In this document: one piece after another, positions 1-64,000 of the stretch | Numbering within the stretch: the first letter of the stretch is position 1 | Layout of the letters: every line of letters begins with the position of its first letter | DNA from: Macrostomum lignano | Taxonomy: Eukaryota | Assembly: GCA_002269645.1 (NCBI GenBank) | Contig: NIVC01001180.1 | Coordinates: 248,001-312,000, forward strand | DNA length: 64,000 nucleotides | Direction: 5' to 3' | The notes under the pieces: generated by a model | Databases searched by the model: none | Seen by the model: the letters and a program-made list of their open reading frames with translations, nothing else | What the model was told of the DNA's origin: nothing | Position numbers and translations under genes: made by a program

Positions 1-2609
1 CATGTTATTCTTAATAGTGCCAACATTACTCAACCTGATGCTAATAAGATACACACCACTTATGCTTATATCTTGTTGTTGTAGTGTGCTGCAAAATTTT
101 TTTTGTTTTGTTTTAGCAATATAGCAATATGCAACTTAATATCAATAATTCATTATATATCCTGCATTGTACTCTAATTGTCTAGGAATTCATGTTTACG
201 CATTACATTTTCATATTCATAATAGTTGCTTACTTAATCCCTATATTCAGTACATCGCTGATAAGCGCACTAATACTTATTACGTAACTAAAATTTTGTT
301 AATAAATATAATCATCAATGTACAAAAGGGGGTTTTGCACATTTTTGTAGCGAGGGGGGGGGTATAGTAGGGCATTATTTTAGGAACGGGAAATTTTGTG
401 GGTCCAATTATGCTTTTACCCTACTATCAGTAGTTTCAACCCGGGGAAATAATTAGAGCGGGGTAAGTAATAAAATTGGGGTTCCTTTAGAACTACAGAG
501 CAGTTGGGCTCTTGGGAAAGAAAAGTTGTTGTTGTTGGAGTGTCTTCGAACTTGGAAAACTCACAAGAAAAGCGGTAAGAAGGGGAAATAAATAAAAGGA
601 ATATAATTTAGGCGTGCACAGAGGAGTCTTGCCTCTAAATCTATAAACTGGGAGTCTTGCCCAACGCACAACAGAAAACTTAAGTATAGGAACTAATGTA
701 AAACCAAACTTTTGTACAATCAAGTAACCATTTCCGTTTTTTTTATTATTAAAACTTTTTGTGTTAACTAAATCTAAATTGGTGTCCTGACTCAGTTCTT
801 TAAACCTAAAGCTAGAATTAGGGAACAGCAGGAACCTGGTGGCAGCGAACTACCAAACATTAAAACAGTACCGCAGATAATAATCCACTCATAATCCTTA
901 GCAAATAAGAAACCAGTAGCTTAACCGCGAGGACACGCCCATCTCATTAGTATATTTGTTAAGTGCCACCTCACTAAGGAACATTTCTATATTAAAATTC
1001 TCCTCCTCTGACAATAATGTCTCTGGCAGAAGCAAGCTGACAATATAGCAAAAAACTTGTATAGTTTAGACTCTGCACTCATTCATTATAGTGTCACCTA
1101 CTAGATTTAATAGACAGATAACAAAAATTCTATAATAGGTAGTCTGATTCCCTATATCCACAAAGCTTTCCTGATGCTGCCTTTTATTTGGTGAGGGCAG
1201 ACTTGGCACTACCATTGTTCTAGATTGTAATTGAGACTATCTTGCTATGCAATTGCAAAGTCAAATCTAGATGTTGGTAAAGACTTCATTAAATAGCATT
1301 TGATGTAGCACATGCTAGCTTGCTATATGTTACCTTCAAAATAAATGAATGATAAGCAAGTACAGTATTGTTAGGCCTAGCCTAGTCCTCTGCTTAAAAA
1401 TATTAAGATATATACAACTTTAGTTCTACACAGTAAAAACTGTATTAAATACTACATTGATATATGACACATTTTAATGTGGAATTTAATGCGGGATTCA
1501 ATGCAAAGTTTCAACATAAAACTAATTGAAGAATTAACAAATTATATAATCTAGACAAAATTAACCATATCTTTTTTATGTTCTTTATTAATAATTAATA
1601 TTCCTAAGCCTATTCAATATAGAATTCAATATGGGATTTCTTATACTAAACTTGACTTGGCTTCTTAAGCCTATTATTCAATATAGAATTTAACGTCCTT
1701 GAATAGAAAAAAAAATAGACCATTTTGTCCTTGTCTAATAGGGAGTATTTTGTTATTGTATGGCATCCCCTATGTATCAATGATTAAGGCAGGATAGCAC
1801 TGTGCCTGCGTCAAATGCATCTAGCCTTCAATGCAGACCAATACAATAGCCAATAAGGCTTCTTTTTCCTGAGGGGTTTCGACATGCAATTTGCTTGATT
1901 GAAAGACTTGTAGTGAAAAACATTCAAATGTGTGTTGTGTTTTTCTGTGAATCTTTTTCTTTTTTTAAATGGCAAAAATTAAGTTCAAAATGCATTTTTT
2001 TGTTTTTTTCTCCCCAGGGTCTCTAGTCCAGTTCTCCAAGAAGTATTCCCTGACAAGCTCCTTGGGACCCTGGGGAGCACTCCCTGGGGTTGACATCCCT
2101 TATTTGGAAAGTTAGGTAATTGTTAGATTGCAAGGCAATAAAGTCATTGCTAGCAAATATCACTTTTTGTTGTACAATACAATAAGGTTACAGCCTTTTT
2201 TATGTGACACTTTTATGTAGAATGTCTAGAGTAGTTTCCAGTTTTCCTCTTGACACATTTGGGACACACCCTCAAGATATGTAATGTTTTATGATTTTTA
2301 TGAAGTCAAGTCAATTTATTACCTTTAAATTATTACAAAATATTGTCACCTGACAATGCTGAAGGTTACAGCAAAACATGTTGTGAATAAAAAAAATATT
2401 TTTTTTATAATATTTGTCAACAATATCAATTGTAAAGAATGCAAATGTTTGCAATTATATTCTTGTTTCTTGCATTCCTTAAGCAAAGTAGCATTCCTAA
2501 AATTTACTTTGTTATAGAATTGACTGAAATTATAGAATCTAGGAAAGCCACTTTTGCTCCACTTTCTTCTATCCACATTGGATAGAGAAGTTTATTAAAA
2601 AGAACAAAA

Positions 2610-3835
2610 CCCTATTGGAATAAGTTTTCAGACACTGTGGACAGTGCATCTAGTGCGCCATGGCAATCATAAAGTGGCCTGGACGGTGCGTCATGACAAT
2701 CTTCAAATCCTAAGGTGGTATGGATGATGTGTCATTCAAATCTTCAAATCCTAGGGTGCCATAGCACTCTAGGTTTAGGTGATATTGTGCATGACTCCAG
2801 TCTCTATCATGTTCATTCTGATGATGCATCACTCGTTTTTGAGAGATTTAAAGAGATTGAGAGAAAGTTGTGTGTTTTACCGCACTTGTGTTTTACTGCA
2901 CTCTGTTCTGTACTGTACTTCTGCCCCCTTCTGTTGTAGTTGTATCTATTTCTTAATTCTTAGTCTACTCGTCTTTTGACTTACAAAGTTACATTGTTGG
3001 TCTATTCAAAGAAAAATAAATAATGTAAATAGTGTGGCAATTGCATCAGTGAGTACTTAAAATAATTACGAACACTGAAACCCTTTACTTCAATTTGGCT
3101 AATCGGTTAATACAAAATGAAGAAACTCCGTGATGAACAACACAGAGTTCACGAACAAACAAAATTGTCTTTGCCTTATCCACACACTTTTTCAGTAGTA
3201 GTTGTAGCACTTTGGCTCGGGTCGGGTTATCAAATCTGATAACTATTTAGCATGGTGTTTCGAAGAATATTTTCACATTTAAATGTCAGCATAAATAAAT
3301 GTACGCGCAACCAATCAAAAAGATAATTAAACAAAGCAGAAAATTTGTTGAGACTTTTAATAGAATTTAGTTTACTTTTTTATTTCTTGCAACTGCGTTA
3401 TAAGAGAACATTAAGAGCAATTAGCATTTGGCACTATGTTATAATGTTTATGAGGCAATAAAGAACATTTCTGCTGCGATCTTTCAACTACAATTTCCAA
3501 TTTTACGATTAACTTGCATGCATATTCTAGATGACACAGCAATCAATACATATGATAGGAGATATGCTATACTATAGCCCATAGCAATATTATCAAAGTT
3601 ATAGAAATTAGAAAAACAAGTTTTACTTACAGTTTGCTGAATTTCCACCGTGCTGCTGACTTTCTCCTGTGCATGCTTCTCATCCTTGTTCAGCAGCGCT
3701 GTATGTAGCGCGTGATGTCCTCCTTGCATCTTACCTGTGAGCTGCTGTGCGTCGCGCGCCATGCGCCATGACTATGAGGAAAAAGAAAAAGTGCGCCGGA
3801 CGCCGTCCGCGAAAATACCACTTATTCCAATAGGG
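2610..3835. mobile_element. Non-autonomous DNA transposon (MITE) with 15-bp TIRs and 8-bp TSD
   Basis: CCCTATTGGAATAAG at 2610-2624 and its exact reverse complement at 3821-3835. The direct repeat GAACAAAA flanks both ends (2602-2609, 3836-3843). Subterminal homology continues inward. No coding capacity. An 8-bp TSD fits hAT, P, Merlin or some MULEs; superfamily not assigned. Confidence 0.85.
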
Positions 3836-4149
3836 GAACAAAAGATTAATAAAAGGATTTTGAGAATTATATACTTGAGGAAATAATAAAATTGAAGGTT
3901 AGAAAATTATACTTTCATTTCTCCAAAATGTGCCAAAGCTCTGTTTATGATAGGCTTATATTGCAATTTTCTTTATAAAAATATGGCTAAATGTATATAC
4001 TTGCTATATTATTTTTAAGGCCAAGCAGCTTGCACCAGACCAGGCCACTACTAAGAAGCCAGTGATACACATCTGCAATCATTTGGCCATATATACAGTC
4101 TAAAGCATCAACCACAAGATGCCAAAACTAGAAATGCCAATTTTCATCC

Positions 4150-5060
4150 AAGGTGAAGATCATGTTGTAGAAATCAACATGGTGATGAATGGCAAATTTA
4201 TCACAAAGTTTTGTGGAGGAAGCAAGGGATACCACCACTAGAAGAAACCAAGTGGTGCTACAAGTTTGCTAGCCAATATGACATGCTAGTCCTGGGAACT
4301 TTAGTTGGCAAAACAACTCTGTCTAGGTAATCTGCTCAGCACAGCATCCAATATACTCCAATATCCAATATATATCCAATGTCACACAGGTGTCTGACCT
4401 AACCTATTGGGCCAAACTGCAATGAAGCGGTTGGGAATCTTGGTCAATCAACTGATAGGCACTGCAAGTTTTGACCAGCTGGTCAATGTGGTTTTTGACT
4501 ACTTGAAGCTAAACAAGGCACTACAGGAAGCCTGCCATAAGCTTTGGATAGATCCTAGATGAGTGGAAAGATAAACTATGTTGCCAGTTGCCTCAAGGAC
4601 TTTGAACTGGAGCTTAAGTTCAAGCTAGATACATGGCCAATCTTTTGAAGGCCTGGCCAGTCCTATTTGCTATCCATAAGGAGCTTGAACATGTCTATGA
4701 CAAGGGCATTAGGAAAGGCATCTGGGAGGTAACTGACTTCAACAACTATGGAATGCCAGTGGTCCTAGTGCAAAAGCCTAGCATTAGTTTGACATAGTAA
4801 AAATTCAAGTCTGTAGTAACTACTCTTATATAATAAACCCACAGCTAGATGACAATCTACTGGCTAAAAGCTACCAAAGGAGCTCTTATAGAAGCTAGGT
4901 GGCAGTTATTGCTTCTTGAAAATTAACCTAGCAAATGCCTATAACTAGGTCAAGCTGGGGCCTGTTAGTCAGAGGCAACTAGCCCTAAGCATTTATTGCA
5001 AGTGTTACTTAAAAAAGATTCACCTTTGGCCCAAAGTCTTCAGTAGGTGAGTTCTAGTCA
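4150..5060 (+). mobile_element. Degenerate Gypsy/Ty3 (K02A2.6-like) pol remnant: protease and start of RT
   Basis: Manual translation across stops and frameshifts gives LLGQTAMKRLGI-like, KDFELELKFKLDTWPIF, YGMPVVLVQKP, KLGGSYCFLKINLANAYN*V and PFGPKSSVGEF*, matching the Gypsy RT motif order APIV..KK / GG..FSKLDL..AY.Q / LPFG..SAP.IFQ. Confidence 0.75.
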
Positions 5061-5720
5061 CCTATCTAGGTAGCAAGACTTCAACAATAGGATGGTAGAC
5101 CACTTCATTCTAGAGTTTGAAACCAAGAACAAGAAGGATATCAGTGATTATCAGCATGCAATATGGCATTTGCATAATACATATAAGAGAACTAAGCAAA
5201 CCCTCAATAGCACTGCCCAGACCAAGATTGAGCTTGATTGTCTATACAAAGGCATAGACTTTTACACAACTATTACGAGGAAACTCTTTGAAGAGCTAAA
5301 TTAAAAACTTGTTTTATTGCATGCTTGAACATGTAAAAAAGTTGCTATGTAACACTGAACTAGAGAAAAAATTGATTGATAAGATTGCATTGGTTGGTGG
5401 CTCCATTCATATTCCAAAGATTTAGACACTTCAAATAGTGAGTTTTTATATATTTTTGTCTTTTTTTAATATATTCACTTCTAGGCTTAATTATTAATGA
5501 AGCATACTCTGTGGATTTAGGATTTTGAATATAAGGTATTTATATTTATGGTTTCATTTCATTGCATATTTTAAAAGGGAACTTAAAAATCTTGCTTATT
5601 TAACCTCATATTTGCAAAACTTCTTTAGTGACAAGGAATTCAACATGTCAATTAATCTAGATAAGGCTGTTACCTATGGCACGACTATCTAGATGGCCAT
5701 TCTATATAGTGACAAGTAAT
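5060..5720 (+). pseudogene. hsp70: HSP70 (cytosolic type) pseudogene fragment, nucleotide-binding domain
   Basis: ORF 5092-5304 [27 protein letters not shown]...[16 protein letters not shown] aligns to HSP70 MVNHF..EFKRKHKKDIS.NKRA.RRL...IDFYTSITRARFEELN. It continues after a frameshift as KLIDKIALVGGSIHIPKI* and, after an AT-rich gap of about 170 nt starting near GTGAGT at 5438, as LQNFFSDKEFNMSINLDKAVTYGTTI*MAILYSDK. Confidence 0.9.
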
Positions 5721-8700
5721 AGGGTTACCACCACAATCAATTTTTACATTTTTTCTTTTTCGAATAATATAAATTTGTGAGGTCCCTATTGTTTCTAGAC
5801 TATTATGCTACCAAAAGAACCTAAAGTTAGCATTTTATTTTATACACTAGGCCCTATTTTTTTTAAAAGATCCTAATAATAATATGCATCTATAGATTAA
5901 AAATTATAATAATAGGGCCTAGACACCAACCAAGAAAGTTTATATAACATCTGCCTAGGCTAGGCCTAGGGAAAGCTATTGTTTAATTGCTAAGTATACC
6001 CTATCTTAATATATATACTATATAGGCCCCTAGCTTTAGGCTAGTAAGACTAAGAGGTAAGAATAGATAGGCCTTCAACTTGCAACTTTCCAAAAACTTA
6101 TTACTTTACAAGGCCTAGGCTAACAGAAAATGAAAAATAGGCCAAGCATAAAATGTATTAGAACTAATATTATTGATTAGTATATTATAGGCCCAAGACA
6201 TTGCTTTTGATGCAACTAAATTATCATCCCACTTACAAAGGCACAGTGGTCTTTGGCATTGGCTTTATATTAGGCCATTTTATTTTTTTAGCAGCTTAAC
6301 ACTGGCCTGGGACTGGGTCAAATATTAACTCGAAAATATTCTGCATCAAGCTTTTCATAGGCCTACTTAAATAAGACTTTATCAATAGCAAGTAAAGCAT
6401 AAACACCATGCTACGTCTCTACGTAGAGCACAATGCTAAACTTTATCACATGGCTTGATGCCAAATTTTACGGGACAGATTTTGTTATTTTGTCTTCGGA
6501 AGTTTGGTATCATCTTTCTAGTAAAAAGATATTGTGGCAGTGGGGTTGCCACCATTTAATAATTTTATTTTAATAATTTTTTTCCATTTTAAATGCGCGC
6601 CCGTATTTTTTTTTCTTCGTGAATACCAACCCGTGCGTCCAACCATTGTTATATGACATCACCCCCCCCCCTCCTCCTGTTGGCCCCGTGTGTGGACCCA
6701 CCGTTGCTAATCAGTTTCCCATCGTTGGCTAACAGCCTTTTCATTAGTTGGAATTAAGCGGTTCATTTTATATTTTCTGTGTGATTACTCCTTTAACCAT
6801 TGTATGGCCCCCTTGTTGGCTAATCTTTCCCCCATGCTTTGGACGTTGCCCTACTTTTGCTTATATAAACTACTCATGCTCAGTTGCCAATTTTTCTAAC
6901 TTTTCTTCTTGCGCGATCGCTCCCTCACTATCTTGTCTGTTTATCTCTACGGTTCATTAATTTATTAGTTTATTAGCGCACCGGCGCCCGTGTATTCATC
7001 ATCGTCATTATAATACTCATTAATCCATAAACAACCTGCTTTAAAATTAATAACCAAATTACTTTAATAAATAACAACAAATTAACGCTTAATATTTATT
7101 CCGTTGACTTAAGCCATAGCCTATCTTGAATCCTTTGCCCGTGGGGCGTAAAATAACCGAAATCTCATCTCAAAGAAAGCTCTGAGATCACTAAAAGTTC
7201 CGTAATACGTAAATTACGGTGGTGGCAGCAACTACCCTACTGACAGTAATCAGCTCTGCAAATCGACACATTACTTTACGGTGTCAATCTCCGGTGTCTA
7301 CCATCTGAACGACCGTGCCGCTCTAACGACCGCTCTGCTACGATTACGACTACCCTCCCCCCGGAATTTGAGGACCCCGGCTGTCGGAGTAAAAGGAGAA
7401 GAAATTCGTTGTGATTCGTCTGCGCGATTTTCCGGTTTTATTCGTGCGAACGCAACGCTACCGGTTTCGAAGAATTACCGGCCGACCTCCAAATTTCAAA
7501 CCTTGTTAAAACTTCTCCACCCCCACCTCAATATAAATATCAGATCAGAAACTGGAGTTTGTGCGAGAGGAATTACAGTACTCGTAAATATTGCAATATT
7601 TAATATTTATTCCATATCTATGAACTGTATGTGTGGTTGTTTGTATATTTTAAATGACAAAATATTTTTGGTAACGTAAGTGTTTGTTTAAAAGCATAGT
7701 TACTGCCGTAGAAAAAAATAAGGCACAAAAACCGAGTGAGAAATTAACCTGAATCCTAGTCCTCGCCTTTCCTTTGTCCCATATGTAAACTCTGATTTTA
7801 GATGAACCCTCTATTGCTGGCGAACTGAAAGGTCCCGACAGTTTGGTCAAATAAATGTCAGAGGGTATCTTTAAACGTATTTTAGTCGCTTCTAGCATTT
7901 GCTCTTTGAAATTCAGTCGCACTATGTATAGCTGCGAATAGTTTAATAGGTCGACTTCTAAATTAATAGGCTCACTAGCTCTGAGCTGGGAGACTTCGTG
8001 TGGAAAATGAAGTAATTTTCAAGTACTTTATAGTAAATCCCAACACAGCAGCTGACTGAATTATCTGCTGTAAGTCACAACTCGGAGGACCAGTCTTCAT
8101 TGTGCAAAACATTGTACGCAAAGCTTTATACTTACACAAGAGTGCCCCAGAAGTTATGAAATACATGCATAAATAACCAAGCCAAAACATGACCAAGCAA
8201 TTTTATGTACCAGAGTTAATCACGGACCTACATGTAACCTTGAAAAATGAAATGCTACCTTTCAGCAGTAGCGAGTTACAGGTGTATGCATGTGCCTGTA
8301 GGCGTGAATGCATTATATTTGCAGTACATCAGTGAGAAAGCATCTGAGAGAGTTTAGTTGTCAGGCACAACAGGTGACAGGCAGCATTGAATATAAGTTT
8401 GTAAATATGGAAAATAATAAGTTAAACAAAATAATAAGCCTGGCTAGCTATTAAGTAATAAACAAAACAGGACATATGGATATATAGGAATCAAGACAAG
8501 TCTTAAAAACCTCCGTGAAATATTCAAATACAGACTTGCTACACGTACATGCAATACTCCTAGTTATTTAAGAAAGTAATTTTAGCGGGAAAAGCAGCGG
8601 CGAATGGCGCACAGAAAATGCACTCGGGTGTATTCACTGTACTTGTTGAGACCCTTGCACTTGTCATTTACTGGCTATGACAAACAAAGGTTGAAATAAC

Positions 8701-8811
8701 TCGGCATTGGAAAGATTTCAGGCCTTGGCAGGGACTGAACTGTGAACTACAGATGTCTAAGTGCACACTTAGCTGCTAATCAAGAATCTACCGATTCGTA
8801 ACAGGTAAACT

Positions 8812-9040
8812 GCCAGTTACAGATTCTACAAACTGCCAATTACAGAATCCACAGACTGCCAACTTCAGAATCCACAAACTGCAAATTTCGCATTCGACAT
8901 ACTGCCAATTACAGAATCCACAAACTGCTAATTTTACAATCCACAAACTGCCAATTACAGAATCCACAAACTGCTAATTTTACAATCCACAAACTGCCAA
9001 TGTCGAAACAAAAAACCGCCTATTTAGGAATCCACACACT
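8812..9040. repeat. 23-bp minisatellite (CCACAAACTGCCAATTACAGAAT) in the HEATR6 3' flank/UTR
   Basis: About 9 degenerate tandem copies ending roughly 40 nt beyond the HEATR6 stop codon. Confidence 0.85.
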
Positions 9041-9079
9041 GCCACTATAAATTTAAATTCCTCACTAATCCACCTCCCC

Positions 9080-12000
9080 TCAGTCGTAGGTCTGTCTAAA
9101 GGCCGACGCTAACGAGGTGGCGTGCAGCGCCTGCTCAGCGCGGGCGCCAGCCAGCAGCTCCAGCAGACGTTGGCAGCAGTTGCCGCCGCCACCGCTGCCC
9201 GCAGCAGCACCGGCCGCCGCCGTCAGATTCGCCTCGGCTGCGTCCAACGCTTCGACAGCGAAATCCGGTTCAAGCAGGGCGGCAGCGGCGCCAGTCGAAG
9301 TTGTCGACGTCGACAAAGAGGCGGACGAGCCGCCGCCGCGGCCAAGGAAGAAGGCCTGGCGGACCTGGGCGCCGCTGTCCCAGACCAAAGCGGCCTGCGC
9401 TGTCCACAGCCGGCTAAGCTGACTGGCCAGCAAATCTATCGGCCCGATCTCGCCGCTAGCGTCGTTAGCAACGTTGCTTAGCAAGGGCGACACAGCGTCG
9501 GCATCGCCGGGCGATAACAGAGAGCAGGCTCGCAGCAGCAGCAGGCAGAGCAGGTAGTCCAGCACGGTCTTGTGAGTCTGCTCGCTGAACGGGATGTCCA
9601 TGGAGCGGACGTGGCGGGCGCAGCCAATCACCGAGCCGATCAGGCGAGCCATCGGGTTGCTGGGCTGCTGCTCGGAGGCGGCGGTCAGATCGCCGAATTG
9701 GCGCCGCTCTTGCAGGGTGAGCAGCGCGCAGGCCGCGTGGATTTTAACCTGGCAAAAGTGTTTAAACGGTAGTTTTATAGCAGGGGTCGGTAAAATTTCT
9801 TTTACTTCAAGGGTCAGATAGACGAATATGGCGTATGGATGAGGGCCAGGTGAGAGAGGAGAGGAAAGGAGAGAGAGGAGAGAAGAGAGGAGAGGGGGAG
9901 AGGAGAGATGAGGGGAAAGGGGAGAGGAGAGAAAAGACAAACTTGGGGGAAGGATAGAGACCTGAGCTTGCCGACTCCTGTATTAGAGAGTAAGATGCTA
10001 GATTAATCGCATAGCATTAAAGTGTAGAGATTGAGTACCGGTGCAAAGTCACTTGGGTTCGATTCCACATCAGTTGGCCTAGGGCTTGATGTGCACAGCC
10101 TGACGATGATACCCATGGTCAGGGCCCCAAAACCTAGAGGTCAGGGACCCAGAGGTCAGGGATCCAGGGGTCAGGGACCTAGGGGTCAGGGACCCAGGGG
10201 TCAGGGACCCAGGGGTCAGGAACCTAGGGGTCAGGGCCTAGGGGTCAGGGCCTAGGGGTCAGGGACCCAGGAGTCAGGGACCCAGGAGTCAGGGACCCAG
10301 GGGTCAGGGACTCAGGGGTCAGGGACCCAGGGGTCAGGGACCCAGGGGTCAGGGACCCAGGGGTCAGGGACCCAGGGGTCAGGGACCCAGGGGTCAGGGA
10401 CCCAGGGGTCAGGGACCCAGGGGTCAGGGACCCAGGGGTCAGGGACCCAGGGGTCAGGGACCCAGGGGTCAGGGACCCAGGGGTCAGGGACCCAGGGGTC
10501 AGGGACCCAGGGGTCAGGGACCCAGGGGTCAGGGACCCAGGGGTCAGGGACCTAGGGGTCAGGGCCTAGGGGTCAGGGCCAAGGGGTCAGGGCCTAGGGG
10601 TCAGGGACCCAGGAGTCAGGGACCCAGGAGTCAGGGACCCAGGGGTCAGGGACTCAGGGGTCAGGGACCCAGGGGTCAGGGACCCAGGGGTCAGGGACCC
10701 AGGGGTCAGGGACTTAGGGGTCAGGGACCCAGCGGTAACGGATCCTGGGGTCAGGTGCCCGCCTGGGGTCAGGATTACAGAACTAAGCCTCCCTCACCTT
10801 GAAGTACTTATCGGATTGCAGTGCACCTAGCAGGGCGGAGTGCAGGCACAGAGTCCAAGGCTCTCCAACTGGCAGGCAGCCAAAGGCGCACCGGATAGCC
10901 AGCGAGGCGTTCCACCGGACCCTGGCGCTGGCCGAGTCGGCGCCGCCCGGCGTCACGAGGTTGGCCAGCCCGGTAGCTGCCTGCTCCATGCAGGCCCGCA
11001 GGTGGCCTCTGCCTCCGCTGCCGCTAGCCGCCGATTCCAAATAGTCCGAGCACAGCGCAGCCAGGCAGAACAAATTGCCCAATAGGCGGGCGGCATTTTC
11101 TCGAACTTTTGGCGCATCGGCGCAGAGATTCATGCCGGCTAGGAATAGGCGAACTAGATCGGCCTCGGATAGCAACGGCGGCGACGGCGGATAGCGCGAC
11201 TGATCGGACAGGGCTAGGAGAGCCTCCGAGGCCTGTGGGACGCGGAACCGGGTAGGTAGTTAGGAAGAAAGTACACCAGGTAGATAGGGGGAGAAGGCAC
11301 ACCGGGTAGATGGGGGAGAAAGTACACCCGGTAGATGGGGGAGAAAGTACACCGGATAGATGGGGGGGAGAAAGTACACTGGGTAGATGGGGGGAGAAAG
11401 TACACCGGGTAGATGGGGGGAGAAAGTACACCGGGTAGATGGGGGAGAAAGTACACCGTTAAGATAGGGGAGAAAGTACATCGGGAACATGAATGACAAT
11501 TAGAAAGGGGACAAAAGGGTCACAGCAACGGAAATAATGGCAATAAAGGTAATAACTGCCAACCTGAGCCAGCGACCAGGCGGCCTGGGCGCGCACCACA
11601 AGCGACTCGATGCCGGCGCACAGGTCGGCGAAGCGCCAGACCAGCGCCAGCAGTCTTCGGCCATTATTCTCGAATCGAATTGGGCCAAGAGCAGTCCAGG
11701 CGCCCAGAGCTCGAACAGCGGCGGCTCGGACAGTGTTGAGGCCGTCCTGGCAGAGCGCCAGCAGGGCCTGGAAGGCGTCGCCGAGTAGCTCGGACGGTAG
11801 ATTGGCCGACGAAGCGTCGTCAAGCAGCGCGAGGCATTCGGCAGCGGCGGAGCGGACGCTGTAGTGGGCGGCCGGTTGCAGGCAGGACAGCAGGGCTGGC
11901 AGGAAGGCTGACCAGACAGGGGCGGCAGCCTCCGCGGGCGGCAGCGAGGTCAGCAGAGCGTCGAGAGCGCGGACTGAGGCGGCGCGGACAGCCCGGTTGG

Positions 12001-15000
12001 ACTCGGGCAGCAGGCAGAGCTGCAGAGTAAGGCGGAGCTGCTCAGACACTGGGCTGACAAAGTTCCAGTAGCGGAGCACCAGCCAGCGCAGGGTGGCGAG
12101 GGCCTCCACGCGAACTGCGGTTGGCTCTAGGGCCGCCTGCTGCTGGGACTGCCCGGCTGCTGCTGCCGCTGACCCCGATGGGGTGTCATCATTCTGTGGG
12201 GTTAAGCGATTAGGGCTTGTTATTGACAGACAGACAGACAGACAGAAAGACAGACAGACATACAGACAGACACACACACATACACACAGAGACAGACAGA
12301 CAAACAAATAGACACACACACACACACACAGAGACAGACAGACAAACAAAAAGACACACAGACACACACACACACACACAGACAGACAGACAAACAAATA
12401 GACACACAGACACACACACACACACACACACAGACAGACAGACAAACAAAAAGACACACAGACACACACACACACACACAGACAGACAGACAAACAAATA
12501 GACACACAGACAGACACACAGACGAATAGATCAGCAGCCGACCTGCCAGCCGTCGCCCCTAGGATGCGCCACCCGCAGGCAGTGCTGCACCAGCCAGGAG
12601 GACTCGAACGGCGCAGTTTGCGGTCCCAGCAGAGGCGTGTGAAATCCGGTGAGCATGGGCGAGGCGGCGGGCGAGCGGAGGCAGTCCTGCAGAAGGCAGT
12701 GGGACACCTCGAACGCGGGGCCTTCGAGCGAGGCCAGCTGGCCGAAGCACTGCAGGGCGGCCGATTTCACGTCCGGCGATTCGGACAGGAGAAACGGGGA
12801 GGCCACCTGAGATGACGCCGAAGATTGAAGATTTTAATGAATGGCTGCGAGGGGCATGACAGGAACGTCAATGCACAGCTCCGAAGCTTCAGGCAGGGGA
12901 AGTAGCGGGAATCCCGTCTGAATCCTGACGCCTCAGAGAGAGAAGGCAACGGGAATCCCATTTAAATCCTGAAGCCTCAGGGAGAAGTGGTAACGGGAAT
13001 CCCATCTGAATGCTGAAGCCTCACTGAGAAGAGGTAACGGGAATCCCATCTGAATGCTGAAGCCTCAGTGAGAAGAGGTAACGGGAATCCCATTTAAATC
13101 CTGAAGCCTCAGGGAGAAGTGGTAACGGGAATCCCATCTGAATGCTGAAGCCTCACTGAGAAGAGGTAACGGGAATCCCATCTGAATGCTGAAGCCTCAG
13201 TGAGAAGAGGCAACGGGAATCCCATCTGAATGCTGAAGCCTCAGTGAGAAGAGGCAACGGGAATCCCATCTGAATGCTGAAGCCTCAGTGAGAAGAGGCA
13301 ACGGGAATCACATCTGAATCCTGAAGCCTCAGTGAGAAGAGGCAACGGGAATCCCATCTGAATCTTGAAGCCACAGGCAGGTTGGTCAGCAAGGATCCCG
13401 CTAGTAACTAAATCACGCGACACCGAGTCGGCCTCCCACCTTGAAAATCTTGGTGACGAGGCCCGGGCGCAGTTTCTGGTAGGGCACATTTCCGGCCAGT
13501 TGACCAACGCAGCGCAGCAGCTGGGCCTGAGTTGCCTGGCTCCGCTCGGCTAGCAGAGCCTGCAGAATCTGCCTGTGCATCTCCCGGAGCGAGCCGGCCA
13601 GCCGGGTGGACAGCGGGGTGAAAGCGGTCTTGGGGACGCCGAAATCTTCGGCTAGAAGCAGAAAAGCTTTCGAGCCCTGAAACAGGCTCGCTAATAGGTC
13701 CAATAGGTTGGCGCGAACCTGAAATACAGGCGGTTACTACTTATTAGTAGATGTCACGAAGATTTTGAAGGCCGACTTTTTTAAAGGTAGGTACCTAAGA
13801 AACAAAATTTATGAACTCGACAGTCACGCCTTCTAAAGACGGATTTCTAGTAAAACGAGTCATATATTGCCTAATTTAACAATACAGAATGATTTGGGAC
13901 ACCAGTGGCTGGTTTCTTTACAACAGTTCTTTCGAAAAAGCCGACTATGGCTAACGTAGTAAAATCCCATCCAATGGAATCCCAATCATGGGATTCTCCT
14001 TGGAGAAATCCAATTTGCACCGAAACCCTGGTCAGCAATTAAACTACAAACAATTAAGTCAATTTGCCCCATTACCTCTTAAGCATCACTCCTCTCAGCA
14101 TCATTTCCTCCCAGCATCATTCCCCTCAGCATCATTCCCCCTCAGCATCATTCCCTCTCAGTATTATTCCCTCTCAGCATCATTCACTCTCAGCATCATT
14201 CCCCCGTCAGCATCATTCCCCCCCGTCAGCATCATTCCCCCCCGTCAGCATCATTCCCCCGTCAGCATCATTCCCCCGTCAGCATCATTCCCCCTCAGTA
14301 TCATTCCCCTCAGCATCATTCCCTCTCAGCATCATTCCCCCTCAGTATCATTCCCCTCAGCATCATTCCCCCTCAGTATCATGGCTGGTTTCTTTACAAC
14401 AGTTCTTTCGAAAAAGCCGACTATGGCTAACGTAGTAAAATCCCATCCAATGGAATCCCAATCGTGGGATTCTCCTTGGAGAAATCCAATTTGCACCGAA
14501 ACCCTGGTCAGCAATTAAACTACAAACAATTAAGTCAATTTGCCCCATTACCTCTTAAGCATCACTCCTCCCAGCATCATTCCCCTCAGCATCATTCCCC
14601 CTCAGCATCATTCCCTCTCAGTATCATTCCCTCTCAGTATCATTCCCTCTCAGCATCATTCACTCTCAGCATCATTCCCCCGTCAGCATCATTCCCCCCG
14701 TCAGCATCATTCCCCCGTCAGCATCATTCCCCCGTAGTATCATTCCCCTCAGCATCATTCCCTCTCAGCATCATTCCCCCTCAGTATCATTCCCCTCAGC
14801 ATCATTCCCTCTCAGCATCATTCCCCTCAGCATCATTCCCCCTCAGTATCATTCCCCTCAGCATCATTCCCTCTCAGCATCATTCCCCCTCAGTATCATT
14901 CCCCTCAGCATCATTCCCCCTCAGTATCATTCCCCTCAGCATCATTCCCTCTCAGTATCATTCCCCTCAGCATCATTCCCCTCAGCATCATTCCCCCTCA

Positions 15001-18000
15001 GTATCATTCCCCTCAGCATCATTCCCCCTCAGTATCATTCCCCTCAGCATCATTCCCTCTCAGCATCATTCCCCCTCAGTATCATTCCCCTCAGCATCAT
15101 TCCCTCTCAGCATCATTCCCCCTCAGTATCATTCCCCTCAGCATCATTCCCCCTCAGTATCATTCCCCTCAGCATCATTCCCTCTCAGCATCATTCCCCC
15201 TCAGTATCATTCCCCTCAGCATCATTCCCCCTCAGTATCATTCCCCTCAGCATCATTCCCTCTCAGTATCATTCCCCTCAGCATCATTCCCCTCAGCATC
15301 ATTCCCCCTCAGTATCATTCCCCTCAGCATCATTCCCCCTCAGTATCATTCCCCTCAGCATCATTCCCTCTCAGCATCATTCCCCCTCAGTATCATTCCC
15401 CTCAGCATCATTCCCCTCAGCATCATTCCCCCTCAGCATCATTCCCTCTCAGTATCATTCCCTCTCAGTATCATTCCCTCTCAGCATCATTCACTCTCAG
15501 CATCATTCCCCCGTCAGCATCATTCCCCCCGTCAGCATCATTCCCCCGTCAGCATCATTCCCCCGTAGTATCATTCCCCTCAGCATCATTCCCTCTCAGC
15601 ATCATTCCCCCTCAGTATCATTCCCCTCAGCATCATTCCCTCTCAGCATCATTCCCCTCAGCATCATTCCCCCTCAGTATCATTCCCCTCAGCATCATTC
15701 CCTCTCAGCATCATTCCCCCTCAGTATCATTCCCCTCAGCATCATTCCCCCTCAGTATCATTCCCCTCAGCATCATTCCCTCTCAGTATCATTCCCCTCA
15801 GCATCATTCCCCTCAGCATCATTCCCCCTCAGTATCATTCCCCTCAGCATCATTCCCCCTCAGTATCATTCCCCTCAGCATCATTCCCTCTCAGCATCAT
15901 TCCCCCTCAGTATCATTCCCCTCAGCATCATTCCCTCTCAGCATCATTCCCCCTCAGTATCATTCCCTCAGCATCATTCCCCCTCAGTATCATTCCCCTC
16001 AGCATCATTCCCTCTCAGCATCATTCCCCCTCAGTATCATTCCCCTCAGCATCATTCCCCCTCAGTATCATTCCCCTCAGCATCATTCCCTCTCAGCATC
16101 ATTCACAACGTTACCCTCGAGTTGGGCTCCCGAAGTAGCAGCGCTAGCAGAAACGAGGGCCTTCCGGGATCCGGAAAGAAGGCCAGCCAGTGGCACTGCA
16201 GAGCCCGCTTGTGCAAGGATTCAACCAGTCTTCGAAGACAGGAACCGCTGATGAATCGAACTTTAGCGTCAGCTAGCGAGACAGAGGATGCCGGTTGTTG
16301 GCGCTCTGAAAATTGCGTCAGGTTACAAAAAATTAGGCACCGTCCTAAGTATCCTACTAATAGTAGAAATCAGAAGAAAACTGCAGAGAAAATATTCACC
16401 GTCACGATTAAGCATCAAGTCGGCGAGGTCGGCGTCCCGCAAGTCCAGGCCGCTCAGCCGCTGCTCCAAACTGCCGTTGGCCTCTTCGTCCGAGTCGCCG
16501 CCGTCGCCCCTGGCAACGCAGCGAGCTTTTTTCAGTGGCTTCTTGGATCGGAGACCAGGCACAGTGACGGAGTCGAACTGGTCCAGCTCGGGCTCGTGGG
16601 CGAAAGCGTGCGGACCGGCGCCTGTAGCATCGGCAGAGGCATCGGATGCAGCAGAAGCGGCAGTTGGCGGAGGCAGGCCGTGCCACAGGTAGCGGCGCAG
16701 CTGGTTGAGAAGGCGAGGCAGATCGGCCGGGCGGATTGGAGGCGACCTGAACAATGGGGCGGGTGGCGCGTCACTGGCTGTAGCGATTTACAGGGATTCT
16801 CAGGGTTATCGCGGTGGATTTTCAGATGAGGTTAAGGTCGATTCTCAGGGGCGGTGTAGGGGCGATTCTCAGGGGCGGTGTAGGGGCGATTCTCAGGGGC
16901 GGTGTAGGGGCGATTCTCAGGGGCGGTGTAGGGGCGATTCTCAGTTGTGTAAGGGCGATTCTCAGGGGTGTAAGGGCGATTCTCAGGGGTGTAAGGGCGA
17001 TTCTCAGGGGTGTAAGGGCGATTCTCAGGGGTGTAAGGGCGATTCTCAGGGGTGTAAGGCGATTCTCAGGGGTGAAAGGGCGATTCTCAGGGGTGAAAGG
17101 GTGATTCTCAGGGGTGAAAGGGCGATTATTTGGGGTGGGAGATTAAGAAGCTATTCTCAAGCGGTGAATTAGGCGCGATTCTCAGGGGTGAAAGGGCGAT
17201 TCTCAGGGGTCTAAGGGCGATTCTCAGGGGTGGAATGGCGATTCTCAGGGGTCTAAGGGCGATTCTCAGGGGTCTAAGGGCGATTCTCAGGGGTGGAAGG
17301 GCGATTCTCAGGGGTCTAAGGGCGATTCTCAGGGGTGGAAGGGCGATTCTCAGGGGTGAAAGGGCGATTATTTGGGGTGGGGGATTAAGAAGCTATTCTC
17401 AAGCGGTGAATTAGGGGCAATTCTCAGGATGCGGTGTAGCTGCGATTTCTGCAAACAAAAGTAGCCAACTCACCTGCTTATCAGAAAGGTTAGCAGATGC
17501 AGCAGCAGCTGCAGTACCCGAGCGCTGGGCCTGTCGCTAACCGATTCCAGCAGGGCCAAGCAGCGGGTCAGGAGGGTGGACACCAGGTCGGGCGGCAGGC
17601 AGTCCCGCTGGTCTGTCGGTCTCAGATAGGCCAGATTGGCCAACGCTTGAGCGGCATAGAATTGACAAGCCGACAAATTGTAGTCGTCGCCTTCGCCGGA
17701 CAGCGTCTCGCCTTCGTCTGGGGACGTCGGCCAACGGGACAGCCGGTCAATCAGCCGGCGAATGGTGTCCCGCAGCAGGCCCTGGTGCTGGGCAAATTGG
17801 CCAACATTCAGGCACAGAGCGGCCAGCAGTTGCAGATTGGCGCCGGCCGAGTTCAGATCCTGGCTACTGTTGGACTCAGAGCTGGCCAGCCGGGACAGCA
17901 GATGCCGGACAGTGGCCAAGGTGAGCGGCTCGGCCGGACTGATCTTGTGGCTGATCAGCGCGCCGGCTAGTAGGGCCTGGGATTATTATTTATTATTTTC

Positions 18001-19273
18001 GATACATGTCGGCAATGGCCTCATTAACACGGGCGTTGATAGCCTAAGTTAAGGACTCTACTGTTGTCATCAACTAACATTATTGATGTCCCTGCAAACA
18101 ACTTTTCTATAAAAACCATCTCTTTAGCATTGCCCCTAGGCCACCCTTAGCAACACCCTCAAACCATCCTTAGCAACGCCCTCAAACCATCCTTAGCAAC
18201 ACCCTCAAACCACCCTTAGCAACACCCTCAAACCATCCTTAGCAACGCCCTCAAACCACCCTTAGCAACACCCTCAAACCATCCTTAGCAACACCCTCAA
18301 ACCACCCTTAGCAACACCCTCTAAACATCCTAGCAACGCCCTCAAACCATTCTTAGCAACGCTCTCAACCATTGAAACCACCCTTAGCAACGCCCTGAAA
18401 CCATTCTTAGCAACGCTCTCAACCATTGAAACCACCCTTAGCAACGCCTTAAAACCACTCTTAGCACCGTCCTCAATCCACTTAGATTTACCTGGCTTGC
18501 ATTGGGCTTCCCTTTCTTCTGTATTTCTATCGCATTCCCAGCGCCTACCTGCAGCGGCCCCACCGGGGCCTCATCGCCGGGCTGCAGTCGCGGCAGCAAC
18601 TGCAGCAGAATGGCCACGGCGTCCGGGCTGAGCACCCGCTGCGCCGTCTCGCTGTCCGGCCCCTGCTCGGCCACGGACCGCAGCTCGGCCAGAGCCTGCG
18701 CGCAGTTGGCTCGCCATAAACTTCGGACAGTGGCCGGCGCTCTGTCCGGATCCGGAGGCGAAGTGAGCAGCAACACCAGCTTCTGCACGCACGGGTCCAG
18801 CCGCTGCAAATCAAATGTGTCCAGGCTGGCTGCCGCAGTGGACGGTGGCATCGAAGAGCTGCCGCCGCCGGTGGCCATGTCGCCATTGGCCGATTGGAAG
18901 CCGGGACGCCTACACAACATTAAATGGATAAACTTGCACTTAAATGTACATAGAATCTACAATTTAATGTACATACAATGTACACATACAATGTACATTA
19001 TAGTGAATGTGTACTACAATTTACATACGATACACGCTCGATTGTACTCTACCTCGTTCCACCCTCGCCGGCACCTCTTGGAGGTCGCCGACTGCCTCCA
19101 CCGCCGCCGCGCCACTTGTCTGGCGACGGTGCGCTACATCCGCTTCCAGTTGGCGCCGCAGCAGCACCCGCGCCTGGTCGGCGCCAATTGCTGACGGAAT
19201 CAGCCTGGCTAACCACTCGCTGTTGGCGCGGATTTGGCCCGCCGCTGGCGCCTGCTGACGATTTCGACTCCAT
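9080..19273 (-). CDS. HEATR6: HEAT repeat-containing protein 6 (about 1299 aa, 10 coding exons)
   Basis: Exons joined at GT-AG sites, all in frame (3900 nt total): 19273-19053, 18909-18549, 17976-17474, 16746-16400, 16305-16115, 13718-13440, 12806-12543, 12193-11564, 11232-10798, 9748-9080. HEATR6-like motifs: AKVRF...HWLAFFPD...[34 protein letters not shown]; AAWSLAQ; [13 protein letters not shown]; [10 protein letters not shown]; [12 protein letters not shown]. Confidence 0.9.
10000..10116 (+). mobile_element. Possible degenerate tRNA-derived SINE head inside HEATR6 intron 9
   Basis: Pol III B-box-like GGTTCGATTCC at 10056-10066, directly upstream of the 15-bp array. A-box not convincing. 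Confidence 0.3.
10117..10775. repeat. 15-bp minisatellite (GGGGTCAGGGACCCA) in HEATR6 intron 9
   Basis: About 43 near-identical copies. A GA-rich microsatellite at about 9850-9950 lies in the same intron (9749-10797). Confidence 0.95.
11272..11480. repeat. 25-27-bp minisatellite (GGGGGAGAAAGTACACCGGGTAGAT) in HEATR6 intron 8
   Basis: About 8 tandem copies inside intron 11233-11563. Confidence 0.9.
12225..12522. repeat. Compound (GACA)n/(CA)n microsatellite with higher-order unit in HEATR6 intron 7
   Basis: Fills most of intron 12194-12542. Confidence 0.95.
12905..13368. repeat. 44-bp minisatellite (GGGAATCCCATCTGAATGCTGAAGCCTCAGTGAGAAGAGGCAAC) in HEATR6 intron 6
   Basis: About 10 tandem copies inside intron 12807-13439. 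Confidence 0.95.
13906..16105. repeat. 15-16-bp minisatellite (CAGCATCATTCCCC(C)T) with higher-order duplications in HEATR6 intron 5
   Basis: The array runs about 14075-16105. A block starting TGGCTGGTTTCTTTACAAC occurs at 13906 and 14382 (period 476 bp). A variant signature CACTCTCAGC...CCCGTAG recurs at about 14661 and 15492. Confidence 0.95.
16800..17440. repeat. 21-bp minisatellite (GGGCGATTCTCAGGGGTGTAA and variants) in HEATR6 intron 3
   Basis: About 27 copies in sub-blocks of variants inside intron 16747-17473. Confidence 0.95.
18135..18470. repeat. 23-bp minisatellite (CTTAGCAACACCCTCAAACCACC) in HEATR6 intron 2
   Basis: About 14 copies inside intron 17977-18548. Confidence 0.9.
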
Positions 19274-19303
19274 GAATGCGTTTGGGACGCTTGGGCTTGG
19301 AGA

Positions 19304-19320
19304 CTGGCGTTCAAAATAAT
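19304..19320 (-). promoter_or_regulatory. Splice acceptor 30 nt upstream of the HEATR6 ATG (5'UTR intron or SL trans-splice site)
   Basis: Sense sequence ATTATTTTGAACGCCAG|TCT; AG at 19305-19304, ATG at 19273. Confidence 0.45.
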
Positions 19321-19323
19321 CGC

Positions 19324-19645
19324 CTCTATGCTGCACTGGGAATGACCTATATGCTGCACTGGGAATGGCCTCTATGCTGCACTGGGAATGGCCTCTATGC
19401 TGCACTGGGAATGGCCTCTATGCTGCACTGGGAATGGCCTCTATGCTGCACTGGGAATGGCCTCTATGCTGCACTGGGAATGACCTCTATGCTGCACTGG
19501 GAATGGCCTCTATGCTGCACTGGGAATGGCCTCAATGCTGCACTGGGAATGGCCTCTATGCTGCACTGGGAATGGCCTCTATGCTGCACTGGGAATGGCC
19601 TCTATGCTGCACTGGGAATGGCCTCTATGCTGCACTGGGAATGAC
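19324..19645. repeat. 23-bp minisatellite (GCCTCTATGCTGCACTGGGAATG) upstream of the HEATR6 first acceptor
   Basis: About 14 near-identical copies. Confidence 0.95.
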
Positions 19646-20021
19646 ATCTATATTTCGCTAAGAAATAAAATGCAGCAAACAGATTTATAAAAAAATGGTG
19701 CGCATCGTTATTTATTATTGTCACGTTATGTATAGCGTATTAAATTATTCAACGGCATTAAATGACTTTTGAAATACATTGTTTTAAATTATTTAAAAAA
19801 ACAAAAAGAAACAGTATTATGCGCTATGAAGAGAAAAATTGGTTAAGCAAACGAACATTAAACTGACGAAAGAAATGCAGGTAGGTTTAAATTGTTGTAG
19901 AACACGCTTGCTAGCGTACAATTACTAAAGAAATATATATATGTTTTCAAACCAAATGAGCCTAGCAACTGGCAATTAAATCCTTAGTGGGCTAATCAAG
20001 CGATTGAAGACCAACCTTAAC

Positions 20022-20121
20022 ATTGTCTATGGCTCCACAGACCCCCTATTGGCCATTGGCGGGTTTCGCGCCCGCTGGCTTTGCACTTTAAAATCAATGG
20101 TCACGTTTGGCCATAGACAAT
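20022..20121. promoter_or_regulatory. Candidate promoter module: two CCAAT boxes and an E2F-type site inside a 12-bp inverted repeat
   Basis: ATTGG at 20048 and 20055, TTTCGCGC at 20064-20071, bracketed by ATTGTCTATGGC (20022-20033) and GCCATAGACAAT (20110-20121). About 720-820 bp upstream of the HEATR6 acceptor. Confidence 0.35.
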
Positions 20122-20648
20122 CTCAGCATGCGGTCTTTGAGGCATTTTGATTTGACTGTATAGGTTTTTTTCTTTGCTGGGAAGGCTTCGGGGGATTTCG
20201 TTGTTTCAGGGGCAGCATTTCGATTTCGCTATATAGGCTTCATTTGTTAGGGAGGTTTGGCCATAGAGTGCTACAAGCCATAGGGACCATAGCGAAGAAA
20301 CAATGTTACGCTGTAATGTTCCCTAAGAGATATCTATTAGCTGGTAAAAGTTAAAAATTACTTTTTTTAACTCTAAGATTTCCCTGAAAGAGTTTAGGGG
20401 GCATTTTAGCCACAGATGTAATTTAGATTAGCTATCTATATGTAGTAATTTCTTCATTTATTATAACATCCAATGTCTCCCGAGTTCCATTCCGTTGACA
20501 GCTGATTGCCATAGACAAAATGATCAATCCTACTTTGCAGACCTAAGGTTTATTGAGTTTATAAACATAGAAATGCACCATTATTGATTAAGCGTGAAAA
20601 TAAATTTTTGTGTCAACGTTTCCAATCCATTTTTCGATTATTTATTTT

Positions 20649-23246
20649 CTACGATTTCCTTCCGCGTTTGTTGCCAGCAGCAGCAGCAGCAGACGATGAG
20701 CCGGCGCCAATTGACTTCTTTGGTCGCTTCTTGATTCCACCATCAGCAACTGTCGCCGGCTTCTTAGCTTTCTTGCCGCCGCTACCGCTGCCTCCGTATT
20801 TAGCAGCCAGGCTGTCAATCAGCGACTCCATGGCACCGGCTCGCTGCCGCATGTTCAGCTGGATGGCCTTGGCCAAGCCGTTCTCCTCCTCTGCCTCGTC
20901 TTCCAGCCCGACAATGCCTTTGCCATTGCGCCGCTTCTCCTCGGCGTTGGCTTTGTCGAATTCGCGTCGCTCGCGCTCGTAGGCGCGTTTTCGGCGCGCT
21001 TTCTTAGCGGCCGGCTCAGCTGTGAATGCCTCGAAGGCGGGCACCTCGCCGGAGTCGATCAGTTGGCGAATAATTCCAGCGATGCGGTCTTCGTCGGGAT
21101 AGTCGGCGAACAGCACCGACTCCAGCACTTTGTCCATGTCGCCGTCGAACTCCAGGTAGGCCTGCGGGACAGAGGCACAATGGGAATGGGAAGGAGATTT
21201 TTTTAGGATAATTTTATAATCTGGGGATTGGCAATCCTATAATTCGAGGATTAGACTGAAATCCAAGGATTAGCAATCCTACAATCTGAGGATTAGACTG
21301 AAATCCAAGGATTAGCAATCCTATAATTCGAGGATTAGACTGAAATCCAAGGATTAGCAATCCTAAAACCGGAGGATTAGACTGAAATCCAAGGATTAGC
21401 AATCCTATAATCTGAGGATTAGACTGAAATCCAAGGATTGGCAATCCTATAATTCGAGGATTAGACTGAAATCCAAGGATTAGCAATCCTAAAACCTGAG
21501 GATTAGACTGAAATCCAAGGATTAGCAATCCTAAAATCTGAAGATTAGACTGAAATCCAAGGATTAGCAATCCTACAATCTGAGGATTAGACTGAAATCC
21601 AAGGATTAGCAATCCTATAATCTGAGGATTAGACTGAAATCCAAGGATTAGCAATCCTATAATTTGAGGATTAGACTGAAATCCAAGGATTAGCAATCCT
21701 ATAATCTGAGGATTAGACTGAAATCCAAGGATTAGCATTCCTATAATCTGAGGATCAGACTGAAATCCAAGGATTAGCAATCTTATAATCTGAGGATTAG
21801 ACTGAAATCCAAGGATTAGCAATCCTACAATCTGAGGATTAGACTGAAATCCAAGGATTAGCAATCCTATAATCTGAGGATTAGACTGAAATCCAAGGAT
21901 TAGCAATCCTATAATCTGAGGATCAGACTGAAATCCAAGGATTAGCATTCCTATAATCTGAGGATTAGACTGAAATCCAAGGATTAGCAATCCTATAATC
22001 TGAGGATTAGACTGAAATCCAAGGATTAGCAATCCTAAAACCGGAGGATTAGACTGAAATCCAAGGATTAGCAATCCTATAATCTGAGGATCAGACTGAA
22101 ATCCAAGGATTAGCAATCCTATAATCTGAGGATCAGACTGAAATCCAAGGATTGGCAATCCTATATTTCGAGGATTAGACTGAAATCCAAGGATTAGCAA
22201 TCCTATAATCTGAGGATCAGACTGAAATCCAAGGATTGGCAATCCTATAATCTGAGGATTAGACTGAAATCCAAGGATTAGCAATCCTATAATCTGAGGA
22301 TTAGACTGAAATCCAAGGATTAGCAATCCTATAATCTGAGGATTAGACTGAAATCCAAGGATTAGCAATCCTATAATCTGAAGATTAGACTGAAATCCAA
22401 GGATTAGCAATCCTACAATCTGAGGATTAGACTGAAATCCAAGGATTAGCAATCCTATAATCTGAAGATTAGACTGAAATCCAAGGATTAGCAATCCTAT
22501 AATCTGAGGATTAGACTGAAATCCAAGGATTGGCAATCCTATAATCTGAGGATTAGACTGAAATCCAAGGATTGGCAATCCTATAATTCGAGGATTAGAC
22601 TGAAATCCAAGGATTAGCAATCCTATAATCTGAGGATTAGACTGAAATCCAAGGATTAGCAATCCTATAATCTGAAGATTAGACTGAAATCCAAGGATTA
22701 GCAATCTTATAATCTGAGGATTAGACTGAAATCCAAGGATTAGCAATCCTATAATCTGAGGATTAGACTGAAATCCAAGGATTAGCAATCCTATCATCTG
22801 AAGATTAGACTGAAAATCTCGCAGCCCTAAGCGCTCACCTTCTTAACATCGGCAGTCTCCTTCTCGCTGCCGATGTAGCTGGCCTTGAACTCATTATACC
22901 GTTGCGTGGTGACCCGCGGGAACAACAGTCGCCAATAATCCTCCCAGCGCTGAAACTCCTCGGCCAATTCAACGCCAGAATCGTCGTCAACTTCGCCGGA
23001 CTCGTCGTAGATTCGACGTTTCTCCTCGTCGCCTAACAGCGAGTAGGCCTTGGACAGCACCTGGAATTTCGCCGTGGCATTCGCCTTCTCGTCAACGCGA
23101 TTTGTGTCTGGGTGAAGCTCTAACGACTTTTTATAATAGGCCTTCTTAAGCTGGGCCGGACTGGCAGTGGACTCGCAGCCTAGGATGGCATACAAATCCT
23201 TGGTGCCAAAGTGCTGCTCACACTGGGCAAGAAATCCTGGCGCCAT
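20649..23246 (-). CDS. DNAJC9: DnaJ homolog subfamily C member 9 (306 aa, 2 exons)
   Basis: Exons 23246-22839 and 21161-20649 join in frame. J domain with HPD (SLELHPD). The junction ADVKK|AYLEFDGDMDKVLESVLFADYPDEDRIAGIIRQLIDSGEVPAF matches the DNAJC9 C-terminal region. Sense-strand AATAAA at 20646-20641 and 20554-20549. Confidence 0.95.
21214..22815. repeat. 42-bp minisatellite (GATTAGCAATCCTATAATCTGAGGATTAGACTGAAATCCAAG) filling the DNAJC9 intron
   Basis: About 38 highly similar copies making up roughly 95% of intron 21162-22838. The unit contains internal GGATT/AATCC inverted motifs. Confidence 0.97.
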
Positions 23247-23771
23247 GCAGTGAAATAAAAAATTAGTTGGATCAATGTTAGTAAAATTAGGGTTCCAATC
23301 AATCGAAATAACTAGCTCATATCTTAGAAAAATATGTCTATTATATATTAAAGTTGTTTTGAAATTTCTATAACTTTATAAAAAAACAAAATAAAGCTTT
23401 GCATAGCAACAAAAATCTAGAAAATATATTATGCAACTAGAAAATACTACTATTTAACAATACATGTAAATTTATACATATAAGGACACAATCTATATGA
23501 ACTAATAGTATGTGCAGAAAAAAACCTTTTCAGTTTAGTCACATAGACAATTTTCTTCAATTAGGTCAATGATAGCTATTCATAAGAATAAAGTTCAGAT
23601 AGCAGTATATTAAAAATTTGAATATATTAAATCAAACTTTGGCAAAAATGTTTCTAATTTTTTTATAGTTTTGAAAACCAACTTCTTTTATTTTAGATAA
23701 TAAATGACAAATGCCTTAATATGTGTAGTTACTAAAAATCTGCTCAAATTTAGCATTTCCATGTAGCAAAT

Positions 23772-24130
23772 TTGTTCCTAGACAGTTCATCATCTGCCAC
23801 TTTGTCATCTTAGATTAGGGGTCATCAACAACCTTTTTAGACCAAGGGCCAAATAGCCAAATTTTTCAAGGGCTCAAGGGCCAATAACATAAAGAAGTGA
23901 AAGACCACAGTTGCATCATGTCAGTTTGAACTAACAATTTTTTTCAATTGATGATGATCAAAACCTTAATCTTACCCCAACTATGGTCACTTCTTATTCA
24001 TTTGATTGGTGAATAACAAAGTGACTAAGCTCACTGAGTGCCTTTATTAGTAGATGACAAAGTCACCAATACTAGCTAGTAGATGATAAATTGGTCAAAT
24101 GACAGTGGTAGATGACAGTATCTAGGAACT
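23772..24130. mobile_element. Degenerate MITE with about 30-bp imperfect TIRs, containing a hAT-like fragment
   Basis: GTTCCTAGACAGTTCATCATCTGCCACTTTGTCATC at about 23774 versus the reverse complement of GATGACAGTGGTAGATGACAGTATCTAGGAAC at about 24098-24129. Internal TAGGGGTCATCAACAACC...AAGGGCCAAA resembles hAT MITE ends. Confidence 0.4.
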
Positions 24131-24229
24131 AGCAAAAAAGCTATATGTAACCATATATATCAAAAAGCTTTTGAGTCAAAGGAAGAGACAGTGAGCCAAA
24201 GGAAGAGATATTGCATGCCAAGCAGAGTG

Positions 24230-24716
24230 AGGGACAGGATGACGTAATATCAGCTAAAAGGTATAACACGCGCAGTCAGACCAAGCTCCCAAACAGATGT
24301 CAGTGCTATTTGAAAAGGCTAATCTCGGTCTGGAGCTTATTAGAGGGACTAAAGTTCTGAGTCAGGGAAGAATTGGTAGCGAGGGTAAGGCACAGAACAA
24401 ATAAACAGGTGGGATCTCATTGGGTGAGGGAAGGTAATCAGAACAGCCAATTAGAAGTCAGTTATTGGGAAGACCAGGAGTGGTCAGCTAGGAAATCAGG
24501 GCAGTCAGCCAATGAAAATTCAGCTTTTGATTAAATGAACTGATGGGCAAATTAAGACAAACAATGCCTGGGGTGGGGTGCCACGCCTATATAAACAAAC
24601 ACTCAAGGCAAGAGGAAGTCAACTATAGTCGTGTTGACAGCTAATTAACCATTCTGGTTTGATTGACCGTGCTGGACTGTAATCTCCATAATGGAAGAGG
24701 CTCATTCCATATAAGC
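24230..24716 (+). mobile_element. Possible LTR retrotransposon 3' end with LTR remnant
   Basis: RYNTRSQTKLPNRCQ-like peptide typical of Gypsy pol C-termini, a purine tract (CAGGGAAGAA), two CCAAT boxes and TATATAAA, ending in CA. Confidence 0.3.
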
Positions 24717-25460
24717 ATGGTCGTAACATGACAGGCTATTTTTACTTATAAAATGAAATATAATAATAGAATATACTAAACCAATATTTTAAATGAAAGA
24801 TAATTTTGTCAAAAATATTTTTATAGAGTTTCATGTAGATATCATCATTAGTATAGATGCTATTAAACCTTGAATGGCACTTATGGTCGTAACAACAGGA
24901 TTTTTGACATATAGAAACTAAAAGGTAAAAGTCTTATAACATTTTTATTTTTGATATTTTGCAATACATTTTTTAAAATTTGACTCAGAACATCTTTAGT
25001 AATCATACTCTTTCTGTAGAATATATAAACTCAAAAAGGCAACAAAGATACAAAAGAAAAGGCAGCCTTATGGTCGTAACATTATGGTCGTAACATATTT
25101 TTTTCTGTCAATTCAGTAACTTTGAGGTACCAATATATTAAAAATATAATAGATTATTTGGTCACCAATACTTTTATCTGATGATGCAAGTACTATACTT
25201 TTATCTATAGTTTGTTTCAACCTTCCAAAGCTTTCTATTTGTTTTTAAAAGGTACACAAACTTAATGATGTCTTTTGCTTAGAAAAATGTCTAAATTTTT
25301 ACAAAAATGACTTTTTGCCACTTGATAGCATACTAATCTAACATTTTATCATTCATTTATTCTTAGATTGTAGATATTACACATAAAAAACATTTGGTAA
25401 AAAAATTGGCTGATAAGGCAATGGCAAGCAAAAATATTGACTTTTTTCTATTTTCCAAAA

Positions 25461-26471
25461 ATGTCCATCTTATATGGAATGAGCCAAGACACTATTGACA
25501 TCATGGCGGAGGATGACATCCTCAATAAGATCCTAGCAGACATTGAAGTAGGTAGTGTAGAAGAAATCAAAGCAAATGCGAGTGTGCCAACAACAACAGT
25601 AATGTCAGACAGAAACGCTGTGATGGCATTGACAATGATGGCGATGTCAGACAGCAACACCATGATGGCACTGACTACGGTGGAATGCCAAGAAGACCAC
25701 CCGGCTAGGCAGCTAAAGTCCATGGTCATCAAGCGGACGTCTACGGAAGCAGAAGGCACTCAGTCAGCTAAACGGCCTGCTCTGGGGAGTCAACCTTTGG
25801 TTCCACATGACTCCAAGGCCCAAGCTCAGCTGCTCAGCGATCAAGCCAACAGGCCAGTGCCTGTAATTTTGGCCATAATGAAGCGGCAGCTGCAGGGCGC
25901 CAAGAGCCCAATCTGCCTTGCCAGTCAGTACCAGCCAATTCAGCCGAGGCTGTCGGCAGCAGCTGGCAGGCGAGGGCAACAACCAGCGCCAGCAGTAGCA
26001 GCAGCCAGCCGCCAAAGGCCAGCAGCAGCAGCAGCATCAGCAAACAGCGGGCAGCCTGTGACAATGTCAGCAGTAGCTCCAACGCCACCAGCACCGTCTA
26101 TGATCTCGAAGTAGCAACGGCCTCAAGACGAAGCAGCACGAGGGTCAGCCAGCGCCGCATCGGCCACAGACCTCAGCTTAGGAGCCAATTTTCCAGCTGT
26201 CCTCGACAGGATCCCAAGAGGACAGCATGATCAGCTGAAGCATTTCATCAAGATGCTGAAGGGGCACCTGATGCGAATGGCTTATTTATGCACTGACTGG
26301 CCCACTCCAATGCCAGTGCACGCAGGCCAAGCTGGTATTATGCCTGCTAGTGCAACAGTTCGACTTGGAGTTGCGAATTGCAGCATGGCGCCAAGCGGTG
26401 CAGTACCATTGTCTGTTGCTGCAAATCGAAATTTGTTGGATGGCGGACTAGATCGGTTGGCCGTACCATGA
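25461..26471 (+). pseudogene. Unknown low-complexity ORF of about 336 codons broken by one in-frame TAG (26112-26114); weak BESS-like C-terminal segment
   Basis: ORFs 25437-26114 and 26253-26471 are in the same frame and the intervening sequence is open (QRPQDEAARG...NFPAVLDRIPRGQHDQLKHFIKMLKGHL). Flanked upstream by repeated TGGTCGTAACA motifs (about 24718, 24884, 25071, 25085), suggesting a DNA-transposon context. Confidence 0.4.
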
Positions 26472-29126
26472 CCAGCTACTGGACAAATTCAAACTGGGAT
26501 GTAATTGAGAATGTCTATTGCTAGTATGGACTTTTGCAATTGCTAAAATTTGTGAGATTGCTTATTTGTGTGAATTTTCTATACAAGTGCTTATTTCTTT
26601 GTGAACTTGCTTTTATAAATTGCTTACCTGTGTGAATTACTTGTTAAGCATCTTTTTTTTCGAAAAAATTCCCATTTTGCTTACTTTGAACTAATAATTG
26701 CATACCCAATTTTCATTTTGCTTATTTTTTGGCAAATAGTTGCTTGGTGTACTTTGTGACTCAGTTTTTCTATTTTTTATATATTCCTTTGCAATCACGT
26801 TTATTATTTTTTGTGCCATTAATAAGTTATAAGTTAAGTTATAGTTAATAAGTGCCATTTTTTGTGCTCAGTTTTTTATGCTTATGGACTATTGTCTTTT
26901 CCATTATTATACACTACTAGTATCATTTTGCTCACTTAATAATTCACAAAATAATATTCAGGGAAGCCAACTGTAGAAGGGCCTATATTTTATTCTATGA
27001 AATTATTATTATTCTTAAAAGTTAAATTCCCGCCAAATAACAAATACCATATATTTTTCTTTTAGAAATTTTGTTTTAAAAAGGCAAAGTAATTTTGTTT
27101 TAGTTAACTATTGTTTAAACGCATGATATACGAACCAAAAGGACAAGACTTTGTCTACTATAAATACAAGGCCAAAATAGAACATTTCTTTTACCTTTTG
27201 GGTTCATTACTCAGTTAACTAGAAATCAAGATTCCTTTGGTTTGCTGATTTGGTTATTTGAGCAGGATTTTGAGATAAAATACTATGTTGGATAGAAAAG
27301 GGCGTTTTTGCCAGTACAGTTATAAGCAGGGATTGCCAATCAAGCATTTTGCTCAGTAAAGGGGTGGAATACCCAGTAAAAGGGGTGAAATACCCAGTGG
27401 AAAGGTTGAATTACCCAGGAAAGGAGGATTCCTAGGGAATAGATTCAGGCTGTTGCAGCTAAGTGTGATGCAGTTTTAAGTCGTGAAAGACAGTACTAAA
27501 AGCTAGAAACCCCTCAGTCTTGGTAACACCATGTTTGGACTATATAGTTTAAGAGTTTAGTAGTATACAGCAGTGTCTTGCTGCCCAGGCACTGAAGCTA
27601 CCCAGGGTAATTTGTACCAACAATAACCCATAGCATATAAAGTACATGTAAGTATAAAAGTAGGATTTTTTTAGAAATAATAGGCCTAATACATTTTTTA
27701 AGAATAGGATAAATGATTTCTAGTACAATTTGGTGAAGAAACTGCAGGACTCAATAGACAGGGGAATTAGGCTTGCAACAACTTGGTGAAAAATTGGTGG
27801 GATATTATAAAATAGCGAAGGGGCCTAGAACATTAGTTTGTTATTGTTTGTAGCATAGATAACAATCTTAGAGTTAAAATAACAAATTTTTGCTTTTCAA
27901 ACATAGCCTTGGAAATATCTAGGCGTATCTTTGAGAATTTGGCTAGTTGCAAATGGGCAACCTGGCAATATATATTAATAGGCTTAATTAAAAAAACTTT
28001 TTATTTTAGTTCCCTTTAAATTAAATAGATGAAGCAGCTTCTCATCATAGACAAAAGACACATTAAGATTGGCAAGCGCAAACTTATTAATTAGCTGTTA
28101 TTTGCCATATAGACTAGGCCTAAGGCTTGTGACAATTATTTCTTAAACTTCCATTGGTCAGTAGGTGACTGCATTAAAGTACTGACTAATATTTAAAAAC
28201 AGATGAGCTTTTCTTGGACTAGTCTAAAAAAACTCAAAAGATAAGCTTTTTTAAGGCTAGATGGGAGATTTTTTTTAGCTTTTCCCTATTTAGCCTACTG
28301 CCATTGGGTATAAACTTTGTCCAACTTGTAATTTAACTGCATTATGAGTAGGCCCCTAGGGGTTGCAAACGCCAAAATCCCAGTTTTTTCTAACTTTTTT
28401 GCAATTGCAATCCTGGGATCCTGGGATGCAATCCTGGGATTAGAAAAATACAGATTTTTAAGCTTTTCGGTTGAAATTTTAAGGGAAAAAATATGCGCTC
28501 AACAAATTTTTGCTTTTATTTTTTTGTATTGTTCTAGAGATAATGATTTTTTGTACATGAAAAACAGCATTATCTTGTGACATATTCAAGCAAGTAGTAT
28601 AAAAGTACTAATTAAAAGTAAAGAAGAAAATCATGTATATCAAAATTTATATTGGAATAAATTTCACATTAAAGCTGTGATGTGGGGTTTAAAAAGGCCC
28701 ACACAACATGAGGCGATTAACAGAAATTAGCGCAGTATGATAAACTAGTTGTGGGCCCAATTATGTTCATATTACAACATTATTGTAAAAATGTCATACA
28801 GTCTCTAGAACCAGTGGTGGTGTAGGCTGCTATGATGGCAGCATCGCAGTTGTTGTCTTCGCAGTTGCAGGATGTCAAGTCAGGCCATTGGCAGCCACAG
28901 ACCACAGGGCACCGACAAAGGAGCTGAGTTCTGGTTGGTCATTAAAACCATTGTGCTGTGCAGCTAAGCAATGCTGTTATTGCTTCGTTGTTTGGCATGA
29001 CCTTAGCTAAGCTGTTGGCCATTTATATTGCCTGCTGCTTTCTAGCCTGTGGTGGCTTATCATTAGTAGTATTGAAACATGAATGGCTGCAGCTCACATT
29101 GTCAGCTTCTTTGTCACTGCAAACAC

Positions 29127-29447
29127 CTAAATGAGGAATGAGGCGGGGTAGAGCAGCTCCCTGTCTGGAATGGCATTTATCCGCAAACATGTTGTATCTT
29201 CATATTGCAAAGAAGGATGGCTGTACTCATTGTCAGTAAAATGCAAACTGCACACTTGCAATCCCATCTTGCGAATGGCTCCGATGCTTATATCGGCAAT
29301 GTCTAAGTCAATTTCCAGCATCTGCCACCATCGATTCTTAACTCCGTCGTCTGCTGGAAAACCTGCATGCATTCGCACAGCCACTCCTTTGTCCATTAGA
29401 GATTGCACTGTATGGCTGCCACAGCAGCACTTTAAGCTGAATTCCAT
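29127..29447 (-). CDS. THAP zinc-finger-like domain ORF (106 aa), probably transposon-derived
   Basis: MEFSLKCCCGSH...MHAGFPADDGVKNRWW...LQVCSLHFTDNEY...LRINAIP shows the THAP hallmarks FP, W, CxxHF and the terminal AVP-like motif. N-terminal Cys spacing is atypical. Confidence 0.6.
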   Translation of the reverse strand: MEFSLKCCCGSHTVQSLMDKGVAVRMHAGFPADDGVKNRWWQMLEIDLDIADISIGAIRKMGLQVCSLHFTDNEYSHPSLQYEDTTCLRINAIPDRELLYPASFLI

Positions 29448-29979
29448 GCCAGTTTGGTGATCGCACAAAATTGAGCTGGTATTGTGTCAGTCTTGCTCTG
29501 TTTGCTAGTAAGCCTCAAAGTGTGAAGTATAAAATCTTTCCTTTCTCCATCCGTCCTACCTCTCATTTAAACTCCCATATCTTGTAGCACTTGACTGCTA
29601 GCTAAAAACAAAGTCAATCAATTTCTTTGGCTTTCTATGGCCAAGACTACATTTTTTGGGTAGGGAACAGATTTTAAATGAGTGTTTTATGCCTGAGAAT
29701 TTCAATCCACTCATCCACTGCCAAGCTTGCCTATTATTTCCTTAAAAAACAAAAACAGAGCAAATATGCGCTTATGCCACTGGACAGAGAGTAGCAAGTC
29801 AAACTGACATATAAAGATAGTGCTGAGTGAACCATCTAGATTATTTAGTATCTGTGGTTATGGCTAGACACCTTTCTGCACCATTTTTTATTATTCCTCT
29901 TGCACAAGTACAGCATAGCAAAAGTGCATAGCAATGGCTCTGTATAATATGGAAATAACCATGTAAGACCTTGCTATGA

Positions 29980-30385
29980 TGATAGCTACAACATGCGACC
30001 TAATTAACTGGCTAGCCACTTACCAACTTATTGCCAACCAATGTGCATATAATAACTACCATGGTATACCATTTGACTGCAATGTTGTCAAGGTGATTGG
30101 TTCATTGATAGGTATGCTTGGGCCTATCCTGGTTGCCATGCTTAAGTCTCAATCTGGAAGGATTCTTTTTTGAATGGAATCACCTAGAGTTGTGCCAACT
30201 TATTGACCTAATCTAATAGTGTTTGGTGGATGCTAGGCAGCAAAAATACTGGTATGTGCCAATACAATATTAGCTGCCAGTTGATGATTGACTGGCAGAA
30301 CTTCATCTGTGACATTTTTTGTGCCCAGTACCTACTGGACCATCCAATGCAGCTTGCAGTGACATACTTGCCTTGGATATCTTGT
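29980..30385 (+). mobile_element. Merlin/ISXO2-like DDE transposase N-terminal remnant
   Basis: Across frameshifts: DLINWLATYQLIANQ..., IDRYAWAYPGCHA*VSIWKDSF, HLELCQLIDLI and LMIDWQNFICDIFCAQYLLDHPMQL, resembling Merlin S.RKDSFF...HL......DW.NFCRDVC..YL.DHP..IGG. Truncated before the EIDES catalytic motif. Confidence 0.65.
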
Positions 30386-30729
30386 CAGCTAGCTAGATGG
30401 GCTAATGAGTTATGCAAAAAATAATACATATGGTTTACTCATGTATAGGCCTTTCTAGGCAAAGAAAAATTCACTTTCAGAAAGCCTAAATTTTATTATT
30501 ATATAACCTAATGCTTTTTGGAGATAATAAATAATAAAAGATATGAAAATTAAATTAGGCAAAATAAATATCTTGCCATAAAAATATGGCATTGTTTTGC
30601 ATTCATACTGCCTATATTTCCCCACCACATGCAAAAAAATTGTACAAAACATTCAGCTACTAAAATAAGATAATTCAAACCAAATCAACAACTTTCTAAG
30701 CTACTCTGATAAATAATACATAAAGTTTG

Positions 30730-30748
30730 TTTCTGTCCTTATTTTCAG
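30730..30748 (+). promoter_or_regulatory. Splice acceptor 10 nt upstream of the PPAN ATG (candidate SL trans-splice site)
   Basis: TTTCTGTCCTTATTTTCAG|CCTCATTTGCATG; AG at 30747-30748. Confidence 0.6.
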
Positions 30749-30758
30749 CCTCATTTGC

Positions 30759-33700
30759 ATGGCTCGCAAGAACAAAAAAGGTCGCGCCAAACGGCGCAAC
30801 AAAGCCCAGCCAGGCCGGGAAGAAGAGGAGAAAGCCAAGCCGCACACAATGATCTTCTCCAGGGCTGGGGTTGGCAAATTTGTTAAACAATTGGCCACTG
30901 ACTTGCGCCTAGCATTCGAGCCCTACACCGCCATGCGCCTGCGCTTCAGCAAGTCTAACGTGCTTAAAGACGCCGTAGCCATTGCTGGTAAATTCGCCGT
31001 CAGCCACCTGGTCTATTTCACTCATCCTAGCGATTCTATTAACATGCGCATAGTTGCCTGTCCGCACGGTCCTACTCTGACCTTTCGTGTCCTGTCCTAC
31101 TGCCTGCGCGCCGATGTGCTCAGCGCGGCTCGCCGGATCAACAGTAGCGCCTCAATTTATCAGCATCCGCCTCTGTTGATTATGAACGGCTTCACTGGCG
31201 AGGGTCGGCAGCTTCGCTTGCTGACTACCACTTTTCGAAGCCTGCTGCCTTCGTTGAATTTGCAGCAGTTGAATCTGCGGACTGTTCGTCGATGCTTACT
31301 GTTGAATTACGATCCGGAGACTGATCAGATCCAGCTGCGGCATTATAGCGTGCGACTGGCGCCCAGGGGCGTGTCCAAGGCTGTGCGACGACTGCGCAGG
31401 AAGAAGGTTTGAGTGCTGCCAGGCTGGATGGGACAATTCACACTCTGGTATTCAATGTGTACTGCACCCTCTCAGTCTATTCACTGTGTGCTGCACCCTC
31501 CCAGTCTATTCACTGTGTGCTGCACCCTCCCAGTCTATTTACTGTGTGCTGCACCCTCCCAGTCTATTCAATGTGTGCTGCACCCTCCCAGTCTATTCAC
31601 TGTGTGCTGCACCCTCCCAGTCTATTCACTGTGTGCTGCACCCTCCCAGTCTATTCACTGTGTGCTTCACCCTCCCAGTCTATTCACTGTGTGCTGCACC
31701 CTCCCAGTCTATTCACTGTGTGCTGCACCCTCCCAGTCTATTTACTGTGTGCTGCACCCTCCCAGTCTATTCAATGTGTGCTGCACCCTCCCAGTCTATT
31801 CACTGTGTGCTGCACCCTCCCAGTCTATTCACTGTGTGCTGCACCCTCCCAGTCTATTCACTGTGTGCTTCACCCTCCCAGTCTATTCACTGTGTGCTGC
31901 ACCCTCCCAGTCTATTCACTGTGTGCTGCACCCTCCCAGTCTATTCACTGTGTGCTGCACCCTCCCAGTCTATTTACTGTGTGCTGCACCCTCCCAGTCT
32001 ATTCACTGTGTGCTGCACCCTCCCAGTCTATTCACTGTGTGCTGCACCCTCCCAGTCTATTCACTGTGTGCTGCACCCTCCCAGTCTATTCAATGTGTGC
32101 TGCACCCTCCCAGTCTATTCAATGTGAGTGCTGCACCCTCCACTCAGCAGGTGTAGTAGCATCCTCATCTCAGTCTATTCAGCAGGTGTTGTAGCACCCT
32201 CCCAGTCTACTCAGCAGGTGTAGTAGCATCCTCATCTCAGTCTACTATTCTATCACCCTCTCTCCACAATCTTCAGTAGGTCATTGCTTAGTGTCACGCC
32301 CAAGATTGAGAAGTCCTTATTAAGCACCCGCCCCTGAACGCCAACCGACTCAGGTGCCGGATCTGAGCCGCTACACCGATTTCAACGATTTCGTCAACGG
32401 CGCCGGCTGCGCGTCCGACTCCGGCCTGTCCGACGCGGACTTTGACGGCGACCACAACACCATTGACTGTCTGCCTGTTGGCGTCGGGCCGGCCAATCCC
32501 CAGGGCGGTGCGTCGGCTGTTCGCTTAACGGAGCTCGGTCCTCGGATAGAATTGCAGCTGCTCAAAGTGGAGGAAGGCGTCAACTCAGGAGCGGTGCTCT
32601 ATCACAAGTTTGTGATGAAGACGCCAGAGCAGCTGGTCGAGCTGGATAGTCGGGCCAGGCGCAAGCGGCGGCTTAAGGCTAAGAGACGATCGGATCAGGT
32701 GAGGGAAATGCTGTGCTTCCTACTTCGCAAGTTTTAAAATGTTAAGCGAAAAGGTTTGAATCGTTGGAAGCGGTAAATTTTCGGGGCTTTATTAAAAATG
32801 ACCGATCCAAAGTTCAACACAAGATCTAGTACTGCTGCTATTGTTGTTGCTATGGCCCTATTCAATTTTCTATAAATCCCGGAACAATCGCGTCTTTAGG
32901 GTTTACTGCTTAGCTCAGTATTTAATAGATGTAGCTAAGCATATGCTCACATATGCCATCTTCCCCATCCCCTACACTTCCCCATCCCCTACACCCCCAT
33001 CCCTTACACTCTTCCCCATCCCCTACACTCTTTCCCATCCCCTACACTCTTTCCCATCCCCTACACTCTTCCCCATCCCCTACACTCTTCCCCATCCCCT
33101 ACACTCTTCCCCATCCCTTACACTCTTCCCCATCCCTTACACTCTTCCCCATCCCCTACACTCTTTCCCATCCCCTGCACTCTTCCTCATCCCCTACACT
33201 CTTCCCCATCCCTTACACTCTTCCCCATCCCCTACACTCTTTCCCATCCCCTGCACTCTTCCTCATCCCCTACACTCTTCCCCATCCCTTACACTCTTCC
33301 CCATCCCCTGCACTCTTCCTCATCCCCTACACTCTTCCCCATCCCTTACACTCTTCCCCATCCCCTGCACTCTTCCTCATCCCCTGCACTCTTCCCCATC
33401 CCTTACACTCTCCCCCATCCCCTGCACTCTTCCCCATCCCCTACACTCTTCCCCATTCCCTACACTCTTCCCCATCCCTTACACTCTCTCCCATCCCCTG
33501 CACTCTTCCCCATCCCCTACACTCTTCCCCATTCCCTACACTCTTCCCCATCCCCTACACTCTCCCCCATCCCCTACACTCTTCCTCATCCCCTACACTC
33601 TTCCCCATCCCCTACACTCTTCCCCATCCCTTACACTCTTCCCCATCCCCTGCACTCTTCCTCATCCCCTACACTCTTCCCCATCCCTTACACTCTCTCC

Positions 33701-34273
33701 CATCCCCTGCACTCTTCCCCATCCCCTACACTCTCCCCCATCCCCTGCACTCTTCCCCATCCCCTGCACTCTATAAATATAACATTAAAATTGGCTGCTT
33801 GCCTACTCGAATATTCACTGAAATAGTAGTTTATATCAATCATACAAGCGTATTTATTTCATCGCTCACCGCAGGCTGACCGGGTGACGGCCAAAGCCGA
33901 GGAGCGCCTGCGGCACAAGCGTCGCTGCCTGGAGGGCATGGTGGCGGCCGGACAGCTCAGCGCCGAAGAGGCCGACCGTCTGCTAAAAGAGGAAGCCAAA
34001 GGCGACGGCGAGGGCGAAGGCGAATCGGCGGCGGGTGCTAACGGCGACGATGCAGCCGCTCCGCCGAAGAAGAAGACTCGATTGTCCTCGTCGGGGTTGG
34101 CTAAGAGCTCCGCAGCCGGAAAGGACAAGAAGACAGTCCGGGCAAAGGCATTGGCAAAGAAGTCTCCGGCGGGCAAGGCCAAAGCAAAAAGCGGCATAAA
34201 GAAGAAGTCAACAAAATTAACAGCCAGAAAGAAGTCGGCTGGCGTGAGAAAGGCCGGCCGGGCCAGGAAGTGA
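30759..34273 (+). CDS. PPAN: Peter Pan / Ssf1 Brix-domain 60S ribosome biogenesis factor (463 aa, 3 exons)
   Basis: Exons 30759-31406, 32354-32698 and 33875-34273 join in frame. Motifs PHTMIFSR, FEPYTAMRL, N.LKD, PHGPTLTFRVLSYCL, PPLLIMNGF, VRRCLLLNY, IQLRHYS, AVRLTELGPRIELQLLKVEEG..SGAVLYH. AATAAA at 34365-34370. Confidence 0.96.
31455..32250. repeat. 29-bp minisatellite (CACTGTGTGCTGCACCCTCCCAGTCTATT) in PPAN intron 1
   Basis: About 25 copies inside intron 31407-32353, degenerating at the 3' end. Confidence 0.95.
32955..33772. repeat. 19-bp pyrimidine-rich minisatellite (TACACTCTTCCCCATCCCC) in PPAN intron 2
   Basis: About 43 copies inside intron 32699-33874. Confidence 0.95.
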
Positions 34274-34549
34274 CCGAGTTATTTAGTTTTCTAAGAAAAA
34301 GAATTCTCCATCTTCAATATGTCAATAACGCAAATTTCTTCTGCTTAGTAGAAATTACGTAATTAATAAAGCTAACCAAATTGATTGCGCAATGCTCTGG
34401 CATTTCTTCCCCAAGCCCCGATGTTGACCCCAAGCGAGCATTGGCGGCGATGTGCTAATTGCATTTTTGAATTGCTGTTATCTTGTGGTTAATCTTTATT
34501 TGCTCAAATTCTATGCCATAGTCATGTAACATTCCAAACTCTTACCCAT

Positions 34550-35352
34550 TACTTACACTCTCTTCCCCATCCCCTGCACTCTCTTTCTCATCCCTACACT
34601 CTCTTACCCATCCCCTGCACTCTCTTCCCCATCCCCTGCACTCTCTTCTTCACCCCCTACACTCTCTTCCCCATCCCCTGTACTCTCTTCCCCATCCCCT
34701 GCACTCTCTTCTTCACCCCCTACACTCTCTTCCCCATCCCCTGTACTCTCTTCCCCATCCCCTGCACTCTCTTCTTCACCCCCTACACTCTCTTCCCCAT
34801 CCCCTGTACTCTCTTCCCCATCCCCTGTACTCTCTTCCCCATCCCCTACACTCTCTTCTTCACCCCCTACACTCTTCCCCATCCCCTGTACTCTCTTCCC
34901 CATCCCCTGTACTCTCTTCCCCATCCCCTACACTCTCTTCTTCACCCCCTACACTCTTCCCCATCCCCTGTACTCTCTTCCCCATCCCCTACACTCTCTT
35001 CTTCACCCCCTACACTCTTCCCCATCCCCTGTACTCTCTTCCCCATCCCCTACACTCTCTTCTTCACCCCCTACACTCTCTTCCCCATCCCCTGTACTCT
35101 CTTCCCCATCCCCTACACTCTCTTCCTCATCCCCTACACTCTCTTCTTCACCCCCTACACTCTCTTCCCCATCCCCTACACTCTCTTCTTCACCCCCTAC
35201 ACTCTCTTCCCCATCCCCTACACTCTCTTCCTCACCCCCTACACTCTCTTCCCCATCCCCTGTACTCTCTTCCCCATCCCCTACACTCTCTTCTTCACCC
35301 CCTACACTCTCTTCCCCATCCCCTGTACTCTCTTCCCCATCCCCTGTACTCT
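34550..35352. repeat. 19-21-bp pyrimidine-rich minisatellite (CTCTCTTCCCCATCCCCTGTA / CTCTCTTCTTCACCCCCTACA) between PPAN and the claudin-like gene
   Basis: About 38 copies with alternating variants, ending about 55 nt before the acceptor at 35405-35406. Confidence 0.95.
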
Positions 35353-35408
35353 CATCATCGTCAAACGTTTTACCTAACAGTTTTATTGGCATTCGGTCAA
35401 TTTCAGCA

Positions 35409-36125
35409 ATGAACTCCGACTACGATAACAGTAGAAAGCGAATTGTGTCCGGCTACGGCCGTTCAGCTCTAGTCTGCTCAGCTGTGAGCCTCCTGTGCAC
35501 CCTGGTGTCATTCGTGACGCCATTCTGGCTGCAGTCCTGGCCGCGGGTGCACACCCCGGTGGACAGACTCGGCCTGTGGGAGTTCTGCCTTGACGGCCTG
35601 GTGCACCGGCTTGACCCGGAGATGCGCTCCTACTTTGGCTGCTGGTGGTCATTTGCTCCGGAGTTCTACCCAATTAGAGACTTCCTGATGCCGCCTTGGT
35701 TCCGCTTTGTTCAGTTTTTCATCACCATCAGCCTGCTGTTGCTGATCTGCGGCTTCATCTTATGCCTGCTGTACGTGCTGGGATGCATTAACAATGCCGA
35801 GAGGCGGGCCCTGCTCAGCCGGTGCCTGGCTTACCTATTCGCCGTGATTGGCACTCTGATTGGCATCGGAGTGATCATCTTCGGGTCCAAGTGCCTGGAC
35901 CCTTACTGGCTGCCGCTGCCGTCACTGAACTGGCCGTCCTGGAGCTTCGGCCTGGCCGTGCTGGCTGCGCTGTTCTGCTTCTTCACCAGCTGCTTCCTGG
36001 TGCCGCAGATGAAGCTAGATAGGGAGCTCACCCAGCTGAATGAGTACGCTTTTCCTATGCACGCTAAGTCTACGGTTACGGAGAAGCTCATGAAGAGTCA
36101 CAGTCCATCGGATACTGTCATTTAA
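35409..36125 (+). CDS. Claudin/PMP22-superfamily tetraspan protein (invertebrate septate-junction type, pickel/sinuous/kune-like), 238 aa, single coding exon
   Basis: Four hydrophobic segments and the claudin W-GLW-C-C signature (PFWLQSW...RLGLWEFC...GCWW). Acceptor TTTCAG lies 2 nt before the ATG. Confidence 0.88.
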   Translation: MNSDYDNSRKRIVSGYGRSALVCSAVSLLCTLVSFVTPFWLQSWPRVHTPVDRLGLWEFCLDGLVHRLDPEMRSYFGCWWSFAPEFYPIRDFLMPPWFRFVQFFITISLLLLICGFILCLLYVLGCINNAERRALLSRCLAYLFAVIGTLIGIGVIIFGSKCLDPYWLPLPSLNWPSWSFGLAVLAALFCFFTSCFLVPQMKLDRELTQLNEYAFPMHAKSTVTEKLMKSHSPSDTVI

Positions 36126-36418
36126 GCTGTTGTGGCGGCTTTGACATTCGTGTTTGTCAATTTGTCTGATAAAAAATCACATTGGGGAGTAAGTAATAGG
36201 TGTATTGGGGAGTAAGATTACAACAATTTAATCTACAGATCTACAGGCAGAAGCCACTCCTATGTCTATGGCATCACCGAATTAAATGGTGATCAAATGA
36301 AATCAAACGGAAAATCAAACGTAAATACTACATCCGATAGTATCTGCTGGCCTTCATCGGTTTAAGGCTCCTTCGTAACTTCTTTATTGTGTTTAGAAAG
36401 AGATAATACTTGTAGAAT

Positions 36419-37487
36419 AACTAGATGATGTCACTCGCAAAAAATGCGCTCACTTACATGTACTTCTTCAGTAGCACAATTAGCGTTTTTAAGCAAAAAT
36501 GTATTCATTTTACAAGATTTTTAAGTTTTTGAAAACGAAACAATCGCCTCTGGCCTTCTACAGGCAGAAATTTACATCTTCACCATGTTTGAAGCTGCAC
36601 CCAAATCCAGTGCGTGTGCTGAGCTAGATTATGGCCTGCCTCCCCCAGGGCTAAGTTTCGTCCGTCTAACTTTGAACTCTTTCTTAATGCTCTCTCATTG
36701 GCTGGCCTAGATAGGGCGGCCTGCCCCCCCTCCCAGGGCTGAGTTTCGTCCGTCTAACATTAACCTCTTTCTTACTGCTCTCTCATTGGCTGAGCTAGAT
36801 TAGGCCTGCCTCCCCCAGGGCTGAGTTTCGTCCGTCTTGCGTCCCGTAATGCTTGTTTACTCTTAACCCCATATGCTCCTAGGGATCACAGATACTAGAA
36901 TAACTAGATGTGTCACTCGCAAAAAATGCGTTTCTCTACTCTTTTTTCAGTAGCAAAATTAGCGTTTTTTTGCCTTTATAAAAGTGAAATTCAAATTTAT
37001 CCACTTTTAAACGAAATTTTAAGTTTTTAAGGCTGCAAAAGTCTGTGCCTAATTTCTACAAACAGGCTAATTAAATAAGCATGTCTGCTGAGTTCTACCG
37101 GTTCAAAAATAAACGAATTTAAGACTTAAGACTGTAGAAAACTATAAAAATGTAAAATTCCCAAATTCAGTGCTTGGCATAGAGAGCAAGAGAGAATTAG
37201 TGCTGGCGCCCAGACATCTCTCTACTGCTCTCTCATTGGCTGAGCTAGATTGGGCCTGCCCCCCCCCAGGCTGAGTTTCGTCCGTATTGCGTTCATTTGT
37301 GTACATTGAGTTAACAAATGCTTGTTCATTCTTAACCACCTATGCTCTTGAGGCCGCAAGCCCTGAGGAAGGAAAGGAATTTTACCTTCTACATCAAATT
37401 TGAATTACATTAGCGCAGACAACTACTGAAAAAATAGTAGAGGCTCTACTTTTTTCACAATTTTAATTGCGAGTGACAAATCTAGTT
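36419..37487. mobile_element. Inverted-repeat-bounded non-autonomous element plus a partial upstream duplicate
   Basis: AACTAGATGTGTCACTCGCAA at 36902-36922 versus the reverse complement of 37467-37487 (20/21 identical). The same left end occurs at 36419. An internal module of about 60 bp (GCTAGATT.GGCCTGCC.CCCCCAGGGCT.AGTTTCGTCCGT) is present four times. Confidence 0.6.
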
Positions 37488-38571
37488 TGTACGGTAGGTC
37501 ATGTTTTTAGTGCTAGTAAATAATTGAATAACTAGATTAGCAATCCGTTTATTCGGTTCTTAGTCTGACTCGCGAATAGTTTTATTGGACTAAATATACA
37601 TAAGAAATTTTAAGAAAGTAATGAAATAGTGCAGTTTTCTGTGCCCTTCTGTTTTATGCGTGTTATTATATTGCTGTTGTGTACATATACACGTTTACAA
37701 TCACTAATTGTCATTATAATATCTGATTGACTAATTATAAATTTAGCTTAGTAGAATAAAATTTTTATGGACTTTTTTATCTAAGCGGAAATTTTGAAAA
37801 AAAACTTTCTCCTGGCTAATAATTTTTGTCTTCCTAGATATTGTTTTATGAACTTTGTGTTTTTTGTTTTTTGTCTTGTTATTGAGGTTACCATGACGAC
37901 AAGACTGCCACTGTTCCGATGGTGCCATATTAATTTTTTTAAATAAAAATCTTTTTTTCTGTGTTCTCCCATCTTTAATTTTTCGTAGCATTCCAGAATC
38001 GCTTCCTATGAATGGATATTTTGCCTATTCATTAATTTTTAATTGTTGATAAAAAAGTGCCACGGAATTGTTAAGTTAATGCGAACGATGTTGGGGCTTA
38101 ATTGCATATATGATACTATTGATACTACTAATCCTTTTTTGTACTAGCCTGACTAAATAGGCTCACTTTATCGTGTCTAATGTGATGTGTTATCTGTCAA
38201 TTCATCTATTTATTTATAATTGCAGTTCCCTACTGCTAACCCGACACTGTTTCACATTCCAATCTTGTTGCTTTTAAAAATTAATTTCACTACACACGCC
38301 CTGCTTGTGCTGCAACAGACCATAATAATCATTTATGATCATTAACTGCTTACCAGTGGCCAAGGCTTCCGCTATTCTATAGAATTCCTTGTTTATAGTG
38401 CTGTGCCAGTCGTGCAACTACTTTATTAAGGGCCTGATTATTTACACTAAATAAATTGCCTGTTTTAATGTATATGTAGGCTCTGCTTATTTATCACCGA
38501 TTTAATGCTTGACTAGTGTCGACTCTTTTCATTATTACTCAGTGACAGCGCTTGATTCATCCACCGTCACT

Positions 38572-39262
38572 GTCTCAGATCCCCAGTTGCTGGGCCAGCC
38601 TCCCAGATCCCTAGTTGCTGGGCCAGCTTCCTAGATCCTCAGTTGCTAGGCCAGCCTCCCAGATCATCAGTTACTGGGCCAGCCTCCCAGATCCCCAGTT
38701 GCTGGGCCAGCCTCCCAGATCCTCAGTTGCTAGGCCAGCCTCCCAGATCCTCAGTTGCTAGGCCAGCCTCCCAGATCTCCAGTTGCTGGGCCAGCCTCCC
38801 AGATCCCCAGTTGCTGGGCCAGCCTCCCAGATCCTCAGTTACTGGGCCAGCCTCCCAGATCCTCAGTTACTGGGCCAGCCTCCCAGATCCTCAGTTGCTA
38901 GGCCAGCCTCCCAGATCCTCAGTTGCTGGGCCAGTCTCCCAGATCCTCAGTTGCTAGGCCAGCCTCCCAGATCCTCAGTTGCTGGGCCAGCCTCCCAGAT
39001 CCTCAGTTGCTAGGCCAGCCTCTCAGATCCCCAGTTGCTGGGCCAGTCTTCCAGATCACCAGTTGCTGGGCCAGCCTCTCAGATCCCCAGTTGCTGGGCC
39101 AGTCTCCCAGATCACCAGTGCTGGGCCAGCCTCCCAGATCCTCAGTTCTTGTGCCAGCCTCCCAGATCCTCAGTTCCTGTGCCAGCCTCCCAGATCCTCA
39201 GTTCCTGTGCCAGCCTCCCAGATCCTCAGTTGCTGGCCAGCCTCCCAGATCCTCAGTTGCTG
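38572..39262. repeat. 28-bp minisatellite (CAGTTGCTGGGCCAGCCTCCCAGATCCT) upstream of the CEBPZ ATG
   Basis: About 24 copies ending about 70 nt before the ATG at 39332. Confidence 0.95.
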
Positions 39263-39331
39263 GGCCACCAATGCTCACTTCACGTAGCCACCAGCAAGTC
39301 CAATTGAATACAAAACACATGCTCGCACTCC

Positions 39332-42300
39332 ATGACGGCACCCGGCGGCAACAAGAAAAAATCGACAAAGGCCGCTCCGGCCAAGCCGTTGGCAGCCTCC
39401 ACGGCAGGTGACGAAGCGGCAGCGCCAGCCGACGCGGCGGCACGCTGGTACCGCGACCCGCTGACTAAGGCGGCGCTGAAGCCCAGCGAGCCGTCGGAGC
39501 CGGGCGGCAAGGCGGAGTTCGCCCGCAAGAAGGGCGGCGAAGCGCTGGCCCAGCTGGCCAAGGCCTTCCGCTCCGACATGCAGACGTCGCGCAGCTTCGC
39601 CGATCGGTTCGCCATCCGGGTGCTGGAGTCCGGCACCCAGGCCGACCGGGTCGGCGTCATGACCGGCTTGGTGCGCGACCACCCGTTGGAGAGCCTTGCT
39701 CACCTGGAGGCCCTGGTTGCTATGGTGACGCCTAAAGCTAAACGCGACGCTCTCACCGTGCTGGATGCAGTCAAGTCTCTGTTTCTCGAGCACCTGCTGC
39801 CGCCAGGCAGGCGCCTCGTGCCACTCGACCGGCGCCCGTTTACCCGTCTGGCGCCGGTTCTGGCGCGCAAAGGCCGAGACGCGGCGCGTCACGTCCGCGC
39901 TCTCTGGTACTTTGAAGAGCGGCTGGGCCAGCTGCTGCAGCAGTTTCTGGACAGACTGGACGGCCTGCTGCGCGACCCGGTCGATGCGGCTCGACTACGG
40001 GCGGTGGCCGCCGTCGCTGAGCTGGCCGTCGGGCATCGGGACTGCCGGAGCCGCGCGATGGCCAGTCTGGCTAACAAATTGGGCGATCCGAGCCGACGGG
40101 TCTGCGGCGCCGCGCTGCACAGGCTAAGGCTGCTGGCGGTTAAGCGGCCGGAGATGAAGGTGGGGCGCCGGCGGGATTTGCAGGGTAGGGGAGGAACTGG
40201 CAGGGTAGGGGGCGGAACTGGCAGGGTAGGGGGCGGAACTGGCAGGGTATAGGGCGGAACTGGCAGGGTATAGGGCGGAACTGGCAGGGTATGGGGCGGA
40301 ACTGGCAGGGTAGGGGGCGGAACTGGCAGGGTAGGGGCGGAACTGGCAGGGTATGGGGCGGAACTGGCAGGGTAGGGGGCGGAACTGGCAGGGTATAGGG
40401 CGGAACTGGCAGGGTAGGGGCGGAACTGGCAGGGTAGGGGACGGAACTGGCAGGGTAGGGGGCGGAACTGGCAGGGTATAGGGCGGAACTGGCAGGGTAG
40501 GGGGCGGAACTGGCAGGGTAGGGGGCGGAACTGGCAGGGTAGGGGCGGAACTGGCAGGGTAGGGGCGGAACTGGCAGGGTAGGGGGCGGAACTGGCAGGG
40601 TAGGGGGCGGAACTGGCCTAATGATCGAAACTGTGGGGATTTGAGATCTAAGTGTCAGAAGAGGATCAGAACATGAACTCATTGCCTACCAATCGCCCGC
40701 AGGCCGCTCTAGTTGACGAAATCGAACGGCTGCTGTTTCGCGGCAACGCTGACTCTGCCGCTGCTCGCGGCGTCAACTCCGGCGTGGCTCGGACGCATCG
40801 GTACGCCGTCTGCCTGCTGTGCCAGCTGCCGCTGACCGCCGCCGACACCAACGCTGGCGGCGTGGCCGGCCGCCTGGCCGGGATTTACCTGGCCTTCTTT
40901 AAAGCGGCCGCCAAACGCCAGGAGGTGGCCGGCAGACTGTTTGCCGGCTTGCTGACCGGACTGCATCGAGCTCTGCCCTTCTGCGGCCCGGACAAACTGG
41001 CCGAACTGTCCGAGCACGCCAGGTTGCTGTTTGGCCTCGTCCATTTGGCCGGATTTAATGTCGGAGTCCAGTGCCTGCTGGTGCTGTTCCAGCTAGTGCA
41101 GCGGGATCCTAGTTTGAGCGACAGGTTCTACAGGGCGCTGTACCAGCGGCTGCTGGACATTGGGCCAGTGGCTAAGCGGGCCATGCTGATGCACCTGCTG
41201 TACCGCAGTCTGAGCTGGGACAGCCGGCTGCCGAGGGTGCGCGCGTTCGTTAGGCGGATCCTGCAGGTGAGATGGGCCTCGATCTAAAACTGATACGCAG
41301 CTTAAAGTACATCATTATTTAGTGCTTATCTACTGTTGATAAGCGGCCTTCAATTTTAATCTATCCCATGCTTTATGCTTATCTACTGTTGATAAGCGGC
41401 TTTCAATTTTAATCTATCCCATGCTTTATGCTTATCTACTGTTGATAATCGGCCTTCAATTCTAATCTATCCCATGCTTATCTATTGTGATAATCGGCCT
41501 TCAATTCTAATCTGTCCCATGCTTATCTATTGTGATAATCGGCCTTCAATTCTAATCTGCCCCATGCTTATCTATTGTGATAATCGGCCTTCAATTCTAA
41601 TCTGTCCCATGCTTATCTATTGTGATAATCGGCCTTCAATTCTAATCTGTCCCATGCTTATCTATTGTGATAATCGGCCTTCAATTCTAATCTGTCCCAT
41701 GCTTATCTATTGTGATAATCGGCCTTCAATTCTAATCTGTCCCATGCTTATCTATTGTGATAATCGGCCTTCAATTCTAATCTGTCCCATGCTTATCTAT
41801 TGTGATAATCGGCCTTCAATTCTAATCTGTCCCATGCTTATCTATTGTGATAATCGGCCTTCAATTCTAATCTGTCCCATGCTTATCTATTGTGATAATC
41901 GGCCTTCAATTCTAATCTATCCCATGCTTATCTATTGTGATAATCGGCCTTCAATTCTAATCTATCCCATGCTTATCTATTGTGATAATAGGCCTTCATT
42001 TCTAATCTATCCCATGCTTATCTATTGTGATAATCGGCCTTCAATTCTAATCTATCCCATGCTTATCTATTGTGATAATCGGCCTTCAATTCTAATCTGT
42101 CCCATGCTTATCTATTGTGATAATAGGCCTTCATTTCTAATCTATCCCATGCTTATCTATTGTGATAATCGGCCTTCAATTTTAATCTATCCCATGCTTA
42201 TCTATTGTGATAATCGGCCTTCAATTCTAATCTGTCCCATGCTTATCTATTGTGATAATAGGCCTTCATTTCTAATCTATCCCATGCTTATCTATTGTGA

Positions 42301-44621
42301 TAATCGGCCTTCAATTCCTTAGAGAAATTATGCATTTGACACATGTTTCCACTCATACTACTTTTCACAACTCGCGCACACTACTGCCGCCCCCATCAGG
42401 TGGCCACTATGCAAGACTCTGCATTCGCTTGCGCCTCCCTGCTGCTCATTGGGCAGCTGGAAGGCGACCGACCCGGCCTGGTCACCGACATGCTCAGCGG
42501 CGTCGCCGCCCCGGCCCCCGCCGACGCCACCACCGGCACCCCTATGGCAGCGGCGGCGGCGGCGGCGGCGGCCAGCTACGACCCGCTCAGCCGGCAGCCG
42601 GAATTCTGCGGCGCCGAGGCCGAGCCGCTGTGGGAGCTGCCGCACTACCTGTCCCATTGTCATCCGTCTGTGCGCCTGTTCGCCTCCCAGATTATTGCAA
42701 AGTGAGCCACTGTAGTCATTCACTTGTATGCAGTGTAATTGCAATAGTTCTAGAGTCGGCATTGTTTCTTCACCTCAAGCTAAATCAATAAAACTAGCGC
42801 CTTTTGTGCTGAATCACTTCCAGGAGTTTACCTGAATCATTTCCGGTTTCACTGCCTGAATCATTTCTAGTTTCACTGCCTGAATCATTTCTGGTTTCAC
42901 TGCCTGAATCATTTCCGGTTTCACTGCCTGAATCATTTCTAGTTTCACTGCCTGAATCATTTCTAGTTTCACTGCCTGAATCATTTCTAGTTTCACTGCC
43001 TGAATCATTTCTGGTTTCACTGCCTGAATCATTTCTAGTTTCACTGCCTGAATCATTTCTAGTTTCACTGCCTGAATCATTTCTAGTTTCACTGCCTGAA
43101 TCATTTCTAGTTTCACTGCCTGAATCATTTCCGGTTTCACTGCCTGAATCATTTCTAGTTTCACTGCCTGAATCATTTCTAGTTTTACTGCCTGAATCAT
43201 TTCTGGTTTCACTGCCTGAATCATTTCCGGTTTCACTGCCTGAATCATTTCTAGTTTCACTGCCTGAATCATTTCTAGTTTCACTGCCTGAATCATTTCT
43301 AGTTTCACTGCCTGAATCATTTCTAGTTTTACTGCCTGAATCATTTCTGGTTTCACTGCCTGAATCATTTCCGGTTTCACTGCCTGAATCATTTCTGGTT
43401 TCACTGCCTGAATCATTTCCGGTTTCACTGCCTGAATCATTTCTAGTTTTACTGCCTGAATCATTTCTGGTTTCACTGCCTGAATCATTTCCGGTTTCAC
43501 TGCCTGAATCATTTCTAGTTTCACTGCCTGAATCATTTCTAGTTTCACTGCCTGAATCATTTCTAGTTTCACTGCCTGAATCATTTCTGGTTTCACTGCC
43601 TGAATCATTTCTAGTTTGCCTGAATCATTCCCATTGTACAAGCCCTCACCCACACCGCACCGCAGGCAGCCAATCGTGTACGACGGCGATCCCCTGGCGG
43701 ATTTCTCCCTGGCCAAATTCCTCGAGCGATTCTCCTTCAAGAATCCCAAAAAAGCGCCGCCGCCAGGCGACCCGTCGGCCAGGTTTCGTCCCAGGCGCCG
43801 GTCGTCGTCCGCTGCTGGCGCCAAATTGGCGCCAAGCCGCGAAGAGCTGGCGCGCATACCGGACGAGGCCAGCGTGGCGCCGACGGAGCGGCACCTGCAC
43901 CGCTACCTGCGCATCGTCGGCGAGGGCCGCCGGCCACCGGACGATTTCGACTCGGACGCCAGCTCGGTTGGCGACGAGGAATTCGACGACTTCCTGGAGG
44001 ACTTCGAGCAGGTGAGCGGCAGATTTTCTAACACAATAGAGCTGGCTAACGGGGGTTCACTGAGGTCCGGAGCTCGATTCTAGATGTATGTAAACCAATT
44101 GAATTATTATGGCCAATCTTGAATATCTCGCTCACGCGTAGGGCCTGTCCGGCGACGCGGAAGCGGCCGACTTTGCCGACGATTTCGGCCGAGCCGACGC
44201 TGAACGGCGAAAAAAGTCGGCCAAACAATCGACCAAACAGAAGGCGGCTGGACAGGACGGCGATGATAGCGTCGACGATGATGTCGGTGAAAGCGACGGC
44301 GAGGACGACATCGACATGCTTGACGATGAGGAGCTGTCCGATCTGGGCATGTCCTCTGACGGCGAAGATTACGAAGTCAGCGGCGGCAACCGCGAGGAAA
44401 ATGGCGACGTCGACATCGATGCCGAAGGCTTCGCTGAAATGCTGGAAGGCGACTCGGCCGATCAGGCGAAGGCGGCCAAGCGGGCCCACTGGGACCGGGT
44501 TCGGTCCGACCGCATCGACAGGCGCGCCGGCCCGCCAAAGAGTCGAAAGCGTCGGGAAACTGGCGGCGGCGGCGGCGGCGGCGGCAGTCGAGCAAAAAAG
44601 CGGGCACGAACTGGGCGGTGA
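39332..44621 (+). CDS. CEBPZ: CCAAT/enhancer-binding protein zeta / Noc1 / Mak21, CBF-domain 60S biogenesis factor (839 aa, 5 exons)
   Basis: Exons 39332-40159, 40703-41266, 42400-42701, 43666-44011 and 44142-44621 join in frame. Motifs SGTQADRV, LANKLGDP, RFYRALYQRLL, RVRAFVRRILQV, EPLWEL...HCHPSV.LFA, YDGDPLADFSLAKFLERFSFKNPK, and an acidic tail. AATAAA at 44766-44771. Confidence 0.95.
40178..40617. repeat. 20-21-bp G-rich minisatellite (GGCGGAACTGGCAGGGTAGGG) in CEBPZ intron 1
   Basis: About 21 copies inside intron 40160-40702. Confidence 0.95.
41325..42318. repeat. 45-bp minisatellite (GATAATCGGCCTTCAATTCTAATCTGTCCCATGCTTATCTATTGT) in CEBPZ intron 2
   Basis: About 22 copies inside intron 41267-42399, with divergent, longer units at the 5' edge. 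Confidence 0.96.
42813..43630. repeat. 24-bp minisatellite (GTTTCACTGCCTGAATCATTTCTA) in CEBPZ intron 3
   Basis: About 34 copies inside intron 42702-43665. Confidence 0.96.
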
Positions 44622-45239
44622 TTTCTTAGAAATTCTATTGAGATCAGTTATGCCATTCAGCTGGGCAGGTCTATTCGCATTTTCAACCTAATCCTTGAAT
44701 AGGAAGTCGTCATTTATTGTGCGTTTAGAAGTCGTGCTTGCTTGAAATTTGTGTTATAAAAAAATAATAAACAAGTTGCATTGACTTATTATAGCGAATT
44801 GGATAGCACTGCGGTGCCGTCGTAGTCCTTTCCAATCCGCTAAGGTTTTCAATCTGTCAATTAAAGACAAAGAAATGTCCTTCTGGCTTCTTAATAATTA
44901 TTTTATAATTTTTATTTTGCAAGCAGAAATTATGCGTCAATAGGATCCTATAAGAGTTACAACTAAAAATACTATATGTGATTTTTATTTATAGTCAGCC
45001 CCAGCTGCAGCAACAACCTTTCATCGAGTTGCAAGGATGAAAAAGATAATGATAATGACCGGGGAGAAATGTCTGGCCTGTAAGCTGAATGCAGCAATCG
45101 GGGGTGGGGCGAGGGGGCGGCCGCCCCCCCCCCCCATATTTTCATCCCCCAGAATCTGCGTCCCGATTTGGGTCTTTAACCCCCAAAATCCGCTCCCTTT
45201 GGGCGTTGGATCTCCACCCCTGGAATCCGCCTCCCCGCC

Positions 45240-45545
45240 CGCCCCCCTCCTCTAATTTGGCTTTTCACCCCCTGAATCCGCCCCCCCCCCTAATTTAGCT
45301 CTTCACCCACGGAATCCGCCCCTCCCCCCTAATTTAGCTCTTCACCCCCGGAATCCGCCCCCCCCCCTAATTTAGCTCTTCACCCCCGGAATCCGCCCCC
45401 CTAATTTAGCTCTTCACCCCCGGAATCCGCCCCCCTAATTTAGCTCTTCACCCCCGGAATCCGCCCCCCTAATTTAGCTCTTCACCCCCGGAATCCGCCC
45501 CCCCTTAATTTGGCTCTTCACCCCCTGGAATCCGCCCCCCACTTT
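45240..45545. repeat. 33-36-bp minisatellite (CCGGAATCCGCCCCCCTAATTTAGCTCTTCACCC) downstream of CEBPZ
   Basis: About 8-9 copies with a variable C-run. Confidence 0.9.
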
Positions 45546-46148
45546 GGGTCTCCCCCGCCCCGGAATCCAGAACACACGTCCCATCCCAGCTGCAGCTGGA
45601 GTTGTTTTAAATTTTGTAGTTGTTTTGTAGGAAACCTGATTGATTGGTAAAATTTGTCAAGTGTATAATCATAGGTTTCAATGATGTAATTATTATTAGA
45701 TGCAATGCAATTCACTCAAAAGACTATCAGATTTTCGCATTTCTAAAAACAATTGAAGTCATGAACAATTAACGCCAAAAAAGACGCGTACCTGCTATTT
45801 TCTACCATTGCTGCTCCGTTACGGAAGTTCACCCAAGCCGGACATCCGTCATCTTTAATCCAGCATCTTCATACGCGTCGCTGCATTTCGTGCTGGCATT
45901 GACTTATCCACAATAAGAGAGAGAGAGAAAGGTGCTGTTCGTATTTTTAACTGATTTGCATTTGTTTTCAATCTGATTTTTTATATACTTATGTTGTCTT
46001 TCTACAATAATAAACTTATGCGTATGTTTCAGACTTACAATTTAAATTTATTTAATAAAAATTAAAGCCAATAAAGGAATAAAAGTTTTTTCTATTTTTG
46101 TTAAGCGTATTTTGCGTATTTGACAGTTGGAATAATATAGTATCTATT

Positions 46149-48212
46149 TATAAACCATAGATAACGCAACTTTCCGGTACATTTTTTCAAGTCGCGGGAT
46201 GTTACATGACTTGATAATCTTAGTTTTTCCGGGATTTTATTTGTCGGTATATTTCTTCAGTCAGTTGATTCTGACCATAGACACTAAACATGCAATATGA
46301 TAAAAAATTGAATTTAACAGATCATTGCAATGGTCAAAACAGTTTTCACCAGTATGTTCGCATATTATTTCAGTTTGTTACGTATAGCTAACGATTTATA
46401 GCAATCCATCAGGTCGACTACAGGTACCCATCGTACAAATGTTTTGAACAACGGAACAGTTGTTGAATACGAAGCTGTGGCCACCACTTCCAGATGCACC
46501 AGATGAGGTCGTGGCTTCTTGAATCGGCCTGCCATCGACCACCAGACTAGACGACTTGATTAGGTTCGTAGATGTTCGCTTGTACGCACGTACGCCGTCG
46601 ACACTGCGATGGCCAGTACGCTCCATTATAAGCTGCTCGTCCACACCAGCTTGAAAGAGACGCGTCGCACATGTTTCCCTCAGGCTGTGGTTTGTCAGCT
46701 TGGGCACGCCAGCATCCTCGGTGATCGTAGCCATCATTTTGCACATGTAGTTTTTGCCAATCGGTCTGTTACAATACCACGCCGCACCGCTATCCCACTT
46801 TTTGGCCGATTGGAGGTAGAATCGTGTAGCGTCTGGGGGACGCACCTTTAGATAAGTCTTGAACGCTTGTAGATGACAGACGGATCTAGCGTGAGAAGGG
46901 ACGTACAACCGCTCCACTTGTTTGCGACGTTTGTCATTCAAGCCGCCATGGTAGGTCTTTGATGAGGCTTCTCGGTAAATAAGACACTCTTCGTTGTCGC
47001 GTATTTCAATTGTTATCTGGGAAAGCATCAGATTCGAATGCTCTTCACCTCCACGTAGAGCAAAGTGGAGTCCATTGAGAAAAAAGAGCGTCTTGGTCAG
47101 CTGATCAGGATTATCCAAGCCGAGGACTCCAGACTGCCATATTTTTTCTTCGTCAGAAACACAAAATCCCAGCTGGCTTACTGTTGAGTGAAGTACCAGC
47201 GGCGGTTGACAGTTTCATGGCAGCGTCCAACGAGTCCCTGAATGGCCGTAGTTCCATTGACTTGAACAGATCTACTGTCGGCTGGACCTCTCGAATGGCC
47301 GAATTGAGTCCAGCGGCTATCGATACTAATGACCCTCTAGGATAACGCTCGCCGTTGACCTTTCGCACCTCGTGGATGAAGCGACCGAGAATCGTATTGA
47401 TTTCCTCACAGCTGAACTCGGTGATGGGCTTCATGCCGATCTCACTGACACGAGAGCTCACCCATGCCTGGAAAATTCGCAGGGCCCAGTTGTTCCGATT
47501 GATTGTGCATTTTGGACGGACAGACTCGTTCAGCGCGGCAACACTGTCGACTATAGCAAAACGACCGCCACCATCCAACAGTGGTGTCTCAAACGTCTCT
47601 ATCTCGTATAAATCTTCCAACTCCACTTCTTCTTCATATCTTTTCATCTCAGTCGCCAGCCACTGATGATCTTGAAAATCTCCACCAGCGCGTGACTTTA
47701 CGAAATCGAGCGGTAGGACGTTTGGATCGAAGTTGCCAATAAAACCTTTTGAATAGTCGACGAGTGGATTAAGAATTCGACGCATCGAAAAGCCTTTCGA
47801 TAGACTCTGTAATAAATGAATGAACTGTCGAAACTTAAATGAAAGTCAGACCTGATCTCCCGACGTGTAGCTTTTAAGAACATACATCACTTTAGACCAT
47901 AGACAATTAATTATAAGTGTTTGTTTACGTGGGGGCTCTGCCCCCACACCCCCGCGGGGGCTCATCGCCCCCTCGACCCCACCTCTCAGTTAGTAGGCAT
48001 TTTGGCCATAGACACTTCTTTTTTGTATTTGCAGGATTATATTATAACTCCGGGGTATTATCTAATATTATCCCGGAGTTTATCTATGGTTTATATGAGA
48101 TAAAACATGCCTTCTTCGGGAGTTATTTTCATAAATCCCTCGGGCCTTCGGCCCTCGTGATTTATATAAATAACTCCCTCAAAAGGCATGTTTAATCTGA
48201 TTCATAAACCAT
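46149..48212 (-). mobile_element. Crypton-like (CryptonA/DUF3504) tyrosine-recombinase DNA transposon
   Basis: Contains the recombinase gene below. Perfect 16-bp inverted repeat TATAAACCATAGATAA (46149-46164) / TTATCTATGGTTTATA (48080-48095). Imperfect hairpin of about 127 nt at 48086-48212. ATAAACCAT is directly repeated at both extreme ends. Confidence 0.75.
46396..47785 (-). pseudogene. Tyrosine recombinase of the Crypton/ZMYM/KCTD1 (DUF3504) family, split by a single frameshift near 47150-47165
   Basis: N-terminal ORF has NNWALRIFQAW, LGRFIHEVRKVNGERYP and SL..IAAGL. The sequence VSDEEKIWQSGVLGLDNPDQL continues in the +1 frame into the C-terminal ORF carrying the catalytic set FALRGGEEH (R), SKT (K), NHSLR (HxxR), TGHRS (H), RAYKR (Y). 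Confidence 0.88.
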
Positions 48213-50339
48213 TTATTTGCAAAAACATGGTGGCCTAAAAATAAAAACAACTTTTTAAGAGGACTTTTATAACTAGTACATATGCATTGTACTCATTGCT
48301 CAAAAATGCCCTTGTGTGGGCGCATGGCTCTAGGCTACAAAACTTAACTTGATGACGACTAACTAACTAAAATAAGTAAAAGGCGCCTCAGCCATTGAAC
48401 AGGCTCTTACGCCACTAGTAATAAATTGGGTTCCAGATTGGGAGTGTACGAATGTGCACAAGGTTTCTAAGCTAGAGTGAGAGTGACTGTGGCCAACAAG
48501 CTAAGCAGGCAACACCAGTCGGGCAAAGGGGCGGGCCCTACCCCCTGCCTTCGGGGCGCTCACCTACTCCAAGCTCAAATCAAAATCTCCCCGGGGCCAG
48601 AAGGGGTTGAGTGAACCAATCAGGGAAGCCCGTGCCTTCTCCGGGTTAGAAAGAGCCAAAAAACCGGTCGTATGACCGCCCCCACGGCCGTGGCAACCCG
48701 AAAGAGCCTCTCCCCCCAACTAAACCCCGGGTACTCTTGCCAAGACAATCTCTTATCTTTGAAGCGGCAGGAGGGCTAATCGCCGGGACTATTTCACCCT
48801 TTGCTTCGCCAACCCGCCATTTTTATAAGGCCGTGCCAACGGCCCCGTCCTGGTCAGACTCAGTCCTGGTTCTGGCACGCTCCAGCTTTAATAGAGTCGC
48901 TGGCTGTTCGCTCAGAGGACACTCCGAGGGAGACGGTCAGAGCATCAACTGGAACAGGTATAGGCCTGCCTTCCTATACAGCTACCCACAGCCCTTCCTG
49001 ATCAACTATTACCCTCCAACCCAGCCCACTAACACGTTACAAGCTTTCAGCCAGGCAGAGACAAGTGTCACAGAGGTACTGCGGTTCGGCGTCTCTATGC
49101 GAGACAAAACCATCAAGACAAACTTGACGACTATTTTTAGTTAAAGAACCATTGGTTAATTATCGTATATTTTGCTCGGTTTGGTACTGTCATGGCCAAA
49201 TGATGTTTGTATTAATAATTAGTATGAATAGCATTTTTCAAGAACTACGAGTACTTGCGATGTACCTGGACTTGACTTCGCTGTAGGGCTGTCCCGGAGG
49301 GACACAGCGTGAAGGCGCGGACGCCCATTCCAGCGTCGGAGGGTGACCAGCGTCGGATCCCAGTCTGTCCAGCAGCCCTAGGGTCTGCCTTGACAAGTAC
49401 CCCTGATTGGGGCCGGCGTGAAGCATCGCAAACCTGAGCCCATAGGCCTGCGCATGGCCTGTCTCATACTTCACTGGCATGCTTTGCGAGCGCAATGTAC
49501 CTTACCCAGGCAATGGCACAAGGACAATTGTTCAGGGGGGGGGGCACAAAAACTCGAAGACTATATATGTAATTAAAGGTCAGCACCAGACCTGTCCAAT
49601 CCAATGGGAAGTATGAGATACGAGCTACATATTGCATCTATTTTGTCGAACTTTGGGAAGGGGATCCCTCCGACATGTAAATGTGCGCCAAAAACTAGCG
49701 ACACGGCTGTTAGATTCTAGCAGGTCAAGAGCAATATAAACGCACCGAAACCTATTGCTTAGTATACCTATTGCAGAATATCACCTATATAATATAGTGA
49801 TTTAACTCTAGCCGTTAGATATCGGTTGCGATGTAGGGACTCCAGGGCATTAACCTCTATGTTCGCTGCGCTCGCCCTCCAGTGGGGGCTTCCTATTGTT
49901 CGATGAGTTTTTCAAGCCCTCCAGTGCGTGGGGTTTTAAAATTCCTCGAGGGGCTGAGTACATTGTCTGCACAACTAAACCTTTTCACATTCAATTTTGA
50001 TCAAAGTCCAGTTCTAAAAAAACTAGCGGAACTTCAATTCAGACAGGATAATTTTGTCTATGGCTAAACCTTACTTCGGTTAGAATCATGGATGAAGGAA
50101 TACACTAAAGGAATCCAGTTTTTTTAGAACTGGACTTTGATCAAAATTGAACGTAAAAAGGTGTAATAGCCCCCACTAGTGCTTTTGCTTTGCCAGTTTA
50201 TGTCTAAATATATAGTGTGCTCAGACAAGATGAAGCCCCACTTAATTTCATAGCTTGCTAACTAACAAAAATAACAGACAGCTACTTGCAGAAATCTGCT
50301 TTTAAAGTCGCTCCGCTCCGTGTCGCCATTCTGCCTCGA

Positions 50340-50564
50340 TATGCGAAGAACTGCGTAGTACGGCTGTTCAGTCCAAGGACTGGGGGGTCGCCACACACCC
50401 TCAATTACCCCAGCTAATGCTGGCACCCATTTTACAGCTGGGTGAACTGAAGCAATGCAGAGTTAAGTGTCTTCCTGCTCAAGGACACAAGTTGTTCCGA
50501 GTGAGTCGAGAATCGAACCCCCGACCTTTCAGTCGTGAATCCGACGCTCTGAAACCACGAGGCC
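50340..50564 (-). mobile_element. tRNA-derived CORE-type SINE (copy 1)
   Basis: The reverse complement has an A-box-like GTGGTTTCAGAG, B-box GGTTCGATTC and the central domain TGTGTCCTTGAGCA..GACACTTAACTC...CAGCTGTAAAATGGG, which resembles the MIR CORE domain. Strongly similar to the copy at 61990-62303. Confidence 0.85.
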
Positions 50565-50951
50565 CTTTCCAGGCCCCAACCCCTTCACATTTAAAGTAAG
50601 CGGTGGTGACGCACAGTGTAGCTAGTGCTCAAAAGAGCACAAGTTCACCACATTTGTCTTTGTCTTTCCGTAATTTTTTATTATCAAAATGAGTTGCTGT
50701 GTTACTAAATATTAGCTGTAAGTGATTGTAATTGACCAACACCTACATGTACATTTGTCTCCAACCAATCATCATCTGTTGTGCAAGTAGATTAAGCTTG
50801 GTTAAAATATTACTAGACCAAGCTCTAATTATGGGTTTGCCATTAAATCAAGTCTGGTATACAAAAATTAACAAGCTGACGAAAAAATATCTACACAAAG
50901 CCCGTCTTCTGTAATGGCGGCACGAACAAAGCCATACTTATGTATTCTGGT

Positions 50952-51622
50952 CAGGGGTTGGCAAACTCCGGCCCTCGGGTCCTTTGAAACTTCACAATAG
51001 CAATCCGGCCCGCTCAAGGTTTGTGTCTCTTCTCAGGTCTCCTCTCCTCCTCTCTCCGCTCCTCCGGGGTCTCCTATCCCTCCTCTCTCTCTCTCTCTCT
51101 CTCTCTCCACTCATCTACCCTCTCATCTCTCATATCGCCTCTCTCCTCTCCCCACCTCTCCCCTCTCATATCCCTTCCCTCCTCTCCCCCTTCGATTCTC
51201 TCTCCCCTCTTCTCTTTCTTCTCTCCCTTCTCACCTCATCTTCCCTCTCTCCCTCTCCCCACGCCTCCCTTCTCTTCCCTCTCCTCTCATCTCCACTCTC
51301 CTCTCTTATCTCCTCTCTCCTCTCCCACCTCTCCCCTCTCATATCCCTTCCCTCCTCTCCCCCTTCGACCCTCTCTCCCCTCTCCTCTATCTTCTCACCT
51401 TTCTCACTTCATCTTGCCTCTCTCCCCTCTCCCCACGCCTCCCTTCTCTTCCCTCTTCTCCCTCTCATCTCCACTCTCCTCTCATCTCCTCTCTCTCTCC
51501 TCTTTTCTTCCTTTTCCTCCTCTATTGCCTCTCTTCTCTCCTCTCTCTCTGGCCCGCAGTCATGCGCTAAATTTTATATCTGGCCCTTACGTTGAAACGT
51601 TGAAAAAGTTTGCCGACCCTTG
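50952..51622. mobile_element. hAT/Charlie-like MITE containing an expanded CT-rich tract
   Basis: TIRs CAGGGGTTGGCAAACT (50952) and the reverse complement of AGTTTGCCGACCCTTG (ending 51622) match at 14/16 positions. Subterminal GGCCC motifs; (CT)-rich tract at about 51020-51550. TSD not preserved. Confidence 0.7.
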
Positions 51623-51716
51623 ATGTACATAATAATGTACATATTTGCACCGTAAAGGTCCGTAATTGCACATTGCTTTTCCTGGATCCGGATTTCTCAC
51701 AGATCGAGGCGCAGTG

Positions 51717-51905
51717 ATGGCCGTGCCCATGCCACTGAGCCCCGAGTACACACACGCCTACGTGGACATCGGAGCTCACGATCTGATCTGCAGATCATTC
51801 CCAGTACAAGTGGATGACAACCGCTTGTCGGCTGAGGACTCGGCTCGGCTACTTGAAGAGAATTTCGCCCAGCTGTTCGAGCGAGCTTCAGTCCAGGTCA
51901 GCTGA
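51717..51905 (+). other. Candidate orphan exon or 62-aa small ORF
   Basis: CpG-rich island in AT-rich flanks. Acceptor TTCTCACAG at 51701-51702, ATG at 51717, possible donor CAG|GTCAG at 51897 or stop at 51903-51905. Peptide MAVPMPLSPEYTHAYVDIGAHDLICRSFPVQVDDNRLSAEDSARLLEENFAQLFERASVQ. No family recognised. Confidence 0.35.
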
Positions 51906-52249
51906 GTTCGCAATCAAAATAATGGAGAACTTCTAGTTCGCATAAAAACTGGAAAACTCGAAACTGGAACCGAAGTTCATTTTAAAATGCATCAAGATTA
52001 CGAAATTAGCCGAAGTTTTCTGCTGGAAAGGACTTTTCTAGCCGAAATCTGCCACCAGGTCAGGAGGAGGTCCAACCTGTCTGGGCTAATTTTGATTTAC
52101 ATACGATCCACCTACCTGACACTTTTGGTGCTAAAGAGCCTGGAAAAGTAATCCTCAGTCTGCTTTTTCACAGTTTTGACCGTTTTTTATATAGATCTTA
52201 CGTACTGTACATGTATTATCTTGTTTTTTATGATTTATGACCGCAACCT

Positions 52250-54430
52250 ATCAAGTTCCCTGGCGTGTCTGAGAGGTGGCGCGGGTGGAGAGGGTTTGGG
52301 ATCTGGAGCTCTGCGAATCAGAGTCAGGCTAGTCATCCCGGGCTCGTCCAATCAGAAAACTTGACGACGCGGGTATAACCGATAGGCCGCCGGAAGACTA
52401 TGTAAGGGAGGCGGCACGGCTTACTCCCCACTCCGACTAACACTGTTGTGAGTCGCCTCTCCGAATCTCCCCTCTGCCCAAATAGGGCAAGCTCTATTTC
52501 GCTTCATCCCGGCGTCTCCAGTCCTGCGCCCCCATTTTTGTGAGCCTATGGGCAGCCCTGCGATTGGCCAGAGCCGTTTAGTCTCTCCTCGTCTACTCGC
52601 AGTTTTATCTGGTCTTTCAGGCGCTGGGACTGGTTGAGCCCATATGCCTCCCTCAATCGATCCTTGTGCAGTTTTGGCAATTGTGAATTAGCAAGGACTA
52701 CTAGACTAGATTTATAGTGAAGTATTCCTAGTGGTCCTTGGGAATTAGATGTCTGCTCTAAGCCCTTTGTGTTTGCGATCTAACTTTCTGTCCTGCACCC
52801 CGGGCGGCCCGACTATTTATTGGGCCTTCCTGCAATATTATCTCTGCGTTACGTCATCTATGTAACCTCCGTCCCCCGTCACTCCTGTGCCGCGTTCCGC
52901 CGCCTCGAGGAGGAAATATACCAAGTGCATCCGTGCGTTAATTTGCCACCGTTGCTTTGAAAACCTTGAGCTTTCTGTTATACTGTTCCTTTGGAGTTGC
53001 GGTTGCTTAGGGCATAGGCGGGATTAAAGCGTCCGAAAACGCTTCCGGATGCGCGCCAGAGACGCGTCTTGCATGTTACCGTCGGTGAAGCGCCCTAGAA
53101 CTACATCACCTAAAAGCAGCAGCAGCACCCCTGTCTGGTTGTCTCAGTCACTGCGGGATTCCTGGTCACCACGGCAGCTTGGTACTCAGACTGGTTGGGT
53201 GCAGAGAGGCCTTCTCTTATCGGGTGTACTTAGTGCGGTCTGATCCTTTGTTCAGTAGCTGGATAGGATTTGAACTTTTGCTTGTTGCTTTTCTGTGCTG
53301 AATTTAAGGCAGAAGTGTATGATGAGAAGTATTGTCTTGTAGGCAGAGGCATCCTGCCTATCAGATAGGTGAACACGAATAGCTCCTGTGAATACCTCTG
53401 GAGCTATCCTAAAGCTATCTTGGTGGCTTTCTAAAAGTAGCAAGAAAAGGCGCCCAGAGCAGCAGTGGTGTGTGCTCTTTACGGAGAATGAAGTCAGGGA
53501 AAAGATCAAAACACTGGACGTCGATTCATGTCACATGGAAAAAAAGAACACCATTGGCCTCTTTACCGCGCGATTCTACAGCGATACCACAATTGTAGCG
53601 TAGGTAATAGAGTCGTGCAATAGATGTTAGAGGATCGAGGATGAACAAGAAGTTCACCAGCAAACAGTGTGAAATACGATCGCTACATCCGATTGAGGTG
53701 GCCTACTGAGGTGGCCTACTGACGCTCAACGATTGTTCGGCTTCCTCTGCTTATAGATTGCGTTACAATGCCGACCAGAACTGAGAGGGGAGCTCGTTAT
53801 ATCCTGACTATAAGTTGCAACTTTACAAAATTTGCTATCTTTCGTCCGATATCAAATGTACGACCCGACACGATCGCTCGAGAACTGAAAAGCGCGCCTA
53901 TTTGGCCTTTTTGGCTGGCCTCGCATTCTTCTGAGTGACCAAGGCAGGGAATTCTGCAACTTTGCAGAAGGCTTTGCAAAGGCTCATCGAGGCTTTGCTA
54001 AAGGAGGGTGGTACGGAAAGGCGACTAACGAGTGCTTACCATCCTCCGACGAATGGACAAACTGAGAAGCTAAACCAAACGTGCCTGAGCCTGCTTCGCA
54101 AGGGTTGCAACTCCCCAACTGACATTAACTGCAGGGATCGGCACCTGGACGCAATCCAACTGGCTTACAACAGCATACGCGATTCGACGACTCTGGCTTA
54201 GCCTTTCAGTGCTGTTTTTTCAGAATCAAAATTGCCCAGCACCAATTGCGGGAACGTCACGCGAGGATTGCCAAAGAAGTGGAGACAATCAAACATGGCA
54301 TGCTTGTTAGACTTCGCAATTACCGTTGCGACGATCGAAAAGGTGGAAAACTTCTGTCCACTTGGAGCGACTGTACGTACTCAGTGCGCAGATGCGTGGG
54401 ACGAAAACGTCTATTCGCTGGCATAGTCGA
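52250..54430 (+). mobile_element. Degenerate Gypsy element: LTR-like segment and integrase remnant
   Basis: 53670-54430 translates across frameshifts to SLHPIEV, RGARYILTISCNFTKF, ILLSDQGREFC, TSAYHPPTNGQTEKLNQT and a GPY/F-like GMLVRLRNYRCDDRKGGKL. 52250-52560 has CCAAT and TATA-like motifs (LTR call is weak). Confidence 0.7.
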
Positions 54431-55329
54431 AGTGCTTCCCCAATATTTTGTCACTTTAACTAATTGATCTTTATCCACGCAAAGTCTTTTGACTTATGCT
54501 GCCCACCAACACGAGCTAATAGCTATCTTATTGGCTGAACGTGGTTGTGAGAAGCAGTATTTTCTGTTAATGAAAAAATAAATACAATAATTGTGTCTTC
54601 ATTTTTGCCAATTCGGTACTTACCCGTACATTGTGTTTCTTTGCTTTGAAAATTTTTAACTGACAAATCGTTCGTTCGCGTTGACCCGGAAATCACGTCA
54701 ATCCGGATAGCTCGTATTGCAAAGCAAACCTTAGCTTCTTGGCCGGATATTTGAACCTTCTGATGACTTCCGAGGGACCGCAAGTACCCCGGAGAACGCA
54801 GAACAGCCTGAGATACCCGGACTGGATACTTTAAGACGCTTGAAATATCCAGGGGAGATCAGAAAGCACTTGCAATGTGCGGGTGGAGATCATGCAGATA
54901 GTACTTGTGCGGATAACGCAAGACACGGATATCCGAAATCATAACACCAGGGGGCCGCAATGATGACACTGGGCTGGGGTTTGCTGCGGTTGTTGACCTT
55001 GACGGTTAGTGAGACGGTTTGCGGTTAGTCAGACGGTTTGCGGTTAGTCAGACCAGAGCGGATAGTGTTCCGGGCGGGTTTCCGAGCCTTCCGACGTCCG
55101 CCTGTTGCTACAGCTTTCAGGCTTTCCCCCTTGATGGGGTCCATGTCCTCGGAGGGGTCGTGACACACTGGGCTCCTTTTCCTGGGCGCTTGCGCCACGC
55201 AGAGCTCCCGCTTACTGGCTTACGCTTCTCCAGAGGCGGTGGACGGATGGTGTCGGATTCGAAACTTCGAAGATCTGAATGCGCAACTGCCCGGCAGGGA
55301 TAAGGGACATGTCCGGATAGCGGAACATC

Positions 55330-58075
55330 CAGCTATCCGACAGTCTGATGATTGCCGTGCTGCGGACGGACGGGTGCGAGAGGCCGTGAATGGCATCAAA
55401 TACGGTACGGCGAAAATCCGGCGGAACGAATAGGCACGGTCGGCCGGTGGAGGTGTCGCACAACAAATCCAACCTGGGACCGAATTGCACCTGCGCTAGC
55501 CGGAGGCTGCTGCTGGTCTGGTTCGCTGGATCCGCCTGCTGCACCTTGGCCATTCCCATGAAATCAACACCAGGGAGGAACTGGGGCTGAACAGAACCCA
55601 CCGTGCACGTCCACTGCTGCGTTGTCCTTGCCTGCCACATGTTGGATATTCGTGGTGAATTCGGACACATAAGCCAGGTGGTGCTGCTGCCTTGCTGAGC
55701 AAGGATCCGACATTTTCGACATGGCGGCGACCAGCGGCTTATGGTCAGTGGACGGTGAAAACTCGGCCTTCTAGGAAGTAGCGAAAATGCCGGACCGCCA
55801 AGTATAGGACGAGCAGCACGTGGTCGAAAGCGCTGTACTTCTGTTCGGGGGTGCGTAGTTGCCGGCTGAAGAAAGCAAGGGGCTTCCAAGCGTTGCCCAC
55901 CCGTTGCTCCAATGCAGCTCCGACGGCGAAATCAGATGCATCCACGGTGAGGCCAATGGGCGCATGGGTCAGCGGGTGTGCCAATATGGCAGTGCCTGCC
56001 AACGCCTGCTTAGCATTAATAATAGGCGGTCGTCAATTCGGGTGTCCAGTAGACAAGCTTGTTTTTGCCGGCGGTGGCTGCGTGGATGGGTCGCAACAGC
56101 TGTGCAGCCCGCGGCACAAACCGGTGGTAGAAATTCACCATGCCGACGGAATCCTGCAGGCCCTTGACGTGGAGGGTGGTGAAAAACGAGCGATGGCCTC
56201 GACCTTGGCAGGCAGCGGCACAGCTCCCTGAGTGTTGATTCTCAGTGATTCAGTTAAGTCGATCTCTCTGCGGCCGAACTGACACTTTGCCTGATTGATT
56301 AGGAGGCCGCTGCTGGAGAGTCGCTGGAACAGCAGGTGGATTGCTGCTGGCCACCAGGAAATCGTCCATATAAGCGAAAACGAAATCCAGATCCTGGCAG
56401 ATAGAGTCCACCAGGCGCTGAAAAGCCTGGGCCTCGTTTTTCAAACAGAATGCCATTCGCAGGAATTCAAAAAGTCAAACGGGGTGACGACGGCGGTCTT
56501 GGGCACATCTGCCGCCATCACTGGCACCTGGTGGTAACCGCGCACAATGCAATCTTTGAGAAAATTGGACAAGCGGCCAGGTGCGAGGCCTTGGGCTGCT
56601 GGGCACCATGTAAAGCGTCACCATGGGCTGTTGGACCGGCGCACGATGCCGAGCTGCTTCAAGAGTCGGAACTCCTCCTTGGCCACTGCTAACTTCTCCA
56701 GCGAGCTGCAGGCCCGGCCCCATGCTGTCAATTAGGTGCACGCTGGAAAGCGAGTGAGCATCGAGCAGACGCCGATGCGGAAGGTCCACCAGCAGGCCAT
56801 GATGCCGGAGAAAATCCATGCCGATCAGTGGTTGCTGAACCGCAGCCAGAATGAATGGCCGAGAGCAACGCCGGATGCCTAGGTCCAGAGTGAGCTGACG
56901 GGTGCCAAAAGTTCGGATTTGACTACCGTTGACGGCGTAGAGCGATGGGCCTTGGCGCAGCATTCGGGCATATGCTCCGGTGATCGGAAAGATGCCAACT
57001 TCGGCACCGGTGTCAACAAGAAAACGCCGGCCTGTCTGCAAATCCGGGACGAGGAGTAGACTGCTGCTGCCGGCCGCCGAGCTGTTTACTGAGGCCGGCC
57101 TGCCCATTTCCCTGAAACCTACACGGGACTTAGCATCGCCTGGCCTTCCCACCGAACTTCTTTTGTAAAAAGCAAAGACCGCTGGCTTCCTCAGAGTGGC
57201 GCTGTGGTGGCTGACCCCTGTCAAAACGGTTGACACGACTCTCATGGGCGACCGTGACCATAGGCTGGTCGGGCTGCTGAATCACCGCCATCGCTGGCTG
57301 AGGTCGACTGGCCTAAAGCTTGTCCGCGAGTAGTGCCGCCGATCGGGGTTCCTTGCAATCCGCGGAGACCAACGCCGTACGGATGTTGGCCGGTACATGT
57401 AGCTGCTGACGGAACAATTCTTCAAAAAGCATGCAGGGTGAGTGGTCACCCAGCAACGCCAACATTTCGTCCATTAGCTCAGACAGACGATGATCACCGG
57501 GGCCGGTTATGCTGAGCAATCGATTGGCCTTTTGTTGCCTCTATAAACCGAAAGTGCCAACAAGCAGGCGAGCCTTCAACTGCCCTGCCCGTACTTGTCT
57601 TCAGTAGGGGGGGGGGGGGTTCTCGAGAACATCGAAGAAACGTTCTGCGGACTGTTGGTCTAGCGCTGCGACTAGATAGTAGTATTTGGTTGCGTCCTGC
57701 ATGACGCCCCGAGTGTGGACTGAGCCTCGGCTAGGATAAACCATGCTCGGGGCTGGGAGTCCCAAAATGCATAGAGGCAGCTTGAGCGCTACTGCACTGA
57801 CAGTTGTGTTGCTGCTCGCATCGTTAAAAGCGCTGGCTGCTGTGCTGATGCCAGTAGCGATGACAGGTTCATGTTCTGTGACGTCGGCAGCTGCGTCAAC
57901 TGTGTTAGCGCTGGTTGCTGTGTGCTCTGGCATTCTCAAATCACACGATTTGAGAAAAGTCGGGCTCACTAATGTGGCGGCTCGTCTAACGGCCGAGCGA
58001 GCGAGAAAAGAAGGTTATGTACTCTTCGTCTGCCGTAGGCACACAAACAAAACAGCGTGATGCGCAATTATAACA
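55330..58075 (-). mobile_element. Degenerate Gypsy retrotransposon of the CsRn1-like lineage (gag-PR-RT-RNase H-start of IN), 3'-truncated
   Basis: Gag VALKLP...DATKYYYLVAALD and decayed CHCC motif LCF..KKFGGKARRC*.PC; protease FLVDTGAEV; RT AFQRLVDSI...YMDD; RNase H VDASDFAVGAALEQ...PLAFFSR; IN start FDAIHGLSHP. Short TG...CA segment at 58075-57973 followed by PBS-like TTAGTGAGCCCGAC (compare TGGTGACCCCGAC, tRNA-Trp type). Confidence 0.88.
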
Positions 58076-58224
58076 GTCTGGGCGGCCATAGAGAAAACAA
58101 GTCCTTCTGTCCGTGACAGAATTTCAAATGAACAGTTTTTGCTCCGACTCAGTTTGAATTGGAGCACAATTTAGGATGAGCACTAGATTTGATCATAAAG
58201 GTTTTTTGAAGTTTTTTCTTTTTC

Positions 58225-60332
58225 AGGCGACGGTCGCAGTGGACCGAAGTGATGCAGTTAACAGTCAATCAACATATCGATGAGTCGAATTCTAAACTCA
58301 TGCAAGCCATACGCCAGACATGATGCCGTTAGGTGCTGTCCCAGGCGGCGACAATGTCATTTTCGAGGCCTTTTGCAGAGCCCTGGAATCCAGGGCCATG
58401 CACCCTCACCTTGTCTGGTGGATCATGTTCATGATCCGGAACCGCACTGTCGTGGCCCACCTGAACGGCAGCTCTCTTACGGCGCCTGTCCTGCTGTCCA
58501 GGGGGGCCCCCAGGGCGGGGTTCTCACCCCGTTCTTTAGAACATGGTCATGGATGAGTTGCTTTGCAGTGATCTCCATGACCCCATTCTCAAGGTCACAT
58601 AAAGGCTATGCCGATGATGTGACCGCGATGTACGCGGGCCCCTCGGTTGATACCACCAGAGACCTTCTGCAGGGCTTTCTGAGACGAGCGGAGCGTTGGG
58701 CAAGCCAATCTGGCCTTAGACTCTCAGAGTCGAAAACCACAGCGGTCATGTTTACCAACAAACTGCTCTGGACCATGAACCCACTCACCCTCTATGGAAA
58801 GCATAATACCATGGAGAAGCAGGTCCGCTGCCTGGGTCTCACTCTGGACCACAGGTTAAACTGGACTCCGCACATTCAAACTAAAGCCAAAAAGCCCTGG
58901 TTGTCCTGGCTCAAATCAGGCGCGCCGTGGGCACCACCTGGGGGCTCACCCCCAGGAAGCTGTGCTGGATTTACACAGCCATTATCCGCCCTCGATCAGT
59001 TACGCCAGCCTCGTATGGGCCAGCGGCCTGAGCGTCAAGAGCAACCTCGACGCTCTCTACAAAATCCAGGGCAGAGCCTGCCGCATGACTATGGGCGCTC
59101 CACCCTCATCCCTTTTGAAGGCATGAATGCATTCCTCTGGATATTTATATCAAAGGAGAGGCGGCGAAGAGCACCCGGCGTCTTCTAGATGCTGGCGTGG
59201 CTTTCAAGAAAGTGCGGGCCTTTAAGAAGCGGTCGCTTATCCCGCACTCTGACCTCTGCCTCAAGGCTCTCGAGGAGTGTGGCGGGCTCAACATCCTCAC
59301 GGACTCGATCCCAGCCACCCTTCTCCTGAGCCAAAGGTACCTGGTATAAGGTCACTATTCGGCATGGTCTTTCAGGCTTCGGAGCTTGCGTCTTCTTCAA
59401 GGGAGAAGTAGTGTGGAGCTACTCCCAGCACACTGGACTCAACTCCAGTGTTTTTTCAGACCGAGGTGCTTGCCATCAGCTCCTGCGCGGCAGAGCTGCG
59501 CCGAAGGCAGCTCAGCGGTCGGAAGTTTATTTTTCACTCTGACAGCCAAGCAGCCCTTCGGGCCCTCTGCCACAGCACCACCAGCTCCAGATCTGTCCTG
59601 CAGGACTGCAATGTCCAGCTCAATGGGCTTGCGCTAGGCAACCAGGTGGAGCTCAGATGGATCCCGGGCCACGCTGGTTTCCTCGGCAGCGAGCGCGCTG
59701 ACCTGCTGGCTAAGGCTGGCTCCGCCGGCGCGCTGCTGGGGCCGGGCCCAGGGGCCTTCATCCCCACCTCGGTGATCATTTCCCATGTTAAGCACTGGGC
59801 TGATTCCGAGCACCGCCGCAGGTGGCGCGACACCCGGAATTGTAGGCAATCCTGTGCTGCCGTCCCCTGCCCCTCTCCTCTCTTGCGTGAGCTCTCCTCA
59901 GGCTCAACCGCAGAGACCTCAGAGCAGTTAGCATGGCCCTCTCCAGACATGACTGTTTCTCTCGCCACCGCTTCCTTCAGGGCCAGGTACCCGAGGAGCG
60001 GTGCCCCTTTTGCGCTCTGGCAGTGAAAACGCCGAGCACTTTATCTGCCACTGCCCGGTTTCACCAGGGCCAGGCTCACTCACCCGGGGCCAAACCCGGT
60101 TCTCTCCGACGTTTGCAGGCCCGAGAGCATCCCGCTGCTCGCCCGGTACCTCAGGGACACGGGACGAGCTGACTTCTTCCCCACCGCCGGTGAGGAGGAC
60201 CGCGCTGCAGGCGAGACCGACGGGTCCCTCTGAGCGACATCGCTTCGATGGAAGTCATTGGTTGCCAGGGGCTAGCGCCTCCTAGCGGCATCCGCCGGAC
60301 GCCCCCTGCAGCTAAGTCAAGTAAGCCAAGTC
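58225..60332 (+). mobile_element. 5'-truncated, degenerate non-LTR retrotransposon with RT, RNase H and C-terminal CCHC-like motif (I group, Lian/Loa-like)
   Basis: GGPQGGVL, GYADDV, VRCLGLTLDHRLNW; RNase H FFQTEVLAI, SDSQAAL, WIPGHAG..GSERADLLAK; CPFC...EHFICHCP; 3' tail CTAAGTCAAGTAAGCCAAGT. Confidence 0.88.
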
Positions 60333-61989
60333 CCAGGCGGCAGAAAAGTCATTAAGAGTTAGTCTGAGGATCTCTTAAAGGCTCTGATAGTCATCAGCGT
60401 TTTATCTGCCGATAGATTTACACATTTCCAGACAAAAGCGAGCAAGTATTGCATACATATAGCTGCATGTATTTTCTGAGAGTTCAATAATGTAAATAAA
60501 TAGTGCATTCAGCAGTGTATAGACTTACCAGCCCAAGAATGTCTTGAACCACATCTTTGCTACCTGACCATCATGAGAGTCAGGAGTGGGGGTTCTCCTC
60601 TGGTTGAAAAAAATTAGAAGGCCGGTCTATGTTTCGTAAAATTACTAATTAAACAGGGTATTGATAAATGGCAAAGTTCTTGGTGTACATATTTTAGATC
60701 AAAACCTTAATTTAAGGATTGTTTAATTAAGTGAGTAGCATTTTTAGTACATGGAATACTAAAAAGAATCCAAAACTATCACTTTCGAGAAAAAGCAGCT
60801 GATTAGCTAGAAAACTATACTAGAAATTCTGGTACTAAACAGCACTGAAAAAAGGATAAAAGGTGGTTCTGGAGATGAAAATGTTATTTAGAAACATTAA
60901 ACATAAAAAAACAAGAACAATAATAGCAATAGGAAAAATCTATATAATAAAAGAATGTTATAGAGTAGACAGAATGAATAATTTAATATAGCCAGTGTTT
61001 GGCAGAGTTATTAAAAACGTTACTTTCGTTAGTGGTACAAAGTGGTAAAGGCAGCCATAGATTCCGTTAAAAATGATAAAAATAGCGTACATTTTTCAGA
61101 GAGTGAATCCCTAACTCCTTACTTGTTGAAAATAGCTACTTACAAATTTGGTGGCTTGCTCATATATTCATATCGACCATTCGGTTTTTTCGCTATCAAT
61201 TTGATTTAATTCAAAAACATCAAACTCCAAATCACCTGCAGTCAAGCATGCACACATCATACACCCTAGCTCACTCTGTCCACCAGACTGATTTTAGGGT
61301 ATGGTCCTCTCAGCGTCATTCTTCACCTAAGCCAATAATGAAATGAAATGAAATGATTTCTGTTGACAATATGGATTTCTGTATGTTTTGAGAATCATTT
61401 TTAATCATTCAAATTGAATGAGACTTAGAAAAATTGTAGATAACAAATAATAAAAGTAAAAAAGAGTAACGGAAGTGAACAAAAAGTAACGTATAGTCGT
61501 TATTGCGTTACCCTGAAGAAGTAACCATGGTTCGTTAATTGTTATAAAAGGTAACTTCCGATACCAACGGATCAACGCTTAACAACGGGACCTGCCCATG
61601 CAACACTGAATATGCGAGCGTGACTGTTAAACCAGCGTAAAATTGAAGCTGTTTCGAAAAGTACGAGCGTATAAATAATTTGAGATTCTGCAAAGCGTAT
61701 ATAAAAAAAAATACTGTGACAGCTTGTAATGTGAAATAGTATTCTGCTGGATTAAAAATGTACTGTTTAACTTCATGAATGAAAAAATAAGCGCACACAA
61801 CACGCTGTGCATGAACCGGTTTTTACACCCAAATCTTGGGAAAAGGTTTAGCAAAAAAAGAAATTGATGTTTTAAAAAATTTAAACTTTTTTTATTTAAA
61901 CCGATTGTTTAAAATGAGTTTGTTGGTTATCAGCTTTGACTTTGCTTGTCGGGAGCTACGGTGCAGTTTCGGATATTCAGAGGAAGGAG

Positions 61990-62303
61990 GTTGCCGCCTA
62001 GTGGTTAGAGAGTCGGACTCGCGCGACTTGAAGGTCGGCGGTTCGATTCCCTATCCCATTAGAACAATATGTGTGCTTGAGCAAGACAATTAACTCTGCA
62101 TTGCTTTAGCTCACTCAGCTGTAAAATGGGTGCCAGCATTAGCTGGGGTAATTGAGGGTGTATGTGGCGCCCCCCCCCCAGTCCTTGGACTGAACAGCCG
62201 TACGCAGCCTTCAGATGCGCCGCGCAATAGCTGCGGCTGGGCTGTCGGTTGATTGGGCCAGGTGTAATCAATTATTAATATTACTACTAATATTATTATT
62301 ATT
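61990..62303 (+). mobile_element. tRNA-derived CORE-type SINE (copy 2, apparently full length)
   Basis: A-box TAGTGGTTAGAG, B-box GGTTCGATTCC, CORE-like GTGTGCTTGAGCAAGACAATTAACTC...CAGCTGTAAAATGGG, a shared 3' segment GTCCTTGGACTGAACAGCCGTAC and an (ATT)n-like tail. Confidence 0.88.
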
Positions 62304-62396
62304 AGGGTGAATAAAAAAGGACAAAGACGAACGCCCTAGCTGTCAGTAGCTAATCGAAGACGAAAGCAAAAAACTAATACAACAAGGCAGTAGTCT

Positions 62397-63995
62397 CTAA
62401 CCATCACCAGCAGCCAGCCGGATTTGCTCCTTGAGCGCACTAGTCAGTTCCAAGCTGAGCTGCATCAGGCGTCTGCAGTAGCCGCTGAGGTTGCCATACC
62501 GACCGTACTGTGCCGCCGTCAGCAGCGGCGCTGGGTCAAAGTGCATCGACAAATCGCACACCGGCTGCGCCTCGAGATTTTGGTCGCCGCCAAAGTGCAG
62601 CGAGCCGCTGATGATGCGCAACTCCGGCCAAACATCTTCGGCGTCGCTGCTCGAACGGCGAAATTGACGAACAACCGACCGCTGACGCGTCACCAGGACA
62701 GTCAGCGACTTTGGCACCCGGTCGCTGATCACTACTTTGCCAGTGGTTGGATCTCGGACCAGATAGGGAAACTCTTCACCGTCTGGGAAAAGTTCCCGGT
62801 GCATGCTCGGGCGGACTGGTTCGCACGCGGCCAGGTTAATGTGCAAGTCCAGCTGCTCCAGGTAGCCGGCAGCTGCAGCTCTGCCGCTGGCATCAACTGT
62901 GCTCGGTCGTCCGCAGAATTCGGCTTCATTGGCGCACTTTTGTCTCTGATCGACACTGCTTGAAGATTTGTTGTTCGACGCTGCTTTTCTTTGGCGTCTG
63001 CCATCTTTCTTAGTCAACTCGCTGGGAGGCATTGCAGCTGCGGCATCTACCACTTCACCACCGACACTCTGTCTGCTTGTTGCTGAGAATTCACTTTCAG
63101 GAGTCATCAAAGTGAAGTTTTTATTGGATTTCTTCTCATTCGAAAAAACGCGATCATTAGTTCTCAATGCATTCACTGCTGCACCTGAGCGTTCCGCGTC
63201 GCTTTTGGATTCTGCCAAGGATTCCACACTTTCCGTATCTATTTTAGCTTCCACTACGCCAGCTGCTTTTGGGCCGCGTTCTTGACCTCTTTGACCCCTC
63301 TGGTTGGTCTTAGCTGACGAGCCTTCGTTGCTAGTGCTGCAACCAGTTGCGACCTCGGTGAAAACTTCAGAGGAGGTTGCACCGTCGGTTGTGCTGACAT
63401 TTGTAAGATTTTCAGTTCCGCTTTTGACTTTAATGCATGCACCAATTTTCTTTCTTGATGTTCGATGTTTTAGTATACTCCAATCGATTTCTGGACATTT
63501 GCGCTGTTCGCAAGTAGTTTCCATGATTCCAGCGGTTGCAACAACGCCTTTTGACTTCATTTGTGTCTTACCTTGTTTGCCTGCTAAATTGCTACAGGCG
63601 CTGTCATCCATCACATTGGTGCTCTGCCTCTGCTCTGTTAAGCCTGAGCTGACCGTTTGTGTTTCAGCGGCTCCCTGAGTTTCAATGAAATCGTCTCTTC
63701 TGTCCAAAGATTGAGTTGCATCCCGAGCAGATTGTTCCGCACCAGCGAGATAATACTCATCTCCATCTTTTTTATCGCTTTTGCGCTTGCGTTTGAATTT
63801 TCTATTCTTTTTCTGTTTGTGCGAGTTCGATTTTTCACTCGGCGCATTTTCCAATCCGATGGCTTCACTTGGACTTCCAGTTTCACAGTCAGCTGTGCTG
63901 GAGGCTGTAATCGCTGAGTTTCTCTCGCCAGGCCTATCAGAGTCTAGCACATTCATGTAAATACAATTCAGCGGTCGCTCGTAGACTCGCACTAG
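62397..63995 (-). CDS. Uncharacterised protein, terminal exon or 3' part of a gene extending beyond the window
   Basis: More than 530 codons, open to the window edge (possible acceptor TGCAG at 64000-63996). S/T/A/K-rich low-complexity N-terminal part and an apparently globular C-terminal segment of about 150 aa (LDLHINL...FDPAPLLTAAQYGRYGNLSGYCRRL). No family recognised. Confidence 0.7.
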   Translation of the reverse strand, partial: LVRVYERPLNCIYMNVLDSDRPGERNSAITASSTADCETGSPSEAIGLENAPSEKSNSHKQKKNRKFKRKRKSDKKDGDEYYLAGAEQSARDATQSLDRRDDFIETQGAAETQTVSSGLTEQRQSTNVMDDSACSNLAGKQGKTQMKSKGVVATAGIMETTCEQRKCPEIDWSILKHRTSRKKIGACIKVKSGTENLTNVSTTDGATSSEVFTEVATGCSTSNEGSSAKTNQRGQRGQERGPKAAGVVEAKIDTESVESLAESKSDAERSGAAVNALRTNDRVFSNEKKSNKNFTLMTPESEFSATSRQSVGGEVVDAAAAMPPSELTKKDGRRQRKAASNNKSSSSVDQRQKCANEAEFCGRPSTVDASGRAAAAGYLEQLDLHINLAACEPVRPSMHRELFPDGEEFPYLVRDPTTGKVVISDRVPKSLTVLVTRQRSVVRQFRRSSSDAEDVWPELRIISGSLHFGGDQNLEAQPVCDLSMHFDPAPLLTAAQYGRYGNLSGYCRRLMQLSLELTSALKEQIRLAAGDG

Positions 63996-64000
63996 CTGCA

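Follow-up and report, generated by a model that had tools for sequence, protein, structure and literature searches.

The stretch of Macrostomum lignano DNA analyzed here (the window, 64 kb of contig NIVC01001180.1) raises the question why almost every intron of its genes should be filled by a tandem array with a unit of its own, and why such arrays should be nearly absent from the transposon-rich DNA beside them. The window contains HEATR6, DNAJC9, PPAN and CEBPZ together with a claudin-like gene. Open reading frames joined at GT-AG sites served as gene models, and the modelled proteins match PAA71225.1 (HEATR6, 1298 aa), PAA71227.1 (PPAN, 466 aa), PAA71229.1 (CEBPZ, 838 aa) and the annotated claudin-like protein (238 aa) exactly; for DNAJC9 the model agrees with PAA71226.1 at 100% identity along its own length. 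An obvious TTTCAG acceptor lies beside the ATG only in PPAN and the claudin-like gene. The coding sequences of HEATR6, CEBPZ and DNAJC9 have “partial” starts, from which the exact trans-splice acceptors cannot be fixed.

Tandem Repeats Finder (TRF) calls counted as substantial arrays if they had a minimum of 3 copies and a length of 100 bp or more. About 19 of them were found in the window, all but one within 8807-45568, with units of 15-45 bp, 8-128 copies and 81-97% matches. Together with the exact gene models, the TRF calls bear out the claim of an earlier note on this DNA that 13 of the 16 introns in the four named genes carry an array. All of the units listed there (15, 16, 19, 21, 21, 23, 24, 25, 29, 42, 44 and 45 bp, and a GACA/CA compound) were recovered, and the three introns devoid of arrays have exactly the lengths claimed. 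The five-gene block is present three times in the assembly (copies A, B and C), and some copy numbers from B and C are included in the following list of features.

8807-9044, minus strand: 23-mer array, 10.4 copies (TRF), beginning 36 nt past the HEATR6 stop codon (9080)
9749-10797, minus strand: HEATR6 intron 8, 1049 nt, with a 15-mer array at 10139-10755 (41.5 copies; 57.5 in copy C) and a GA-rich tract at 9852-9959
11233-11563, minus strand: HEATR6 intron 7, 331 nt, with a 25-mer array at 11266-11485 (8.6 copies)
12194-12542, minus strand: HEATR6 intron 6, 349 nt, with a GACA/CA compound array at 12225-12523 (about 163 GTCT units in copy B) and a non-array remainder of just 50 nt
12807-13439, minus strand: HEATR6 intron 5, 633 nt, with a 44-mer array at 12906-13376 and a single-copy 42-nt stretch at about 13375-13416
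13719-16114, minus strand: HEATR6 intron 4, 2396 nt, the longest intron in the four genes, with a 16-mer array at 14082-16104 (128 copies) that starts 10 nt from the donor
16306-16399, minus strand: HEATR6 intron 3, 94 nt, array-free
16747-17473, minus strand: HEATR6 intron 2, 727 nt, with a 21/24-mer array at 16833-17369 whose mix of 21- and 24-nt units is unlike between the genomic copies
17977-18548, minus strand: HEATR6 intron 1, 572 nt, with a 23-mer array and variants at 18141-18482
18910-19052, minus strand: HEATR6 intron 0, 143 nt, array-free
19318-19651, minus strand: 23-mer array, 14.5 copies (35 in B, 110 in C), in the same-strand spacer from DNAJC9 to HEATR6, ending 45 nt upstream of the HEATR6 ATG
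21162-22838, minus strand: DNAJC9 intron, 1677 nt, with a 42-mer array at 21225-22815 (37.9 copies; 20.6 in B, 13.9 in C) whose unit contains a TTTCAG acceptor-like motif
31407-32353, plus strand: PPAN intron 1, 947 nt, with a 29-mer array at 31449-32141 and a related 35-mer at 32142-32246
32699-33874, plus strand: PPAN intron 2, 1176 nt, with a 19-mer array at 32959-33772
34539-35353, plus strand: 21-mer array in the PPAN-to-claudin spacer, of the unit family of the PPAN intron 2 array, downstream of the PPAN AATAAA and ending about 50 nt before the claudin-like TTTCAG acceptor
38576-39267, plus strand: 28-mer array, 24.8 copies, ending 65 nt upstream of the CEBPZ ATG
40160-40702, plus strand: CEBPZ intron 1, 543 nt, with a 21-mer array at 40180-40617 (21 copies; 4 in B, 9 in C)
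41267-42399, plus strand: CEBPZ intron 2, 1133 nt, with a 45-mer array at 41323-42317
42702-43665, plus strand: CEBPZ intron 3, 964 nt, with a 24-mer array at 42831-43617
44012-44141, plus strand: CEBPZ intron 4, 130 nt, array-free
45239-45568, plus strand: 34-mer array, 0.6 kb past the CEBPZ stop codon and about 0.45 kb past the CEBPZ AATAAA (44766)

Arrays make up 9897 of 12864 bp of intron (76.9%) and 1841 of 5722 bp (32%) of the spacers between coding sequences on the same strand, every one of which carries an array in the window block. Coding sequence contains 0 bp of array, and all arrays lie wholly in non-coding DNA. The TE-rich intergenic DNA had been described as having no arrays except a CT tract within a MITE, arrays in two 3' flanks being listed apart. 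The array content of the remaining intergenic DNA is small (1050 of 35961 bp or 2.9%, with an overall range of 1.5-3%); 540 of the 1050 bp are found no more than 1 kb away from the stop codon of HEATR6 or CEBPZ. The location of the CT tract (51038-51547) within a MITE was not borne out. When gene bodies, same-strand spacers and 1-kb tails are taken together they hold 18 of the 19 arrays in 20% of the array-subtracted non-coding DNA (binomial P = 3.7e-12; P = 2.9e-7 if the arrays are not subtracted). No transposon was found in the introns of the window. The intergenic DNA is rich in Crypton, non-LTR reverse transcriptase and RNase H remnants; a protein search with the Crypton-like open reading frame at 46396-47118 matched no M. 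lignano protein.

Subtraction of the array leaves 50-432 nt of an intron, and 190 nt or less in 9 of the 13. Unique flanks measure 10-129 nt on the donor side, with one of 260 nt, and 31-164 nt on the acceptor side, with two of 363-390 nt. Each of the three block copies shows this confinement to same-strand spacers and gene bodies, and so do two unrelated loci, picked via claudin-like paralogs; the comparison covers these three loci of the genome. In the two unrelated loci arrays constitute 36% of gene ranges, 31-55% of same-strand spacers and 1.4-11% of the DNA upstream of or between divergent genes, figures that apply to an incomplete annotation (there is an unannotated gene at L011 20310-22009) and to loci where some large arrays (at L010 1-5717, beside a scaffold gap) lie in DNA of unassigned status.

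The units had also been called essentially all different. This is true within the window to the extent that no unit 16-mer was found there outside its own array, except for the PPAN pair, where exon 3 is flanked on both sides by one unit family (the 19-mer of intron 2 and the 21-mer of the spacer), and no core motif is common to the window arrays. It is not true of the 28-mer at 38576-39267, the consensus of which recurs with 27/28 identity beside two distant claudin-like paralogs elsewhere. Its orientation is kept beside all three paralogs, although their coding sequences are only about 74% identical, and this conflicts with the notion of neutral, private and locally born arrays. Sequence comparison ruled out that the 28-mer is a derivative of claudin coding sequence, and Rfam gave no match anywhere in the window, the 28-mer included. 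When some 43 arrays from three unrelated regions were compared, sharing was limited to the 28-mer, GACA and a partial match of CCCCATCCCCTA.

Exon identity among the three block copies is 95.5-100%, mostly above 98.5%. Since every array has the same site and the same unit in all three, all arrays are older than the split of the copies. Copy number, on the other hand, differs up to 8-fold between the copies (14.5/35/110, 38/21/14, 21/4/9 and 20/3.8/12), CEBPZ intron 1 has three lengths (543, about 294 and about 190 nt), and at another locus an array of 254 bp in one copy has 4356 bp in the other (17-fold). The ratios of unit variants shift as well among the three copies (10:1, 10:20 and 22:73), and higher-order periods of 46, 69, 125 and 135 were detected. 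The block copies are mosaic, with some stretches 99.9% identical and others about 95%, which indicates exchange between them. Intergenic DNA devoid of arrays can for the most part be aligned from copy to copy, at 95-99.9% identity, so that a more recent origin than that of the copies does not by itself explain its lack of arrays. Insertions of 1-9 kb that are specific to one copy are present only in intergenic DNA.

HEATR6 intron 5 contains the 42-nt stretch that is single-copy in A and B and present in 10 copies, with 99% identity, in C, which shows that the 42-mer array of copy C was born in place from unique intron DNA. It directly adjoins the 44-mer array, which is older, and both of its junctions carry GTG. 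This is the one birth event observed, for which the chance of falling in a transcription unit is P = 0.2. Adjacent arrays with different units are the 29-mer/35-mer, this 44-mer/42-mer pair and a 27-mer/24-mer pair in L010.

These data uphold one part of the earlier interpretation, the local amplification of short introns, which is supported by the private units, by the array birth in copy C, by the confinement seen in all block copies and both further loci, and by the lack of terminal inverted repeats (flank-against-flank inverted alignment was no better than shuffles in 13 of 13 introns). That each intron was inflated independently is not supported, considering the PPAN family on both sides of exon 3, the 28-mer at two paralogous loci, and arrays that pre-date the copy split. 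Nor do the data establish the causal ideas offered then. It is the position of the arrays that points to a coupling with transcription or splicing; analyses of sense-strand composition, polarity and hairpins gave no signature of it. An R-loop or G-quadruplex signature was rejected as a general feature, as no more than 5 of 18 arrays have a G-rich sense strand, and hairpin-driven slippage was rejected because the units of just 3 arrays out of 17 could form hairpins. The pyrimidine bias of the sense strand is weak (13 of 18 arrays), and the homogeneity of units does not change consistently from the 5' to the 3' end of the transcribed strand (8 of 17). There is no need to invoke reinserted rolling-circle or lariat copies, since the newborn array is a head-to-tail duplication that sits on the source it came from and shows GTG microhomology. 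The idea of selection for long introns is contradicted by the variation in CEBPZ intron 1 and by the 8- to 17-fold differences at other arrays, since a freely varying intron length argues against selection for length.

The arrays are locally born and bounded by splice signals, and the reading we prefer, and consider fairly probable, is that they are ordinary hypervariable VNTRs that saturate the non-coding DNA of M. lignano transcription units and are confined there by a regional mutational regime. An array starts as a short unique intron stretch that is duplicated head to tail in situ, by replication slippage or microhomology-mediated template switching, and then rapidly gains and loses units by slippage or unequal exchange, its position and unit staying fixed while its copy number drifts freely. 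The 10-20 nt or so at the donor and at least 30 nt at the acceptor stay free of arrays, limits presumably set by purifying selection on splice signals. Existing arrays may destabilize their flanks, so that new ones arise alongside until the intron is full, as the adjacent arrays suggest. The confinement, which comprises introns, same-strand spacers and the first kilobase past the last gene, could result from transcribed open chromatin in dividing germline and stem cells through transcription-replication conflict and break repair, a causal step that we infer from array position. Transposon insertions would be purged from transcribed DNA, acting jointly with the mutational regime, and tandem duplication would therefore be the only route left for the growth of transcribed non-coding DNA. 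No particular length is demanded of the arrays, nor, as a rule, do they have a function that depends on their sequence.

A rather unlikely alternative is that duplications arise equally everywhere and that arrays last only between the exons and signals of essential genes, where large deletions and transposon insertions are kept out, the turnover of intergenic DNA being too fast for arrays to build up. The transposon-free introns next to intergenic DNA full of Crypton, non-LTR and RNase H remnants agree with such differential persistence, as do the copy-specific insertions and the arrays' lack of any sequence signature of transcription. However, most of the array-free intergenic DNA is common to all three copies, and one array birth and many-fold changes in copy number have taken place since the recent copy split. 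With arrays changing this fast the old intergenic segments should hold at least small young arrays, but the only intergenic arrays found are transposon-borne inverted pairs and low-complexity tracts. It is less probable still that gene bodies contain meiotic recombination hot spots in which unequal exchange builds the arrays, as at human minisatellites. The hypervariability, the reshuffled variants and the higher-order periods are what unequal exchange would produce, and the mosaic identity of the copies fits too. Regional GC-biased gene conversion left no signal, however: the intron remainders have 44% GC and the intergenic DNA 43%, and only third codon positions are GC-rich (68-78%). In species that lack PRDM9, recombination hot spots lie at promoter regions, and the divergent promoter region here is array-free.

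We give little credence to a function of the arrays as length spacers, as splicing or trans-splicing enhancers, or as arrays of protein-binding sites. The conserved sequence and orientation of the 28-mer beside the three claudin-like paralogs speaks for it, all three pre-ATG arrays end 45-65 nt upstream of the start codon, and CeRep25B of C. elegans, 75% intronic, has been linked to alternative splicing (PMC4039745). On the other side, units are unrelated from intron to intron, neither copy number nor intron length is constrained (ranges of about 190 to 543 nt, and of 254 to 4356 bp), the three short introns function although they have no array, and the DNAJC9 array repeats the strong acceptor-like TTTCAG 38 times with normal annotated splicing. 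Arrays borne by mobile elements (MITE, foldback or Helitron) or produced by the assembly are the least probable of these explanations. Transposon-borne arrays do occur in this genome, as inverted 29-mer pairs at L002 1894-2058 and 3960-4246 and as inverted arrays with a 151-bp period in copy C only (L006 19014-20746), but the intron arrays have private units and no terminal inverted repeats, and one of them was born from its own flank. Against an artefact, which the earlier note had named as a possible undoing of the pattern, stand the same arrays with different copy numbers in three contigs independently assembled in a PacBio-based assembly.

A stronger form of the preferred VNTR reading can be put forward only tentatively. 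Tandem duplication linked to Pol II, with arrays begetting arrays, might fill all transcribed non-coding DNA and spare untranscribed transposon-rich DNA, a few families such as the 28-mer being recruited as sequence-constrained elements. If such a process operates, its targets are introns, outrons, intercistronic spacers and read-through tails, and it would explain much of the 15% of the M. lignano assembly that is simple and tandem repeats, and the kilobase-scale introns (mean 1.1-1.4 kb) (PMC5730564).

The pattern is confirmed, and it is its degree that is unusual, an otherwise known kind of VNTR saturating the non-coding DNA of transcription units. No description of intronic arrays in M. 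lignano was found in the open-text literature, a scope that does not include Wasik et al. 2015 (PNAS). The arrays resemble human hypervariable minisatellites in their head-to-tail units, interspersed variants, higher-order periods and many-fold copy-number change at a fixed site and unit, but they are not scattered or subtelomeric, occupy 77% of the intron DNA without a shared core motif, and are nearly absent from the neighbouring transposon-rich DNA. The amphioxus “mirages” in the introns of Adh3 and globin genes have units of 10-160 bp, several per gene, and like the M. lignano arrays they are unstable in length between haplotypes, leave splicing undisturbed despite AG/GT motifs and are apparently of local origin (PMC3087553). 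Mirages duplicate exon-intron boundaries (PMC3087553), whereas no unit here spans such a boundary or contains exon sequence, the arrays keeping a minimum distance of 10 nt to the donor and 31 nt to the acceptor.

CeRep25B is likewise a mainly intronic (75%) minisatellite of a trans-splicing animal, the remainder possibly in outrons, but its copies all belong to a single dispersed family with a 24-bp unit, and they cluster on chromosomes III and II (PMC4039745). In the M. lignano DNA nearly every array has its own unit, no one family being spread over the introns of many genes, and the 28-mer alone behaves like a dispersed family. The introns of the Y-linked fertility genes of Drosophila also consist mainly of tandem repeats that are transcribed through, but they are megabase-sized, are made of a few simple satellites and belong to a handful of genes on a heterochromatic chromosome (PMC6508621). 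The introns described here, of 0.3-2.4 kb, have complex private units, lie in ordinary housekeeping genes and are far from the 0.1-1 Mb or more of simple-satellite introns.

If the pattern extends genome-wide, intron size in M. lignano is set by local tandem duplication, not by transposons, and the genome has two compartments that grow differently, with arrays within transcription units and transposons outside. The species would then be tractable for studies of how tandem repeats originate, given its transgenesis, inbred lines and germline and stem-cell expression sets. The arrays account for the difficult genome assembly and render intron lengths allele-specific; they represent thousands of potential hypervariable markers, and they complicate the design of primers, guide RNAs and knock-ins in this regeneration model. 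A minor observation concerns the array at 8807-9044, which is kept in copy C with 19.4 copies and probably lies inside the HEATR6 3'UTR, because the first canonical poly(A) signal is reached only at 7947.

Gene models in the window were derived from ORFs, splice sites of the GT-AG type and a homeologous HEATR6 protein. The model proteins match the annotated products exactly for HEATR6 (1298 aa), PPAN (466 aa), CEBPZ (838 aa) and the claudin-like protein (238 aa), and the transcript-based annotation is therefore reproduced at the boundaries of each of the 16 introns; splicing DNAJC9 from the window yields a protein with 100% identity to PAA71226.1. TRF detected approximately 19 substantial arrays, all but one within 8807-45568. 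Arrays were present in 13 of the 16 introns, the array-free ones being 94, 130 and 143 nt long, exactly as the earlier note had described. They account for 76.9% of intron bases and 32% of the three same-strand spacers (the DNA between coding sequences of neighbouring genes on one strand), and for none of the coding sequence. The array share of the remaining 36 kb is 2.9%, or 1.5% when the 1-kb tails that follow the two terminal stop codons are left out, and the concentration in transcription-unit DNA is highly significant (P = 3.7e-12). The array distribution set out in the earlier note is thus confirmed.

The arrays leave a margin of 10-129 nt at the donor (260 nt in one intron) and of 31-164 nt at the acceptor (363-390 nt in two introns), and the three pre-ATG arrays stop 45-65 nt short of the start codons. 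Since several same-strand-spacer arrays lie downstream of canonical poly(A) signals and stop shortly before strong acceptor motifs adjoining the next ATG, the favoured territory is not the mature mRNA but the zone transcribed by Pol II, i.e. introns, outron-like spacers and read-through tails. The DNAJC9 42-mer unit (21225-22815, minus strand) holds a consensus-like acceptor, TTTCAG, which is thus repeated 38 times in the intron; the annotated splice is at the distal site.

Generality was checked in two unrelated regions, L008 and L011, which were reached via claudin-like paralogs and are not random loci. Both repeat the compartment pattern of the window.

Array share in the two unrelated regions
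L008: gene ranges 36%, same-strand spacers 31%, upstream 10 kb 1.4% (arrays with at least 75% match)
L011: gene ranges 36%, same-strand spacers 55%, divergent region 11%

Public annotation is incomplete here, as a potassium-channel-like gene at L011 20310-22009 is uncalled; its first intron is filled with an 8-mer array (TATCTATG, 78 copies). In a further retrieved stretch (L010 1-5717), three large arrays adjoin a scaffold gap, in DNA without assigned status.

The block of five genes (CEBPZ, claudin-like, PPAN, DNAJC9, HEATR6) occurs three times in the assembly, with exon identities of 95.5-100%, most above 98.5%. Each window array recurs in both other copies with position and unit unchanged and with very different copy numbers.

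Array copy number in the window (A) and the two other copies of the block (B, C)
DNAJC9 42-mer: A 38, B 21, C 14
23-mer before the HEATR6 ATG: A 14.5, B 35, C 110
CEBPZ intron 1 21-mer: A 21, B 4, C 9
CEBPZ intron 2 45-mer: A 20, B 3.8, C 12

Unit composition differs as well: one C/T unit variant is found in ratios of 10:1, 10:20 and 22:73 across the three copies, in which 21-nt and 24-nt units are also combined in different proportions. At another locus, two genomic copies of a single array differ 17-fold in length, with 254 bp (L011 14481-14734) against 4356 bp (L012 14671-19026). It is clear that the window arrays behave as classical minisatellites, with locus and unit fixed and copy number turning over fast. 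The unit counts in CEBPZ intron 1 result in lengths of 543, ~190 and ~294 nt in A, B and C; intron length thus varies freely, which contradicts the proposed selection for long introns.

The birth of an array could be followed in copy C, where HEATR6 intron 5 carries an extra 42-mer array of 10 copies with 99% identity (NIVC01000018.1, joined L003+L004 25053-25476). The source, at ~13375-13416 in the window, is single-copy in A and B, starts 23 nt past the donor and adjoins an older 44-mer array. The new array is an in-place head-to-tail duplication of unique intron DNA, in support of the suggestion that introns were inflated by local amplification. GTG stands at the start of the 42-nt unit and again right behind it, and the event fits slippage or microhomology-mediated template switching, with no need for a mobile intermediate. 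Terminal inverted repeats were looked for beside the intron arrays of the window, and none were found. Other neighbouring arrays also have unlike units (29/35-mer; 27/24-mer in L010), and such adjacent pairs suggest that arrays destabilise their own flanks.

Pairwise comparison of 20 units revealed only two clear relationships, and unit 16-mers are absent outside their own array with the sole exception of the PPAN intron 2 19-mer and the post-PPAN 21-mer. These form one unit family on either side of PPAN exon 3 (19-mer 32959-33772, 21-mer 34539-35353; CTCTTCCCCATCCCCTACA). The flanks of the two arrays are unrelated and the arrangement is kept in 3 of 3 genomic copies, and the pair suggests that an array can seed a second one ~0.8 kb away. 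Privacy of units, claimed for essentially all of them, consequently holds for most; besides the PPAN pair, a 28-mer recurs at two distant loci:

Window 38576-39267, in the spacer that leads from the claudin-like gene to CEBPZ
L008 12131-12552, 1.4 kb downstream of a claudin-like paralog
L011 11115-11548, within an intron of another claudin-like paralog

The 28-mer consensus is 27/28 identical at the three loci and its orientation relative to the gene is unchanged; in the window and L008 the array lies 1.4-2.4 kb downstream of the claudin-like gene and ends ~65 nt before the start of the next gene. The three paralogs share 50-71% protein identity, coding-sequence identity between the window gene and its L008 paralog is ~74%, and the flanks of the arrays are unrelated. 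The 28-mer family is therefore better conserved than the genes it adjoins, which neutral descent cannot explain; constraint, inter-locus exchange or a dispersed family tied to claudin-like genes are possible explanations. Derivation of the unit from claudin-like coding sequence was ruled out, and a search for Rfam families across the whole window gave zero matches.

The intergenic arrays are of a different kind, either inverted pairs resembling transposon-borne ones or degenerate CT/AG tracts, and the array-free intergenic DNA contains remnants of a Crypton-like recombinase, reverse transcriptase and RNase H:

L002/L003, inverted 29-mer pair, looks transposon-borne
L006 19014-19804 and 20107-20746, inverted arrays of 151-bp period, copy C only, downstream of CEBPZ; together a foldback-like insertion of ~2.5 kb
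Window 46396-47785 (-), Crypton-like tyrosine-recombinase remnant (DUF3504 and Phage_integrase, QRICH1 domain upstream)
Window 58280-60026 (+), non-LTR reverse transcriptase and RNase H fragments

No Crypton-type M. lignano proteins were found in the protein collection. The array-free intergenic DNA is mostly alignable among the block copies at 95-99.9% and is therefore no younger than the copies themselves. A dispersed element of ~0.6 kb is shared, at 88% identity, by the window (36887-37487, downstream of the claudin-like gene, adjoining an 88-bp repeat at 36618-36837) and L008 (9176-9748, upstream of the paralog), so that one same-strand spacer does hold a transposon-like element.

The arrays are thus born locally, expand and contract rapidly, are limited by splice signals and are independent of unit sequence. 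As to the cause, expansion coupled to transcription or splicing had been proposed, and the signatures of a transcription-coupled process that we sought in the arrays (strand composition, polarity, hairpins) are absent: on the sense strand, 13 of 18 arrays are rich in pyrimidines and only five in G, unit homogeneity shows no polarity with respect to the direction of transcription (8/17 arrays), and significant hairpins are possible in only 3/17. A recombination hot-spot model would lead one to expect regional GC enrichment, but GC is 44% in intron remainders against 43% in intergenic DNA, and GC richness is limited to third codon positions (68-78%).

We consider it probable that a regional regime of transcribed open chromatin makes the arrays, combined with transposon removal that leaves only tandem duplication. 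In germline and stem cells that divide, chromatin that is open and transcribed would be subject to a mutational regime that gives rise to arrays, and transposon insertions would be removed from transcribed DNA, making tandem duplication the sole route of growth there. The causal part of this reading is put forward tentatively. Its main rival, differential persistence of arrays without any coupling to transcription, appears unlikely to us. Of the interpretation in the earlier note, local amplification stands, selection for length and strict privacy of units do not, and the cause is tentative.

Tandem repeats in introns have precedents. The 1998 C. elegans genome paper reportedly found them over-represented there. 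Like the M. lignano arrays, the amphioxus "mirages" are intronic minisatellites (PMC3087553) and C. elegans CeRep25B is largely so (75% intronic; PMC4039745), and introns of Drosophila Y genes are likewise built of satellite DNA (PMC6508621). M. lignano stands apart from these cases in degree and organisation: ordinary short introns are near-saturated with arrays, nearly every intron has its own unit, and arrays and transposons are sharply divided, the former lying within transcription units and the latter beyond them. The repeat richness of the genome is already published, with 15% simple and tandem repeats, 21% LTR elements and a mean intron length of 1.1-1.4 kb (PMC5730564). We found no description of this array organisation in the open literature, the 2015 genome paper lying outside that scope.

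Divergence among the block copies is mosaic (window versus L002/L003/L006/L007): identity is 99.9% for A and B downstream of CEBPZ (45622-53033), ~99% for A and C in window 1-8079, and ~95% in the PPAN-DNAJC9 intergenic region. This points to exchange among the copies, whether these are homeologs or DV1-line haplotypes. Copy B carries a ~1.2-kb stretch just upstream of DNAJC9 with interstitial telomere-like repeats (ACCCTA/CTAACC; L002 8956-9042 and 9326-9375), which the window lacks at the corresponding position. A 531-aa ORF at the window end (62397-63992, minus strand), with no Pfam match, may be a lineage-specific gene missing from the annotation.

The flatworm M. lignano is free-living and uses spliced-leader trans-splicing. 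Polycistronic precursors make up ~7% of its transcripts (PMC5730564). UniProt A0A1I8FRY8, from the older ML2 assembly, joins the last DNAJC9 exon to HEATR6 (window 20805-21161, 19132-19269 and HEATR6 exons), and represents read-through or a polycistronic transcript, unless the prediction is in error. One transcript-cluster identifier, Mlig016617, is common to the claudin-like gene and CEBPZ, which hints at their co-transcription.
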